A stretch of DNA of 64,000 bases from a virus (lineage: Duplodnaviria; Caudoviricetes). The stretch lies in IMG/VR virus record IMGVR_UViG_3300031992_000030; one strand, given 5' to 3'. Position 1 is the first letter of the stretch. Every line of letters begins with the position of its first letter. A model generated the notes under the pieces. The model was not told the DNA's origin. It worked only from the letters and a program-made list of their open reading frames with translations, and did not search any database. Positions 1-64,000 of this stretch are shown here, one piece after another. Position numbers and translations under genes: made by a program.

Positions 1-3000
1 TGAAGATTATGTAAGTAGTGATTTTGTTTCACATCACCTTGATGATATTGCTGAAGCTGCTACTGGTAGTGAAACTGCTATTGAAAATTTAAGAAGTAAA
101 TTATCTCAAGATATAATAGCCAATATTGTAGCAGAAAATCATATTTACGACCAAGATTTAAGAGCAGAATTAGAGGGATTATCTGCCGATTTGCCCGATA
201 TAGAAGTTGGTGCTACTCTGACTACTGGTAATTTCTTAGCTACACTAAATGATTTAATTACCCAAACAGGAATGACTGTAGATCAAATTAATGCCCTTTG
301 TGATTCAATGGGATTTGAAGCTACATTTGTTACTGAGCCACAACCAGTTACTAGAACAGGACATGAAACTGTTACAACTACAGAATTTTCAGCAGATGGA
401 AGAGTAATTAATGAAGGTACTCCTTATGAACAAACTATTACTCTTCCAACCTTTACCACAAGAACATATTCTGGCGACGCTTATGATTATACTGATTATA
501 TTGATGCTATTGCTATGAGCACTGATGGTAGTACACCTCAAATTCAATCAATTACAAGAAAACCAAGTGCATCGCATAGTAATTATTCTTCATCCAATGG
601 TGGCGGAAAAAGCCATGGTAAGTCTGGTGGAGGTGGAGGAGGTAAAACTTCACAGAAAAAACCTAAAGATCCAACAGGTGAGATTGAGCGTTATCATGTA
701 ATTAACAACCAAATCGAAGACAATGAAAAGGCTCTTACAAGACTTTCAAAGGCTAAAGATAGAGCTTATGGTAAAGCAAGACTTAGTGCTATGGATGCTG
801 AAATCGCTAAACAGCGTGAATCAGTTGAATTAGCAGAGAGAAAACTCCAAGAGGTTGAGAAATATCTTGAACTTGATAGTGGAGCGATTGCGGCCTTCGG
901 TGCGAAGTTCGACGCGAACGGAACCATTGTTAATTATGACCAGCTCATGCAGGAACAGATTGACAAGTACAATGCAGCGGTTGAGGCTTACAACAATAGT
1001 ACGATGGACGAAAATGCCGAAGCAGTATTCCAGCAAGCCGAAGATGATTACAATGCATTTACTGAAGCACTTAAGCAATATGAGGAAACTCAAGACTTGT
1101 GGTACGAGCAGGCTCAGGCAGTTGCTGATGCCAAGGCAGAAGTATTACAACTTGAACTTGAGAAGACTAATTATAAGGTTGAAATTGGTATCGAATGGGA
1201 AGAAGAAGATATTGCAAGATTAGACTTTATGCTCAAGAGAATTGAAGATGATGCACACAAAGCAGCTGAAGCAATTGGACTTCTTGGTGAGAGAACTGTT
1301 GATGCTATGGATAAGTACAATGTTTATCAGCAAGGCTTTGCAGATACTTTAAGAAATCTTGGTGTTGGTAATGCCGAAGATGTAATCGCAAGAGCATCTG
1401 CTGGTGAAGATTTGTATGGTATGATTGGTAGTATAGTTGACCCTAACGAAATGGCTCAAGCCGTTGATCAGATGGATGATTACATTTCCAACATGATGAG
1501 TTCTCTTGAGGACGCACAGGATAGTGTTGACCAAGCATTTGAAAAGGTTAAAGATTTGTTTAATGAGAATATTAAGCAAATGGACACTTACATTGAGAAG
1601 ATTGAGTTCTGTCAGAAGATTACCAAGTCTTATATGAATATTGTCGATATTGTAGGTAAGAAATCACTTGGTATTACTAATGAAGTGTTAAGAACTTTCA
1701 ATGCTGAATCTGTAACACAGGCGATTAACAATGAGGCCGCAGCAAGAGCCAAAATGGATTCGATTCAGGCCCAGTTGATGGAATCTCAGGCACGACTCGC
1801 GCAAGCCTCTGGCGAACTTGAGCAAAAGTATTGGAACGAAATCATTGAGGAACAAGAGAAAGAACTCATTTCCGCAACAGAAAACTTCCATCAGGCTTGG
1901 GAAGATGCTTTACAGGCAAATCTTGAAGCCTTTGAAAACAATATTGAGTTAGTTGTAGAAGACTTCTCTGATGCTGTTGGTGATCTTAACGCAATGAAGG
2001 CCGAATGGGATCTCCAGAAGAGTCTTACAGATATGTGGGAGCCAGAGTACGAGAGATGGCATCAGTTATCAGATTTAATTAATGATATTAACAAATCTGT
2101 TGATGAAAATGAAAATCTTAAATACAGACAAGACTTACTTGATATTGAAACAGAAATCGAGCAATTACAAGAGCAAGAAGCAAAACTTAGTGAATATGAC
2201 TTGAATTACCTTAGACTTAGATATGAATCTAAGTTGGCCGAGATTGCACTCGAAGAAGCCCAGGCCGCAAAATCTCAAGTTAGAATGTCAAGAGATAATG
2301 AAGGTAATTACAGTTATATTTATACTGCTGATGAAGAAGCCGTTAACAATGCCGCTGATGATTATAGAAACAAAATCTATGAGATGGAAAAGGCTAATGA
2401 GGAATACATTGATACTCTTCAACAACAGCTTTTGGAAATGCACGACAAAATGCTTGAAGATATTAAAGAAGCAGGCGAATTGTATGGCGTAGGCACTCAA
2501 GCTTGGTTAGACGCAATTGCTAGGATTCAAGAAACTTATGTTGGTCAGTCAGAGTTTGTACAATCTCAGATGCAAAATGTATTTACTAACAATCAGAGAC
2601 TTCGTGATGAAGACATCGTTCAGTACATTGCTTACACAGGTGATATAGCAGCAGAAAATGTAGATTTACAGACAAGTTTTGGTGATACTTATATGGGTAT
2701 CCAGACACAAACTGATGATTTACAAACTTACTTCAATGACACTTGGTTACCAGCACTTAATGAAACATTTAGTAACGCAATTCTTAAAGGTGAAGAATAT
2801 TCACAGCAAAACGAAGTTGCTATGGAAACTGCTGGAACTACAATGGACGGTTTCAGAGATAGAGCTTCACAAGATATTCTTGAAGTTACTGAGAAAACTA
2901 CTGAACTTGCTGAAGAGACACAGAATTATGGTGAAACTGCAATAGACCAGTTTGCGCAGGCTGCACGTGCTTGGCAAACAGGTCCTGGTGCTTTACTCGA

Positions 3001-3700
3001 TTCAATCAATGCCCAGGCTCAAGCAATAGCAAATTTGGCTCAACAGTATACAAGTTTGAAGAGTCAATTAGATGCGGCGGCTGAATCAGCAAGACAATTT
3101 GCGGCTGCTCAGTCACAAACTAGAAGTAATAGTTCCATTTCTTATGTTTCCTCTCCTTCCAATGGAGGAAATATTAAGGGAGGTGGGCCAGGCCCGAATT
3201 CTATGGCATCAGGAACACCACCACCGGGATTGGATAGAGAATTTCAAGCTCTTTTGGCTAGATATAATCCTAACGATCCTAATGATCCTACCAAAAAAGA
3301 TCCTAACGCTTTGCTTAGAATTAGAGAACTTCAGGATATGTATCCGGGGTACTTTCTCACCTCCTTTGCTTCTGGTGGTTATACTGGCGATTGGGGTGAT
3401 GATGGTCGTTTCGCAGTTCTCCATCAGAAAGAGCTTGTACTCAATGCAAAGGATACCTCAAATATCCTTACTGCAGTAGATGTAGTAAGACAATTAGCTA
3501 GTTCAATCGACTTCAACACTATGACTGCAGGTCTTGCTACTGCAAGTATTAAGTCTGCTTCTGGTAATTCCGGAACACTTGAACAAAGAGTTGAAATCAC
3601 TGCTAACTTCCCTAACGCAACTGATAGAAACGAAATTGAACAGGCATTCCAGAATATCGTGAACATGGCTTCACAATATGCACAGCGTAAAAACGATTAA
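1..3700 (+). CDS. Tail tape measure protein, C-terminal part (5' end outside the window)
   Basis: The frame is open from nt 2, so the TTG at 191 is not the real start. Long Ala/Glu/Gln helical protein with the TMP-type C-terminal motif FASGGYTGDWG...AVLHQKELVLNA, followed by tail genes. Confidence 0.85.
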   Translation, partial: EDYVSSDFVSHHLDDIAEAATGSETAIENLRSKLSQDIIANIVAENHIYDQDLRAELEGLSADLPDIEVGATLTTGNFLATLNDLITQTGMTVDQINALCDSMGFEATFVTEPQPVTRTGHETVTTTEFSADGRVINEGTPYEQTITLPTFTTRTYSGDAYDYTDYIDAIAMSTDGSTPQIQSITRKPSASHSNYSSSNGGGKSHGKSGGGGGGKTSQKKPKDPTGEIERYHVINNQIEDNEKALTRLSKAKDRAYGKARLSAMDAEIAKQRESVELAERKLQEVEKYLELDSGAIAAFGAKFDANGTIVNYDQLMQEQIDKYNAAVEAYNNSTMDENAEAVFQQAEDDYNAFTEALKQYEETQDLWYEQAQAVADAKAEVLQLELEKTNYKVEIGIEWEEEDIARLDFMLKRIEDDAHKAAEAIGLLGERTVDAMDKYNVYQQGFADTLRNLGVGNAEDVIARASAGEDLYGMIGSIVDPNEMAQAVDQMDDYISNMMSSLEDAQDSVDQAFEKVKDLFNENIKQMDTYIEKIEFCQKITKSYMNIVDIVGKKSLGITNEVLRTFNAESVTQAINNEAAARAKMDSIQAQLMESQARLAQASGELEQKYWNEIIEEQEKELISATENFHQAWEDALQANLEAFENNIELVVEDFSDAVGDLNAMKAEWDLQKSLTDMWEPEYERWHQLSDLINDINKSVDENENLKYRQDLLDIETEIEQLQEQEAKLSEYDLNYLRLRYESKLAEIALEEAQAAKSQVRMSRDNEGNYSYIYTADEEAVNNAADDYRNKIYEMEKANEEYIDTLQQQLLEMHDKMLEDIKEAGELYGVGTQAWLDAIARIQETYVGQSEFVQSQMQNVFTNNQRLRDEDIVQYIAYTGDIAAENVDLQTSFGDTYMGIQTQTDDLQTYFNDTWLPALNETFSNAILKGEEYSQQNEVAMETAGTTMDGFRDRASQDILEVTEKTTELAEETQNYGETAIDQFAQAARAWQTGPGALLDSINAQAQAIANLAQQYTSLKSQLDAAAESARQFAAAQSQTRSNSSISYVSSPSNGGNIKGGGPGPNSMASGTPPPGLDREFQALLARYNPNDPNDPTKKDPNALLRIRELQDMYPGYFLTSFASGGYTGDWGDDGRFAVLHQKELVLNAKDTSNILTAVDVVRQLASSIDFNTMTAGLATASIKSASGNSGTLEQRVEITANFPNATDRNEIEQAFQNIVNMASQYAQRKND

Positions 3701-3704
3701 AATT

Positions 3705-3738
3705 AAGGGGATAGGTTTTATGCCTATCCCCTTTTTTA
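3705..3738 (+). terminator. Rho-independent terminator after the TMP gene
   Basis: AAGGGGATAGG / CCTATCCCCTT stem followed by a T-run. Confidence 0.85.
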
Positions 3739-3812
3739 TTTGGTCGATATTATACAATAATCAGTAAATTTTTTTGAAGTAATAATAGAATATGGAGAGA
3801 AAGGAGAAAACT

Positions 3813-6800
3813 ATGGAAAGTAGCGAATTACAAGAAGGCTTATTTAAAGCAATACAAACTATTGCTAAGTCTGAAGTTAATAAAATGAGTTTTGATAAGA
3901 CACTCATTTGTACTATTAAAGATAATTCCAATGCCGCACGTGGTGAGTATTATGTTACTGATAATTCTTCAAGTTTTTATGCTTATTCAGAAGTAACTAC
4001 TTACCTGGTTGGCGAAACTGTTTTTGTTAAAGTCCCTAATGGTGATTTTAATAATCAAAAACATATTGAAGGTAGATATGTTAGTGCAGCAGGAGAAGAC
4101 TATAACTATGTTTCTCCTTATACTCAATTTGTTAGTTATACAGTAAATCTTATTGATAACCCAGAAACAGAGGGAGAATTGCTTACTAATGCAAATACAG
4201 CTTTAGAAACTCCTAATGAAGATCCTGCTAGTCAGGATACTGGCCCACTCTGGACCGCAAACGCAATAAGTAATGCTAATGGTTTTGATTATGATACAAT
4301 TTACCTTAAAGGAGAATTTAAAACTTTAATAGGTAAAAATGATAAAGATAATAGACAATTACTTACCGGAGAATATGGTTTAATATTAACTTTGAACTTA
4401 GGTTATCTTGATTCTACTGGTACTGAACAAACAGAAATTAAACAATTCATTTTCAGTTCCAATGATATGAATGGTAACCCTTATGACTTTGAAACTTATT
4501 ATGTCCAAGAAAAGATTTTTACTTTAGAAGATAAGTATGTCAAAGATGGATTACGTATATCTAATGCATCTATTAGTTTCTATCAATTGGGTGGAGAATA
4601 TCAATTAGATGAACAAGATAAATATATTTTAGATCCAGAAGTAACTAAAACATTTATAAACATTAACGGCAATCCTGTACCTTGGTCATTTGAAGGTAAT
4701 TTCCTTGACAGCAACCTGTTTGTTAAAAACCTTGACTTACAACTTGGTTATAAACAGGAAAAGATAAATACTGACAAATTAACTATTATGTCAAAAAAGG
4801 TAGATAATGGTTATGGTGTTAATGGACACAATCCTAAACCATTAACTTATTATTCATATTTGCCTGATACAGAAAAGCAAACTTTGATAAAAGAAGGATA
4901 CCCAGAATGGGAAATTGAGAAAGATTATTCAATTTTCTTGGCTAATTATAATAAAAAAATAATTCAAATTGATAAAAAGAATAGTTTTATTGAAATGTTA
5001 CAAAATCATACTGCTTTTGATTTGAACTTGCAGTATAGATTATATCAATATATTGACCCGCAATATGGTGTAGAAGTTGAGCCAGATGAATATGCTGGTG
5101 AGAACTGGAAACTTGTAGGTGGGCCTTATACCAATGATGAATGGACTTATGAGTTTGATCCTAATATAAGTCACGAAAGAGAAGTATTTAAACTTATTGC
5201 CCTCTACGAATCACCTATTGGTTCAGAAGAGGTTATTGATCCTGTAACTGGAGAGGTTGTTGTACCAAACACCAAGCACCGTAGATTAGATAGCGCTGAC
5301 TTAACCTTTGATCTTATGGGTGAAACTCAGAAGCCAGATAATGAATATTTAATAATTGACTGCGATAATGATGGTGAATTTAAGATTTACAATCTCAAGG
5401 GGCAATTAATTAATTCTTGGGAAAAGAATAAGAAAAGATATTTGTACGCACGTAAAGCTAATTCTGAGGCTGTATTACGTTCTATCACTTGGACTATTCC
5501 TTATGTTGATACAATGATAGAGCCAATGTCCTATGAAGAATTCATGGAAGGATATTCTGAAAGAGAAAGAGGATACCAAAAGGACGAAAAAGAAGGAGTT
5601 ATAAATTATACCATTTATAATCCTAAAGAATTAGACTTCTATTTTAGAATAAAAGATTATTTATGTTCCACAAATATTAACAATACTATTTATTGTACCA
5701 CTAGATTTGATTCTGGTACTTCCTATGAATCAATTGCTAAAACTTTAGATTTTTGTACCATAGATTATTTTGGTACAGAGTACAAAATGGATATACGCTT
5801 TGTTAATGGAAAAAATGGTATTGCTGTTGGTGAAGAACAGCGAGTAGAAATTAGAGTCTTAAATGCTAAAAATGAAGATATAACAGAACAATTGATTGAA
5901 AAGGGTTATATCTTTGACCTTGATTGGTATAGTAAACCAGAAGGAAGTGAGATGGACTTCTCGGAATTAGACTACACAGGTAGAGTAGTTCCGGGTAGAT
6001 ATTCTTTCTTACTCAACGCTGAAGATGATATTATCTATGGTAAAAGAATTAATGAAGCCGGTACAAGAATACGTTCAACTGAAGATGAAGAGTATATTCG
6101 TATTATAGAAGATACAGTGGGTGACCAAGGCGACTTGAACTACACAGAAACCCGTGTAATTGAGAGTGATGCAAGTGATCCAAGCATAAAACCTACTCTA
6201 CCTACAGATACTCGTGTTACCGAACTTGGAGAGATCCGTAGAACAGAAACCGATTTTAAGGCTGTTCCAGATTTATTACAACTCTTCAGTTCTCATATAA
6301 TTAGAGCATATATCCGCGGTAGAGAAGACTTTGAGGGAAATGCTACAAGTAGTTTAAATAATAGAATTTTGGTTACTGGATATTTCCCAGTTGCAGTATC
6401 TAGTTCTAACTCGTTCATAACATTTGAGGGACCAACTCAAGTTTTGTACGACTCCAAGGGCGCAAATCCCGCCTATTATAAGAAATCACCTAAATTATAT
6501 TTTATAGATACTGATAGTATAGAAAAAGAAAATACCAATGTTAAATGGGAAATTCTTTATCCTATTGGTGAACCAACTGCAGATTTTCATGAATTTGAAC
6601 TTACTCAACCAGGTAATATCTTAAAAGCACCTCCTATTATAATGGAAGGAAGAAAATGTTTTAATATTATTGCCAAGTCTAATTTAGACGATTCGGTTTT
6701 GTGGATACAACCAGTGCCAGTGTTTAAAGATCTGTGGGATGATCCAATTTTGAACAATTGGAAGGCCAATAATGCTTCTATTGGTTCAGTGGTTACTGGT

Positions 6801-7574
6801 ATTTCTCATTTAAATCATAATGGTAAACTTTCTGGAGTTTTTCTTGGCGAATTAGAAGATTCTGATAGAATGGCTTATTTGGAGCAATTAAAAGTAACAA
6901 AGTTAGAAGAAATTGATAATACAATGAGTGAAATTAATGCAGCGTTTATTGTATTGGATAACTTGTATACGCAAGGCGCTTCAGATGAGCGGATAGCCGC
7001 ACAAATTGCAATTATCAATGATTTAAATAACCAATTAAGCCAAAAGCAAGAAGAATTAGCACAAATAAACAATGACATAGAAACTTGTGAGAAAATCATA
7101 GGCTTATTTGGAATACGTAATACTAATGATGTTTACTTTAAACTTACAGAATTTGGTGATTTTGCTGTTGGTGAAAATGATGAAATTAAAATTGGATATT
7201 CTGATAAGTTAATTCAAAGTAGTGATAAATCTTCTATTTTATTGAATTTACGAGATGGTAAATTTAATTTTAATCATAAAAATTTGATTATAAACCCAGA
7301 TGCTTCTGATGGTGTAGTGATTAAAACACCGGATTTGAGTTTATATAGTAATGGTTTAATTGAAACCAATTCTGATAAAATTAAAGTACAAGGAAATGAA
7401 TTAAAAGTAACTGTACTAGATTTAAAAGATCCGAGAACAGATATAATAAGACGTTATAGAGTTCTTGCGGAAGACCTTGGTAGTATTGTTGAAAATTACC
7501 TTGAGTTTGAAAGCGGTAAAGCATTTGAATTGTTTGATGGCTCTTTCTTTGAATTGGAGAAAGAGGCCCAATAA
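3813..7574 (+). CDS. Large tail/baseplate structural protein
   Basis: About 1253 aa, with an AAGGAG RBS before the ATG at 3813. It directly follows the TMP, is beta-rich and acidic, and has an inserted coiled coil near the C-terminus. Confidence 0.6.
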   Translation: MESSELQEGLFKAIQTIAKSEVNKMSFDKTLICTIKDNSNAARGEYYVTDNSSSFYAYSEVTTYLVGETVFVKVPNGDFNNQKHIEGRYVSAAGEDYNYVSPYTQFVSYTVNLIDNPETEGELLTNANTALETPNEDPASQDTGPLWTANAISNANGFDYDTIYLKGEFKTLIGKNDKDNRQLLTGEYGLILTLNLGYLDSTGTEQTEIKQFIFSSNDMNGNPYDFETYYVQEKIFTLEDKYVKDGLRISNASISFYQLGGEYQLDEQDKYILDPEVTKTFININGNPVPWSFEGNFLDSNLFVKNLDLQLGYKQEKINTDKLTIMSKKVDNGYGVNGHNPKPLTYYSYLPDTEKQTLIKEGYPEWEIEKDYSIFLANYNKKIIQIDKKNSFIEMLQNHTAFDLNLQYRLYQYIDPQYGVEVEPDEYAGENWKLVGGPYTNDEWTYEFDPNISHEREVFKLIALYESPIGSEEVIDPVTGEVVVPNTKHRRLDSADLTFDLMGETQKPDNEYLIIDCDNDGEFKIYNLKGQLINSWEKNKKRYLYARKANSEAVLRSITWTIPYVDTMIEPMSYEEFMEGYSERERGYQKDEKEGVINYTIYNPKELDFYFRIKDYLCSTNINNTIYCTTRFDSGTSYESIAKTLDFCTIDYFGTEYKMDIRFVNGKNGIAVGEEQRVEIRVLNAKNEDITEQLIEKGYIFDLDWYSKPEGSEMDFSELDYTGRVVPGRYSFLLNAEDDIIYGKRINEAGTRIRSTEDEEYIRIIEDTVGDQGDLNYTETRVIESDASDPSIKPTLPTDTRVTELGEIRRTETDFKAVPDLLQLFSSHIIRAYIRGREDFEGNATSSLNNRILVTGYFPVAVSSSNSFITFEGPTQVLYDSKGANPAYYKKSPKLYFIDTDSIEKENTNVKWEILYPIGEPTADFHEFELTQPGNILKAPPIIMEGRKCFNIIAKSNLDDSVLWIQPVPVFKDLWDDPILNNWKANNASIGSVVTGISHLNHNGKLSGVFLGELEDSDRMAYLEQLKVTKLEEIDNTMSEINAAFIVLDNLYTQGASDERIAAQIAIINDLNNQLSQKQEELAQINNDIETCEKIIGLFGIRNTNDVYFKLTEFGDFAVGENDEIKIGYSDKLIQSSDKSSILLNLRDGKFNFNHKNLIINPDASDGVVIKTPDLSLYSNGLIETNSDKIKVQGNELKVTVLDLKDPRTDIIRRYRVLAEDLGSIVENYLEFESGKAFELFDGSFFELEKEAQ

Positions 7575-7585
7575 AGGAGACAAAG

Positions 7586-7909
7586 GTGATGAATAAATTA
7601 ACTAAAACAATGACAAATGAACAAATTTATCGTATTGCCATAGGGTTTTATAAAAACTTTAATGGGGATTTAATCCTCCCCATTAAAGTTAATTTTTACT
7701 TAACAAAGAATAAAAATTACTTCTTGGAGTTAGGACAACAAATTGAAGAGTTTAGGGATAAAATTCGTGGCGATTATGATAAGTTAAAAGAACTTTCTGA
7801 ATTACAACAGGAAGTATCTTTTTATCAAGTTTCTTTAGAAGATTTTGGTGACATAAATCTTTCGATGGAACAATTAGAAACATTAGAATTTATGATAAAG
7901 GAGGAGTGA
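7586..7909 (+). CDS. Small tail-region protein (possibly DUF1617-like)
   Basis: AGGAG RBS; LPIKVNFYLTKN segment followed by a helix, as in small tail-operon proteins. Confidence 0.45.
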   Translation: MMNKLTKTMTNEQIYRIAIGFYKNFNGDLILPIKVNFYLTKNKNYFLELGQQIEEFRDKIRGDYDKLKELSELQQEVSFYQVSLEDFGDINLSMEQLETLEFMIKEE

Positions 7910-7912
7910 TGA

Positions 7913-9388
7913 ATGGCAAAACTTAACCCGCCAATTTTGGAAAATTTAGTTCCACCTATGGTTAAACCAGAAGCAAGTACAACGGCAAGAGTAGTTATTC
8001 CCTATGTCATGAATCGCTCAGTTGGTATTAGTGGAGTTTCTGGCATAAAAGTCAAATTTAGAACAATCGGTGGTATACAGATAGGAGAAGTTGAAGATGC
8101 TTCAAGTTTTACTGAAACTGAAGTTGTAATAAATGCACTTGATATATCAAAATTTAATGTTGGTCAATACTACAAAGTGCAAATAGCCTACGTAGATGGT
8201 TCTGATGAAATAGGTTACTACTCAAGTGTAGGAATAATTAAATATATTGCTGCACCTTCTATAACTTGTACACAGAGAACAGACTTGGGCGATTTTTATT
8301 ACAGAGGCGTTTATATACCAAATGAAGAAGATAAGACAGAAAAATTTTATTCTTCTCATTTTGAATTATATAAAAATGATGTGTTGATAGAATCAACAGA
8401 AGAAAAATTGCATATGAATTCTGATAGTGATTACGAAGATTACGAGATTCGTAGAGATTTAGATTTTGATAATAATACTTATAAGGTAGAATTTGTTGCT
8501 ACAAGTGTAAATGGATATGTGGGTGCGGCCCTCGTTAATGTAGTACCGCAAGAACTAGTTCCTTTTCCCACAGAGACTCAATTAGTAGCAACTAATAATT
8601 ACGAGAATGGTTATGTGCAGTTAACTACAACAGGAGAAGCATTATCCAATAACTACACTTACACTATTTGGAGAAAAGCAAATAATTCAGAAAATTGGGA
8701 AAAGTTAAACATTATTTTCATTCAACCATATCAAGATTTTACTGTTGAGCACGGCATTACTTATATTTATGCTATACAAGGTATTCCCACTGGCGCGGGA
8801 AACGCGACCGAGAAGCTGCTCGCCCAACCACTGGCCGCACGTTTCGAGGATATTTGTTTAGGAGATAAAGATAAGCATTTAAGAATACAATACAATCCTA
8901 AAATTAATTCTTTCAAGCGAACAGTTCTTGAATCTAAGATTGACACTATTGGTAGTAAATATCCTATGATTATGAGAAATGGAAATGTCGATTATCGAGA
9001 AATTGGTATAGGAGGTCTTATTTCTTATCTCATTGATCCAGATGAGTTGTTTATGGATTTTGAGGACGAACATGGCAATAAGTATCGTCCAAGCACGGTT
9101 ACAGACAATACAAATGTTCCACCTTTACCAACCGCACTCTCTGATGAAAATAGATATAAAGAAAGATTATTTAGAGAAGCAGTACTTACTTGGCTTACCA
9201 ATGGTGAACCAAAGTATTTCCGTTCTCCAACTGAAGGAAACCATATTATCAGAGTTATGAATGTAAGTTTAACCCCTAATGATACTTTAGGCAGACTTAT
9301 TTATTCATTCTCTGCTACTGGTTATGAAATAGATGATGATACATATGACAATTTGGTAAAAGACAGATTGGCAGGATGGGAGGCGTAA
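7913..9388 (+). CDS. Minor tail protein (Ig/FN3-like domains plus a distal-tail-like C-terminus)
   Basis: AAGGAGG RBS; FN3-like motif YQDFTVEHGITYIYAIQ; C-terminal WLTNGEPKYFRSPTEGN...YSFSATGYEI; tail operon context. Confidence 0.6.
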   Translation: MAKLNPPILENLVPPMVKPEASTTARVVIPYVMNRSVGISGVSGIKVKFRTIGGIQIGEVEDASSFTETEVVINALDISKFNVGQYYKVQIAYVDGSDEIGYYSSVGIIKYIAAPSITCTQRTDLGDFYYRGVYIPNEEDKTEKFYSSHFELYKNDVLIESTEEKLHMNSDSDYEDYEIRRDLDFDNNTYKVEFVATSVNGYVGAALVNVVPQELVPFPTETQLVATNNYENGYVQLTTTGEALSNNYTYTIWRKANNSENWEKLNIIFIQPYQDFTVEHGITYIYAIQGIPTGAGNATEKLLAQPLAARFEDICLGDKDKHLRIQYNPKINSFKRTVLESKIDTIGSKYPMIMRNGNVDYREIGIGGLISYLIDPDELFMDFEDEHGNKYRPSTVTDNTNVPPLPTALSDENRYKERLFREAVLTWLTNGEPKYFRSPTEGNHIIRVMNVSLTPNDTLGRLIYSFSATGYEIDDDTYDNLVKDRLAGWEA

Positions 9389-9389
9389 T

Positions 9390-11825
9390 ATGGCTAACAA
9401 TCCTTTGCTTGACCAAGATTTTTTATACGAATTATTTAAGCAAAAAAGTCGTGAAGTCTATGCTAAAATCATTTTGTTAGATTTACAAGAAATGCCTAAA
9501 GCAGACTTCAGTGGTAGAGTTACTCAAGGTTCAGTCAATCTTGATGGTAACTCTGCCATTAGACGAACTTGTTCCTTGACCCTGGCCGCAGAATTGAATG
9601 AGACAGATTCTTATATGTGGGCATTAAATTCAAAGTTTAAACTTGAAGTAGGTTTAAAAAATGTTATTAATCCTAATTACCCAGAGATCATTTGGTTTCC
9701 AATGGGTATATATTTTATTACAAATTTTAATCTAAATAAAAACACTACTCAAACCACTATTAGCATTAGTGGTAAAGATAAAATGGCTATGCTAACCGGT
9801 GATTTAGGTGGTGTGGTTCCCGCACTTACTTGGGACTTTGGTTCTATTGAGGTTACCGATGCAGAAGGAAACACAACTGTAGAAAAGTATTTAATTAAGA
9901 AAATAATAAGAGAACTTGTACATGAATTTGCAAAAGAGCCTTTCCAAAATATTATTATAAATGATTTGGAAGATAATGGTCTTGAGTTGCTTCAGTACAA
10001 TTACTCTCAGCCAATGTATTTGATTAGAGACGTAGAAGCTGATATTGTTACTCAGTTCACTTTAAGTCCAAACCAAGGTACTTACTATATTGTGCTTAAA
10101 AATGGTGATGAATGGACACCTACTTCTCAACAAATTTCTTTTAATGACCCTTCATTTATTTTTGATAATAGAAATAGTGTTATAGGTCAAGGTGAAGAAC
10201 CAACTTACTTCACAACAGAAGATTATTTGTCATCAGAAAATATTAGACCTTTTACTTGTATAAAAGCAGAAAAGGGAGATACAATAGGTTATAGACCGAC
10301 AGAGTTAGTTTATGCCGGTGACCTTATTGCTTCTGTTGGTGAATCAGTAGTTTCTGTTCTTGATAAAATCAAAAATATGTTAGGTGATTATGAATATTTT
10401 TATAACCTTGATGGACAGTTTGTTTTCCAAAGAAAAAGAATTTCATTAAGTCACCCTTGGAATCAATTAAGTCGTCAAAATGATGATAATAAAGAAATTT
10501 ATATTGATTTATATGCCGATGAATATGATTATAGTTTTGATGAAAACACAATAGTTTCTTCATTTAGCAATACACCAAATATTGCTAATGTAAAAAATGA
10601 TTTTATTGTTTGGGGCGAAAAGAAAGGAATAAGTGGTAATAAACAGATTCCTGTTCATTGTCGCTATGCTATACAAACTAAGCCGCAATATTACAAAGCA
10701 GTAGATGAAACAGTCTATGTATCTAAAGAATATGCGGCCGCTCATGAGACTGCTGGTATGAAAGTAGTAGATTGGAGAGAGATTATATATCAAATGGCAT
10801 TAGATTATAGAAAACATATGCACGATGCCGCTACTCCAGATGCTGACGTATACACTACCGATGAACTTATCCCAACCATAGCCAGAAATAATCCAGATTA
10901 CTATCCAGATGGTAACACTGGTTATGAGCAGTTCTATACAGATATGGAGGGTTTCTGGAGGTTGTTATATAATCCAGAATATTTGGGTACTTATTCTATT
11001 GCTTTTGGTCTTACTCAAGAAAAATATAATGACCCAGATACTGTGGTTTACTATTTCAAGAATCAAGGTGGTGCTCCTTACCAAACCAATGCTTCTTACT
11101 ACAAGCGCAAAGGTGGTACTGAAGTTTATTATTATGCTGGTAAAGTTACAAGAGAAGAATTTGAAACACAAAGTCTTCTTTATTACTTGCCAGTGAACCC
11201 AAAGAGTAGTGGCAAGGCTTATGATAGCAATATTACTTATTTCTATCTTGACAATGATGATTACTACATGGATCCAAATAATGCAGACACTTTATACTGG
11301 AACAAAGAAATTTTCTCTAATCCAGAAAGTCTTATATTTTGGTTTGATTTTATAGATGTAGAAAGCAATAGTGAACTTTCTCAATATGCAATAGATAATA
11401 TTGGTTTAAGAACAATAGCTAAAAATGACAATGCAGTTAAAGCCGTAGTGTATAAAGATGTTCCTAATGTTTTATTTGTAGAAAATAAAGATGCAGAAGA
11501 AATTGCGGAATTAAAAACACAAAATACAGGTTATACAATTTTACCACTTAATGAAAATTTAACAAATGTTTTCTCAATGAGTGTTCAAGGTAAATCTGCC
11601 AAAGATGAAATTGACTCAATGATTTATAATAAGGCGTGTTGCTGTGAATCTATTACAATGAGTTGTGCCCCCATTTACAGCCTTGAACCAAATGCAAAGA
11701 TATATGTAAAGGATACCAAGGCCGGAATAAATGGAGCATATCTTGCTGATAAATTTAGTATTAATTTGGCTTATAACGGTATGATGAATATTACCGCTAC
11801 TAAGATAATTGACAGAATTATTTAA
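9390..11825 (+). CDS. Tail/baseplate hub-like protein (DUF5048-like N-terminus)
   Basis: GRVTQGSVNLDGNSAIRRTCSL and ISGKDKMAML motifs typical of Firmicute phage tail proteins; last structural gene before the holin. Confidence 0.55.
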   Translation: MANNPLLDQDFLYELFKQKSREVYAKIILLDLQEMPKADFSGRVTQGSVNLDGNSAIRRTCSLTLAAELNETDSYMWALNSKFKLEVGLKNVINPNYPEIIWFPMGIYFITNFNLNKNTTQTTISISGKDKMAMLTGDLGGVVPALTWDFGSIEVTDAEGNTTVEKYLIKKIIRELVHEFAKEPFQNIIINDLEDNGLELLQYNYSQPMYLIRDVEADIVTQFTLSPNQGTYYIVLKNGDEWTPTSQQISFNDPSFIFDNRNSVIGQGEEPTYFTTEDYLSSENIRPFTCIKAEKGDTIGYRPTELVYAGDLIASVGESVVSVLDKIKNMLGDYEYFYNLDGQFVFQRKRISLSHPWNQLSRQNDDNKEIYIDLYADEYDYSFDENTIVSSFSNTPNIANVKNDFIVWGEKKGISGNKQIPVHCRYAIQTKPQYYKAVDETVYVSKEYAAAHETAGMKVVDWREIIYQMALDYRKHMHDAATPDADVYTTDELIPTIARNNPDYYPDGNTGYEQFYTDMEGFWRLLYNPEYLGTYSIAFGLTQEKYNDPDTVVYYFKNQGGAPYQTNASYYKRKGGTEVYYYAGKVTREEFETQSLLYYLPVNPKSSGKAYDSNITYFYLDNDDYYMDPNNADTLYWNKEIFSNPESLIFWFDFIDVESNSELSQYAIDNIGLRTIAKNDNAVKAVVYKDVPNVLFVENKDAEEIAELKTQNTGYTILPLNENLTNVFSMSVQGKSAKDEIDSMIYNKACCCESITMSCAPIYSLEPNAKIYVKDTKAGINGAYLADKFSINLAYNGMMNITATKIIDRII

Positions 11826-11840
11826 AGGAGGAAAAGGATT

Positions 11841-12215
11841 ATGGATAAGATGGAACTTATTCAACAGATTTTTGAGTTATGTATTGTACCTCTTCTCGCG
11901 GTACTCACGGGTTACATTGTAACCTGGATTAAGGCTAAGACCGCAGAGATAGAGCAAAATAAGTATACAAGCTTGATTTCTGATACAATTATTCAATGCG
12001 TTATTGCAACAAATCAGACTTATGTAGAAGCCTTAAAAAAGGAAGGTAAGTTTGATGCTGAAGCACAAGAGAAGGCTTTTGAAATTACAAAACAGGCTGT
12101 TCTCGCAGTTCTCACTAACCAGGCAAGAGATTTCATCGAAATGACTTATGGTGACGTAGAGGCTTGGCTTAATCAGCAGATTGAAGCAAGTATCAATACT
12201 TATAAGAGGGTATAA
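11841..12215 (+). CDS. Holin (LL-H-like family)
   Basis: One N-terminal TM segment, then QTYVEALKKEGKFD...WLNQQIEASI; ends the tail operon. Confidence 0.7.
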   Translation: MDKMELIQQIFELCIVPLLAVLTGYIVTWIKAKTAEIEQNKYTSLISDTIIQCVIATNQTYVEALKKEGKFDAEAQEKAFEITKQAVLAVLTNQARDFIEMTYGDVEAWLNQQIEASINTYKRV

Positions 12216-12258
12216 AAAAATGGGACTATTCTTAATTGAATAGTCCCTCTTTTTTTTT
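12214..12258. terminator. Bidirectional terminator at the convergence of late and early transcription
   Basis: A-run, GGGACTATTC / GAATAGTCCC stem, T-run. Confidence 0.85.
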
Positions 12259-12262
12259 GCAC

Positions 12263-12295
12263 AAAAAAGAGGGAGACTAAATTAATAGTCTCCCT
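12263..12295 (-). terminator. Terminator for the minus-strand genes
   Basis: AGGGAGACTA / TAGTCTCCCT stem with an A-run on its left. Confidence 0.8.
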
Positions 12296-12300
12296 TAATT

Positions 12301-12786
12301 TTATGCTTTACCAAATGTTTGTTTAGCTCTTTCTTGAAGTAATCCAAACAATTCATCACCTTCATGATTTCCACCTAAAGCCTTATAGGCATCATGATCT
12401 TTGACTATCTGGTCATATTCTTCTAAGGTTAAATCATGTTCTGGATTTAAAGCATTTCTACAATTTTGTTTAAATTCTCTACCTTGAATAGCTAACAAAC
12501 CCAATTTCAATTCAGAAAGGTTGGTTTTAAAACCCTCCATTTCTCTCTCTACTCTTTCATCTTTCTTCTCGACATGTTCGGTTAAAGCACTAATCTGTTC
12601 ACTAACCTTTTGGATAATTTCAGTTTTTAATGCTTCTTGTTCAGTTGCCTTTTTTTCTACTTCCAATTTAATGTAACGCTTACCGAAATAAGAAGCAAGA
12701 CCAATAAAGGCTGTAAATAAAATTTCCAACCAATATTTTAATAAAAACATCCCAATCTCTTGCCACATGGGTAAAGCCTCCTGCAT
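12301..12786 (-). CDS. Membrane protein with coiled coil and YKALGGN motif (lysis-cassette-associated family)
   Basis: N-terminal TM, coiled coil and C-terminal HDAYKALGGNHEGD, a pattern common in proteins next to Firmicute phage holins. Confidence 0.55.
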   Translation of the reverse strand: MQEALPMWQEIGMFLLKYWLEILFTAFIGLASYFGKRYIKLEVEKKATEQEALKTEIIQKVSEQISALTEHVEKKDERVEREMEGFKTNLSELKLGLLAIQGREFKQNCRNALNPEHDLTLEEYDQIVKDHDAYKALGGNHEGDELFGLLQERAKQTFGKA

Positions 12787-12839
12787 TCTCTAAATTCCTC
12801 TACATAGAAATTGAGAATTACTTGGAGGCTCTTATTGTT

Positions 12840-13328
12840 TTATGACCAATTGAATGATTCGGGGTTGGTTTTGATGTAATGAGTACCGATACATATTGCA
12901 TCACACTCATCTTGGGTTGCCTTGATATTGTATGTATTGGCTACATATTCAGCCGCATTTCTCTTTTGAGTAGCCCTGTCTGTGCCTCTAATACCAAGAG
13001 TCGATTTCCAACTTGCGGCAAGGACTGCTTCATTGGGCAATTCAAGTTCTGTAAATGTTTCATACAAAACTCCAAAAACTTCTGCTAAAACTTTAAATGT
13101 TCTAACATTCTGTACTACATTAGTTTGAAGTTGAATATCTTCAAAAACAATTTCTGTAATTTCATATTTATCAATTAGCTCAATAACTTGAGTTTTGATT
13201 TTATATAATCTTTCACCAATATCTGGGTCATCTACACTTATCTTACCGTGTGCCGCGAGTTTATCCCCATCAAAAACTGCCCAACCGGTAATACGTGAAC
13301 TTTGATCAAGAGCTAGTAACTTACGCAC
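12840..13328 (-). CDS. ruvC: RuvC-like Holliday junction resolvase
   Basis: LALDQSSRITGWAVF, IVFED and QDECDAICIG motifs. The likely start is the GTG at 13328, overlapping the dut stop. Confidence 0.8.
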   Translation of the reverse strand: MRKLLALDQSSRITGWAVFDGDKLAAHGKISVDDPDIGERLYKIKTQVIELIDKYEITEIVFEDIQLQTNVVQNVRTFKVLAEVFGVLYETFTELELPNEAVLAASWKSTLGIRGTDRATQKRNAAEYVANTYNIKATQDECDAICIGTHYIKTNPESFNWS

Positions 13329-13863
13329 CTGTTGAACCAAATCCGCCAGTTCTTTCGCCCTCTGTCTTGTCATCATCTGCAAGGAGGTACGATTTTATGA
13401 TGCCTTGGCCGATACAATCGCCTTTCTTCAAAAGAATTGGATATGGGGATAAGTTAATAATCTGAAAGAAAATATGTCCTTCATTATCTGGATTGTTATA
13501 ATAGTCAGTGTCAATAATTCCTACACCATTAGCAAGAATAAGCCAATACTTCATAGGACAAGAACTTCTAACTGAAAGCTCAAGGTAAGTGCCTTCGTCC
13601 AATTGTGCCTTAATACCAGTAGGCACTAAAGTTGTTCGAGCATTTGCGGCCTTGGTGACGTCGGCCATGTTATCTAGTGTCAATGGAAAACCAAGGCCCT
13701 GCCGCATAACCTCTTCAGTAATACAAGTACGCTCAATACCTATACTATCAACTATTATATCCTCCGCTACATAAAAATCGTAGCCAGCCGAACCTTTTGT
13801 TTTACGAACGGGAATAATTACTCCATCATCATCAGCATATTTGCTAATTTTCTCAAAACGCAT
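13321..13863 (-). CDS. dut: Trimeric dUTPase
   Basis: SAGYDF, RSS, GIIDTDYY, QGII and RTGGFGSTG motifs; start MRFEK at 13863. Confidence 0.93.
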   Translation of the reverse strand: MRFEKISKYADDDGVIIPVRKTKGSAGYDFYVAEDIIVDSIGIERTCITEEVMRQGLGFPLTLDNMADVTKAANARTTLVPTGIKAQLDEGTYLELSVRSSCPMKYWLILANGVGIIDTDYYNNPDNEGHIFFQIINLSPYPILLKKGDCIGQGIIKSYLLADDDKTEGERTGGFGSTGA

Positions 13864-14116
13864 CAACAGAACCTCCTCTTGAATAAGTAACTTCTGTATC
13901 ATAAATAGGATCTTTTACATCCTCAAATGCAATCTTCGCCTTAACTAGCTGATATTCTTCCACGATCTCACCCTTCTGCTTAATGTACTTGGTGGTGTAA
14001 CTAAAACTAACCAGCTCGCCGCACGGGAGATCTTCGAGAGTTTTTCTCAACTTTAAAGCTGATTCTACTGTTGGGACTCTATATGTGTTTACAACTTCAA
14101 TTAAATACTTTTCCAT
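13853..14116 (-). CDS. Hypothetical protein
   Basis: 87-aa ORF with GAGG RBS, coupled to its neighbours. Confidence 0.7.
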   Translation of the reverse strand: MEKYLIEVVNTYRVPTVESALKLRKTLEDLPCGELVSFSYTTKYIKQKGEIVEEYQLVKAKIAFEDVKDPIYDTEVTYSRGGSVDAF

Positions 14117-14117
14117 C

Positions 14118-14369
14118 TTAGTTTACCTCTACTATAATATTATTGTTCTTAAAACCAAAGGTTAATTCAGGTTTTCTTTCCAACAAGCCGCTAATATAAG
14201 TGTCATCGCCAAAGAAATGAATTTTTCCAATTTTGTTCTGTAAGCAAAAATCTAAAGCCATATTACCGAGATTTTCAATACCATCTACAGTAATCTTCTC
14301 TCCATTTGGTGCGACAAGAACTTGTGTTCTTGCAAACATATCAACACAACAAATCAATTGATTATCCAT
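14118..14369 (-). CDS. Hypothetical protein
   Basis: 83-aa ORF overlapping the upstream stop. Confidence 0.65.
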   Translation of the reverse strand: MDNQLICCVDMFARTQVLVAPNGEKITVDGIENLGNMALDFCLQNKIGKIHFFGDDTYISGLLERKPELTFGFKNNNIIVEVN

Positions 14370-14853
14370 TGAACTCTACTACCCCCTCATCATAATTAAA
14401 TAAATACATACAAATTGCACTATTGGAATCTTTAGGCTTTATCCAAATTTCAAGACCATTTCCCTCTTCTGTAATATCACAAGCCTTAAGGTCTCCAACA
14501 TTAACAAGACAATCCTTGAAAACTTCGTGAAACTTTTCAGGTGCTTCTTCGGTTCTCTTGAATAAAGTAAAGTATCCAATATCCTTGCAATACATTAAGA
14601 AATATGTTCCTTGTGGGTTCCATTTCTTAATTACTCCTTCAACCTTGCGCCAGTCCATATTTTTTTGATTGGCTACAAGAGTTTTATTCATATCATACAG
14701 TGAGAGTTTGAGGTCTGGGTTATAATCTACCCAGGCCCCATTCTCAAACATTTGATATTTCTTTTCATCTTCTATAAATATAACAGTTCCTTCAGTAATT
14801 TGTTCTGGCTTAAGAGAAGCTATTTCAGTATTATCTTTTATAGTAATTATCAT
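14362..14853 (-). CDS. Hypothetical protein
   Basis: 163 aa, AAGGAG RBS, downstream of a sigmaA-like promoter. Confidence 0.7.
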   Translation of the reverse strand: MIITIKDNTEIASLKPEQITEGTVIFIEDEKKYQMFENGAWVDYNPDLKLSLYDMNKTLVANQKNMDWRKVEGVIKKWNPQGTYFLMYCKDIGYFTLFKRTEEAPEKFHEVFKDCLVNVGDLKACDITEEGNGLEIWIKPKDSNSAICMYLFNYDEGVVEFNG

Positions 14854-14886
14854 TATAAATACTCCTTAAATTTTTCTCATATTTAT

Positions 14887-14914
14887 ATTATAACATAAAA
14901 TATTTATTTTTCAA
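14887..14914 (-). promoter_or_regulatory. sigmaA-type promoter
   Basis: TTGAAA-16-TATAAT with extended TG. Confidence 0.6.
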
Positions 14915-17156
14915 AATCTACGGGATGTTTCTTTCGCATCAAAACTTCTTGTATTTTACCTTTATTGAAGGCTGTTGTATAATTACCTGTTAAGTAACCT
15001 GTTACTCTTCTTAATCTTTGAATATTAGTACTGCCGCACTTTGGACAAGCATCTTCAATTTCTCCGCACTCGCCGCACTCCATACAAGTATCACAAGGAA
15101 CATTAATTGCAAAATAAGGAATATCGTTATCCATAGCATAATCTATTACGGCTCTGACAGCATCCAAATTCTTTCTATCATCATCACTAAATTCTACATA
15201 AGTAATACAACCAGCAGAACTGTATCCTGTTAACTGACTCTCAATGTCAATCTTATCAAATGGACTCATTCTCTTCCAAACCGGAACGTGCATTGAATTA
15301 GTAAAGAAGTCTTTATCACTTACTTCTGGTATTACACCATACTTTTCTTTAAATTTCTTCATAGCAGTATAACAAAGGTTTTCAGCAGGTGTATAATAAA
15401 CACCAAAATTAAGTTTATATTCTTCTTTATATTTTGCACATAATTCCTTAAAGGTATTTTCAATTCTTTTTGCTACTTTCATTCCTTTGTCTGTGGTATG
15501 ATCTGTATTTAAAAGAATTTGAAGAGTTTCAGCAAGTCCAATTTGACCAATAGCAAGAGTACCATGCTTTAACGCTGAACGTATTCCTTCTTCTGGATTA
15601 TATCCATACATCGTTCCATTTTCATACATAAACTTCGCAGAACTTGGGGATTGTGAGCAAATCCATTCAAATCTTTCTATCAACATATCTCTTGCATCAG
15701 CTATTGCTAATTTGAGAATATCAATAAATGTATCGACAATATCATCTTCGGTAAAATTATTTATCTTTTGAACTTCTTCCATAGCTTCCATAGCAAGAGT
15801 TGGCATAATAATTGTTACTGGGCAAATATTACCGCGACCATCTTTCATCTGTTTGTTCTGGCCGGGGAGAGCATTGATGTCTGCACCATTCGCAGTTCTG
15901 CATCCCATAGTTGAGAAGTACGTGGTCGGATCATTGACATCATAACCAGCATTACCGCTCCAATCTACATTAGCGTAGTTAGGATATAATCTTTTTGCGG
16001 TTGACTTTATAGCCAAAAGATATAAGTCGTAGTTAGGATCTCCCTCTTTCCTATTTACTCCCTTCATACACTGGAAAATACCACAAGGGAAAATAGATGT
16101 TTTATGTAATTTTCCCAAGCCTTCAAGTGATACTTCAAGCAGAGCCTTAGTTACCATTCTTCCCTCCGGGAGAGTACAAGTGCCATAATTGATTGAGGTA
16201 AATGGAAGCTGATTACCAGAACGTGATTGCAGTGTATTTAAATTATGATACATACCTTCAACAGCCTGATATACTTCCTTAATCGTCATTTGCATAGCAT
16301 AGTCATATGCTTTCTTATTATTTTTATACATAGAATCCTCAATGCTGATATTTTTGGGGTCTTCTTGTATAACATATTCTTCTAACCAACTACCACTTTT
16401 TTCTTCTATCCAACGAAGTCCTTCTTTATAATGTTTCCAAAATGATTTTCTTACATAAGGAACCATTGTCCAGTCCAAATGAGTTGCAGAAACGCCTCCA
16501 AATTGTTGTAAAGATTGAAGTTGAAAAATAACAGCAACTAATTGAAAAGCCGTATTAACACTATTTGCTGGACGAACATCTGTCTGACGAGTGTTAAAAC
16601 CCTCAGCCAACAATTTGTCAAATGGAATTGAGAGACAATTGTGCATACCAACAGCATAACTATCTAAATCGTGAATATAAATTCTATTATTTAAATGGTT
16701 TTCTTTAGCCATTTTAGATACTATATAATCAAGAGCATATTTTTTAGTCATAACACTTGAAGCTTCACCAATTCTTCCGCCGAACGAGTGTTCGTCAACA
16801 TTCGCGTTCTGGTTCTGGACATTACGTGCTTCAAGTTTTTCACCAATAGCATCAAAGAAAGTAGATTGTGTTTCTCTTGCAACTTCTTTTTTATAGCGGT
16901 ATCTAATGTAAGCTCTTGCTACGTCTGGTCTTTCTGAAACCATCAATTCGAGTTCAACCCAGTCTTGAATGGACTCAACTCCAACCGGAGTTTTACTCAT
17001 TCTTATTCTTTTTTCAATATCGGAAGCAATTTCTTTTGCAGTATCTTCTTCATAAAGTTGTCCATCAACTTCTATCATTGCGCTATTTACTGCGTCAATT
17101 ATCTTTTGTCTATCAAAGGAAACTTCCTCACCATTTCTTTTTATAATTTTCAACAT
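14904..17156 (-). CDS. nrdD: Anaerobic (class III) ribonucleoside-triphosphate reductase with ATP cone
   Basis: N-terminal ATP cone IIKRNG...FDRQKI; IYIHDLD, TMGCRT and TPAENL; CxxC...CxxC; glycyl-radical motif RRVTGYL. Confidence 0.95.
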   Translation of the reverse strand: MLKIIKRNGEEVSFDRQKIIDAVNSAMIEVDGQLYEEDTAKEIASDIEKRIRMSKTPVGVESIQDWVELELMVSERPDVARAYIRYRYKKEVARETQSTFFDAIGEKLEARNVQNQNANVDEHSFGGRIGEASSVMTKKYALDYIVSKMAKENHLNNRIYIHDLDSYAVGMHNCLSIPFDKLLAEGFNTRQTDVRPANSVNTAFQLVAVIFQLQSLQQFGGVSATHLDWTMVPYVRKSFWKHYKEGLRWIEEKSGSWLEEYVIQEDPKNISIEDSMYKNNKKAYDYAMQMTIKEVYQAVEGMYHNLNTLQSRSGNQLPFTSINYGTCTLPEGRMVTKALLEVSLEGLGKLHKTSIFPCGIFQCMKGVNRKEGDPNYDLYLLAIKSTAKRLYPNYANVDWSGNAGYDVNDPTTYFSTMGCRTANGADINALPGQNKQMKDGRGNICPVTIIMPTLAMEAMEEVQKINNFTEDDIVDTFIDILKLAIADARDMLIERFEWICSQSPSSAKFMYENGTMYGYNPEEGIRSALKHGTLAIGQIGLAETLQILLNTDHTTDKGMKVAKRIENTFKELCAKYKEEYKLNFGVYYTPAENLCYTAMKKFKEKYGVIPEVSDKDFFTNSMHVPVWKRMSPFDKIDIESQLTGYSSAGCITYVEFSDDDRKNLDAVRAVIDYAMDNDIPYFAINVPCDTCMECGECGEIEDACPKCGSTNIQRLRRVTGYLTGNYTTAFNKGKIQEVLMRKKHPVDFEK

Positions 17157-17206
17157 ATTATCTCTCCTCCTTTTTTGGTATCATAAATAATATGAAAATT
17201 ATTTAA

Positions 17207-17797
17207 TTAAATTTGTCCAATTTTGGCCTGTAATTTTTCCGCGGCGCTACAGATGACGCTAACAGCATGATCTAAATCATCAATATATTCATTGTCTAGT
17301 ACATTGTGATGAAAAGGCAAGTCCGCAAAATCAGCTTTATCTGTTTTATATCTTCTAAACACTTCTTCAATATCGGGATTGTTTTCTCTTTCAAGTTGTC
17401 TAATAAGTCTAATCTTATCTGACGCTTCTATTAAGAAAACATACAATTCAATATCTTTATGTAACATTAAAGATTCTATGCCCTCTGGATTATAAACCCC
17501 AATATTTACCTTATCCTTAACCAAACTCTTCGATGGCGTTCCATAAAACCAGTTATTGAAGCAACTTGCTTCGAGCATCTTATCATTTAAAACTTCTTCT
17601 GTAAACTGGTCAACAGTATAGAAGTGATAATCTACTCCATCTTCCTCGTTATCTCTCATGGGACGAGTAGTACACGAAACGATTTTGTTTAGTTCATGAT
17701 TCTCCTCACAAACGGCCCGCAAAATAGTATCTTTACCACTACCAGCCTGTCCTATAATTGCTATCATTTTGAAAGGTCTCTCAGTTTTTTCAGCCAT
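17207..17797 (-). CDS. gmk: Guanylate kinase-like nucleotide kinase
   Basis: GQAGSGKDT P-loop, SCTTRPMRDNEEDGVDYHF and WFYGT. Confidence 0.85.
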   Translation of the reverse strand: MAEKTERPFKMIAIIGQAGSGKDTILRAVCEENHELNKIVSCTTRPMRDNEEDGVDYHFYTVDQFTEEVLNDKMLEASCFNNWFYGTPSKSLVKDKVNIGVYNPEGIESLMLHKDIELYVFLIEASDKIRLIRQLERENNPDIEEVFRRYKTDKADFADLPFHHNVLDNEYIDDLDHAVSVICSAAEKLQAKIGQI

Positions 17798-18012
17798 TCT
17801 TTTATCTCCTCTGTTGGTACATTTTCTTCCATTTCTAAAATTACAAGTAGAATACGATCCAATAATTCGTGTGCTTCTTTTATGTATTTTTTATCAATTT
17901 GATTAAAAGCTACAATACCACTTATTGGTATATCAGTCATATTAAGACAAGCGAACAGGAGGGCCTCATAAAGAAGAAAACAATTTCTTTCCATATCGTC
18001 ATAATCATTCAT
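17764..18012 (-). CDS. Hypothetical protein
   Basis: ORF coupled to the dnaE stop; likely start MNDYDD at 18012. Confidence 0.55.
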   Translation of the reverse strand: MNDYDDMERNCFLLYEALLFACLNMTDIPISGIVAFNQIDKKYIKEAHELLDRILLVILEMEENVPTEEIKEWLKKLRDLSK

Positions 18013-21000
18013 CTTCGGCCTCTCCTTGATAACGCTCATATCTTAAAATCAAATCACCATCTTTTTCAATACCATCAATTTTATACAAATGATGTCCACC
18101 AGATGATGCATATTTCTTAGCAAAGAACTCTTCTCCTGTTCTTATACCTTGTACTACTATCTTACTTCCTCTATTAAACCAAGACTTTTCTTTAATTGTC
18201 TTAGTCCCATCGGGATTTCTTACTGAAATTTGCTTGTCATATAAACTAAACAAACCTTTTGACATTTTTACTGTTACTACTCCCGTCGGGGTCAAAAGTG
18301 ACACAGTGGACTTGTTCTTGTCCTTCGCGATACAAGTGCCGCAAATCTTTTTAAGAACAAACATTTTAATCTCTTTATCACCCTTCGTAAAAGTTCTATC
18401 CACTATTGGGTCTTCTGGCATACTGAAGAAGTCTGCAAAACCGTATTTTGCTGCATTAATATTCTTCAATGGATGTTCATGATAGTAGAAACACAATGCG
18501 TCCATTTCCCAATCTGAAATAATACCTTTTGCGTACTTATTCCAATCGTCTAAGAATATCAACTCATTTAATTTTACCAATGTTTCTTCTTTGTTTGCAC
18601 TTAACCATTTTCTTAATGTATCCATATACTTCTGATACACATTATCCCAAGAAGTTTTGCTAATAATAAAGTTCTGATCAACGATATTATCTGCTCCAAT
18701 TTCAACTAAGAAGTTAATTGCTCTTTCATCAAGTTGATATTTATCAGTTCCAAACTTACACATAGCTTTTAAATATCTATTAAATTCAAAAACTCTAACT
18801 GCAAGTTTCATATCTGCTTCTTCTGTTGGTACAAGATTGTATTTTATCAATCCTGCCATATTTTGCAAAGTTAATCTCTTTTTCTTGTCACAAGTATTCC
18901 ATATAAACCAGGCCATACAAATTTTTCTTTCCATAAAGGAATCAAATGCTCCACCTTTAATTAAAGAAATCATAACTTGTTTTGTAGGCTTAACTCTGTC
19001 ATAAAAATCTTGAACAGAACGATAAGGTCTATTTTCAATAATCTTCATAACAATTTCATCACCTACATTTGCCAAACTTTTTAATCCGCAGAAGATAGAA
19101 CCTTCTTCTTTGTTTGGCTTAAACTCATATGCCGATTCATTTATATCAGGAAGTTTTACATTTATTCCCGAATTTTTCATCTTGTTAATTGTAATTGCGA
19201 CCTTGTTATAATCTGTACCAGTTCCAATACCACCAGAATCTGTAATCGCGCAAGCACAATTCCAATAGATAATAGGATAATTGAAACACAAGTTCATTTC
19301 TTGAAGTCCTATCAATGAATAAGCCAAAGTATGAGACTGGTTAAATCCATAACCTTTACTCATTGAGATAAGAACTTCCCACACATACTTTGCAAAGTTT
19401 TCTTTAACTCCCTTTTCCTTTGTTACTTGATAAAATTCTTTTGTCAATTCTTCAAATTCTTTAGGGTTCTTCTTTGCAATAGACTTTCTTAACTTATCTG
19501 CCCAAGTAAGCGAGAAACCTCCAAGTGCGGGCAGTTGTACTAAACTCATGAACTGCTCCTGTGCTATACACAAACCGTAAGATATACCTACTATCGGTTC
19601 AAGAATAATCTTTTCATTTATTCCCAAACCATAAGAAGCTAACTCTCTATCCCATGCACTTGGATCTCTCTTGAATCTTGCTAACTTATCAGTTGGCATT
19701 TCTGTTGAACCAGGCTGGGCCATAAGTCTAATTGTTGAGTTCAAAATTGCTAAATCGTCTACTGAAGTTGGCTTAAGAGTTGCAATACCCTTAATTCCAC
19801 TCTGCTTCTCCATCTGGAACAATGATTGAATCTGATGATTCCAAATCATTTTCCACATATCTTGATTATCTCTATTAAGTTTATAAATTCCAATAGTATT
19901 TTCATATCTATCTCTTAAACTTAAATTTTTATCAATATATCCATCTTCTGTTAACAAATCAAGACAAGTATGTATCTTATCCAAAGCTTCAACTGAAAGA
20001 AGGTCATATTTAATCAAACTTACTGCTTCATCATCGTGGAGATCAAATTGAGTTATAATATCTCCATTCGGTGCCCTCATTAATGCTGTTGAATTAGTAA
20101 AATCTTCATCAACAAAGATAACTCCTCCAGCGTGTTCTCCAATTCTACAAATAAGTCCTTCTACTTTTTGAGCGACTTTCCACAATTCCGGGTTGTTATT
20201 CATTTCTTTAACAAATAATGGAACTGGATCAAAACCATTTTCTTCGTCACCATAATAACATTGATGTAAGGTTCTAATTTGTCCTCTATCTGCCGGAACG
20301 AGTGAAGATATATATGCAGCCTCATCTACATCTATACCCAAACCACGAGCTGCAGTTTGAATTGCTGACTTTGACTTTTCGGTACCAAAAGTAGCAACAT
20401 TACATACTCTATCTAAACCATAAACTTCACGAAGTTTATTAAGTACATCGCCTCTGCGGCCGCCCTCGATGTCGACATCAACATCCAAAACAGATACACG
20501 ATCAGGGTTCAAGAAACGCCATGGGAAAGTCTTTGTTGTTTCAGCGAGAGGATTGATCTGGGTTATACCTAACACATACAACAGGATAAATCCTACACCG
20601 GAGCCACGGCCGCACCCTACCAATGAACCTGCTTCCCAACATACATCAATAATTCTTTGGAGATTTAAGAAGTATGCTGACCATTCTGCATTATTTACTC
20701 TTGAAGAAGTCCAAGTCATTTCGAGGTTATTATTTATTTCATCATAAGCCTCTTGGTTTTGTAAGTCTGCATGACTTTCTATACCATTTATAATTGCATC
20801 TACCAATTTCTTATCAGAGTTAAATTCAGAGTTATTAAAATCAGCTAACTTCGGAATAAGTTCAATATATCTCTTCTTCTTATCTTCTGGTACATACTTC
20901 TGTTCAACCCAAGGCAAATTAGGTATTTTCAATTCTTTTGCTAATTCATAATCTTCACATTTATCTTTAATTTCTTTTATTGCTTCATAAGCCTTGTCAA

Positions 21001-21856
21001 TTTCTTCTCTTGTAAAATAATCAAAGAAACTTTCAAGTTCTTCTGTACCCATCATATAAGTTGTTGCATAAAATTCATCAACTTCTCTATCACCCTCTTG
21101 AGAGTTGAGATAAGCCTTGTGAATCGGTGCATCTTCTTTTTTCAAATAATGGCTATCAGTTGTTATTATATATTTAATGTCAAGTTCTTCACTTAATTTT
21201 TTTAAAGCCTTGTTTACAATAATCTGTTCCTTATTTTTGGAAGGCTGCATCTCTAAATAAAAATTACCCTTACCAAAAATATTCTGAACATTTAAACACC
21301 AACCTTTAATATTTGTATACATTTGTTCTGTTGGGTTGGCTACATATCTTAAAATTGCTTTAGGTAAAAATCCTCCAAGACACGCAGTACTTGCTATTAC
21401 GTGACCGGGATTTGCTCCAACTATATCTATCAAATCCTGATAATATGTTGGTACTCTTCTCATTCTACCATTCATCCAAGAACGTCCCCAGGCTCTTGAA
21501 GATAATTCTCTAATCTGTCTATGACCTTCTGCGTCTTTTGCCAAAAGAATGAAGTGATAATAACTATCTTTTTCTCTATCAAAATTTTCCGCAGTTAAAC
21601 CATCCCGACAAAGATATATCTCATTTCCTAAGATTACCTTAAATTCGGGGTGGTCTTTCTTAATTTTCTTATATTTTTTTTGTACTTTAATTGCGTTAGC
21701 AACTGTTTCATGTTCTGTAAATGCTACGCATTCATGACCTAATTTAATTGCATAATCGATGACATCATCTACTCTATTGATCGAGTCCCTGAGACGCAAG
21801 TTACTAAAGTCTGTGTGGTTATGTACTGAACCCGGGTATCCCTTCATCGAGTACAC
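18005..21856 (-). CDS. dnaE: DNA polymerase III alpha subunit (family C)
   Basis: PHP domain (HNHTDFS, TEHE, TDSHY); GCGRGSG; FLNPDRVSVLDVDVD; HAGGV; KYDLLSV; YGFNQSH; OB fold. Confidence 0.95.
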   Translation of the reverse strand: MYSMKGYPGSVHNHTDFSNLRLRDSINRVDDVIDYAIKLGHECVAFTEHETVANAIKVQKKYKKIKKDHPEFKVILGNEIYLCRDGLTAENFDREKDSYYHFILLAKDAEGHRQIRELSSRAWGRSWMNGRMRRVPTYYQDLIDIVGANPGHVIASTACLGGFLPKAILRYVANPTEQMYTNIKGWCLNVQNIFGKGNFYLEMQPSKNKEQIIVNKALKKLSEELDIKYIITTDSHYLKKEDAPIHKAYLNSQEGDREVDEFYATTYMMGTEELESFFDYFTREEIDKAYEAIKEIKDKCEDYELAKELKIPNLPWVEQKYVPEDKKKRYIELIPKLADFNNSEFNSDKKLVDAIINGIESHADLQNQEAYDEINNNLEMTWTSSRVNNAEWSAYFLNLQRIIDVCWEAGSLVGCGRGSGVGFILLYVLGITQINPLAETTKTFPWRFLNPDRVSVLDVDVDIEGGRRGDVLNKLREVYGLDRVCNVATFGTEKSKSAIQTAARGLGIDVDEAAYISSLVPADRGQIRTLHQCYYGDEENGFDPVPLFVKEMNNNPELWKVAQKVEGLICRIGEHAGGVIFVDEDFTNSTALMRAPNGDIITQFDLHDDEAVSLIKYDLLSVEALDKIHTCLDLLTEDGYIDKNLSLRDRYENTIGIYKLNRDNQDMWKMIWNHQIQSLFQMEKQSGIKGIATLKPTSVDDLAILNSTIRLMAQPGSTEMPTDKLARFKRDPSAWDRELASYGLGINEKIILEPIVGISYGLCIAQEQFMSLVQLPALGGFSLTWADKLRKSIAKKNPKEFEELTKEFYQVTKEKGVKENFAKYVWEVLISMSKGYGFNQSHTLAYSLIGLQEMNLCFNYPIIYWNCACAITDSGGIGTGTDYNKVAITINKMKNSGINVKLPDINESAYEFKPNKEEGSIFCGLKSLANVGDEIVMKIIENRPYRSVQDFYDRVKPTKQVMISLIKGGAFDSFMERKICMAWFIWNTCDKKKRLTLQNMAGLIKYNLVPTEEADMKLAVRVFEFNRYLKAMCKFGTDKYQLDERAINFLVEIGADNIVDQNFIISKTSWDNVYQKYMDTLRKWLSANKEETLVKLNELIFLDDWNKYAKGIISDWEMDALCFYYHEHPLKNINAAKYGFADFFSMPEDPIVDRTFTKGDKEIKMFVLKKICGTCIAKDKNKSTVSLLTPTGVVTVKMSKGLFSLYDKQISVRNPDGTKTIKEKSWFNRGSKIVVQGIRTGEEFFAKKYASSGGHHLYKIDGIEKDGDLILRYERYQGEAEDE

Positions 21857-21884
21857 CTCTTTCTTTTAATTTTCTTACTTATAT

Positions 21885-21913
21885 ATTATAACATATTTTA
21901 TTACTTTTGTCAA
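21885..21913 (-). promoter_or_regulatory. sigmaA-type promoter of dnaE
   Basis: TTGACA-17-TATAAT with extended TG. Confidence 0.85.
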
Positions 21914-21928
21914 ATCAGATTGTTTTTA

Positions 21929-22453
21929 CTAAGCATATTCAAGTATATCGCCTATATCACAATCCAACAAAAAACATAATCTTCCTATATTTTCTAATGA
22001 AACTTCTTGTCCATTTCGAAATTTAGTCAACGTACTTTGACTAAATAAATTTAATTCTCTTATTGCAGAAGAATTATATCCTTTCCTTTTTAATTCTTCC
22101 ATAATGTTTATTTTATATTTTATTTGTTTTTGATTTTGCTCATAATGTTTTTTTGTTTTCAAAAAAGAAACATAATTAACACTTGGAGCATTTTTAATAT
22201 TATATCCATTATTTATAGAATTATATTTTAGAATATATTCATTTTCTTTTTTATTCAAATCTTCTTCTTTACACAACTCTAATATTTCAAAAGTAAAATT
22301 TTCTATTCCCTCTTTTTGTAATATTTGATCGAAATTTTTTGAAGCTTTATTGTTTAAATGTTCTTTATATCGTTTATTAATATCTTTAGATTGACCTATA
22401 TAAGATTTATTATTTATTTTATTTGTATATTTATAAATTCCACAAAGTGCCAT
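21929..22453 (-). mobile_element. Free-standing GIY-YIG homing endonuclease with a C-terminal Cro/C1-type HTH
   Basis: GIYKYTNKINNKSYIGQS...RYKEH...ENEYI; C-terminal SQSTLTKFRNGQEVSLENIGRLCFLLDCDIGDILEY; much more AT-rich than its neighbours. Confidence 0.75.
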
Positions 22454-22465
22454 AATTTTGCCTTT

Positions 22466-22624
22466 CTAATCAATGAAGCCATACTCTCGCAGAATCTGAC
22501 CTATCTTCTCATAGACCTCTTCACTGTATTCGTGATAATCATCATAGATTTCTGCAATTTGAGATACGCAATCCCAAGCCTCATTTGCTCTTTCATTAAA
22601 CCAATCTTTATATTCATTACTCAT
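22466..22624 (-). CDS. Small hypothetical protein (52 aa, not in the ORF track)
   Basis: Translated by hand as MSNEYKDWFNERANEAW...REYGFID; ATGA overlap with the upstream gene. Confidence 0.6.
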   Translation of the reverse strand: MSNEYKDWFNERANEAWDCVSQIAEIYDDYHEYSEEVYEKIGQILREYGFID

Positions 22625-22908
22625 AGAATACTCAATATCCTTTCCATTTTATCATAATTATCTATATCATCACAATAAGCTATGTCCCTTATTTTATGAA
22701 GTAACATGCTATCAGAATGTAAACTTTCATATTCCATTGAATCTATAACCATTGTTTCTGGATTATTCCCCCACTCATTTAATTCTTTATCACATTTTTC
22801 ACAAAGATCAACTACTTTACTTTGTTTTGTATTACTACAATGTGGTACAAAACCAGAAGGATATTCTAATGCATCTGCTCCACATCTGTCACATATTCTT
22901 TTTAGCAT
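22621..22908 (-). CDS. Zn-finger hypothetical protein
   Basis: CDRCG...DLCEKC. Confidence 0.65.
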   Translation of the reverse strand: MLKRICDRCGADALEYPSGFVPHCSNTKQSKVVDLCEKCDKELNEWGNNPETMVIDSMEYESLHSDSMLLHKIRDIAYCDDIDNYDKMERILSIL

Positions 22909-23045
22909 TATGTTCCCCTCTTTTCTCTTTCGGCTTTTTCACAATATTCATAACTATTTCCATTAGATTTTGCTACCCCACTCGTGTAATAGAATGGACA
23001 TTCCTCTTTAAAGCACTCTTTGAAATCATTGTAAGGACAAACCAT
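22908..23045 (-). CDS. Small Cys-rich protein (45 aa, not in the ORF track)
   Basis: MVCPYNDFKECFKEECPFYY...YCEKAE; AGGAG RBS. Confidence 0.6.
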   Translation of the reverse strand: MVCPYNDFKECFKEECPFYYTSGVAKSNGNSYEYCEKAEREKRGT

Positions 23046-23059
23046 TTTTATTTTCTCCT

Positions 23060-23245
23060 TTAGCCAAAATAAATTACATTATATATGGGGGCATGGTCTA
23101 TATATACTTTTTGATGAATTTGTTCAAAATGATTAAAACATAATCGAGCATTTTCTTCATTATCAAAAATTGTTATAACTGGCTCTTCATTATCATCAAC
23201 ATATGTTACAACATATACCATATTTTTATTTGGAATTAGTTTCAT
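23060..23245 (-). CDS. Hypothetical protein
   Basis: 61-aa ORF in a tightly packed operon. Confidence 0.6.
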   Translation of the reverse strand: MKLIPNKNMVYVVTYVDDNEEPVITIFDNEENARLCFNHFEQIHQKVYIDHAPIYNVIYFG

Positions 23246-23247
23246 AT

Positions 23248-23493
23248 TTATTCTCCGTAATAATTACTTATTTCAATAATTTTTCCACAGTTATCACATT
23301 TATAAATATAGTCTGTATATTCACCATATCTACCACGACTTATCGCTTGTTGATATTGCCAACGTCCTCCACATAGACAATAACCATTATTATATTGATC
23401 TTTACTATCACAACCTTTTATTTCATTTATTAAAAATAAAACAAATAATAACAATATAACAACTATTAACCTTGATTTAAAATCACTATTCAT
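23248..23493 (-). CDS. Membrane-anchored Zn-ribbon protein
   Basis: TM segment, then YNNGYCLCGGRW...YKCDNCG; TAATG overlap with the upstream stop. Confidence 0.6.
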   Translation of the reverse strand: MNSDFKSRLIVVILLLFVLFLINEIKGCDSKDQYNNGYCLCGGRWQYQQAISRGRYGEYTDYIYKCDNCGKIIEISNYYGE

Positions 23494-23648
23494 TAAGGCT
23501 TCTCCCAATATTCTAAAATTATACGCGGATATTTATCAATACCCGCTACTATTTCACCTCTGATTATATTTTTCAAAGGAATTATAAGACAATCTTCTCC
23601 ATTATAAGCCTGATGTTGACTAAAAATTTGAATTAATTCTTTGTCCAT
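23493..23648 (-). CDS. Small hypothetical protein (51 aa, not in the ORF track)
   Basis: MDKELIQIFSQ...EYWEKP fills the gap between two genes. Confidence 0.45.
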   Translation of the reverse strand: MDKELIQIFSQHQAYNGEDCLIIPLKNIIRGEIVAGIDKYPRIILEYWEKP

Positions 23649-24085
23649 TCTTTTACCTCAACTCCATTCTCTCTAAACCATTTTTGTAATATTGGTCTTT
23701 CGGCACAATTACAACTTATTGGCTCATGAACCAAAAGAGCAATATCAAAATCTTGGCCTGTGCGGCCAGCTGCTGCCATTACCCGTTGACCCAAATCAAT
23801 CGCTCTATTGTACATGTCCTTAAAATCTAATGTATGAAGGTAATTATCATAAGCCTTCATAAAATTACATTCAAATGGAATTTTATCACAATTCTTTCTA
23901 CATTCTATCTCGACATTGTCCCAGTTGTCGGGTAACACAAGAACGGGCGCCCGCAAGCCGTTCATAACGCCTCTTTTATCGAAGCCAAGTTTGAACCATT
24001 TTGGATCCCATTTTGCTGTACTAATTGGAATTAGATTTGGTGGAAAGAAACGTAGTTGATAAAAATATGATGTATAGAATTTCAT
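23633..24085 (-). CDS. DUF488-like protein
   Basis: FYTSYF...ISTAKWDPKW...LLVHEP..CxxxERxxLQKWF pattern. Confidence 0.55.
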   Translation of the reverse strand: MKFYTSYFYQLRFFPPNLIPISTAKWDPKWFKLGFDKRGVMNGLRAPVLVLPDNWDNVEIECRKNCDKIPFECNFMKAYDNYLHTLDFKDMYNRAIDLGQRVMAAAGRTGQDFDIALLVHEPISCNCAERPILQKWFRENGVEVKEWTKN

Positions 24086-24102
24086 TTTATTCTTCCTTTG
24101 TG

Positions 24103-25284
24103 TTAATTTCGTACTAATACAAGTTTCTCCGATGCTCTAGTACATGCGGTGTATAACCAGCGCGCATGTTCCTTCTTATCAAATGGAAAAGTATCTTCAA
24201 TAACCAGTACCTTGTCCCACTCCGAACCCTGTGCCTTGTGACACGTAATCGCGTATCCAAAATCATAATCTCTGGGTAAAAAATCTCCGATACGACTCTT
24301 AATCATTCTTAATCTATAATTCTCTCTAAAATCGAGATAGGGTTCACCAGAAGTAATAAGAGTCTTATCCATTGGAGTATCTAAAAAGATATTATCTTTA
24401 TCAATTTCAAAATCACATCTAATAACCGGAATTTCTTCTTTATTGATTCTTGCAACTTTTGGAACAGGAATAACTGTATCAATTGGATTATGTATGATAC
24501 CTGTTAAACCATTGACCAATGGATCACCATTAACTGAAAGGTCATCCCAAAAGTTATGTAAACAAATCATCTTTTCACCTTCTTGCGGCAGGCCGCTATA
24601 ACCCAGCATCGCACGCATCTGCTCATTAACAGAGCGTCTTGTTGCATTGGTTCCCGTAATTATCTGATCTGCCCAAGTGTAACATCCATCTACTAATTGA
24701 GATTTAGGCATAATCTGTACCTGTTCACCTTTAAAATAATCAATGGGTTGCATATTACGGATTGCCAAAGTAAGTTTGATAATCTCTGAATCTGCTTCTT
24801 GTCTCATAATTTCATCCAAGAAAACGTGAGGGTGATCAAGATAATCGTGAGCCTCATCTTTGTCTATTTGAGGTAACTGAAATGGATCTCCAAGAAAGAT
24901 AACAAAAGCTCGATGTGATAAAAGCAAATCTATCATACTTTTTGGAACCATTGAAACCTCATCTACTACTACAACCTTTTTATCTATCCTATCTTTCGGT
25001 TTACGAAAATAGCCACCATTAGGTCTGGGAAAATGGTCATAGAGAAGTTTATGAAGTGTTATTGCACCGGGATTACCTTTCTTCCTTAAAACTTCTGCGG
25101 CCTTGCCTGTGAAGGTCGCATAGGCTACATCACTTGGATTAACCTTCAGGGCCTCGATTGCAACTTTGACTAGTGTCGACTTCCCTGTTCCAGCGAAGCC
25201 ACTTATTGTAACATATTTATCGTGATTATGACAGCGAGTAACAACTTCTCTTATCCCTTCTTCTTGTTTAGTGGTTAAAACCAT
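24103..25284 (-). CDS. SF1B Dda/RecD2-like DNA helicase
   Basis: GFAGTGKST, VDEVSM, GDPFQL, YAITCHKAQGSEW and WLYTACTRA. Confidence 0.9.
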   Translation of the reverse strand: MVLTTKQEEGIREVVTRCHNHDKYVTISGFAGTGKSTLVKVAIEALKVNPSDVAYATFTGKAAEVLRKKGNPGAITLHKLLYDHFPRPNGGYFRKPKDRIDKKVVVVDEVSMVPKSMIDLLLSHRAFVIFLGDPFQLPQIDKDEAHDYLDHPHVFLDEIMRQEADSEIIKLTLAIRNMQPIDYFKGEQVQIMPKSQLVDGCYTWADQIITGTNATRRSVNEQMRAMLGYSGLPQEGEKMICLHNFWDDLSVNGDPLVNGLTGIIHNPIDTVIPVPKVARINKEEIPVIRCDFEIDKDNIFLDTPMDKTLITSGEPYLDFRENYRLRMIKSRIGDFLPRDYDFGYAITCHKAQGSEWDKVLVIEDTFPFDKKEHARWLYTACTRASEKLVLVRN

Positions 25285-25305
25285 ATCTTATTTACCCTTT
25301 CATTC

Positions 25306-25410
25306 TTAATAACTTCCAAAAATTCTGGCTATACTAATCATTCCTAAACTAACAAATGCTAAAGCACCAAATATTAGTATTAAATATATAACCCATTCAA
25401 TTAACTTCAT
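25306..25410 (-). CDS. Small membrane peptide (34 aa, not in the ORF track)
   Basis: MKLIEWVIYLILIFGALAFVSLGMISIARIFGSY; first ORF after a perfect promoter. Confidence 0.5.
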   Translation of the reverse strand: MKLIEWVIYLILIFGALAFVSLGMISIARIFGSY

Positions 25411-25444
25411 TCTAAACCCTTCTACTTATTTTTTCTTATACTTT

Positions 25445-25473
25445 ATTATAACATAAATTTTAATTTTTGTCAA
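25445..25473 (-). promoter_or_regulatory. sigmaA-type promoter
   Basis: TTGACA-17-TATAAT with extended TG. Confidence 0.85.
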
Positions 25474-26312
25474 GAGGGAGAAAAATAGCTAAGAGCTATT
25501 GTTGCATTGTTCTGGCGTCTTCCGTAACTTGCAGAAGAACATCTCTCATATGAACGAGCAAATGAAAGTGCAGCTTCTCTTTCATCAGTTAAGTTACAGA
25601 AACTTTCATAACTTATATTACCACAACAATCATATTCATATTCAATAGTATTATTAAGATAATCTAATTGTTCTACTAAATTACAGCCCCACACATCTCC
25701 ATACATAGAAGAATTCCACTGACATATACCGTAATATCCGGCTGGGTTCTGAGCAGAAGGATTAATATTTAATGAGTTACCCCCTGCCTCGTTCATGATG
25801 TTCCCGAGGACACCGGCCGCGACATAATCATTATATCCCATTTCAACTACAAGATATAACCATATTGTTGTTGCTTCTGGGTACTCTTCGTATCTTTGTT
25901 CCCATTCAGCTTCCTCTTCTTCAATAAGTAATAACTGATAATATTCTAAAAAATATTTGTAATTATCAGTTAATTCCTGCCTTGTACTCTCCAAACTGTC
26001 GAGATATTCTTCAATAGTTGCATATTGAGAAACTTCTGTAATTCTTTCATCATACATAACCACCTGACGCTGATAGTGGAGAGCATTTCGTCTCGCCTCA
26101 TCAGAATCAAGTGGTACTGGGCGTGGAGTAGGAGTTGGAGTAGAGGTGGGTTCAATCACCTCTACTATTGTTGTTTCTGTTGGTATTTCAAAAGTTTCTA
26201 AAGGTTCTTCTTTAACTACATTATCTAAAATAAAACTTACTGCAATTGCTATGGTAAAGAAGATTACTATGAATATTCCTATAAAATCTACTATTATATC
26301 CCTATTACGCAT
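25470..26312 (-). CDS. Membrane-anchored cell-wall hydrolase (phage tail lysozyme-like domain)
   Basis: Start MRNRD with AAGGAG RBS; TM; PT-rich linker; AAGVLGNIMNEAG...YGICQW...QLDYL...AALSFARSYER. Confidence 0.75.
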   Translation of the reverse strand: MRNRDIIVDFIGIFIVIFFTIAIAVSFILDNVVKEEPLETFEIPTETTIVEVIEPTSTPTPTPRPVPLDSDEARRNALHYQRQVVMYDERITEVSQYATIEEYLDSLESTRQELTDNYKYFLEYYQLLLIEEEEAEWEQRYEEYPEATTIWLYLVVEMGYNDYVAAGVLGNIMNEAGGNSLNINPSAQNPAGYYGICQWNSSMYGDVWGCNLVEQLDYLNNTIEYEYDCCGNISYESFCNLTDEREAALSFARSYERCSSASYGRRQNNATIALSYFSPS

Positions 26313-26322
26313 AAATCTCTCC

Positions 26323-28104
26323 TTAAAAATAATATTCTGTCTGTCCCGTGGCTTCAATATCATCAACAACAATTTGACCGGTTACAAAACCATTCCATTC
26401 ATTCAATGAACATTTACCAAGGACGTTGATGAAGGTACATCCATGTTCTGGTGGTGTAAGTTCTTCAACTTTCTCGTCTGAAACTCCAAACATAACCATT
26501 GTTACACCATTAGACATTTCAATTCTTATTGTATGTTTATTTGTATCTCCATAAACAGAAAAATTATCAGGAGTAATTGAAATGTTTTCAACTACAATTA
26601 AAGGTTCTTCTAAATTTTGTCCCCATATTAATCTTAATTCAGCAATTTCTTTTATATCTTCTTTTGTAAAATCATTTTTACCCCAAATAAAATCAACTCT
26701 GGAACAAGGTGTAAAAGAACAATCTTTCAATTTCTCATTAGAATAATTGATGAAGTTTTCAAAATCTTTATCAGCAATAGAACAACCAAATGCCGAGGCG
26801 TGTCCTTCGCTTAGAAGAGAATATCCACTTTGTTTTACAAAATCTTTAAAATCTGTAAAATCTTTTGTATTATATCCTCTACCAGAACCATCCCAAGTTA
26901 TTGTATTATCTTCATGTGTTACTTCTGTTAATAATAAGAAAGGATGCTTATATTTAGCCATCAATTTATTAGCAATAAGCCCTGTAAGATTTCTACTTAT
27001 CAACTGACCAGGTTTTAGTTTAACTGCAATAATTTTATTTTCATCAAGATGTTTTTCCTTAATAATATCTTCTACAATTTCAATATTTTTTGAAACACTA
27101 CTATCTTGATGTCTTTTGATATTAGTAGCATTGCGGCAGGCCTGTTCTGCAACTGTCTCGAATTGGCCCTTACACCCTCTTTTAGTTGAAGGAATCATTA
27201 CTCTACCCTTAAAATCAAGCATTGACTCAAAAAGTAATAATTTTTCTTCTATTGTTCCCATTCTAATTGTTCCATTTATTTGTGGAACAACGTAGAAACT
27301 AATAGAGAATGGACAAAGACCACCGGCTTTGTTGATAGAATAGGCTGCCTGTTGAGTCATTTGAGTTATAAATGGATTTTTAATATTAGCAAGACCTAAA
27401 TCAATAAGATATTTTGTTTCATAATCTCTTACATCCATCATATCACCAATTAAACCAATAGCAACTAAATCAGTTATTTCTTCGGAATAGTTTTTATTTA
27501 TGATTTCATCCATTCGACTACAAAACTTATAAACTACACCGACTCCTGATAATGACTTAGTTGGGTAATCGTTTGATAACTGGTTGTTAATTACAATAGC
27601 ATATTGTGAATATTTTTCAGCTTCGTGGTGGTCAAGAACTAAAATGTCATATCCCTTTTCTTTTAATTCTTTATGTTGTTCATAATCATTACTACTTGAA
27701 TCTGGACAAATAACTAACTTAAATTCTGGGTGGCGTTCTATATAAGCCATATTGTCTGCTAATCCATGTTGCTTTCCGTCATGCACACGATATGAAATTT
27801 TAGTTTGTGTGTAATATGGAAAAACAAGATTAAGATAATTTATTAGTGCGGCCGCGCTCGTGTATCCGTCGGCATCGCAGTCAACTATTACCAAGATCTG
27901 GTCATTGTTCTTGATATGACCAATTAGCATTTTTATTCCTTCGTCCATGTGATCCAATCTTCGTGGATCTACAAGATCGGCCTCTGAAGTAGAGAGATAG
28001 TGCTGGATGCAGTCGGGTGCAATACCGCGGGCCGCAAATATCTTTTCAATAGTTGAGTATGTATTTTCTATCGGCAATAAAGCCTCTCTTAACATATATT
28101 CCAT
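26323..28104 (-). CDS. recJ: RecJ-like ssDNA exonuclease (DHH family)
   Basis: DCDADGYTSA, HGL, LDHHE, LSGVGVVYK, GSGR and GHASAFG. Confidence 0.9.
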   Translation of the reverse strand: MEYMLREALLPIENTYSTIEKIFAARGIAPDCIQHYLSTSEADLVDPRRLDHMDEGIKMLIGHIKNNDQILVIVDCDADGYTSAAALINYLNLVFPYYTQTKISYRVHDGKQHGLADNMAYIERHPEFKLVICPDSSSNDYEQHKELKEKGYDILVLDHHEAEKYSQYAIVINNQLSNDYPTKSLSGVGVVYKFCSRMDEIINKNYSEEITDLVAIGLIGDMMDVRDYETKYLIDLGLANIKNPFITQMTQQAAYSINKAGGLCPFSISFYVVPQINGTIRMGTIEEKLLLFESMLDFKGRVMIPSTKRGCKGQFETVAEQACRNATNIKRHQDSSVSKNIEIVEDIIKEKHLDENKIIAVKLKPGQLISRNLTGLIANKLMAKYKHPFLLLTEVTHEDNTITWDGSGRGYNTKDFTDFKDFVKQSGYSLLSEGHASAFGCSIADKDFENFINYSNEKLKDCSFTPCSRVDFIWGKNDFTKEDIKEIAELRLIWGQNLEEPLIVVENISITPDNFSVYGDTNKHTIRIEMSNGVTMVMFGVSDEKVEELTPPEHGCTFINVLGKCSLNEWNGFVTGQIVVDDIEATGQTEYYF

Positions 28105-29213
28105 TACAATACAATTCTCTCCTTAAATAATTTTAAAAACTTTTCTTTTCCTTCATCTATTGGGGCATTTTTATATTCAGTAATCATTTTTTTATCAAAT
28201 ATAAAGGAAATTATAGTAAAATTCTTATATCTTTCTCTAATTTTTAATAAATTTTCTTTTAAATGAATAAATTCCTTATCTCCTATCTTTTGGAATTGTC
28301 TATCAAAAGCTATTATAACTTCTTCTACTCCAGCATCCATTAACAACTGCATTTGATAACTGGAAATATTCGAACCACAACAAGCTACTGCTATATCGTT
28401 ATCTTTCCCAAAAAGACTAATATACTTCAAAACTGACTTCTCGGATTCAAATATGATAGCCTTTTTTGCTGCTTTTATATTTTCTTTTGCCCAATTAAAA
28501 CCATATAAATTAAAACCAAGAGGATGATTATATAACTTACCTTGTATCATTAAAGGCCGATACTTGCCATACCTTTCACCCTCTTCTTTACTCATAGTAC
28601 GACCTCTCAAGCCAATAAATCTATCATCTTTGTCGAAGTGCGGAATAGTGATTTGATCTCCTCCAAGATAATATCCAATTCGAGCTTTATTCAAAACTTC
28701 TTGACTTATTCCCTCTTCTAACCAAGGTTTTAACTTTATATCGTAATTCATTCTATCAAGAATTTTTACGTCGTATTCTTTTAATTGTATATCTGATACA
28801 CTTTTTATTTCTATTTTCTTAATTCTATCATAAGACGCAAGAACATTCCAATCTTCTGATTCTTCTTCTCCATTGCTCTCTACAGTTCCGTAGAGACCAA
28901 ATTTTCCAGCAACCCATCTGACTGCTTCGTTCAAATCGATTTCTTGGTCATATTGTATCTTAAAACATTTAATTACTAATTCAAATATATCAAAACTTGG
29001 AGTAGAACAACCTGTGTAACAATTTAATAACTTGCTATTTGTATAATAATACAACTTATGGCTTCCACATCCGGGACAATTGTGACATATGGTATCAGAC
29101 ACTATAGCACCATTTGACCAAGTTGGGTTACCACCCAACTCTGTCAAAACCTCAAAAATATTTTCTTCACTTAGTGCTTGTTTAATTTTGTCTTTATCAT
29201 ATGCTATTAACAT
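28104..29213 (-). CDS. dnaG: DNA primase (Zn finger plus TOPRIM)
   Basis: ICHN...CYTGC Zn site; ITIPH...GLRGR; IFESEKS; IIAFD. Confidence 0.8.
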   Translation of the reverse strand: MLIAYDKDKIKQALSEENIFEVLTELGGNPTWSNGAIVSDTICHNCPGCGSHKLYYYTNSKLLNCYTGCSTPSFDIFELVIKCFKIQYDQEIDLNEAVRWVAGKFGLYGTVESNGEEESEDWNVLASYDRIKKIEIKSVSDIQLKEYDVKILDRMNYDIKLKPWLEEGISQEVLNKARIGYYLGGDQITIPHFDKDDRFIGLRGRTMSKEEGERYGKYRPLMIQGKLYNHPLGFNLYGFNWAKENIKAAKKAIIFESEKSVLKYISLFGKDNDIAVACCGSNISSYQMQLLMDAGVEEVIIAFDRQFQKIGDKEFIHLKENLLKIRERYKNFTIISFIFDKKMITEYKNAPIDEGKEKFLKLFKERIVL

Positions 29214-30745
29214 TACTCAAAAGCCCTTTCTTCTTTATCAACCAAAATACTTAAATCATTAATTTGAACAAATTCATAGTCATAAGTTGTTGCAAACATT
29301 GGTTGAATTCTACAAGTTCCAAGATTTGCTTTACACCAAAGATATATACCCTTATATCTTCCTCGTCTATTCTTATAAACAGATAATTTAATTGCTGGTG
29401 TCTCAAAAGTTCCGGTACTTAAAATATCAACAAGTGCTTCTTTATCTTTTTGTGTTACTCCCAAGAGAATAGCACCATAGTCAATCTTATCAGCTATGGC
29501 TTTTGCGCCTCTTAACAAATTCTGGTCTGGTGTTTCTGAATCCACATAAGAACCATTTAATTGAGTAGCACTCTCAATAAATACTCCATACTGATTACAA
29601 ATGTCCTTAAGTTTTGTTGAAAGAATAAATAAGATATTATCTTCTCTTAATTTAACTCCGCCACTTCTTCTTGTTATTTCTTCCAAAATTTTCATTGAAG
29701 TATGTATGTAATCGTGAAAAACGTATTTTATATCGTGTTCCCGAATATTTTGCTTAATTTTATTTTCTACATCTTGTAATGAAAAGTCAGGAAGTTCTTC
29801 TACATATAAAGGACTATTCTTTATTATCTCTGCGGCGTGCAGAACACGCTCCTCCTCATCTCCAATGTATGTACCATTCAAGATGTGGTCCTCATCTACA
29901 TTGGACAAAAATGCAAGCATCATTGTTTGGACTTCTTTTAAATCTTGCTCTGTTGCAATGAATAAAGTTGGTTCCATTGTTCCATTTCTTATCCAACCAA
30001 AAGAATCATCATATATTTCATTACACGCAATATAACATGCATCAGCAATCAGGCTACGTGTCTTACCAATACCAGTGGCCGCACTTCTAATATAAAACTT
30101 TCTTAATCTTGCGCCCCTTGTTACTGTGTTGATCAAGTTCCCGTACAAAGGTACTCCTACTTCTGGATTCTCTTTTAAATCATTTATTAAATCAATAATA
30201 CCCTCACCGGCTTGTGAAGCTTCACCGTAAGAATCATCAACATACTTTAACCTGATTGCTTCAATTTTCTTGTCTACTAAATTTGCAATATCTTCAAGAC
30301 TTGAATTATCCAATTTATCTTCTTGAAGTTGCTTTTTCTTTACATCTAATAAATCGGGGTCATAAATGTCTGTTACATCTATACCATAATTGTCATATAC
30401 TCTCAAAAGTGTCATTTTCTTTAAGCGATTATAATAATAATCAAATGACAAGTTTTGCGCACTATCTGCAACTCTCATTAACCACTTATCACCATCTTGA
30501 TTTTTATATATCGCTTCACTCTTGGGCCTTGAAGACAAAAAGTCATTTATATTTTCAAGAGTAATTGTCTTTGCTCCCAATTCGTGAATTTTGTATATAG
30601 CACCAAATACTACTCTATGAAAATCATCTGTAAAATCCTCATCAGTTACTATATACTTATCGGTAAGTTCCAAGAGAGAAGGGTTATTATATACACACCC
30701 TATGACCTGAACCACACTTGTCATATCTACATATTTTGAACCCAT
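29213..30745 (-). CDS. dnaB: Replicative DnaB-like helicase
   Basis: SAATGIGKT Walker A, IATEQ, FHDYIH, SATQLN and KNRRG. Confidence 0.85.
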   Translation of the reverse strand: MGSKYVDMTSVVQVIGCVYNNPSLLELTDKYIVTDEDFTDDFHRVVFGAIYKIHELGAKTITLENINDFLSSRPKSEAIYKNQDGDKWLMRVADSAQNLSFDYYYNRLKKMTLLRVYDNYGIDVTDIYDPDLLDVKKKQLQEDKLDNSSLEDIANLVDKKIEAIRLKYVDDSYGEASQAGEGIIDLINDLKENPEVGVPLYGNLINTVTRGARLRKFYIRSAATGIGKTRSLIADACYIACNEIYDDSFGWIRNGTMEPTLFIATEQDLKEVQTMMLAFLSNVDEDHILNGTYIGDEEERVLHAAEIIKNSPLYVEELPDFSLQDVENKIKQNIREHDIKYVFHDYIHTSMKILEEITRRSGGVKLREDNILFILSTKLKDICNQYGVFIESATQLNGSYVDSETPDQNLLRGAKAIADKIDYGAILLGVTQKDKEALVDILSTGTFETPAIKLSVYKNRRGRYKGIYLWCKANLGTCRIQPMFATTYDYEFVQINDLSILVDKEERAFE

Positions 30746-30751
30746 TGTTCT

Positions 30752-31258
30752 TTACTCCTTGTCTAAAAAACTAAACAATTTTCTTTTTTTCTTTGTTGGT
30801 CTTTCTGGACTTTTTATATGAACTATACGTTGTTGTATCTTAAAATCTTCAACTGATTTATCTTTATTCTTTTGATTTGCTTCCCAAATGGAATAATAAT
30901 AATTATAAGCATCTTTATAAATATAAGGTACTATTCCAATACCATTATTAGATTTATCAATAGAATTGCCTTTTACTTCATAAAAATACACCAACGCCTT
31001 ATGAATACCAGAATAAGTATAATGATATTCTTCAACATATTGCTTAATCTGTTTTTGTATTCTTGGTGTTACATAATCGAGTTTGAACAATGTTATTATG
31101 TATTTATCAAGTGCGGTCTTGTCGTTTTCCTCCTTTTGCTCAGCCGCTGTTCTCTTTTCATAGCACTCTTTATGAGAATATCTATTGCCCTCTTTGACAC
31201 ACGGAACAATATCGCGGTCAAAAAACTGATTACAGCACTTACATTTAACTTTGTGCAT
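30752..31258 (-). CDS. Zn-finger protein upstream of dnaB (possible loader/initiator)
   Basis: CKCC...HKEC; first gene of the dnaB-dnaG-recJ operon. The function is inferred from position only. Confidence 0.5.
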   Translation of the reverse strand: MHKVKCKCCNQFFDRDIVPCVKEGNRYSHKECYEKRTAAEQKEENDKTALDKYIITLFKLDYVTPRIQKQIKQYVEEYHYTYSGIHKALVYFYEVKGNSIDKSNNGIGIVPYIYKDAYNYYYSIWEANQKNKDKSVEDFKIQQRIVHIKSPERPTKKKRKLFSFLDKE

Positions 31259-31294
31259 TAACAGATTTCTCCTTTTAAAATATTATACAATAAT

Positions 31295-31323
31295 ATTATA
31301 ACATTTTTTATTAAAAAAGCCAA
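31295..31323 (-). promoter_or_regulatory. sigmaA-type promoter overlapping a terminator
   Basis: TTGGCT-17-TATAAT with extended TG. Confidence 0.6.
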
Positions 31324-31347
31324 CCCGATATTGAATCGGGTCGGCTT
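31313..31347 (-). terminator. Rho-independent terminator
   Basis: AAGCCAACCCGAT / ATCGGGTCGGCTT stem plus an A-run. Confidence 0.8.
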
Positions 31348-31439
31348 AACATAAAAAGGATAAGATACTTTGTTGGAGTTTACTGTTTAGATGATCTTCT
31401 AAAAGATTGGAAATTATTAAAATAAACCCGGAATAAGAG

Positions 31440-32411
31440 TTAAAGTAAAGTATCCTTAATTTCACTATTAATAACCGCAATAACTTCGGCTTGAGCAATA
31501 GTGGCATCACCAATTTTCTTACCCTTACCAAGATGCTTTTCAATAATTGCGGTAATTTTAGGCTGATAGTCCTGACTCTTGTTCATAAGAGTAGTAGCCA
31601 TTTCCTTAAATTCAGCCATAAGACTATCAAAATCATAAGTTGCAGCAATCGCAACCTTCTCCTTTTCTTCAGTAACAAACTTGTTACCAGTGTTATTAGC
31701 TTCTTCATCAATTGCCTTATTCAAAGCATCAACGAGTGCCTGATATGAGAAAGGAATTACTTTATCAATGCAAGAAAATCTTGATTTACACTCAATGGTT
31801 CCATCATCTGAACGAAGAACCAATTTTCTTTCTCCCTTATCCACATCAATATAACCTTCAATATCGACCATATTCTTAATGATTTCATTATAAACATTAG
31901 AACAAGAAGGGCCGATAGCATTATATTGAGTCTGGTCTTTATTGGTAACGGTTCTTTCCTTTGAGTGTGAAATGAAAACAACTGCATATCCTTTCATAGC
32001 AATATTACGGAAAGTTGTTTCCCACTCCTTCTTTACTTTGGCCCAACCATTCTTGGTCCAGCCGCCGTCACCAATATTCTCAATGTCAAGCTGAGAACAA
32101 ACATACTTTTCACAAAGTTGTGAAGCAATATCTACTGTATCAATAACGACACTCTTAAAGTTCTCCTTGACTTCTGGGTCATCTAACTGACGAAGAACTT
32201 GCTTCATTTCTGCCCAAGAAGTAATATCTTGAGCAATAACTCCTGGCAATGCGTTATATCCACGCTCAAATGCAAGTAAGAGTGGACTGGGCATTTGGGA
32301 GCCGAAAGTTGTCTTTCCGGCTCCACCCGGTCCGTAGATATAAGTAATATAGCCAGAAAGATCTCTACTTACCTTGTGAGGTTTTAACCCCTTAAGATTA
32401 ATAGTTGCCAT
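31440..32411 (-). CDS. AAA_24/Sak4-like ATPase (recombination)
   Basis: YGPGGAGKTT, LLAFERG, VVIDTVD and FISH; adjacent to the SSB-like gene. Confidence 0.75.
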   Translation of the reverse strand: MATINLKGLKPHKVSRDLSGYITYIYGPGGAGKTTFGSQMPSPLLLAFERGYNALPGVIAQDITSWAEMKQVLRQLDDPEVKENFKSVVIDTVDIASQLCEKYVCSQLDIENIGDGGWTKNGWAKVKKEWETTFRNIAMKGYAVVFISHSKERTVTNKDQTQYNAIGPSCSNVYNEIIKNMVDIEGYIDVDKGERKLVLRSDDGTIECKSRFSCIDKVIPFSYQALVDALNKAIDEEANNTGNKFVTEEKEKVAIAATYDFDSLMAEFKEMATTLMNKSQDYQPKITAIIEKHLGKGKKIGDATIAQAEVIAVINSEIKDTLL

Positions 32412-32431
32412 ATTATCTTATACCTCCAATA

Positions 32432-33346
32432 TTAGAAATTAAATCCGCCTGAAGTAACGGGAGCAGCAGTACTCTTGGCTGCCTTTCTCTCTTCATATCC
32501 AGCCTTGATAGTAGTGAGATAAGTCTCTCTATCTGCAAGAGCCTTTGTGAGTTCACTAGCAAGAATTGTTTCCTCTGAATCCCAAACATAAACATCCTTC
32601 TGTGCGCTATAAACAACCCACTTCTTTGTTTCTCTTGTGGTCTCAGTTACTACGTTATCACCGAAAGCAGTCTCCTCAACCTTTTCTTTCTTAACTGTCT
32701 GAGATACAACACGAACCCAAATCTTTGTGAAAACAGGGCTCTTTTTAGAAGCGTCAAGTCCCTCAAAATAAGCAATAGCATTAGGATTCTCTACTTCAAA
32801 TTCAACAGGAATGAAGTCCTTTCTGTAAGGGCCAAATACACCACCATGTATAAATGTTCTCTGAGGATAATTTTCAGTAGCCTCAAGAGTTCTCATACCA
32901 GAGATAATCATATCTATCTCAATAGTATTTCTCTTATTAACATCCTTATCAATATCAGTTACGGCGTGAACAAACTTACCCTCAATTCTCTTTGCACTTA
33001 CAAGTTCAGTCTTACCATCACGATCTGTGTAGAAGTCATTTACTCCAACTTCACCATCAATCTTAACCATTGTGTTACCACCATCCATCTGAGTAGGAAG
33101 TACACCATCAATAATCTTCTTAAGAACTGTGTAAGTTGCATTCTCCTTACCAGCCTTAGTTGTGGCTGTAAGATATGTAAAATGAACTGGTACAATGTTG
33201 TTGGTATCAGGATCAGTCAATACTCTAATTTCACCTGTAATGTACTCAGTTCCGGGATTCTTTGAATTTTCACCTGTTACCTTCGCCTGAAGCTTGTGCT
33301 CGTACAAAATACCTTCTACATGGGCTCTATTAACAATACTCTTCAT
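32432..33346 (-). CDS. Single-stranded DNA-binding protein (phage type)
   Basis: Beta-rich OB-like sequence with an aromatic C-terminal tail GGFNF; codon usage suggests high expression; lies next to the Sak4-like gene. Confidence 0.55.
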   Translation of the reverse strand: MKSIVNRAHVEGILYEHKLQAKVTGENSKNPGTEYITGEIRVLTDPDTNNIVPVHFTYLTATTKAGKENATYTVLKKIIDGVLPTQMDGGNTMVKIDGEVGVNDFYTDRDGKTELVSAKRIEGKFVHAVTDIDKDVNKRNTIEIDMIISGMRTLEATENYPQRTFIHGGVFGPYRKDFIPVEFEVENPNAIAYFEGLDASKKSPVFTKIWVRVVSQTVKKEKVEETAFGDNVVTETTRETKKWVVYSAQKDVYVWDSEETILASELTKALADRETYLTTIKAGYEERKAAKSTAAPVTSGGFNF

Positions 33347-33367
33347 AAAATTTTTCTCCTTTTTTAA

Positions 33368-33709
33368 TTAATCAATTTCAATATTTCTACCTTTTTCGGT
33401 GATACAATAAATAATTGGATCCTTACCAATCTTTTCAACAAAACCATCGTTGCACAGCTTTCGCATGGCTCCAGATACGGATCTTGATGAAATGAACATT
33501 GCTTCTGCAATATCTGATGCCTTACCCTTATCCATTGTGGTTTGCATAAATTTAAGAATAGGCTTACCATTTTCAGAAAGGATAGGCTTTTCCTTATCTT
33601 CCTGATTCTTTAAAGCGTACCAGTAATCAGCAACATCACTATCTAATTCATTACATTTTGACATCAAATTCTGTTCTACAAATTCAATAAACTTTTCTTT
33701 CTTTGACAT
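33368..33709 (-). CDS. Winged-helix DNA-binding protein
   Basis: KASDIAEAMFISSRSVSGAMRKLCNDGFVEK...YCITEKG. Confidence 0.75.
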   Translation of the reverse strand: MSKKEKFIEFVEQNLMSKCNELDSDVADYWYALKNQEDKEKPILSENGKPILKFMQTTMDKGKASDIAEAMFISSRSVSGAMRKLCNDGFVEKIGKDPIIYCITEKGRNIEID

Positions 33710-33745
33710 TTGTTAATTTCTCACTTTCTTAATTGCTATACTATT

Positions 33746-33774
33746 ATTATAACATATTTTTTTAAAATTGTCAA
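33746..33774 (-). promoter_or_regulatory. sigmaA-type promoter
   Basis: TTGACA-17-TATAAT with extended TG. Confidence 0.85.
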
Positions 33775-33775
33775 A

Positions 33776-34444
33776 TTAAACTTTTTTGTCCGCTTTGCAG
33801 GAATGAGTTTCTGGGCAACGACCTAAATACACACATTTTGGAACCATATAATTTTTTACTATATATGCCCATTCCTCTGAATACTCTGATAGAGCGTTCA
33901 TTAAATCGTGCATTAAATCTCTAAATTCCCAATAGGCTCTATTACAAAGTCTTTGATGAGACATATCAATAATATTACGCAAGTTAGTTCTGCAAACAAT
34001 TTTAGTAGTCATACCAAGAGGAAGAATATTAGCAATATCTTCTTTAGGAATACCAATGTTAATTAGTTGCTCATAGCAACCAAGGATTTCTCCCATTGTT
34101 TTTTCATATCTCCATTTTGCGTAAGCATTATCTGCAATAGAAGGAGGAGTTACAAATTTAAAATGGTCATAATCGATATAACGAGTAGAGGCTTGTAGAC
34201 GAGTAGGCCCTCCAGCGATGTGCGTATAAAATTCCCTAATTACCCTTGCGGAATAGCCATCAAGCACCATATAAACTTGAGGAAATTCAAATGTGCGGCC
34301 GTGGCCACTATTGATATTTTCTAGTCCTCGCTTGTAGTTCTTCTCGTCATTTGTTACATCAGAACCATAACAAACGCCACTTTCATATCCTATTAATGAA
34401 ATAGGATTTTTTGTGGTCATATCTTGAATAATTACTTTTCCCAT
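33776..34444 (-). CDS. thyX: Flavin-dependent thymidylate synthase
   Basis: GH..xEF, QASTRY, PKEDIANILP, NLR and RLCNRAYWEFR. Confidence 0.85.
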   Translation of the reverse strand: MGKVIIQDMTTKNPISLIGYESGVCYGSDVTNDEKNYKRGLENINSGHGRTFEFPQVYMVLDGYSARVIREFYTHIAGGPTRLQASTRYIDYDHFKFVTPPSIADNAYAKWRYEKTMGEILGCYEQLINIGIPKEDIANILPLGMTTKIVCRTNLRNIIDMSHQRLCNRAYWEFRDLMHDLMNALSEYSEEWAYIVKNYMVPKCVYLGRCPETHSCKADKKV

Positions 34445-34445
34445 T

Positions 34446-35396
34446 TTAACCTCGCTTCATATTGTAACCAAATTCCATACCTTGGTAGAAAGTGATCCAA
34501 TATTTTTCTTTTTCATTAAGTTCTGCTCTTGAACATTCTTCTATAATTTCAAAAGTAAAATTGTCTACACCTTCTTTAAGCATGGCGGGGTATAATTTAT
34601 TTTGTGTTGGTGCATCGGCTCCCATGCCCCTCTTAATGTGCTGCTTCCAGCGCTCGGCAATGTTGACCGCTTGACCAACGTAACATTTACCAGAAGTCAT
34701 ATTAGTAATTTTGTAAATTCCGGTTTTAATAGAATTGCCCACAACTCTACCAATTAAATCGGTATATGGTTTCTCATAATAAGTTTTCCATATTACTTTG
34801 TTGAGAGGTTCTGGATTACGGAAATGACTTAATAATTCCTGTAATTCTTTTATCTCCTTTTTATCTTCTTCTGATAAAACTATTCGATAAAAGTCTGCTT
34901 TATCTTTTTCTGCGGCGGCTCGCTTATTAACTTCAACTGCTGCATCTACTGCGGCCTTAGTGGTGCGGATCTTCTCCTGCAAGCCCGCAAGTTCTTCTTT
35001 TTGTTCTTCTACTTGCTTTTGGAAGTTTACTGAAAACTCCTCAAGAGTTGTCAGGTATTCTTCTTTTCCTTCTTCCTTGGCTTTTGAATATAGATTATCT
35101 AATTCCTTAACCTTAGCATCAAACTGAGCATTAGCAGTTTCTACTTTACTGTTCAAATACTTTTTAGCATAATCGTCAGCATTATTTTGTTTTTGTTGTA
35201 AAGTATCTGTTAAGTCTATCAACTTTTGGTTTAATTCATCAACATCTTTTTTTCGTTGATTATAGAGTGCTAATTCCGTGCGGTTTTGCTGTTCTATTTG
35301 TTTATCAAGTTGTTTTGTTTGTTTGAGTTTCGGAAGGAAGAATATGGCACAAAGAATAATTCCAATAACAAGTCCTAAAATTATTCCTATCCACAT
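34446..35396 (-). CDS. Membrane-anchored coiled-coil protein with a C-terminal GIY-YIG nuclease
   Basis: TM MWIGIILGLVIGIILCAIFF, a coiled coil of about 140 aa, then GIYKITNMTSGKCYVGQAVNIAERWKQH...EKYWI...GYN. Confidence 0.75.
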   Translation of the reverse strand: MWIGIILGLVIGIILCAIFFLPKLKQTKQLDKQIEQQNRTELALYNQRKKDVDELNQKLIDLTDTLQQKQNNADDYAKKYLNSKVETANAQFDAKVKELDNLYSKAKEEGKEEYLTTLEEFSVNFQKQVEEQKEELAGLQEKIRTTKAAVDAAVEVNKRAAAEKDKADFYRIVLSEEDKKEIKELQELLSHFRNPEPLNKVIWKTYYEKPYTDLIGRVVGNSIKTGIYKITNMTSGKCYVGQAVNIAERWKQHIKRGMGADAPTQNKLYPAMLKEGVDNFTFEIIEECSRAELNEKEKYWITFYQGMEFGYNMKRG

Positions 35397-35398
35397 AA

Positions 35399-35430
35399 TA
35401 AAAGAGGGGGTGAAGTGTCCCCCACCCCCT
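35399..35430 (-). terminator. Terminator
   Basis: AGGGGGTG / CACCCCCT stem with an A-run. Confidence 0.7.
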
Positions 35431-35452
35431 ATCTCCTATATCTTAATTCAGA

Positions 35453-35728
35453 TTAAGCCTCAGCAGCATCGGGATCGAAAGCCAAGCCTTCCTCAGTAAG
35501 AGAGAGGAACTTAACCTCGCTAGTAGAACCATCCTCATTCTGGACAGTAGCAGGTGTACGAACACCATAACCCTTTCTCTGAATAGCAGAAGTAAAAGCA
35601 CCATCAACTGTCTTCTTAGGAAGGTCAAGTGCATTAGCTACATCTGCAGCAGTTACCTTCTCACCATTGATTTCCTTGAGGTAGTTAAAAATCTTCTTTG
35701 AGTTCTCTGACATTGCCATAATTTTCAT
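35453..35728 (-). CDS. Small winged-helix DNA-binding protein
   Basis: TAADVANALDLPKKTVDGAFTSAIQRKG...LSLTEEG; monocistronic, with its own promoter and terminator. Confidence 0.7.
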   Translation of the reverse strand: MKIMAMSENSKKIFNYLKEINGEKVTAADVANALDLPKKTVDGAFTSAIQRKGYGVRTPATVQNEDGSTSEVKFLSLTEEGLAFDPDAAEA

Positions 35729-35779
35729 TTCTCCTTTAAATAAATTTAATTTTTCTTAAGCCTTAATGCTTATGTAAAT

Positions 35780-35808
35780 ATTATATCAAAAAATTTTTTA
35801 TAAACCAA
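35780..35808 (-). promoter_or_regulatory. sigmaA-type promoter
   Basis: TTGGTT-17-TATAAT with extended TG. Confidence 0.55.
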
Positions 35809-36007
35809 GTTTTTTCTTTTTGTCTTGAACATACACAAGTGTAAGTTCTTGTATATCATCCAAGTCTGTAAATGAGTCAATCTTATTGGTAAGATTTATA
35901 ACCTTATCTTTTGCTTGTCTCACCTCTTCGGAATTAGAACTGGTCATAATGATGATTTCGGCATCTGCGATTTGAGTAGCCATTCTAATCTTCTCTTTTT
36001 TAGTCAT
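35798..36007 (-). CDS. Hypothetical protein
   Basis: 69-aa ORF with AAGGA RBS. Confidence 0.6.
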   Translation of the reverse strand: MTKKEKIRMATQIADAEIIIMTSSNSEEVRQAKDKVINLTNKIDSFTDLDDIQELTLVYVQDKKKKLGL

Positions 36008-36041
36008 AAAAAGTTTCTTTCCTTATAATATTTATAAGATA

Positions 36042-36070
36042 ATTATAACACTTTTTTATTTTTATCCCAA
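36042..36070 (-). promoter_or_regulatory. sigmaA-type promoter
   Basis: TTGGGA-17-TATAAT with extended TG. Confidence 0.5.
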
Positions 36071-38002
36071 AAATTTGTTGATGAATTCTTCTTCAGTTAG
36101 AACGGGTATTCCTAACTTTTGAGCAGCTAAGTTTTTACTCGAAGTGGAAGTGTTATCATTGTTAATTAAATAATTAGTTTTTGCACTAACTGATGAAACC
36201 ACTTTGCCCCCAGCTGCTTCGATCTCGGTCTGCAAGGCCGCACGATTCTTATAATGTATTAGTTTACCCGTAATACATACACTTACTCCAGCAAGAGAAT
36301 CGTTGGTTGTCTCCTTTATCTCTACTTTTGGTATAGATAAATACTTGTAAACTTCATCGGCTTCTGTGTAATCAAAATTCCATAAAGCCTCAGTTTTACT
36401 TTCTGCAAAACCTTCGTAAATAGAAAAGTCAAATCGAGAATTAATAGCATTTCTAAATTCCTCATAAGTGGGATAATACTTTACGATTTCTTTAGAAACT
36501 CCATTTCCGATTAAAGGAATTCCAAGAGAGCAAATAAATTTCTCAAGTGTTGTTGTGCGGGCTGCCTCAATGGCGTTTAAAATCTTGTCGACAGACGTTG
36601 GTCCAAACCCGGGAAGTTTTATCCACTGAGAACGATATTGATTTAATTCAAAAATCGAACTCAAAGATTTAACCCAATCATTATCTATCAATTTTTCCAA
36701 AGTCGCAACTGACAGGCCTTTAATGTCTAAACCCTTCTTGCCCACAAAATGGTCTAATCTGTTAATTAGTTTAAATGGGCAAGCGGGATTAGTACACACA
36801 AGAGTAACTGTACCACTCTCTGACTTTACTAACTCTGTTTCTCCACCACAATTACATTTCTTAGGTAAAGTTATCAGCTTGTCCCCGTCATAATTGTCGC
36901 ATTTATCTGCATTCTCGATATAAGGAATTATCTGATTTCTTTTGGATACACAAACTCGTTGACCTTGATAAGGGGTCGCACCCAAAGTATCATATAATGT
37001 ACTTATATTGGATAGTGAAGCTCTGTTAATTGAAGTACCATCGATGTCGATAGGTTCAAATACAGCGACTGGAGTTAGAACGCCACGTCTACTGGTATCA
37101 TAGGTGATACCAAGCAAATAAGATTCATAACTTTCATCATAAAACTTATAAGCAATAGCGTTTTTAAAGTGATGCTCTGTGCTACCAAGTGATTTTCCAT
37201 ATTCAATATCATCAAATTTAAATACTATTCCATCAATAGGATAGTAAAAATTCTCTGCTATTGATTTAAGAAATTCAATCTTATCTTCTGTTGACATAAA
37301 ACTGTCTTTGATATGAGGGACAACTCTGAAACCAAGTCTCCAAAGTGACTTTAAGTTTTCAATAAAGCTGTTTTTACCATTGTCTGGCCCCTTAATCATG
37401 TCCCAGGCCACGAAAGATAACCCCCTGGCCGCACACTCTTCGGATTTAAGTAATCTAATAGAACCCGACGCGAAATTGCGAGGGTTCTTATATTCTTCAC
37501 TCCATTTCTCAAAGTTCTTATAAGTGCAGATAATTTCTCCATCTACAATAAGTTCTTCTTTGTAAGAAATAGTTTGAGGGATATTACTGATTACTTTGGC
37601 ATTATGAAGAACATCTTCTCCAATAACACCATTTCCACGAGTTTCAGCACTTACTAATGAACCATTCAAATATCTTAATGAACAAGTTAAACCATCCATT
37701 TTACACATGGCGGTATATTCTTGCCCATGCAAAAACTGGTCAACTTCCTCCACACTTTTGGTTTTATCCAAAGAAAGCATAAGATGATTATGTTCCACCT
37801 TCTGCAGACCATTTTCCCTTGCCTCGTATGAAATACTCTGTGTCGGAGAATCAGGGTAGATAATGCCAGTATCCTCTTCCAGTTTAACCAGTTCAAAATA
37901 CTTATTATCCCACTCTTGGTCTGAAATTGTAGGACATCCTTCATCATACAACTTTGTGTGTGAATTAAGAAAGTCAATCAGTTCTCGAATTCTTTCGTTC
38001 AT
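36062..38002 (-). CDS. ligA: NAD-dependent DNA ligase
   Basis: ISDQEWD, MLSLDK, KMDG, TRGNG..GEDV, NPRNFASGS, DGIVFK, AIAYKF, Zn finger, HhH, BRCT. Confidence 0.95.
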   Translation of the reverse strand: MNERIRELIDFLNSHTKLYDEGCPTISDQEWDNKYFELVKLEEDTGIIYPDSPTQSISYEARENGLQKVEHNHLMLSLDKTKSVEEVDQFLHGQEYTAMCKMDGLTCSLRYLNGSLVSAETRGNGVIGEDVLHNAKVISNIPQTISYKEELIVDGEIICTYKNFEKWSEEYKNPRNFASGSIRLLKSEECAARGLSFVAWDMIKGPDNGKNSFIENLKSLWRLGFRVVPHIKDSFMSTEDKIEFLKSIAENFYYPIDGIVFKFDDIEYGKSLGSTEHHFKNAIAYKFYDESYESYLLGITYDTSRRGVLTPVAVFEPIDIDGTSINRASLSNISTLYDTLGATPYQGQRVCVSKRNQIIPYIENADKCDNYDGDKLITLPKKCNCGGETELVKSESGTVTLVCTNPACPFKLINRLDHFVGKKGLDIKGLSVATLEKLIDNDWVKSLSSIFELNQYRSQWIKLPGFGPTSVDKILNAIEAARTTTLEKFICSLGIPLIGNGVSKEIVKYYPTYEEFRNAINSRFDFSIYEGFAESKTEALWNFDYTEADEVYKYLSIPKVEIKETTNDSLAGVSVCITGKLIHYKNRAALQTEIEAAGGKVVSSVSAKTNYLINNDNTSTSSKNLAAQKLGIPVLTEEEFINKFLG

Positions 38003-38035
38003 TAGTAATTTTCCTTTTCACTTTTCTATATATAT

Positions 38036-38064
38036 ATTATATCAAAAAAAATAAGAAAAGTCAA
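38036..38064 (-). promoter_or_regulatory. sigmaA-type promoter of ligA
   Basis: TTGACT-17-TATAAT with extended TG. Confidence 0.75.
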
Positions 38065-38091
38065 CTAAGATTTTTTGACTTAGTTGACTTT
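38057..38091 (-). terminator. Terminator after gyrA, overlapping the ligA -35 element
   Basis: 13-bp inverted repeat AAAGTCAACTAAG / CTTAGTTGACTTT. Confidence 0.7.
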
Positions 38092-38096
38092 GTATC

Positions 38097-40418
38097 TTAT
38101 GTTTTAGATATCGAATTAATATCGCCCTTAATAAGTGCATTACCAACAGAGGTTCTACTTAAAAGAGGAATTTCTTTGGCAGAGATACATATGGAGTTAT
38201 TCGTACCTATAATGAGAACTGAGTCTTCATCTGAGATTAAGGCACCCCCCGCAATCTCTGTCTTTGTTAACTTTATACCCTTGCCACCACGTTTCTGTGT
38301 AACAAGTTCAGTTAACTTAATTTTCTTACCGGTACCATTTGTATTAAACAAACCAAGAGTGTCATTAGTATCTCTAATAGGAAGAGCAGATACTACATAA
38401 TCTTCTGGATTTAAGTTGATACCCTTTACACCCGCGGCTGATCTGCCGGTAGGAGTTATATCTGTACTCTTAAACTTAATGCCCATACCATTTCTGGTTA
38501 TGATTACTATATCTTCGTCTGAAAGAAGACTTACAGATACAAGATGGTCTCCTTCTGCAAGGTTAATTGCGGCGAGGCCTGTTTTCTTTCTTGTTTTAGT
38601 AAATTCTTCCAACTTTGTTTTCTTAACGACACCATTTTGAGTTACAAACAGTACATATTTTGCTTCTGTACCATGAACTATTGAATAAATCAAACTTGGC
38701 TCTTCACCCTGTTCCATCTCGACTAAAGCATGAACAGAAGTACCAACAGATGTATTAGTTCCTATAGGGATGTTATCTACAAGAATCCTATACATCTTTC
38801 CCTTATTTGTAAATATCATAAGAGAATCAATAGTATTTGTTCTAATGGTTGCAACTGTAATATCACCTGTTGTCTTAACTCCCTTGCCATTTTTACGTTG
38901 TGTGCGGAAGCTCGTCGCTGGGATCCTCTTGATCAGGCCAGATTCGGTCATTGTTACGATGCACTTTTCCGGTTCAACATAAACAATTTCCTTCTCTTCC
39001 TTTGTTGGAGTATCCAATTGAAGTAATTCTGTTCTTCTATCGTCTCCATACTTTTCAACGATTTTGTGAAGTCTTTCCTTAATAATGTCTTTAACTCTTT
39101 CAACATCAGAAAGAATAGCCTTCATGTCGGCTATCTTTTCAATCAACTCCTTCTTCTCTTGCTCAAGTTCAATCTTCTCCAACTTAGCAAGACTTGACAA
39201 TCTCATAGCGAGAATAGCTTTCGCCTGTACGTCATCCAGACCATACTTTGCACAGAGGGCACTGGCCGCACAGGTGCTATTTTCAGATTTCTTAATTAAC
39301 TGAATAACATTATCAATATCTTCAAGAGCAATTAACAAACCTTCAACAATATGAAGTCTTGCTTCGGCTGCATCCAAATCAAATTGAATTTCTTTTCTAA
39401 TGCACTCAATATTATGCTCAACATATGTCTTACAACAATCCTTAAGACTCATTAAAGTAGGAACCTTGTTTACTAATGCCACTTGGTTATAAGCATATGA
39501 CTTCTGTAAATCAGTCTTTGCGAATAACTTTCTCATTACTACTTCTGGGTTGGTGTCTTTGTTACATTTAATTAAAATCTTAACACCCTTATTATTAGTC
39601 TGGTCTAATACCTCACTAATTCCCATGTTATCAGTTTCAGTAACACTATCAATATCATCAAGAATTTTCTCAATAGTGGTTTCATAAGGAATTTCAGTTA
39701 TAGTAATAATCTGTCCCTTAACTGAATATTTTGCTCTTACTTTTACTGAACCCTTACCCGACTTCATAATATTAGCAAAGTCATTCTTATTTATAACTAC
39801 TCCACCTGTTGGGAAATCAGGACCGGGAAGTGTAGGTTCCTCGCCATCCATATATGCTAAAATTGCTTTTTCAACTTCTCTTAAGTTATGACAACCCCAC
39901 TTACAGGCCATTGCGACTCCAATTCCTGCATTTGGGTTACATAACAAATTGGGGAAAATAGCCGGAAGAATAGTAGGCTCTTCATCAGCATCATCATAAG
40001 TTGGCATAAAAGGAACATTATTCTTTTTAATTCCAGCTAACATTCCTTCTTCACTTAACTTGGCGAGACGTCCTTCTGTATATCTATGTGCGGCTGGGCC
40101 ATCTCCATTAATTGAACCTTGGTTACCATGGAAATCAATCAATGGATATCTCATTACCCAATCCTGAGATAAACGAACAAGTGCTTCATAAATTGAACTA
40201 TCTCCGTGAGGGTGAAATGAACCCATTACATCTCCGACAATTCTTGCATTTTTTACATAAGGCTTATTAGATGTTCTACCATTTGCATAAGCACCATATA
40301 AAATTCGTCTTGCAACTGGTTTCAAACCTGTTACGTCTGGAATAGCACGATCCATATTTACCGCAGCAGCATAGTCTATAAAGTTTTGTGACATTTCATG
40401 TGTTAAATCTAAACTCAT
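38097..40418 (-). CDS. gyrA: Type IIA topoisomerase subunit A (gyrase-like)
   Basis: RAIPD..GLKPVARR, HPHGDSS, AAHRYTE, GPDFPTGG; beta-pinwheel CTD with QRKNGKG and QKRGGKG. Confidence 0.9.
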   Translation of the reverse strand: MSLDLTHEMSQNFIDYAAAVNMDRAIPDVTGLKPVARRILYGAYANGRTSNKPYVKNARIVGDVMGSFHPHGDSSIYEALVRLSQDWVMRYPLIDFHGNQGSINGDGPAAHRYTEGRLAKLSEEGMLAGIKKNNVPFMPTYDDADEEPTILPAIFPNLLCNPNAGIGVAMACKWGCHNLREVEKAILAYMDGEEPTLPGPDFPTGGVVINKNDFANIMKSGKGSVKVRAKYSVKGQIITITEIPYETTIEKILDDIDSVTETDNMGISEVLDQTNNKGVKILIKCNKDTNPEVVMRKLFAKTDLQKSYAYNQVALVNKVPTLMSLKDCCKTYVEHNIECIRKEIQFDLDAAEARLHIVEGLLIALEDIDNVIQLIKKSENSTCAASALCAKYGLDDVQAKAILAMRLSSLAKLEKIELEQEKKELIEKIADMKAILSDVERVKDIIKERLHKIVEKYGDDRRTELLQLDTPTKEEKEIVYVEPEKCIVTMTESGLIKRIPATSFRTQRKNGKGVKTTGDITVATIRTNTIDSLMIFTNKGKMYRILVDNIPIGTNTSVGTSVHALVEMEQGEEPSLIYSIVHGTEAKYVLFVTQNGVVKKTKLEEFTKTRKKTGLAAINLAEGDHLVSVSLLSDEDIVIITRNGMGIKFKSTDITPTGRSAAGVKGINLNPEDYVVSALPIRDTNDTLGLFNTNGTGKKIKLTELVTQKRGGKGIKLTKTEIAGGALISDEDSVLIIGTNNSICISAKEIPLLSRTSVGNALIKGDINSISKT

Positions 40419-40429
40419 TCTTTTCTCCT

Positions 40430-42334
40430 TTATACTTCATACTTCGCTTCTGCAGAATGCTTTTGGATAAATTCTTTTCTTGGTGTTACACTTGTACCCA
40501 TAAGGTCATCAAATAATTTATCTGCTTTCTTGGCATCTTCAACAAGGACTTGGTTAATTATTCTTTGCTTTGGGTCAACTAAGATCATTGTCTCGTCCTT
40601 GTCCATCTCACCTAACCCCTTCATTCTGGTCAGAGTTAACTTCTTCCCGGGATGCGCAGCACGATATTCTTCAAGAGCCTTATCGTCTTTTAAGTAAACA
40701 TATTTGTCTTTAGTTTCTGTTACTCTATAAAGAGGAGGGATACCGGCATATACATATCCTTGTTCAATGAGTTCTGGGCAGAAAGTCCAGATAAACGTAT
40801 AGAACAAGTTCTTGATATGAGCACCATCTACATCGGCATCTGACTCAATGATAATCTTACCATATCTCAATTCATCTGGTTTAAAAGTTAATTTCATTGT
40901 CTTGGGATTAACAGTTAAACCAAAAGCATCTATCATAGTCATAATTTCTGCATTTTTCTGAATGTCTGACAAACTTGCCTTTCTTACATTTAAAATCTTA
41001 CCACGAATAGGAAGTACCGCCTGATACTCATTATCTCTTGCAAGTTTTAAATTACCAGAAGCAGAATCTCCCTCTGTAATATAAATTTCGCACTTCTTTC
41101 TATCTTTTGAACTTGCATCGGCAAGTTTACTATCAAATTTAAGAGCCTTTTGCTTCTTCTTTTCAGTTCCAGTTCTCGCTGCATCTCTTGCTTTTCTTGC
41201 AGCCTCTCTCGCCTTCCTTGCGTTGATAGACTTGTCAGCAATTAATTTAATTTCTTTCTCATTAACCAACATCCAATTATATAATTCTGTTGCAATTGCT
41301 GATGTAAAAGGAAGCATATCAATTTTAGTTACTGTACTCTTAACCTGTGCATCATAAGAAACATTAGGAGTAGTAACATTAAATACTACATACATTCCCT
41401 CTTGAAGGTCATCGCCAGAAAGGTTTTCATCTTTTTCTTTAAGCCAACCCTTTTCCCTAAAGAACTTATTAAATTCTCTTGTAAAAATTGTTTTTATTAA
41501 GGTAATATGAGTACCCTTTTCTGTTAAACCTGTATTTACATATGGTATTAAAGTAAGACTATAATTAGAAGTATAAGTTAAAACCATATCTAACTTATAT
41601 TTACCACTTATAAAATTCATATTAAATCTATTCTGAATTAATTCAGTATCTTTAACACCAGCAGTAACTAAGTCATTAAGTCCATTTTTAGAATAATAAA
41701 CTACATTTGTACCATTATCATTTAAGTTAATGATTAAACCAGGACATAAACAAGCCAAAGTATTAAATAAAGATTTAATTTTACTTATTTCTACTTCAGT
41801 ATGAGTAAAAAATTCTTCACTTGGGAGCCAAGAAACCGTTGTTCCATGTTCACTCTTGTCACAAGTACCTTTTTCTCTTTTTTCAAATATGCCCTCTTTG
41901 AACCAAACTTTTTCTGTTTTACCATCTCTTTTGGTTTCAACAATAAGCCAATGTGAAAGAAACGTAGTAATTTTACTTCCAATACCAAAACTACCAAGAG
42001 ACGTGCCCTCATAGGTGCCATCCTCTCTATATTTTCCCGAGGTGTTTAATACACTAAAAGCAGCTTCAAGAATTGACTTTCTATCTTCTCTAAATTCATT
42101 GGGAATAAAACCTTGACCAAAATCTTGTACTGTTATTTCAGAATTATTAATAGAAACATTAATTTTATCACCGTGACCCAATCTAAACTCATCAATAGAG
42201 TTAGAAATTATCTCTACCAAAAGTTGTGTACTATAATTTGTGTCACCACAATATACACCAGGCTTTAATCTCGTAAAAGACAATGGATCAAGTGACTCAA
42301 TAGAATCTTTATTATATAAATTCTTATCAGTCAT
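40430..42334 (-). CDS. gyrB: Type IIA topoisomerase subunit B
   Basis: EIISNSIDE, DFGQG, EGDSASG, PIRGKILN, DADVDGAHI and KGLGEM; start MTDKN at 42334. Confidence 0.9.
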   Translation of the reverse strand: MTDKNLYNKDSIESLDPLSFTRLKPGVYCGDTNYSTQLLVEIISNSIDEFRLGHGDKINVSINNSEITVQDFGQGFIPNEFREDRKSILEAAFSVLNTSGKYREDGTYEGTSLGSFGIGSKITTFLSHWLIVETKRDGKTEKVWFKEGIFEKREKGTCDKSEHGTTVSWLPSEEFFTHTEVEISKIKSLFNTLACLCPGLIINLNDNGTNVVYYSKNGLNDLVTAGVKDTELIQNRFNMNFISGKYKLDMVLTYTSNYSLTLIPYVNTGLTEKGTHITLIKTIFTREFNKFFREKGWLKEKDENLSGDDLQEGMYVVFNVTTPNVSYDAQVKSTVTKIDMLPFTSAIATELYNWMLVNEKEIKLIADKSINARKAREAARKARDAARTGTEKKKQKALKFDSKLADASSKDRKKCEIYITEGDSASGNLKLARDNEYQAVLPIRGKILNVRKASLSDIQKNAEIMTMIDAFGLTVNPKTMKLTFKPDELRYGKIIIESDADVDGAHIKNLFYTFIWTFCPELIEQGYVYAGIPPLYRVTETKDKYVYLKDDKALEEYRAAHPGKKLTLTRMKGLGEMDKDETMILVDPKQRIINQVLVEDAKKADKLFDDLMGTSVTPRKEFIQKHSAEAKYEV

Positions 42335-42365
42335 TCTTTTTCTCCTTTTTATAGTTTTCAATAAT

Positions 42366-42394
42366 ATTATAACATAAAATTTCAAAATTGTCAA
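42366..42394 (-). promoter_or_regulatory. sigmaA-type promoter of gyrB
   Basis: TTGACA-17-TATAAT with extended TG. Confidence 0.85.
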
Positions 42395-42458
42395 ATTAGA
42401 ATTTTATGACCAAGAATTTTGGAATTTTTCAAAAAAATTGTATAATATTTTTAGGCAT

Positions 42459-42506
42459 AAAAAAATCCCTCGATAGATAAAGACAAACATCTAAATCTAT
42501 CGAGGG
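42459..42506 (-). terminator. Terminator after the endolysin
   Basis: CCCTCGATAGAT / ATCTATCGAGGG 12-bp stem plus an A-run. Confidence 0.75.
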
Positions 42507-42549
42507 TAGTAATAATAATTAAATTAAATGTATATAATATTTATCTTTA

Positions 42550-43530
42550 TCAAATTTTAGTAGTATATTTAAGTGAAATATATTGTTCTGTTTCAATTTT
42601 TCCCCAACCATTTATTTCTTCAAGAATAGTTACAACATAACCAAAAGGAAGTGGACTTCTTACAGTAGGATAATTTGTACCTGGGCCTTTTCTTACATTA
42701 AGACCTGACTTTGAATTTACTTTTGCTTTGTAACCTATTGTAGTCTTTGCGGCAATTGCTGCTGCGAGAGCAGCTTCTGACTTAGGTCCCCATAATCCGT
42801 CTGGATCCATTCCAGCCTTTTTCTGGAAATCAAGTACAGCAGCTTGAGTATTCTTACCCCAATCACCATCTTCTGTAAGTTTATATCCTACCTGATTTAA
42901 TCCATGCTGAATCTTCTTAACTTCCTCTCCCTTTGAACCAAGGTGTGGATAAGGAATTGGGTCAGAAGTAGGCACTGGTGAAACTTCTGCTTTGGAGCCG
43001 TTCTCAATAGCAATTGCAACGTGGTGCTTTTCATTAAGAATAATATCTCCTTCAAGTAAGTAATCACCTGATGTAAGGTACTTCTTCTCGGTCAGAATCG
43101 TGAACTCGCCACTGGCCGCACACAAACTCTTCAAATCGCCAGTATATGCCAATTTATTTTCTCTATTTTTATTTCTCATTTTCTCTTCTGGTGTACCGGT
43201 AGCAACAATAACGGCAGCAACGAGAGCGCTACAATCTGTTTCTGTTGGTTTTGTAATTTTAGAAAAATCATTACCAACTTTTTTAACTTCTGTTAAAAGT
43301 TTTTCTCTCTCCCACTGGTCATATCCAATATTGTCATTTGCACAAGCGGCTTTCATTGCTTCAGCCATTCTATGTGCCTTTTTTCTATCTTTTGGTCGTA
43401 TAACTACGTCCCAACCAGTTTTACCATAACTATACCAATTAGTAATTTTTACCTCTTTTCCATTTTGGTCTCCGGCCTTGCCGCCGTGAGCCTGTCCCTT
43501 TTCATCTATTGAGGCTTGTGCTATTCTCAT
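42550..43530 (-). CDS. Endolysin: NlpC/P60-like Cys peptidase plus PG-binding domain plus SH3b
   Basis: IGYDQ, DCSALV and HHVAI catalytic motifs; GSKGEEVKKIQ...DGDWGKNT...DGLWGPKS; LNVRKGPGTNY...GW. Confidence 0.85.
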   Translation of the reverse strand: MRIAQASIDEKGQAHGGKAGDQNGKEVKITNWYSYGKTGWDVVIRPKDRKKAHRMAEAMKAACANDNIGYDQWEREKLLTEVKKVGNDFSKITKPTETDCSALVAAVIVATGTPEEKMRNKNRENKLAYTGDLKSLCAASGEFTILTEKKYLTSGDYLLEGDIILNEKHHVAIAIENGSKAEVSPVPTSDPIPYPHLGSKGEEVKKIQHGLNQVGYKLTEDGDWGKNTQAAVLDFQKKAGMDPDGLWGPKSEAALAAAIAAKTTIGYKAKVNSKSGLNVRKGPGTNYPTVRSPLPFGYVVTILEEINGWGKIETEQYISLKYTTKI

Positions 43531-43545
43531 TTTTCATTTCCTCCT

Positions 43546-43710
43546 TTACCAATATGTTTTTTGTAAACCCAATGTACAAAGACATATACCTGAACCACCA
43601 TTTTTAGGATTATTAGAACAGGTATCACAAGGACTTATAGTTTTATCTTCTTGTGTTATGTAATTATAAAAATTTAAATCTTTAAATTCAAAATCTTCAT
43701 ACTTGTCCAT
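43546..43710 (-). CDS. Small Cys-rich protein
   Basis: PCDTCSNNPKNGGSGICLCTLG; GGAG RBS. Confidence 0.6.
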   Translation of the reverse strand: MDKYEDFEFKDLNFYNYITQEDKTISPCDTCSNNPKNGGSGICLCTLGLQKTYW

Positions 43711-43711
43711 A

Positions 43712-44944
43712 TTACATCTCCTCCGCCTTTTGGGCAATCTTACTTCTGTGACAATTCTTCAAATAAGCAGTACCAAAATATGGCTCATTTTTAAAGACCT
43801 GACACAATCTTTTTAATCCATTATTTGCACCTTCATAATCTACCATATCAACTTGTGTGAAATCATCGCCGCAGATAACACAAACTGAATCTTCTCCGAT
43901 TCTCTGTAACATTAATTTCATCATTTCAACAGTTGAGTTTTGTGCTTCATCTATATAAATTCCACAATTCATACCCGTACTATCAAAACCTCTAATATCA
44001 GATACGGGTAGTAATAGTAATTTATCTTCTGCAATAAGTTTTTCTACCGCAATCATATCTCCAAGTTTACTAGCTAATAAGTTACCAACCTGCGAGTCCA
44101 GAAGTTTTTCGTCTCTGGTGCCAGGATAGAAACCGAGCTTAGCACTTCCCTTCGTAGCGACCGTGTTGCAGAAAACAATGATTTTGTCAATTTTTCCATT
44201 ATCCAACAGGGCAAAAAGATATCCAAGACCTAGGTAGCTCTTACCTGTACCAGCAGGGCCGCGCAAAACAGTTAACTTATTTCTAACTAAACTATCACAC
44301 GCCATTTTCTGATATATATCATCTTTTAAAGGTTTTACTTCACCAAAATAATTAGAGAAAAAAGCATTAGTTTTAATTCTTTTATGCTCTTCTCCATTCC
44401 ACATATATAAGTCTAATATGTTTCCCACAATATCTTTGATAACTACATATTCATTAACAAAGAGATTGAACATATTATCTCCCAAATTAGAATAAAAATC
44501 ACACATTTGAGTATCAGTAAGCATAACTTCTCTGTATCCAAAATATTCTTCTTCCTTGACTTCTTCTACTGGTGTTACGTGTTTTAGTACCAGTTGCGCA
44601 ATATTGCGGCAAGCCCTATCTCCGGTTACAAACTCTATATCCTTACTCTTGGAGTAAAAATATGGTTTGTTTAAGTAACACGCACAAGCAACGATTTTAG
44701 CATCATCGTTGATTTCCAAATCAAGTTTCTTTAATGGTTTAAGCATTTTGTTTTGAAAAGTTACTACTTCGTGATCGACTATATCTAAATCACGTAGTGC
44801 TCTTCTTGCCTTGTATTTCACTTCGTCACTTTTTCTTTCAGAGTTCTTTATATTCTCCAATTCTTTTAAAGTAATTGAAGATATTGCAAAGTTCTCTGCA
44901 GGCAGATTTCCAGATAACAAAGCGTTAGTATCTAAGAATTTCAT
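43712..44944 (-). CDS. phoH: PIN-domain PhoH-like ATPase (PhoH2 type)
   Basis: FLDTNALL...ELE...NDD...TGD PIN motifs; GPAGTGKS, LGFYPG, IRG, IDEAQN, RIGE and HRS. Confidence 0.88.
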   Translation of the reverse strand: MKFLDTNALLSGNLPAENFAISSITLKELENIKNSERKSDEVKYKARRALRDLDIVDHEVVTFQNKMLKPLKKLDLEINDDAKIVACACYLNKPYFYSKSKDIEFVTGDRACRNIAQLVLKHVTPVEEVKEEEYFGYREVMLTDTQMCDFYSNLGDNMFNLFVNEYVVIKDIVGNILDLYMWNGEEHKRIKTNAFFSNYFGEVKPLKDDIYQKMACDSLVRNKLTVLRGPAGTGKSYLGLGYLFALLDNGKIDKIIVFCNTVATKGSAKLGFYPGTRDEKLLDSQVGNLLASKLGDMIAVEKLIAEDKLLLLPVSDIRGFDSTGMNCGIYIDEAQNSTVEMMKLMLQRIGEDSVCVICGDDFTQVDMVDYEGANNGLKRLCQVFKNEPYFGTAYLKNCHRSKIAQKAEEM

Positions 44945-45195
44945 TCTTCTTCTTCCTCCGGTTCTTCTTCTTCATCATCTTCTTTACAAATATAACAACC
45001 TGTATCAAAGCCAATAGCTGGAGCGCGCTCCACTTCGTCATTGTCTATTTCTTGTTGTATTTTCATCATTTGTAATTGAATTTTTCCTTTTGATAATTCA
45101 AATTTCATACAAATAAATGATATAAAAGATTCAACAACCGGTAATGCAATTTCAGCAAATGCTATACCAAGGATAAAATATAACAATTCTGTCAT
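44941..45195 (-). CDS. Membrane protein with acidic tail
   Basis: N-terminal TM, AIGF motif, poly-E; AAGGAGG RBS. Confidence 0.65.
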   Translation of the reverse strand: MTELLYFILGIAFAEIALPVVESFISFICMKFELSKGKIQLQMMKIQQEIDNDEVERAPAIGFDTGCYICKEDDEEEEPEEEEE

Positions 45196-45246
45196 ATTAT
45201 GTCCTCCTTTTTTCTCTTACTTCTGGGAATATTCCCTAATATATAT

Positions 45247-45277
45247 AAAAAATAAGGAGGGTTTTTTAACCCCCCTT
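45247..45277 (-). terminator. Probable terminator
   Basis: AAGGAGGGTT / AACCCCCCTT imperfect stem plus an A-run. Confidence 0.55.
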
Positions 45278-45706
45278 GACCAATCCTCTATGTTTACGAG
45301 CTTTTTGATAAAATTCTTCTTTTAACTTAATATATTCAGCAGTTTCTTGTAACTTAAAATTCTTAAATTCGTTAAGTTCGGCTATATCGGATTTGATTTC
45401 GTGCATCTTTTTACGCATACGTCTTGCTTCGAAAGACTTAGAATTGAATTTTTTACATTGAGTCATTTCATTATATAGAGATTCGATTGCTTTAAGTTGG
45501 GGTTTAAGTTCTTTATTTATAATATAAGTTAAATGCTTAACCTGAGCCCTGTTGAGTGCTATAAAAGTTCCAACTTTTTCGCTTTTCATATCTTGATCCT
45601 GTTCGTGACATTTAGCAGTACCTACAAAAGTCATTCCATTTTCGTGAATTGTAACAATGGCCAAGCCTAACTCCTCTTCCCAACTATATATATATTTTAC
45701 TGACAT
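45266..45706 (-). CDS. Conserved phage hypothetical protein
   Basis: GTAKCHEQD...G..IA motif followed by a coiled coil. Confidence 0.65.
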   Translation of the reverse strand: MSVKYIYSWEEELGLAIVTIHENGMTFVGTAKCHEQDQDMKSEKVGTFIALNRAQVKHLTYIINKELKPQLKAIESLYNEMTQCKKFNSKSFEARRMRKKMHEIKSDIAELNEFKNFKLQETAEYIKLKEEFYQKARKHRGLVKGG

Positions 45707-45733
45707 AGAAAACTCCTTTTATCATTTTCTAAT

Positions 45734-45761
45734 ATTTTAACATTTTTTTTGACTTTTCCAA
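45734..45761 (-). promoter_or_regulatory. Weaker sigmaA-type promoter
   Basis: TTGGAA-16-TAAAAT with extended TG. Confidence 0.4.
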
Positions 45762-45830
45762 AGAAAAATTTATATAGGTGCGGGCGTTGGTCAGGACGAT
45801 CGCGGGGGTCAGTTAAAACCCCCGCATTAG

Positions 45831-46019
45831 TCAGTTCTTTAATCCCATAGATGTTACAAATCGTTCATAACAACTTGCACAAATATCCAATTCTGGCTCG
45901 ACTATACCACCATAAAGATCAATTTTCTTTCTTATAATATATTTCTGCTTACTATAATTATCTCTTTTATTGTCCAATTCTTTATTGCAAATATCGCAAT
46001 AATAAACTTCCTTTTTCAT
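45831..46019 (-). CDS. Zn-finger hypothetical protein
   Basis: YCDIC...DICASC. Confidence 0.65.
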   Translation of the reverse strand: MKKEVYYCDICNKELDNKRDNYSKQKYIIRKKIDLYGGIVEPELDICASCYERFVTSMGLKN

Positions 46020-46022
46020 TAA

Positions 46023-46289
46023 TTACCTCCAACTTGATCTAACTATCCAGTGCTTTCTTCCTCGTTCAAGATACAAAATACCGTGATCATCAAGGTCATA
46101 CTCTACCATACTATCAAGCGTAGCCATAGCCTCTTCCTTTGTGTCGCAAACTATATCACTATGCAAAGTCAAGTTGCCGTGATATCCATTACTAAGACCA
46201 GGGGTATACGCAAACGCGTTCAAGTGTCTAAGTATCTTAGATTCAGAAGTATTAAAATCATATGTAGTATATCTGTAATTAAGTAACAT
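46023..46289 (-). CDS. Hypothetical protein
   Basis: 88-aa ORF in an operon. Confidence 0.6.
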   Translation of the reverse strand: MLLNYRYTTYDFNTSESKILRHLNAFAYTPGLSNGYHGNLTLHSDIVCDTKEEAMATLDSMVEYDLDDHGILYLERGRKHWIVRSSWR

Positions 46290-46291
46290 AT

Positions 46292-46609
46292 TCAGTTCAC
46301 CCCCATTATCTTGTTCTCGTTCTTGAGTGTCGCATCGACCCTCGCCGCAAGCTCTCCATAAGTTAAAACCCTATTTTGATGCTCGTCAAAATTACCATTT
46401 TTAAACTCGAATAAAAAATCTTCGTAAGTGTAATTATCATCACACTCACAAAAATTAACTTCTTGTTTACAATGGATACAATAAAGTCTTTTTAAATGTC
46501 CTCGTTCTCGATACTGATTTCGTTTCCGAGCGACACTTATACCCTTATTCCCGCACTTGCAACAATAAAATTCGTGCGAGAAATCAAAGCCTCTGTTTTG
46601 TTTTCCCAT
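46292..46609 (-). CDS. Zn-ribbon protein resembling ribosomal protein bL33
   Basis: CCKCG...RKRNQYRERGHLKRLYCIHCKQEVNFCE. Confidence 0.55.
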   Translation of the reverse strand: MGKQNRGFDFSHEFYCCKCGNKGISVARKRNQYRERGHLKRLYCIHCKQEVNFCECDDNYTYEDFLFEFKNGNFDEHQNRVLTYGELAARVDATLKNENKIMGVN

Positions 46610-46643
46610 TTATTATCACTTCCTTTATTTTTTCTATACATAT

Positions 46644-46672
46644 ATTATATCATAAAAAAATAAGTCTGTCAA
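46644..46672 (-). promoter_or_regulatory. sigmaA-type promoter
   Basis: TTGACA-17-TATAAT with extended TG. Confidence 0.85.
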
Positions 46673-46688
46673 GGTAAATTTTTATAAT

Positions 46689-46716
46689 AAAAAAAGGGAC
46701 TCATTACTGAGTCCCT
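46689..46716 (-). terminator. Terminator closing the adhesin cluster
   Basis: AGGGACTCA / TGAGTCCCT stem plus an A-run. Confidence 0.85.
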
Positions 46717-46721
46717 ACTGT

Positions 46722-47957
46722 TTAACTTTGTGGATAATAACTATTTATTAATTCTTGAGCATAATTATACTCTTCTTTTGTACTTCTTATAAGAGAGAAA
46801 ATCTTGTTTCCTGTCTCTTCATCTGGTGTAACTAAATATACTTGTTTAATTAATGTCATACAATCTTGCAAGTCCTGTTTCAAATTAGCGACTGTAGCAT
46901 CAAATTCTTCTTGTATAGCATAATTTCCAAAATTATTATGTGTTTGAGGCTCAAGAGTGCAGAAAGTAAAATATGTATTATAGCCTACGATACCATCATG
47001 TTCGTATACATAATCTATGAGAGTTTTCATTTGTCCATTTGTATCATTTGCTACCGGTTTTGCCTCTTTAACTCTTTGTACTAAAGCGGTTAATAAACTC
47101 TCTGTCTGCCATTTGGTTCCAGATGGTTCACCAGAGATAGTAGTACCTTGAATATAAGCGTTTTGTGCGTCGATAGCATTAGCTAAAAGTATATTTGATA
47201 CATAATTCTGTAAATAATTTGTTTGAAGACCGCTCTTAAGGTCGGCTACATCCTCTAAAGATTCATAAGTAAAATCAATATACACAGGAATTTCGGTAGC
47301 ACTTGTAATTAAATTATTATATACACCATATGTAGTATTAAAAGAGTCAATCAAGTTCTTTTGAGCCTGATATTCTGTATCCCAAGAGTGGACACTATCT
47401 ATACCAAATCTAACTGTTTTAAATTTATAGTCAAAGTTATACTTTTTGGTATTCCAAGTGCTTTTTTGGGTAATATCAGGGTTATCTATATTATTAGAAT
47501 AAATAGCAACCAATTCATCGCCTAAACTTTTCATTTGGGTTCTGTATTCAGAATTTGAGTTTTCATATACAGTAGTATAGTTATGTTGATTATCTTGAGC
47601 ATACATATATTCCATATACTCAGCCATTTCTTGCAACCATGCGGCAGCTTCTTGGGTTCTCCACATAATACCTTTTGTACTATTTGCCCAGATATACCAC
47701 TCTGCACCGGTTTCATCAACAAGAATTATTTTATCAAATTTGTTATTTTCTTTTGCTTCTTCAATTTCTTGTTTTATAGTTTTGTTATTATCAGAAACAC
47801 CAAATTTGGAAAAAATTGCTTTTCCTATATCTCTTAAAGAAATTTTTCTTGAAGCCTTTGCTCTATTTGAATTTAATGTGCAAATTTCAAGAGTATCACT
47901 TGAATTTACAACATCTGAACTTACAGAAGTAAGTTGTGATATTTTCTTTTGTGGCAT
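46722..47957 (-). CDS. Putative virion appendage protein (KISxL N-terminal module, helical body)
   Basis: N-terminus KKISQLTS...SRKISL, shared with the three adjacent genes. Confidence 0.5.
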   Translation of the reverse strand: MPQKKISQLTSVSSDVVNSSDTLEICTLNSNRAKASRKISLRDIGKAIFSKFGVSDNNKTIKQEIEEAKENNKFDKIILVDETGAEWYIWANSTKGIMWRTQEAAAWLQEMAEYMEYMYAQDNQHNYTTVYENSNSEYRTQMKSLGDELVAIYSNNIDNPDITQKSTWNTKKYNFDYKFKTVRFGIDSVHSWDTEYQAQKNLIDSFNTTYGVYNNLITSATEIPVYIDFTYESLEDVADLKSGLQTNYLQNYVSNILLANAIDAQNAYIQGTTISGEPSGTKWQTESLLTALVQRVKEAKPVANDTNGQMKTLIDYVYEHDGIVGYNTYFTFCTLEPQTHNNFGNYAIQEEFDATVANLKQDLQDCMTLIKQVYLVTPDEETGNKIFSLIRSTKEEYNYAQELINSYYPQS

Positions 47958-47972
47958 TTACTTACTCCTTTC

Positions 47973-49190
47973 TTAAGTCCAACTATAAGTCGGAATTCCA
48001 TTAGTTACTGTGCAAGTTAAAGTATATGTTCCATCTGTTGTAGGGGGGTCTGGAAGCATTGTATTAAGACTTTTACTTCCCATAAAAGTTAAATCACCAG
48101 CAATCATCTCATTACCAGACCAATCAAGAGTGCGGGCATTACTACGAGTGGTAACAGCGGGTGTTACAGAAGAATCATAAGTTCCATTTCCAATAATTTC
48201 AGCATATACATCTTGATTATCTTCTATATTATATCTACCACCAGCGTGTTGATTTTCACTAGCTGCTATGGTACCATAACCTTCTGCGTGAGAATTTTGT
48301 GCCGTTGCTTTACAACCTGCACCTTCCGCATGTGCTTGTGCAGCCGTAGCTTGAGTACCTCCACCTTCTGCGTGAGATTGCATACCAGAAGCAAGTGTAC
48401 CTGCACCTTCTGCGTGAGAATCATCGCCAGTTGCTCTACAACCTGCACCTTCTGAGTGTGACTGTGCTCCACTTGCAATGCTACCAGCACCTTCGGCATG
48501 GGCACTAGTATTTGAAGCTTGTGTAAAAGTACCTTCAGCATGGGATGAATTACCAGAAGCTGTAGTACTAGTACCCTCAGAATGAGCATTTGCACCAGAA
48601 GCTGTAGTACTAGTACCCTCAGAATGAGTATTTGCAGCAGAAGCGGAAGTACTTGAACCTTCAGCATGTGCATTTGTAGCAGAAGCAGTACAACCATTTC
48701 CTTCAGCATGTGCTCTTTGCGCTGAAACAGTATTATTTTGTCCTTCTACATGTGAAACTGCTCCATTAGCAGTTATAGTATTACTATAACCTTCTGCATG
48801 AATGTTAGCAGATAAAACAGTAGGGTCTATTGTGTGATTAGCACCTTCTATATATTGCTTATTTTCCCATTTTTCAGTTGTAGAATTATATTGTAAAAGC
48901 TGATTTGCGGCGGGGTTAGTTATCGTCACGTCGGTTAGGTCACTGAGTACCTCACGACCGCCGGCCGCAAGTTCGTCAATTGCTCCTTGTACATTGGTTG
49001 CGGTTAATCCAGATTCAGAATTATCATATTCCATATCTTCTGTTGGTAATGCTCCCGCAAGTGCTTCAATATTTATTCTTCTATCTTCATATGTTTCTGG
49101 GTTATCACTAACTTTGTGAGCCAAATATAAGCCATCTTGTGAACCAACTTCACTTGAACTAATAGTTTCTAAACTACTCAATTTTGCCAT
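47973..49190 (-). CDS. Fibre/adhesin with YadA-head-like (Hep_Hag) repeats
   Basis: 14-aa SHAEGxGTxASG repeats; start MAKLSSL with AAGGAGG RBS; YDNSESGLTATNVQGAIDEL trimer module. Confidence 0.75.
   Translation of the reverse strand: MAKLSSLETISSSEVGSQDGLYLAHKVSDNPETYEDRRINIEALAGALPTEDMEYDNSESGLTATNVQGAIDELAAGGREVLSDLTDVTITNPAANQLLQYNSTTEKWENKQYIEGANHTIDPTVLSANIHAEGYSNTITANGAVSHVEGQNNTVSAQRAHAEGNGCTASATNAHAEGSSTSASAANTHSEGTSTTASGANAHSEGTSTTASGNSSHAEGTFTQASNTSAHAEGAGSIASGAQSHSEGAGCRATGDDSHAEGAGTLASGMQSHAEGGGTQATAAQAHAEGAGCKATAQNSHAEGYGTIAASENQHAGGRYNIEDNQDVYAEIIGNGTYDSSVTPAVTTRSNARTLDWSGNEMIAGDLTFMGSKSLNTMLPDPPTTDGTYTLTCTVTNGIPTYSWT
48552..48635. repeat. 42-bp tandem duplication (41/42 identical)
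   Basis: ACCAGAAGCTGTAGTACTAGTACCCTCAGAATGAG(C/T)ATTTGC occurs twice. Confidence 0.9.
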
Positions 49191-49237
49191 TTTGTATTTT
49201 ACCTCCTTCTTCTCTATTTTATTATTCAATAATTATG

Positions 49238-49273
49238 AAAAAAAATAAGGGTAGATTATAATAATCTACCCTT
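49238..49273 (-). terminator. Terminator-like hairpin, copy 1
   Basis: AAGGGTAGATTA / TAATCTACCCTT plus an A-run; near-identical to 52345-52381. Confidence 0.75.
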
Positions 49274-49278
49274 TTAAA

Positions 49279-50637
49279 TTATGTACCTTTATAAAGACAA
49301 AAATAAGGTCTGAAATATTCACTTGAGTTAGAATCATATATATAAAGTGAACTATATAATTGACATATATGTAATTTGTTTTTACCGGTTTCAACATCGT
49401 TAACACTATCTGACCAATTTATTTCTTCTTCATGATACTGATCCCTTAACCAAACCGGTGTATTTAAATTATCAGCATTAATAAAAAAGGGATTAAGCTT
49501 AAATAAAGGAAATTGAATTGAATCTGCTGTTGTTTCAAACCTTTTTCTATTATAATGAAAATGTCCATCGGTATATACAATATCTGTTTCAAAATTGTTA
49601 TCTACCCCTGCAGTTCTAACTCCATAGCATTGTTGTTCCGTCATGACCTCTACTCGCCCATTCATCCATCTAGTAGTTATTAAACCTGGTTGATTTGTAG
49701 AATCTATTGTTGCTAATAAAGGAAAATCTAAAATATTATTTTTTGAAGTAAATGTTTGTTCAATAATATCCTCACTATGAATTAGTCCTTCTCCTCCTGA
49801 AGTAACAGAAAAATCGTTACCTAAGTAATAAACAAACACAGCGGTATTCTTTGGTATCCCATTTGAATTAAAAGTAGAATTAGGGTTAGAAGGATGAAAA
49901 TTTTTTCCTCCCTTAATTTTTACTGTATAGTCGTTACCTGTTGGTTCTTCGGCTATATCCCAATAAATTACTCCATCATCAACAGTTGGATCTGATATAT
50001 ATACACAACAGATGAAACTTACTTTTATTTTTGATATGTTAGAATAAAAAACCGTTTCATTTTCTTTTAAAGTAGTAGTAGAAAAACGCCAATTGAGATA
50101 CCCTTTCCAAGTTGAAAAGGTATATCTTCCACGAGTATTACTATATGGAACACCTGCGTTTAAAGTTTGATCAGGTACTATAACCGCATGATGTTTATTA
50201 CAAGGTTTTTTACCTACTCCATAATAATAATCAAAGGCTGCAATTCGATAGTTTATGCCAGAATTACCAGACCAATAATCACCTATAAATAAATCTTTAA
50301 AAGTTCCATTTTCTATTGCCTCTAACTGTTTTTCAGTGGGAGATTCACCTAACCATTTTCCACGATAAATGGAATTGTGGAAGCCGGCTCCAGCAGGCTC
50401 TTTGTCCTTGTTAAAAATTTCATTTATAGCACCTATTATTGTTTTTATTTTTGTTTGTAATTGTGTTGAAAAATTAAAAATAGAACATAACCAATTACTA
50501 AAATTTTCAATAGAAGAATGTTGAGATAAATAATTGAAATAAATAGCAGAAGCAGGAGAGGTTATTTCCATTAAATCTGAATTATAAATATGAGTTGATT
50601 CTTCTAATTCTGAAATTCTTTTTGTTTCTTGTGCCAT
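49279..50637 (-). CDS. Tail-fibre-like receptor-binding protein (DUF6273/CLec-like C-terminus)
   Basis: KRISEL start; LQTKIKTIIGAINE; HNSIYRG, FIGDYW, YRIAAFDYY, WLRD and FRPYFCL. Confidence 0.65.
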   Translation of the reverse strand: MAQETKRISELEESTHIYNSDLMEITSPASAIYFNYLSQHSSIENFSNWLCSIFNFSTQLQTKIKTIIGAINEIFNKDKEPAGAGFHNSIYRGKWLGESPTEKQLEAIENGTFKDLFIGDYWSGNSGINYRIAAFDYYYGVGKKPCNKHHAVIVPDQTLNAGVPYSNTRGRYTFSTWKGYLNWRFSTTTLKENETVFYSNISKIKVSFICCVYISDPTVDDGVIYWDIAEEPTGNDYTVKIKGGKNFHPSNPNSTFNSNGIPKNTAVFVYYLGNDFSVTSGGEGLIHSEDIIEQTFTSKNNILDFPLLATIDSTNQPGLITTRWMNGRVEVMTEQQCYGVRTAGVDNNFETDIVYTDGHFHYNRKRFETTADSIQFPLFKLNPFFINADNLNTPVWLRDQYHEEEINWSDSVNDVETGKNKLHICQLYSSLYIYDSNSSEYFRPYFCLYKGT

Positions 50638-50650
50638 TTTAACAACCTCC

Positions 50651-52300
50651 TCAATTAGAAACCATTGGAGGGATAAAAGGGTTTTGAGTATAAGCGAGAT
50701 TAAAAATAGGTCTAATCCCAAAAGAGCTCAATCCTCCAGTACCAGATTGTGCGGTGACTTCACCTGTGGCATTAACCCCCAAAAATAAGGTATTAAAGGC
50801 ATTTAATTCAGATATTACATAAGGGTCTTGACTCAGCGGAGTTGCATGACATCTGTCTCTTAACCAATATCCTTTTCCACAACAACGTAAATCAGGACGT
50901 AATGTAAAAAGCGGTAATTGAGAACATTCTCCATTTGGTTCAAAATTACCATCACTAACGGTATTTGATGTTTGAATAGTAAAATTATCTTCAACTCCAA
51001 TAGTTCTATTTCCTGTAATTTGCTGTTCTGTTGGTATTTCTACATCTGAAGTACAATATCGATAACCAAATTGTCCTAAATGTATCCATTTCCCTGCACT
51101 AAAAATACGACTGGTTTGCATAATATGACTATTTAAACCAAATGCTCTTTCAATAATTCTTTTTGCTTGGTTAAGTCCTCCATAATTATTACCATATTTA
51201 TAAGTAACTTTTATAGTTTGTGCATTTTTAAATGACGTACTAGCTAATTGATAACCATTAAGTCCTAACTGCCAATATAGAATTTGCTGTCCATCTACTA
51301 ATATTTCTACTATAGAAGGAACACGATTACCTCCAGTGTCAGCATTATAGGTAGGAAGTAAAGCTTGATGTGATAAAACTACATAACTTGAGTCAAATTC
51401 TCCGTAAGATGTTTGTACGTCAGAACTTGAAAATGTTTCTTCAACTGTTTGAATATCAGAATCATTCATATAAGCATACATGAGAATAATTTCATTAAAA
51501 GTTGGGGTAATAGGACTAGTTCGTGGAAAACCATAAACTAATTTATTTCCATAATTTATGTGCCAAGTATTAGAAGAATAACTTATTACATTATTATCCA
51601 CTATTAAAAATCCATTAACTGGATAATGGTCTAAATCAATAGCAAAAATTTTCGTTCCATTACCTACATCGAATAAATATCCATCACTATTTGAATGAGT
51701 TTCTGAAACAGATTTATATCCTCGCATATCGCTCCAAGTATATCCACTCATAGCTCCAATACCAGTGGAAGTAAAGATTTGAGTTGGGCCAGGAACTATA
51801 ACTTCATCAGGGATGACAGTAATATGAGGTGCAGCATTTCCTTCATAACCAACCCCTCTAAAATAATCAAAGGCGGCTATACGCCAAGTGATCCATTGGT
51901 CGGTTTCTTGGTCATAAGTTTTCCAGAAATCTCCAATGAACATATTGTGGAACTTGTCTTGAGCGATAGTATTCCAGTCTATGTTAGCAGGGTCACCCAA
52001 GTCCGCGCCTCTAAAAAAGGAATTGTGAGCACCTGGGCCGTCGGGGACTGAATTCCAAAATCCTCCATCTGAATTCAATTCATTAATAGCACCAATTATA
52101 TTTTTTGCATTAGTTTGAAGTGAATCAAAATTTAATACAGAACCTATCCAATTACCCAAGCGCGATAAGGTTAATTTTTTAGATTTATATGGATGTTCAG
52201 AACCTTCTGGTTGAGGCGAAGATATTTCTATTACTTCATTTCCATTTAGATTATCAGTTCCTAAAGGTAATTCAGAAATTTTAACATTCTCTTTAGACAT
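50651..52300 (-). CDS. Tail-fibre-like receptor-binding protein, paralog of 49279-50637
   Basis: KISELP; LQTNAKNIIGAINEL; HNSFFRG, FIGDFW, WRIAAFDYF, YWLRD and IRPIFNL. Confidence 0.65.
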   Translation of the reverse strand: MSKENVKISELPLGTDNLNGNEVIEISSPQPEGSEHPYKSKKLTLSRLGNWIGSVLNFDSLQTNAKNIIGAINELNSDGGFWNSVPDGPGAHNSFFRGADLGDPANIDWNTIAQDKFHNMFIGDFWKTYDQETDQWITWRIAAFDYFRGVGYEGNAAPHITVIPDEVIVPGPTQIFTSTGIGAMSGYTWSDMRGYKSVSETHSNSDGYLFDVGNGTKIFAIDLDHYPVNGFLIVDNNVISYSSNTWHINYGNKLVYGFPRTSPITPTFNEIILMYAYMNDSDIQTVEETFSSSDVQTSYGEFDSSYVVLSHQALLPTYNADTGGNRVPSIVEILVDGQQILYWQLGLNGYQLASTSFKNAQTIKVTYKYGNNYGGLNQAKRIIERAFGLNSHIMQTSRIFSAGKWIHLGQFGYRYCTSDVEIPTEQQITGNRTIGVEDNFTIQTSNTVSDGNFEPNGECSQLPLFTLRPDLRCCGKGYWLRDRCHATPLSQDPYVISELNAFNTLFLGVNATGEVTAQSGTGGLSSFGIRPIFNLAYTQNPFIPPMVSN

Positions 52301-52344
52301 AAAAGAGACCTCCTTTTCTCTTATTTTTGTTCTTTATAAAATAT

Positions 52345-52381
52345 AAAAAAAATAAGGGGTAGATTACAATAATCTACCCCT
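52345..52381 (-). terminator. Terminator-like hairpin, copy 2 (contains the dehydrogenase stop codon)
   Basis: AGGGGTAGATTA / TAATCTACCCCT plus an A-run. Confidence 0.75.
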
Positions 52382-53095
52382 ATTAAATTTTATAATAGAT
52401 TTTAATAAGTTTCCATCTTGTGCTATATAAGTTACATCTTTATTCAAACAATGAGAATTCCAATAGGGAGTATCTCTATAAACATAAGTATGTGATGGAT
52501 TAACTCGTGGGTCTAAAATGAATAATTCTCGTAATTCTTCATAGTCCAGTCCATATTTGTTGCATATATCAAAAAACTCATTACAAAAACTGACCTTTGC
52601 GGCCAGCCATGAGTTCTCCATGAACTTGACCATTTCCGCGTATTGACTGTCTACGATTCTAAATTTGTGCGACCCATCGTAACAATGTTGCAGGATTTGT
52701 TGTACATCAATACAATCTTTTCTATCGCCGCCAAGTATTGTAAAATTAAAATCACAATTATTACAATGTTGTGTATTGCCATAATATTCTGGACTAACAA
52801 CAATATGTTTACCGTATTTCTCTCTCAATCTATCACAAGTACCGATTGGACACGTAGATTTAATTACATAGATTTTACTATTATTTTCTTGTATAGCATT
52901 TTCTACCTCTGTCGTATCCAAAGTAGTACCCTTCAACGGGGTGTCAACACAGATAAACGCCAGGTCATATTGTTCGCAGGACCTATGGCCGCACCGGTAA
53001 CCCTCATACTTATCATATACTTCTGGTTTTAATCTTTCTAACTCTTTATAAAGATTTCGACCGACAACGCCATATCCTACAATTAGAACATTCAT
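52364..53095 (-). CDS. UDP-glucose/GDP-mannose dehydrogenase family protein (no C-terminal domain)
   Basis: GYGVVG, CVDTP, IKST, SPEY, AEMVKFMENSWLAAKVSFCNE, DPRV and SHCLNKD (catalytic Cys). Confidence 0.8.
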   Translation of the reverse strand: MNVLIVGYGVVGRNLYKELERLKPEVYDKYEGYRCGHRSCEQYDLAFICVDTPLKGTTLDTTEVENAIQENNSKIYVIKSTCPIGTCDRLREKYGKHIVVSPEYYGNTQHCNNCDFNFTILGGDRKDCIDVQQILQHCYDGSHKFRIVDSQYAEMVKFMENSWLAAKVSFCNEFFDICNKYGLDYEELRELFILDPRVNPSHTYVYRDTPYWNSHCLNKDVTYIAQDGNLLKSIIKFNRGRLL

Positions 53096-53667
53096 TTTAT
53101 TTCGCCTCTCTTTTTTCTCCAAGTTATACTACCTTCTCTATTGGAATTATAGAAATAAAGCAATCTTCTTAAATAGCCTCTACTATGAGGAATTTTACTT
53201 AAATCTTTTTGAAATTGAGCATCTGTATTACACTCAAGTTTTTCATCAAATTTAGGTACTATTTCTCTACGATAAATAGCTTTCCAAATTGCTCTGTTTA
53301 TTGGACGTTCCATAATTTGCATTGTTCTGGGGTCTGCCCAACTAAAAAGAATTTCATCTTTCCCAATTTCATCAATAGCTTTTAATAATTGTTCTACATA
53401 GTCCATAGAAATCATATCGTCACTATCTATAAAGGCAATATAATCTCCAGTAGCTTGTGCGATCCCAGCATTCCAGGCCGCACAAGCACCGAGATGTTCT
53501 TTATGTTCTATTATAAATTCGGAGAAAACATCAAAACGAATTTCATTACAACCATCATCAATAAGAATTACCTCAACCTCTTCTGTCTTTTGGATTTGTA
53601 ATTCTTTAAGAAGTTTAATTGTATATTCATATGTGTTGTAATAAGGAATTATAATAGAAAGTTTCAT
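53092..53667 (-). CDS. GT2 family glycosyltransferase
   Basis: SIIIPYYN, ILIDDG and YIAFIDSDD (DxD); ATGA-coupled to the dehydrogenase. Confidence 0.85.
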   Translation of the reverse strand: MKLSIIIPYYNTYEYTIKLLKELQIQKTEEVEVILIDDGCNEIRFDVFSEFIIEHKEHLGACAAWNAGIAQATGDYIAFIDSDDMISMDYVEQLLKAIDEIGKDEILFSWADPRTMQIMERPINRAIWKAIYRREIVPKFDEKLECNTDAQFQKDLSKIPHSRGYLRRLLYFYNSNREGSITWRKKRGEIK

Positions 53668-53670
53668 TTA

Positions 53671-55731
53671 TTATTCTCCTTCGGGGTTGTAACCATAAAC
53701 TACAAATGAAGGTGGGATTCCAGCATTTACTTCTGGCCCTTCTCCCTCTTCCCATGGAACTAGTATCATATTATATCCAGAATCATCAAAAGCTGTAGAA
53801 CTAACACTATTTGGCGTTCCTAAAAACTGTAATTTATTTATTTTGTTGTAAGGTAATGTAGAAGATTCCATTAAACCTCTCCAAACATCTGAATTATATT
53901 CTCCTGTTACTGGAATAGGACTAATACATACCATCCACTGAGGGTCATAACCTTCTTCACTTTCAACTACAACTACATCACCAGCTAAATAAGTTCTAGT
54001 TGAATCGTAAACTCCTAAGGAATCTGGGAGCCAACCTGATATCAATACAATCTGTTCACCACCGCCATTGAGAATGGTTTTAAAGTTATCATCTTCATAA
54101 ACTATGTCTCCCAAATTGTAAGTGGCAGAATCGTCAAATATTCCAACTACATCTGGGTCGTATTGATCATATGAAGACCAGTAAGAAGTATGAGTGTAGG
54201 AATCTGGTTCATTACCTGTGGTTGGTGCTATACAAGTATGTATGTTACCATTATAAACTACTGTATCTCCTATATTATAAGAAACAGAATTACTATAAAC
54301 AGAAATTTCTGGATAATAACCATCTTTCCATTTATTATAATCAAATTCTTCTGGAGCTGTAACAGGAACAATACAAGTACATGCTTTTGCTGCCACACCT
54401 CCATTATTAACAATTACTACATCGCCAATATCATAAGTCCTTGTTGAATCATACAATCCTTCATTTAATGGACAATAACCCTCTGCCCAATAATTACTGA
54501 TTATACCAGAACCAATAGGTGGTGTAGCATAACAAGTATAATCACTATGATAATCATGACTAAAAATATAATCTCCAATTTGATATTGGGTTTCAGAATT
54601 ATAACTTCCTTCAATATATGGATAGCTGTTAGACACCCACTCGAATTCGCCCTGATCTTCAGGAGGTGACATAGAGGGATTATCAACTAAACAAGTATAA
54701 ATTTGACTGTTGTTACTAGAGCGATCCATTACCACTTCACCGCTGCTATAAGAATTATTTGAATTATAATATCCTTTAAAATTTTTATAATAACTTGTTG
54801 TTTGAGGTTTTACAAACATTTCAACACAAGTATAACTTTCATAGACATCATAGAGTTCATTATAAACAATAACTCCATCTCCCTCGACATAAGTGTTATC
54901 AGGGTTATATAATCCTACAACACCCGGAGCATAAATATTTACCCAATGATCAGAATTAAACTCTTCAGGTGTCTCAATATTATAAATACATGTATAATAA
55001 TTCACTTCTGAATCACTATTATTAATAATTACATCTCCTATTGAATAGGTTGAATTTGGATCATAATTCTTTGCTCCCGCTTGAGGGTTATTAGAATTTA
55101 CAAAAGCATTTATACCAACTTCTTGCACGCTTGCAGGAATGTAAGAAAACTTTAAATTAGAACAACCATAAAATGCTTCTTCTTGTATCTGTTCAACTCC
55201 CTCTGGCAATTCATCAATTTGCAACAATTTTTGATTATAAAAAGCTTTTTCTCCTATTATTGTTGGGGTAGTTTTAAAAGTTAATTTATTGATAAAACTC
55301 GTAGATACTTCACCATGTGGAGGAAAGTTGTCGTCCCACCAAGTTTCAGAAACATCTATACTTTCTGGTATATTTGTTTCTAATATTAAATCTTTATATT
55401 CTCCACATTCATAATCTAAACTACTGTATAAAGCATAAGGCATTATGTCGCCATAACTATCAGCTGAAAGGACAAAACCGTTATCAGCAAATTCAGTAGG
55501 AACAATGCCACACCCGGGCACTGTTCCACCTCCTTCCTGTTTTCCCATTGACTTTTCTTCCCACTTTCCTTCAGTGGTAAAAACATATGTTTTTGAATTT
55601 TCAATACAAAATATTTCACTACCCGGCACGATTCCTACAACTGGAGCCGATTCTATATCGGAGGCATTGTCCGCGCAGAACTTCTTGATGCCGTGCGCAA
55701 TATGATTTCCATTTTGTGTAACTGAATACAT
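53671..55731 (-). CDS. Adhesin: BspA-type LRR domain with eight inserted CBM5/12-like repeats
   Basis: IGEKAF...LPEGVEQIQEEAFYGCSNL...IPASVQEVGINAF; eight YxxxxxYxxG[DE]xV repeats, most followed by YTC...W. Confidence 0.65.
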   Translation of the reverse strand: MYSVTQNGNHIAHGIKKFCADNASDIESAPVVGIVPGSEIFCIENSKTYVFTTEGKWEEKSMGKQEGGGTVPGCGIVPTEFADNGFVLSADSYGDIMPYALYSSLDYECGEYKDLILETNIPESIDVSETWWDDNFPPHGEVSTSFINKLTFKTTPTIIGEKAFYNQKLLQIDELPEGVEQIQEEAFYGCSNLKFSYIPASVQEVGINAFVNSNNPQAGAKNYDPNSTYSIGDVIINNSDSEVNYYTCIYNIETPEEFNSDHWVNIYAPGVVGLYNPDNTYVEGDGVIVYNELYDVYESYTCVEMFVKPQTTSYYKNFKGYYNSNNSYSSGEVVMDRSSNNSQIYTCLVDNPSMSPPEDQGEFEWVSNSYPYIEGSYNSETQYQIGDYIFSHDYHSDYTCYATPPIGSGIISNYWAEGYCPLNEGLYDSTRTYDIGDVVIVNNGGVAAKACTCIVPVTAPEEFDYNKWKDGYYPEISVYSNSVSYNIGDTVVYNGNIHTCIAPTTGNEPDSYTHTSYWSSYDQYDPDVVGIFDDSATYNLGDIVYEDDNFKTILNGGGEQIVLISGWLPDSLGVYDSTRTYLAGDVVVVESEEGYDPQWMVCISPIPVTGEYNSDVWRGLMESSTLPYNKINKLQFLGTPNSVSSTAFDDSGYNMILVPWEEGEGPEVNAGIPPSFVVYGYNPEGE

Positions 55732-55804
55732 TTATTATTCCTCCTTTTGGTTAGATTTTACTTTAATATTAACACTTCTATTTTTTCTACACAGCCTTTT
55801 GGAA

Positions 55805-56422
55805 TTATACCGGGACAAAAACCTTCATACTATTAATACGGGCTGTAGTTTCTGATATACGAATATAACTTGTTCCTTCCGGTATAGTAATAGCAAACCC
55901 GTTTATTGTGAGCCGTACACGTGTAGGTTCTTTATTTGCATTATAAGCACAACAATATTGACTATCCATTCCAGAACCCCAACTCGTTGATGGAGATACA
56001 TATACCGTATCTACTCCTTCAACATCGATAAAGTCCGTAAGAGACCAACCATTGTAGTTGGATATAGTCCCATTGTTGTCGACATACTTATTTTCTGTGT
56101 TATTATCCGGGTCGTATCTATCGTCCGTAAAGTTTCCACCAATTGGTGCTGGACTGCTTGAAGTAGATGAAAAAGTGGCTTTAACCCATACATCCTCTGT
56201 TTGAACAGGAAATACGAATGTTAAACTATGATTTCCTTCTATTTTGTCTGTCGGCACCAATCCAAATTTAGAAACTTCCCAATCTACTGTCACACTATTA
56301 GTTATACATTTATCAGCAAATGTTACAGAGGTTTCTCCGGCAAAAAGTTTTTCTTTAAGAGTCTTTGTATATCCAGCATATGGTGCTGAATATGAAACTC
56401 CATTTTTCATTAAAATTCCCAT
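55805..56422 (-). CDS. Putative virion appendage protein
   Basis: KNGVSY N-terminus, AGETSVTF docking-like module and a beta-sandwich C-terminus (IPEGTSYIRIS). Confidence 0.55.
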   Translation of the reverse strand: MGILMKNGVSYSAPYAGYTKTLKEKLFAGETSVTFADKCITNSVTVDWEVSKFGLVPTDKIEGNHSLTFVFPVQTEDVWVKATFSSTSSSPAPIGGNFTDDRYDPDNNTENKYVDNNGTISNYNGWSLTDFIDVEGVDTVYVSPSTSWGSGMDSQYCCAYNANKEPTRVRLTINGFAITIPEGTSYIRISETTARINSMKVFVPV

Positions 56423-56440
56423 TTATTACCTCCTTTCATT

Positions 56441-57967
56441 TTATGGTACACAATTAAGATAAACTCTAATTACATTCTTGGTCCAAGGTTTTGTTTGAGT
56501 GGAAAAAAGACCTGCTTGTTCTGGCCATTTTGTACTCCACGCTCCAAGTCCAAGTATAAAACCATCAGTTATTTCAGGTTTATCTATATCACAATTGTCT
56601 CCAGCATATCTTCCATTTGTTACATAATCTATCGCAGTTGGAAAAAAAGCATATTTTGTATAAGTTACTTCAATAACATTTTTACCCCAATTACTGCTTC
56701 GTGGATAAGCTGGGCCTTGTAAATAATTTGCTGAATCTTCATAATTATAATCGTTATAACCAGAACTATCAACATTACTACGAGTTAATTTATAGCGATA
56801 TGTACTGTTTCTATTATATTCACCTATCCAACCCATTTTATCGCCTTGTGCGATAAAATGTTCCATACCAAACATTTTTACTCCATCAGTAGTATAATTA
56901 TTAATTCCATAAAACATTCCCTTTTTATTTAAATCTCCCGTTATTTGAGATCTGCTTTCACGTCCTGTTCCAATCTTATCTTGAATATTATTTGATTTTA
57001 ACATTAGTACGGAAAGTAAAGTAATAAGAATATAATTATTGAATTGAAATAAATACCATTTGTCTGCTCCACAAATATTATTTAATTGACTTCCTTCTAT
57101 GTGCTCTTGCATTGTATATTGTTCAGTAGGCTCTTCGGATTGGTAAAAATCTTTATAGAAATAGCTTTGTTGATTTAAACCGCTTAAACTTCTTACTCTA
57201 CCAGTTGTATCACGGGTGGGAGAATAAATACCCGTATAAAAATGATCTTTTAATTCGCCTTTTGCATCATAAAATGACCAGGCTTCATAATCTTCATCAG
57301 CTTTATAATTTGCTATATAAATATTAGCTGAAGTAGAACTTGTACCATTATCAGGAACAATTTTATACCAGATTTTTTGACCATTTTGTCCCCATTCCAT
57401 CATAGCATTACCCGGAAAGTCAACATTATCAACATCAGAAGGTGTACCATCTTCTTTCTTGGTATAGTCATTAGGATCTAAGTAATAAGCTACTTTACCA
57501 CTATATTTTAACATACAAGGTCTTGGCATAAAAAAAGCATTTTCCCAAGAACCATAGTTAAATTCTCCAGTTGAAAAATTCATTGCGGCAGGGGCCATTC
57601 CTACTGCATCTGCCAAGTATGTTATACAGTTATCTGGATGATTTATTGAGTTATCTATGCGGTAACCGTAGATGATGGGCTCGACAACTGATTCAGATCC
57701 AATATTTGGATTAGTTACTACAATTTTAACGTTGTGTTCAAGTTCTCTTGAGAACAAGACCGCATTTAAAGTACGATCATTTATTTTTTTACTAACCAAT
57801 ATCATATTCTTATCAGACGAATAAAATTTAACAATTGAATCTGAATTTATAAATTTATCAGTAATAGTAATGGTAGATGAGCCGCCAAGAAGAGTTCTTT
57901 CAAAAATTTTACTCTTTACATTACTACTTCTGGTATATTCTATACCGTTTTTAGTAATAGTTGCCAT
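56441..57967 (-). CDS. Tail-fibre-like protein (lectin-fold-like C-terminus)
   Basis: KNGIEY N-terminus, GGSSTITITD module; FNYGSW...PRPCMLK..G.V.YYLDPNDY and VKMFGME. Confidence 0.6.
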   Translation of the reverse strand: MATITKNGIEYTRSSNVKSKIFERTLLGGSSTITITDKFINSDSIVKFYSSDKNMILVSKKINDRTLNAVLFSRELEHNVKIVVTNPNIGSESVVEPIIYGYRIDNSINHPDNCITYLADAVGMAPAAMNFSTGEFNYGSWENAFFMPRPCMLKYSGKVAYYLDPNDYTKKEDGTPSDVDNVDFPGNAMMEWGQNGQKIWYKIVPDNGTSSTSANIYIANYKADEDYEAWSFYDAKGELKDHFYTGIYSPTRDTTGRVRSLSGLNQQSYFYKDFYQSEEPTEQYTMQEHIEGSQLNNICGADKWYLFQFNNYILITLLSVLMLKSNNIQDKIGTGRESRSQITGDLNKKGMFYGINNYTTDGVKMFGMEHFIAQGDKMGWIGEYNRNSTYRYKLTRSNVDSSGYNDYNYEDSANYLQGPAYPRSSNWGKNVIEVTYTKYAFFPTAIDYVTNGRYAGDNCDIDKPEITDGFILGLGAWSTKWPEQAGLFSTQTKPWTKNVIRVYLNCVP

Positions 57968-57968
57968 T

Positions 57969-58676
57969 TTATCCCTCCTTTGTTGGTATGAATTTCAAAC
58001 CAGTTACATAGTACCACAAGTGCGAAGAAATAGAATGATTAGTTAAATCAACGAATGTACTATTGTTATAATATAACACTCTCCAAGTATTTAACTGATT
58101 ATTTATGTCTGAACTTCCATAATAACTACTACAAGGTTTCATAAAAATTGAATTGTTTATTTCACATTCATCGTTTGTGGGGCTCGTACAGGTTAAACTA
58201 AGAATCATATTAAAATCAAATAAATTCAATTCTGTATTTATTTCGGTCCAGCTATCACTTTTTTGTCTGCTAAAGATTTTTGTTTCTACAATAGCACCAT
58301 TAGTACATTTAAGTCCAATAATCTGCGTTATATAAACGTAATTGCCCCTTATACGACTTAATGAAGTATCTGAATCTATCCGAAATACTACATGATGTCT
58401 AGTATTTATCATATTACAATTTACGTATGTACTATTTTCATTTGCTACAAAATCCAATATACCAGGTGTAGCATAAGAATGGAAAATAGCATTGTCTGAA
58501 CCTGTATCACAACATACTATTTTAATTATATCATAGTTATGAAAATTATCAGATAAAGTAATTTTTTGTTCTCCTGCAGTACTTTGGTTTTGATATATTA
58601 CTGTTTCAGAAAATTGTGGTTCGATATCAACCACAGATGAGGGATTTACCTCATTTATACATCTATAAAATTTCAT
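57969..58676 (-). CDS. Putative appendage protein with two similar beta domains
   Basis: KFYRC N-terminus; ETVIY...ITQIIGLK is echoed by ETKIF...VTGLK. Confidence 0.5.
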   Translation of the reverse strand: MKFYRCINEVNPSSVVDIEPQFSETVIYQNQSTAGEQKITLSDNFHNYDIIKIVCCDTGSDNAIFHSYATPGILDFVANENSTYVNCNMINTRHHVVFRIDSDTSLSRIRGNYVYITQIIGLKCTNGAIVETKIFSRQKSDSWTEINTELNLFDFNMILSLTCTSPTNDECEINNSIFMKPCSSYYGSSDINNQLNTWRVLYYNNSTFVDLTNHSISSHLWYYVTGLKFIPTKEG

Positions 58677-58821
58677 CTTCTCTCCTTTCTTGCGACAAGC
58701 CGGTCCTGAGAACTTTTTGATTAATTCTTGAGTGTCTCAGGACCACCGGCCGCACATATCTACCTCCTGTTATGTCAAAGATTTGGTGTATCAAATGGTC
58801 ACCTTGTATTTTATACCTCCA

Positions 58822-59310
58822 TCAGTGAACTATTAGATTACCTCTATAAGCTAATGTATTTCTTGCTGTTGTTATCTCTACATCATTCTCTTGATTAAGC
58901 AAGTAAGCATTTATAAAAGATGAATCATTGGAACCATATACTTTCCACGATATAGGATCTCTACCGGGATAATCATTTGCTGTGAACCAAGCAAACTTTT
59001 TGTAAATAGATATATCAAGTCCACCTTGACCAACATCAATGATTACATCTGATCCTGAACTTGGATTCCATACGATAGCAACCTTTGATTTTACACCTCC
59101 ATCAATAAGGGCTGCTCCACTATTTCCATCAAAAGTACACGATGCGGAATAATTGAAAGGATATCTATTATCATTCTCGTCTTGAAACTGAATATCACTC
59201 ATTTGAATATATCCATCAGAATTACCTAATTTAGAGATGTGCCATTTAAAATAGCGAAAAACAGTTCCGGATCCTCCGCCATTTCCACCCATACACTTAA
59301 ACCACGCCAT
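58822..59310 (-). CDS. Discoidin/F5-8 type C-like carbohydrate-binding protein
   Basis: MAWFKCMGG linker; FRYFKWHI, IQMSDI, LIDG and TANDYPGRDPISWKVYGSND. Confidence 0.55.
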   Translation of the reverse strand: MAWFKCMGGNGGGSGTVFRYFKWHISKLGNSDGYIQMSDIQFQDENDNRYPFNYSASCTFDGNSGAALIDGGVKSKVAIVWNPSSGSDVIIDVGQGGLDISIYKKFAWFTANDYPGRDPISWKVYGSNDSSFINAYLLNQENDVEITTARNTLAYRGNLIVH

Positions 59311-61330
59311 CGTCCCAAACCCTCACTTTCACTCCTAAATCTGACGACCTTTCCTCAAAAGTTAATGTGATTTGCCCTGTTCCAACTACCGCTCCAATAG
59401 GATTAACACCGAAAACATCGGTGTAAAAATCAATCGTGCTGTCAGTAGTTATCGAACTGTCAGTTATTGTGATAGACGTTTCCCCTGCTTTGAGAGTATC
59501 TACCAAGTCGGTGTAGTTTGCACCACTAAGATTTGACATATTATAATTTAATTCGTCAATAGCGTTCTGTACATCAGAAGCAACTAAACCAGAATCTTCA
59601 TTGTCGTAGAGTATGCTTGCAGCTTCGACTGGAGGATTTGTCCCATCTGTAATAAAATATTCTGTTCCATTTAATTTCTCTTCTGGTGTTAATGCATTAT
59701 ATTCTGCTTGAGTTAATTCAATTACAGCTAAATCATTAAGAGCATTCCCAACTGAGCGATTACCATTGATTATAAGGTCACCAGCGAGTACCTCATTACC
59801 TTGCCAATCGAGTGTACGAGCATTAGAACGAGCATCATCAGCAGTACCATTACCTATGATTTCAGCATAAGTATCGTTATTATCACCAACATTATATTTA
59901 CCACCAGCATGTTGGCTTTGACCTGCGGCTATTGTTCCATGGCCCTCTGAGTGAGAATAATCACCTACTGCTAGTGAACCATTACCTTCAGCATGAGATT
60001 GTGCACCAGTTGCTCGGCTTCCAGCACCTTCAGCATGTGACTGTAAGCCACTGGCTACAGAACCAGCACCTTCAGCATGGGATTGATTACCTACTGCTTG
60101 TGAGCCTGCTCCCTCTGCGTGGGAATCAGTTCCAGTTGCAGTTGTACCACTACCTTCTGTATGTGAATTATTTCCTCTTGCATTTGTGTAATTTCCTTCA
60201 GCGTGACTATAATCTCCTATGGCATTAGTACCATTACCTTCCTTGTGTGAAGAAACCCCAGAGGCATTTCCTCCTGAACCTTCGGCGTGAGAATTTTCAC
60301 CAGAAGCGGTAGTTCCACTGCCCTCTGCATGAGAATCTATTCCTGAAGCAGTAGTTACTCCGCCCTCAGAGTGTGCAGCGGAAGCTGTTGCTTTGGTATC
60401 AAGTCCTTCAGCGTGACTATATTGTCCTGTTGTGGCTGAACTTCCTTCAGAATGAGAATATTGACCCTCTGCTATACTGTTATTTTCAGCGTGAGAAGCT
60501 CCTCCTTTTGCTTGTGAACCGTATCCTTCAGCGTGTGATCCATTGTTACCAGAAGCAATTGAACTATATCCTTCTGCATGTCCTGCGTTGGCACCTTCTG
60601 TAGTTTTGCTCTGGTGACCTTCTGCGTGGGAATCAGACCCTTTGGCTTCTGTTTCATTATTTTCAGTATGAGTATGATGGCCTAAGGCTTTTGTGTGCAT
60701 TCCCTCACTGTGAGAATTTGGGCCAGAAGCAATAGTAGTTTCTCCTTCTGCGTGAGAATAAATTGCTGAAGCAGTAGTAGTGCTACCTTCAGCGTGTGCA
60801 TATAACCCAGTTGCTTTTGTAGCGCATCCTTCTGCATGAGAATAATCACCCGAAGCTATTGTACCAGATCCCTCTGCATGGGCATAGCTACCCGATGCTG
60901 TTGTGCTAAGACCTTCTGCAAAAGAATAAGAACCAATAGCAGTATCGGCTTTTCTATTTAAACTAAAACTACCACTACCTGTTGGATTTACCTTATCCAT
61001 TTTGTCATTAGCACTATTCTCTACATTGACCCAAGTGCCAGTGGTTTCATCATATGCTAAAATTTGACCCTCTTGCGGGCTTGCTATTGTGACGTCACTG
61101 AGCTGGTCAATGCTAGAAGCACCACCGCCTCCGCTGCCCTCGGTAATCTCAACCCATTGGCCAACAGTATTAAGCATATATGTTTTCTTTTCATCAGTTA
61201 CATATATCTTACTACCTGGAGCTATTTCTTCTCCATTTACTTCAACAGGAATGTCTTCCATGGTTTTGCAAATGTATCTTTTTATACCATAGCCGACTTT
61301 CCCGCTATTTTCAACTATAAATATAGCCAT
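59297..61330 (-). CDS. Fibre/adhesin with a long YadA-head-like (Hep_Hag) repeat array
   Basis: More than 20 14-aa xHAEGxxTxAxG repeats, YAEIIGNGT...RSNARTLDW, LTQAEYNAL and a C-terminal AGETSITITD module; start MAIFIV with AAGGAGG RBS. Confidence 0.75.
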   Translation of the reverse strand: MAIFIVENSGKVGYGIKRYICKTMEDIPVEVNGEEIAPGSKIYVTDEKKTYMLNTVGQWVEITEGSGGGGASSIDQLSDVTIASPQEGQILAYDETTGTWVNVENSANDKMDKVNPTGSGSFSLNRKADTAIGSYSFAEGLSTTASGSYAHAEGSGTIASGDYSHAEGCATKATGLYAHAEGSTTTASAIYSHAEGETTIASGPNSHSEGMHTKALGHHTHTENNETEAKGSDSHAEGHQSKTTEGANAGHAEGYSSIASGNNGSHAEGYGSQAKGGASHAENNSIAEGQYSHSEGSSATTGQYSHAEGLDTKATASAAHSEGGVTTASGIDSHAEGSGTTASGENSHAEGSGGNASGVSSHKEGNGTNAIGDYSHAEGNYTNARGNNSHTEGSGTTATGTDSHAEGAGSQAVGNQSHAEGAGSVASGLQSHAEGAGSRATGAQSHAEGNGSLAVGDYSHSEGHGTIAAGQSQHAGGKYNVGDNNDTYAEIIGNGTADDARSNARTLDWQGNEVLAGDLIINGNRSVGNALNDLAVIELTQAEYNALTPEEKLNGTEYFITDGTNPPVEAASILYDNEDSGLVASDVQNAIDELNYNMSNLSGANYTDLVDTLKAGETSITITDSSITTDSTIDFYTDVFGVNPIGAVVGTGQITLTFEERSSDLGVKVRVWDDGVV

Positions 61331-61411
61331 TTCGGTTTTCCTCCTTTTCAAATTTTTACCTTCATTGAATTTGAAATTTTATAGATATAAGTTTGTATTT
61401 TTTGTCCAAAT

Positions 61412-61445
61412 AAAAAAAGGACAGAAGATTTAAACTCTTCTGTCC
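61412..61445 (-). terminator. Terminator upstream of the adhesin cluster
   Basis: GGACAGAAGA / TCTTCTGTCC plus an A-run. Confidence 0.85.
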
Positions 61446-61451
61446 AATTTA

Positions 61452-61942
61452 TTACCAATATCTTGTTCCACAAAATTCACAGTAATTGTTTTTTCCTATC
61501 CTTCCTCCACAATAAGAAACCTACCTGTTTTCTGTTCTATTCTATCTGTTTTATACAACCCTTCTGGTTCTATTATATAAACGTGAACATAATCAGGATT
61601 GAGAGTAGAGAAATTAAGACCATATTCATTCACTATCTTCTCTCTCTTGGGTGATAAAATATTAGTTCTATCAGAAACTTGCCAGAAACCCTCGGTATCT
61701 CTCCAAACAAGAACACATTTTAGACTCATATACGGGACTTCCCAACATACAGGGACTAGTCCATTCAGATCTATAGTCAGGCCGCACGCTTCTGCAACAA
61801 GAGGAATTTTGGTATCTGAATTTTCAGTATAATCGAATTTGACAAAATGACTTGTTCTTGTAATTGCCAAACAATAGGGAGAAGCAGTTAATTCTTGTAA
61901 CCAATTAGGATTAACTCTTACATAATCACATATTAAACTCAT
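61452..61942 (-). pseudogene. Degenerate RNA-ligase-like N-terminal domain with a frameshifted C-terminal Zn ribbon
   Basis: W..EL...PY...FDY...SD...V.E..G...D....PVC resembles Rnl1 N-termini but lacks KxDG. The -1 frame at 61452-61517 reads SYCGGRIGKNNYCEFCGTRYW. Confidence 0.4.
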
Positions 61943-62008
61943 TTTTTACTCCTTAATTTTTCCTTGCTTTATCAACTTTAATTCTGAATTTACACTTACT
62001 TTCGGACA

Positions 62009-62272
62009 TTATACATCTCCTCCCATATCAGCTCCACAATTTGGACAAAAATTATCAGGAATTACTAAGCTATGCTCCCAGCTGCAATTTGAACATTTTC
62101 TTATCTTATATATTATTCCAAATGCCCCTTGTTCTTCTCCTACTATTATCCAATATCCTTTTGATCTTTCTGATATTCTTATACCTTGATTAACTCCATC
62201 TTTAAAACCCTCATTATAGGCTTTATGTTCCGCTTTGGTTAATTCGCTTCTATTGATTAAATCATCATTCAT
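62009..62272 (-). CDS. Zn-ribbon protein (GxW...CSxC...FCPNCGADM family)
   Basis: Motifs as named. Confidence 0.7.
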   Translation of the reverse strand: MNDDLINRSELTKAEHKAYNEGFKDGVNQGIRISERSKGYWIIVGEEQGAFGIIYKIRKCSNCSWEHSLVIPDNFCPNCGADMGGDV

Positions 62273-62531
62273 TTTCTGCCTCTTTCGTTGCTATATAGAT
62301 TAACCCCTCAGTATAATCCATATCTTTTATTTCTTCCTCATACTCCTCATATATTTCTGGTATATTATCATAACCAAAGCCGCACTCAATCGCCCATTCA
62401 ACCAAAAGTTTTAATCCTTTGATTTCCTTGATAGCCTTGTCAAGCACTTCATTACTCATATGTAAGTTTAGTAAGATGTTTGTTTCTTTTATAAATTTTA
62501 AATCATCTATTACTTCTTTATCAGTCATCAT
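62265..62531 (-). CDS. Hypothetical protein
   Basis: 88-aa ORF with RBS. Confidence 0.6.
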   Translation of the reverse strand: MMTDKEVIDDLKFIKETNILLNLHMSNEVLDKAIKEIKGLKLLVEWAIECGFGYDNIPEIYEEYEEEIKDMDYTEGLIYIATKEAENE

Positions 62532-62544
62532 TATTTACTTCCTC

Positions 62545-62745
62545 TTACTCATCTGTGTCATACTCAAAAAATAACCAAAGTACCAGAAGAGCAAACTCAA
62601 GACCTGCTATACACAGAAGTATTGTAGCAAAAAACCCATACTCTTGTGTTTTTCCAAATGCAAATATTAGGGTAAGACAAATAGGACACGCAAATAATAA
62701 ACAAGCGAGTACAAAACTTCCAATGCCTCTAATTAGTTTATTCAT
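62545..62745 (-). CDS. Two-TM membrane protein
   Basis: Two hydrophobic segments; GGAGG RBS. Confidence 0.65.
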   Translation of the reverse strand: MNKLIRGIGSFVLACLLFACPICLTLIFAFGKTQEYGFFATILLCIAGLEFALLVLWLFFEYDTDE

Positions 62746-62747
62746 TT

Positions 62748-62912
62748 TTAACCTCCATCAGAAAAAGGACTTGACAAATCTTCCTTAAGATAGATGGATT
62801 TATCATTATATGTCATTGTTAAATTTGCCCATCCATCACCGCAGTCAAGAAGAATCATCTTGTCTCTGTCTTTCTCTATATCTACTCTTTTCAAAAAATC
62901 ACCTAATGTCAT
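62748..62912 (-). CDS. Small hypothetical protein (54 aa, not in the ORF track)
   Basis: MTLGDFLKRVDIEKD...DGWAN...PFSDGG; GAGG RBS. Confidence 0.6.
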   Translation of the reverse strand: MTLGDFLKRVDIEKDRDKMILLDCGDGWANLTMTYNDKSIYLKEDLSSPFSDGG

Positions 62913-63073
62913 TTTTTATTACCTCTCATATCTGCACCACAAGTAAGACAAAAGTCTAATATTTTATTGGGATCTGAATATGATCCACAATTAGAACATA
63001 TTAAACATTCAGATTGATTAGAATTAATTTTATATCTTATCCAATGTCCTGTCGGTCTCTTATGTTTTAACAT
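62909..63073 (-). CDS. Zn-ribbon protein (54 aa, not in the ORF track)
   Basis: MLKHKRPTGHWI...CSNCG...FCLTCGADMRG. Confidence 0.65.
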   Translation of the reverse strand: MLKHKRPTGHWIRYKINSNQSECLICSNCGSYSDPNKILDFCLTCGADMRGNKK

Positions 63074-63282
63074 ATTGATTCTTCTCTTTTACTTTTCAAT
63101 TTAGTTTGAAGATATATTATAAATTCATATATACAATCTTCGCAAATATGATGTGTTCTATTATCAGAGCAACTACCCGCATAGCCAATAAGATAATTTT
63201 TACTTTTAATTATGTAATAACGCTTATTTACTCCAACACGTTCTCCGCAAATATCACATATTTTATGCTTTGGTATAATCAT
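63067..63282 (-). CDS. Zn-finger hypothetical protein
   Basis: CDICG...HICEDC; GGAGGAG RBS. Confidence 0.65.
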   Translation of the reverse strand: MIIPKHKICDICGERVGVNKRYYIIKSKNYLIGYAGSCSDNRTHHICEDCIYEFIIYLQTKLKSKREESIC

Positions 63283-63452
63283 TCTTCTCCTCCAATCATA
63301 AGATATAACAGATTTCCTTCAAATTTTGAATGGTTATTAGATAAACAATCGTGAAACTCTTCGTCTGATAAGATACAGACTGCTTCAGGAACACAATTGG
63401 AATTCTTTGGCGTGATAATTTTTGAATAAATACATTCTTTACAATTTTTCAT
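63279..63452 (-). CDS. Small Cys-rich protein
   Basis: Likely start MKNCKECIYS at 63452. Confidence 0.5.
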   Translation of the reverse strand: MKNCKECIYSKIITPKNSNCVPEAVCILSDEEFHDCLSNNHSKFEGNLLYLMIGGEE

Positions 63453-63603
63453 TTTTATTCTTCCTCTGAAACTTTTTGTAAAATTTACAATTCTCATCGT
63501 CTGGGAGTCGTTCAAACCGGTGGCAACGACAACAAACCCAATCTTCATAGTCAAAATCTCCGAGATTTTCTCCTTCTTCACAACTATAACAAAGACTTTT
63601 CAT
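63439..63603 (-). CDS. Small Cys-rich protein
   Basis: MKSLCYSC...CCRC...CKFY; GGGAGG RBS. Confidence 0.5.
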   Translation of the reverse strand: MKSLCYSCEEGENLGDFDYEDWVCCRCHRFERLPDDENCKFYKKFQRKNKNEKL

Positions 63604-64000
63604 TTTTTTCCTCCCTATTGTCATTTAAGTTTATATGACTTACTACCCGACCTTCAAAATTAATAATATCTCCATTACTTGTAACAAAAAGTTTATCTGT
63701 CCATCGAATTTCATTATTGCCTTTTTTATATCTCATGTCTGCTCCGCAAGTCGGACAAAAGCTGTAATGAGGTTTTTGATTATAACCACCGCCATAATCA
63801 ATATATCTACATTCTGAACAATGCCAATTACCAATGTTTGGATTTCCATCATATTGATTATATTCCCATTTACCTTTTGGTCTTTCTTCGTAAAGTTTAC
63901 CATTACGAACTGCTTGGTCAATTGCTTTTCTATCTTCCAAACTTGTGTTTACCCCATTATCAAATAGTCGAGTAAATACATTCTCATCAATATCAATTAC
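63584..64000 (-). CDS. Zn-ribbon protein (5' end outside the window)
   Basis: The frame is open to the window end; RPKGKW...CSEC...FCPTCGADM. Confidence 0.65.
   Translation of the reverse strand, partial: VIDIDENVFTRLFDNGVNTSLEDRKAIDQAVRNGKLYEERPKGKWEYNQYDGNPNIGNWHCSECRYIDYGGGYNQKPHYSFCPTCGADMRYKKGNNEIRWTDKLFVTSNGDIINFEGRVVSHINLNDNREEKNEKSLL

Follow-up and report, generated by a model that had tools for sequence, protein, structure and literature searches.

Only a few DNA signals shape whole genomes. Iterated words such as Chi, the uptake sequences and HIP1 belong to this group, and for several of them no reader is known. The Chi-rich phages LLS and P1 carry one Chi per 1.9 kb, with Chi in the top rank of their k-mers (PMC12315714), and in Chi-rich lambdoid phages a Rec module is typically absent (PMC3784561, PMC12315714). 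Here we describe a phage clade that carries an iterated word of this kind with lineage-specific variants, one lineage of which adds a directional compositional footprint. The DNA analyzed, a 64 kb stretch (the window), belongs to an AT-rich phage of SPbeta-like type from the sheep gut (rumen). An earlier note on this DNA knew of no described phage system like it. A literature search for GGCCGCA itself found no description, but the statement needs amending in that Chi-rich phages are in print (PMC3784561, PMC12315714), though co-oriented, unlike the motif here.

DNA-level enrichment of GGCCGCA

The asymmetric 7-mer GGCCGCA occurs 27 times in the window when both strands are counted (16 sites on the + and 11 on the - strand; Table 1), at an average density of one site per 2.4 kb. 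On recount, all coordinates and strands listed in the earlier note proved exact, as did the extension to GGCCGCAC at 15 of the 27 sites and the starts of ACTGGCCGCAC at 8830, 39261 and 43111; every one-off variant listed there is present, and HGCCGCA sites come to 27 in total. Dinucleotide shuffles gave 0.99 expected copies (maximum 4), in line with the roughly one chance copy claimed at a GC content of ~33% judged by eye (34.2% as computed), while 300 synonymous codon shuffles within genes gave 2.75 (sd 1.35, maximum 8); the excess over chance is ~25-fold. Among the k-mers of the window, GGCCGCA is the top outlier of length 7 and GGCCGCAC that of length 8, and those ranking next overlap GGCCGCA. 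Weaker flanking preferences (C at -4, no T at -2, C at +1) take recognition to ~12 bp, with DNA-level preferences in either gene orientation; the bases preceding the word are not TGC. A copy-and-paste origin of the sites was rejected, the flanks in common being explained by these position preferences.

Table 1. The 27 sites in the window: word or longer form, coordinates of the 7-mer, strand, gene context, adjoining GC-rich tract and state in relatives.
Word	Position	Strand	Gene context	GC-rich tract	Relatives
GGCCGCA	889..895	-	antisense to gene 2-3700	5', ~30 nt, toward higher coordinates	
GGCCGCA	1735..1741	+	sense, Ala-Ala	no 5' tract	G003, G004: word inverted, 3 nt off
GGCCGCA	2263..2269	+	sense	5', ~27 nt	missing from G004
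GGCCGCAC	8524..8530	-	antisense	weak	
ACTGGCCGCAC	8833..8839	+	sense	5', ~47 nt, strongest	
GGCCGCA	9584..9590	+	sense		missing from G004
GGCCGCA	10733..10739	-	antisense		TGCGAAT in G003 and L002 (Ala-Ala vs Asn-Thr)
GGCCGCA	13645..13651	-	dUTPase gene, sense	5', ~54 nt	tract differs by clustered changes
GGCCGCA	20455..20461	-	DnaE, Gly-Arg frame		G333: site there; G312: near-cognate
GGCCGCAC	20608..20614	+	DnaE, Cys-Gly frame, antisense		G333: site there too
GGCCGCAC	23761..23767	-	sense	~25 nt	
GGCCGCA	25096..25102	-	RecD-like helicase gene		
GGCCGCAC	27847..27853	-	RecJ gene	~29 nt	
GGCCGCA	28030..28036	+	RecJ gene, antisense		
GGCCGCAC	30077..30083	+	DnaB gene (Walker A Ala-Ala), antisense		
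GGCCGCAC	34294..34300	-	ThyX gene		
GGCCGCA	34950..34956	-	GIY-YIG gene	~32 nt, GC3 0.9	
GGCCGCAC	36236..36242	+	ligase gene, antisense	~30 nt	
GGCCGCAC	37427..37433	+	ligase gene, antisense	~45 nt	
ACTGGCCGCAC	39264..39270	+	GyrA, antisense	~42 nt	
ACTGGCCGCAC	43114..43120	+	endolysin gene, antisense		
GGCCGCA	48963..48969	+		~56 nt	
GGCCGCA	52598..52604	-	sense		
GGCCGCAC	52987..52993	+	antisense		
GGCCGCAC	53476..53482	+	antisense	~31 nt	
GGCCGCAC	58748..58754	+	intergenic; directly 3' of inverted repeat GGTCCTGAGA...TCTCAGGACC		
GGCCGCAC	61780..61786	+	antisense		

All sites except the one at 58748 are coding (26 of 27), 12 in sense and 14 in antisense to their gene. A compositional or coding artefact, with GC-rich patches and Ala-Ala codon pairs producing the word and no cause at the DNA level, would draw on the Ala-Ala reading of 20 of the 26 coding sites (as xxG-GCC-GCA or xxT-GCG-GCC), on the sense pair GCC-GCA, which is raised also where no G precedes it, and on the 91 GC-rich patches in the window. 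Yet xxT-GCG-GCC, on the antisense side, is enriched to an equal degree (13 observed against 1.3 expected), the patches alone would by our estimate add about one copy, and the word fills 16% of its permissive coding positions, compared to a median of 0.83% for control words of the same composition. The artefact is thereby largely refuted, and we regard it as extremely improbable; since the word also passed the codon-preserving shuffle, the earlier dismissal of a codon-pair artefact in favor of a genome-wide DNA-level signal was upheld. Compared with relatives, the word alters amino acids, from Asn-Thr to Ala-Ala and from Ser-Lys to Gly-Arg.

A one-sided GC-rich tract at the sites

At 23 of the 27 sites the 5' flank is richer in GC than the 3' flank (p=3e-6), with a GC-rich tract that reaches ~30-50 nt on the 5' side only and has a median length of 32 nt there versus 6 nt 3' of the word. 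For GC3 the flanks read 0.54 (5') and 0.22 (3'), against 0.24 genome-wide, independently of gene orientation, and orthologous positions lacking the motif show no rise (GC3 0.22). A strong tract is confined to the window lineage; in the relatives G001 and G333 it is weaker, and at the sites of G312 and G339 it is absent. A hairpin, or pairing of the motif with its own flank, was rejected, folding energies equaling those of GC-matched controls, and degenerate motif copies within the flank were not found. The tract gives the orientation and the reach (~30-50 bp) of the transaction at the word, which makes the 27 defined sites a directly testable system. From the excess together with this one-sided stretch it follows that some DNA-processing machine probably reads GGCCGCA.

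One such machine could be the primase. The primase of phage SP6 is reported to recognize GCA, and a DnaG-type enzyme recognizing the 3' GCA of the word would synthesize an RNA primer spanning GGCC plus the 5' flank. The GC richness of that flank would then either have been selected because it stabilizes the primer-template hybrid or be a mark of primer-replacement synthesis. A primer on the template 5'-flank-GGCCGCA-3' would cover exactly the GC-rich side, the phage encodes a primase and DnaB, and the sites are spaced on the kilobase order of Okazaki fragments. Known primase sites are, however, trinucleotides, homologous primases (33-37% identity) occur also in relatives lacking the enrichment, and we saw no switch of strand of the kind expected at an origin: runs tests for strand polarity stayed at |z|<1.7 in five genomes, and a switch near 35 kb, a first impression, was significant in none of them. 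We consider preferred primase start sites quite unlikely. Motif pairs that face each other across a unit, seen in 4 of 4 cases in the window, were likewise discarded, as the arrangement fails in relatives.

Relatives, hosts and candidate readers

Some of the related SPbeta-like phages, in a patchy pattern, are also enriched in the core GGCCGC/GCCGC, with lineage-specific variants; a palindrome, GCGGCCGC, is dominant only in G333. The palindromes GCCCGGGC of G312 and CCGATCGG of G001 look like parts of longer repeats, given their few sites and the strong asymmetry of their flanks. In a phyletic profile of seven genomes, no window protein was common to all enriched genomes and missing from the non-enriched ones. 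This patchiness, with no tracking window protein, fits a host-linked or a fast-evolving reader.

A host system might also write the word rather than read it. In a repair-driven process, similar to HIP1 or very-short-patch repair, a host system for mismatch repair with sequence specificity, or one linked to methylation, would repeatedly turn near-cognates into GGCCGC(A); the word would pile up without serving any purpose, and its flank would record the repair patch. The core is an overlap of GGCC and GCNGC, both targets of SPbeta/phi3T-type methyltransferases, and GGCC-specific restriction exists in the host range, as G326 contains 0 GGCC against 115 expected and encodes a C5-MTase. The word is moreover strand-symmetric, lacks polarity and makes heavy use of permissive positions, and HIP1 attains a comparable excess with no settled function (PMC5861425, PMC4390886). 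Against such a drive, a C5-MTase (PF00145) was found neither among the window proteins scanned nor in the fragments of the close relatives G001-G005, where Vsr was not found either; across 46 relatives the methyltransferase goes mostly with zero copies of the word, and most enriched relatives, several complete genomes included, do not carry one. The suggestion of a methylation-linked motif in the earlier note thus finds no backing. Further, the codon-shuffle comparison gave no clear depletion of T-variants, and where close relatives differ in a site, the gain or loss involves several clustered bases and alters amino acids instead of being a single T/C change. The effect of E. coli Vsr is modest, and the 25-fold excess lies far beyond it. 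Hence, we think a repair drive unlikely.

Alternatively, a protein of the phage itself may bind or nick the sites, for instance a factor for the nucleoid, for partition or for packaging, or a site-specific nickase like those of T5, tf and phiKMV. The ~12 bp recognition in both gene orientations would suit such a protein, the tract corresponds to three to five helical turns, as a footprint might, the density resembles that of phage tf (14 nick sites in 46 kb), and the variants between lineages fit a co-evolving reader; two GIY-YIG nucleases and small winged-helix proteins are encoded by the phage. The phyletic profile speaks against this option, the nick sites known so far are all on a single strand, and parS- or matS-type sites are few and palindromic, which together leave it improbable. 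The phage gyrase, also proposed in the earlier note, fares worse. The window encodes both GyrA and GyrB, and a one-sided GC-rich arm might influence how the DNA is wrapped, but gyrase occurs in 37 of the 46 relatives, many of them not enriched, and the relatives closest in GyrA (52-57% identity) show only weak to moderate enrichment; its presence does not track the word, and preferred gyrase sites appear very unlikely.

On the host side, none of ~300 sampled Clostridia-type genomes (the phylum of Blautia only) showed a phage-like enrichment; the earlier note had named the same enrichment in the host genome, as simple compositional background, as a refuter. An apparent excess over the reversed control in G038, G125 and G093 was due to GC content and a CpG-poor control word. 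The endolysin gave a weak Blautia domain match only, and in exact-protein look-ups metagenome contigs were the sole matches. The nearest named phages infect Bacillus and Enterococcus.

A Chi-like reading and the known systems

We suggest, with a probability of roughly 0.37, that GGCCGCA works in a Chi-like manner, controlling a directional helicase-nuclease or recombination step. On this view the word would be under selection as a signal in double-stranded DNA, and its reader, a host AddAB/RecBCD-type enzyme or a phage enzyme, would act one way along the DNA, stop degrading on meeting the word and pass the DNA on to recombination or repair. With sites in both orientations about every 2.4 kb, the genome could be guarded against breaks anywhere. 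The 5' tract would be the footprint of the directional step, left either by GC-biased repair of heteroduplex starting at the site or by selection for a duplex stable enough to slow the enzyme shortly before or after it recognizes the word; if it is a conversion footprint, it would provide a natural gauge of biased gene conversion in a virus. The enrichment that withstands both dinucleotide and codon shuffles supports the Chi-like reading, and the reverse complement TGCGGCC contains a GCGG core in common with the Firmicute AddAB Chi sites, AGCGG and GAAGCGG. Context dependence is likewise one-sided in E. coli Chi (PMC5041463). Counting against it are the confinement of a strong tract to the window lineage and the ~300 genomes of one phylum that lack the enrichment. 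A bolder version, which we hold to be rather improbable, is a Chi private to the phage: the word would be a self-tag for the phage's own helicase-nuclease set (candidates are the RecD-like helicase with RecJ), phage DNA would be spared and recombined while word-less host DNA is degraded for nucleotides, and with the tract, GC-biased gene conversion directed by a site would have been seen in a virus for the first time.

Like Chi in LLS, P1 and MD8, GGCCGCA is a short, asymmetric, GC-rich word at about one per 2 kb (PMC12315714, PMC3784561), is the most over-represented k-mer with one-off relatives next in rank, is written into genes, and points to directional action. Chi of these phages is, by contrast, the known Chi of their host. 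Phage Chi is also strongly co-oriented (20:3 in LLS, 32:0 in MD8; AGCGG in the related SPbeta, 50:6) and often clustered near an end, whereas orientation is random here, which argues against a Chi-like reading. So do the recombination genes of the window phage (AAA_24/Sak4-like, RuvC and RecJ), as Chi-rich phages typically lack a Rec module.

The analogy with uptake sequences and HIP1 drawn in the earlier note is fair in strength and pattern. The uptake sequences of Pasteurellaceae (USS) and Neisseriaceae (DUS) are asymmetric words present in both orientations, in similar numbers and inside genes in permissive frames, USS with a one-sided compositional flank and DUS with lineage variants. They belong, though, to the host chromosome of competent Gram-negative bacteria, whereas no such enrichment turned up in the bacteria sampled here, and what uptake would mean for a phage is not obvious. 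The nicks of T5, tf and phiKMV resemble GGCCGCA in their 7-9 nt consensus, a density of about one per 3 kb genome-wide and an unsettled function (PMC3517423), but are confined to one strand, unlike a word that occurs on both (16:11). HIP1 (GCGATCGC) of cyanobacteria likewise has a 15- to 300-fold excess, lies mostly in genes and against codon preference, and is under selection; it, too, varies between lineages and lacks an agreed function (PMC5861425, PMC4390886). While HIP1 is a palindrome of cellular genomes tied to orphan methyltransferases, GGCCGCA is asymmetric, resides in a phage with no link to a phage methyltransferase, and is accompanied by a one-sided GC tract.

Excess of GGCCGCA and its coding context

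An earlier note had listed 27 copies of GGCCGCA in the window, whose GC content is 34.2%, and every coordinate proved exact (16 copies on the + strand, 11 on the - strand), as did the presence of the extensions and one-off variants that it described. Dinucleotide-preserving shuffles gave 0.99 copies (maximum 4) compared to the 27 real ones. Upon shuffling codons such that neither the proteins nor the codon usage of any gene changed, we obtained 2.75 copies (sd 1.35, maximum 8 in 300 shuffles), and the word thus withstands the comparison that the earlier note had proposed as a refutation test. GGCCGCA is the top outlier among the 7-mers of the window and GGCCGCAC among its 8-mers, and the base after GGCCGC is A in 27 of 33 cases. 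The general reading as a genome-wide cis signal is supported, and the observation behind it is confirmed and strengthened. The 8-bp palindrome TGTCGACA, with a SalI core, occurs at 3 window sites (6 counting both strands) vs about 0.6-0.8 expected.

Twenty-six copies lie inside genes, 12 in sense and 14 in antisense orientation, and the majority of them specify Ala-Ala whichever way they face, as a coding artefact would have it. That rival, in which composition or codon pairs would produce the word, is largely refuted. GCC-GCA makes up 21 of the 98 Ala-Ala dipeptides (5.4 expected), GCG-GCC another 13 (1.3 expected), and TGC-GGC 9 of the 29 Cys-Gly pairs, while the word occupies 26 of 163 protein-permissive positions (16%), against a median of 0.83% for 60 control words of the same composition. 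Amino-acid costs were seen at 10733 (Ala-Ala with the word vs Asn-Thr in the alternative) and in DnaE (Gly-Arg vs Ser/Leu-Lys). As the same flank preferences (C at -4, no T at -2, T rare at +1) occur in sense and antisense sites, recognition extends over about 12 bp of DNA. The signal sits at the DNA level, not at the coding level.

A GC-rich tract on one side of the word

With all sites oriented as GGCCGCA, the 30 nt preceding the word had a GC content of about 0.52, vs a background value of about 0.35 on the 3' side. The excess peaked at third codon positions (GC3 of 0.54 in the 5' flank and 0.22 in the 3' flank, vs 0.24 across the genome) and was smaller at first and second positions; it was equal in sense and antisense sites, with C and G both raised. 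This asymmetry was present in 23 of 27 sites (sign test 3e-6), and likelihood segmentation put the median tract length at 32 nt (IQR 26-50), vs 6 nt for the 3' flank. Of 206 GC-rich 7-mers compared, TGGCCGC, which overlaps the word, was the only one to be more asymmetric, and the asymmetry weakened with growing departure from the consensus.

We found no hairpin, extra motif copies or word pattern in the tract, and no flanks shared among sites beyond the position preferences, indicating that the sites are of independent origin. At motif-less orthologous positions of relatives, GC3 on the tract side was 0.22 vs 0.55 in the window, which ties the tract to the motif rather than to the protein. At site 1735, where the word stands in inverted orientation and 3 nt displaced in close relatives, the AT-to-GC differences switch side and again lie 5' of the word. 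Overall, this establishes a directional effect of 30-50 bp beginning at the word in the window lineage, a footprint that points to a process starting or ending at the site and moving one way. Primase start sites, a rival to the Chi-like reading that we rank first below, fit this geometry too.

The word in relatives and its candidate readers

Close relatives share 85-95% nucleotide identity with the window over 500-24800 and keep 8 of the 10 sites covered by relative G003; gains and losses of sites among them are clustered multi-base differences. A scan with a DnaE profile returned more than 80 relatives, and enrichment was patchy among 45 long records.

Copies of GGCCGCA and of its reversed control in relative genomes
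Genome	Motif	Reversed control
G339 (174 kb, complete)	40	3
G333	34	1
G312	30	2
G001	49	7
G341	15	0
G337	18	0
G325, G326, G351 (near-complete to complete)	0	0

The core common to the enriched relatives is GGCCGC/GCCGC, with GCCGC 4-7 fold enriched and the top or near-top 5-mer in the window, G339, G312 and G333, while the preferred extension differs by lineage (GGCCGCA-C in the window, C-GGCCGCA-A in G001, CGGCCGC in G333). G333 favours the palindrome GCGGCCGC (12 sites vs 0.1 expected), and the motif is present in this relative at both of the window's DnaE positions (56% amino-acid identity). Only in the window lineage is the one-sided tract strong; G001 and G333 show a weaker form of it, and G312 and G339 show none. 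We regard it as established that this word of double-strand DNA has been selected or driven, that it is orientation-free and that its variants are lineage-specific; a repair-driven, HIP1-like drive is one rival account of it. Another is a phage binding or nicking protein. Known nick sites are confined to one strand, which speaks against nicking, and the motif showed no strand polarity in any genome examined; nor did we find a window protein that was present in all enriched genomes yet missing from non-enriched ones.

Of the specific readers suggested earlier, neither methylation nor gyrase found support. Among 46 relatives surveyed, a C5-methyltransferase gene occurred in 5 of 6 zero-copy records and was missing from several enriched complete genomes, and neither such a gene nor Vsr was found in the fragments of close relatives. 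The complete zero-copy genome G326 (IMGVR_UViG_3300045988_142974, 172.9 kb; L113-L121), which has a C5-methyltransferase gene, contains 0 GGCC vs about 115 expected, with CGCG and CCGG likewise depleted; its lack of GGCC is classic restriction-site avoidance. Gyrase, whose sites are a further rival reading, was present in 37 of the 46 relatives, independently of enrichment.

Other repeats were seen in related genomes. The palindromes GCCCGGGC in G312 (L127-L131; 9 sites vs about 0.05 expected) and CCGATCGG in G001 (L012-L018; 6 vs about 0.25) have strongly asymmetric flanks and therefore probably lie within longer dispersed repeats. AACATCTAA/ACATCTAA, with about 55 copies in AT-rich surroundings of G339 (L104-L112; 8-9 expected), is perhaps a regulatory or promoter-like element. 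G315 (L132-L137) carries a different GC-rich variant, with 276 copies of CGCGCG, 54 of GCGCGCGA, GCGC and CGCG 3.5-4 fold enriched, and GGCCGCA at background. Outside these relatives, TGGCCCGG has been reported as an over-represented word of a Halanaerobium phage.

A possible Chi-like role

The window encodes DnaE (YorL-like), NrdD, primase, DnaB, ThyX, dUTPase, a RecD-like helicase, RecJ, an AAA_24/Sak4-like protein, RuvC, NAD-dependent ligase, GyrA/GyrB, an endolysin and two GIY-YIG nucleases, one fused to an HTH domain, adjoining DnaE and homing-endonuclease-like, the other with a long N-terminal region and adjoining thyX. Small winged-helix proteins are encoded at 33368-33709 and 35453-35728. 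Its source contig of about 131 kb has YorF and YorH homologues in its module, DnaE places it nearest, among named phages, to SPbeta-like Bacillus phages (37% amino-acid identity) and Enterococcus phages, and its DNA was found as several strains in sheep and bovine gut metagenomes. The broken frames of three genes in relatives could reflect assembly errors, inserted elements or recoding.

Coordinates of features in the window and in relatives
Feature	Position	Remark
GIY-YIG nuclease genes	window 21929-22453 and 34446-35396	two window genes
G/C-run hairpin (GGGGGTG...CCCCCACCCCC)	window 35399-35438	between GIY-YIG and small winged-helix genes; terminator-like in look
Perfect 10-bp inverted repeat GGTCCTGAGA ... 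TCTCAGGACC	window 58690-58745	directly 5' of the sole intergenic motif copy
DnaE of relative L002	L002:3584-7432	one in-frame stop
DnaE of relative L010	L010:3274-7076	not one single open frame
GyrA of complete relative G341	G341:C1:75149-77281	one in-frame TAG

About 300 sampled genomes from the phylum of Blautia showed no phage-like enrichment; a few of them seemed to exceed the reversed control, owing to higher GC and a CpG-poor control word. As a calibration, AGCGG, the Chi pentamer of B. subtilis, was not enriched in its phage SPbeta (NC_001884.1, L145-L151; 56 vs 62 expected) and had a strand bias of 50:6; GCCGC was not in excess there.

We tentatively rank first, at a probability of roughly 0.37, a Chi-like site that would control a helicase-nuclease or a recombination step. 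The lack of co-orientation and the phage's own recombination genes argue against it. In its favour, Chi action is directional, with one-sided context dependence, and the patchy spread, with no correlate encoded by the phage, fits a reader that is linked to the host or evolves fast. Furthermore, Chi-rich phages have a density and k-mer neighbourhood similar to those of the window motif, and the GCGG core of Firmicute Chi sites is present in the reverse complement, TGCGGCC.
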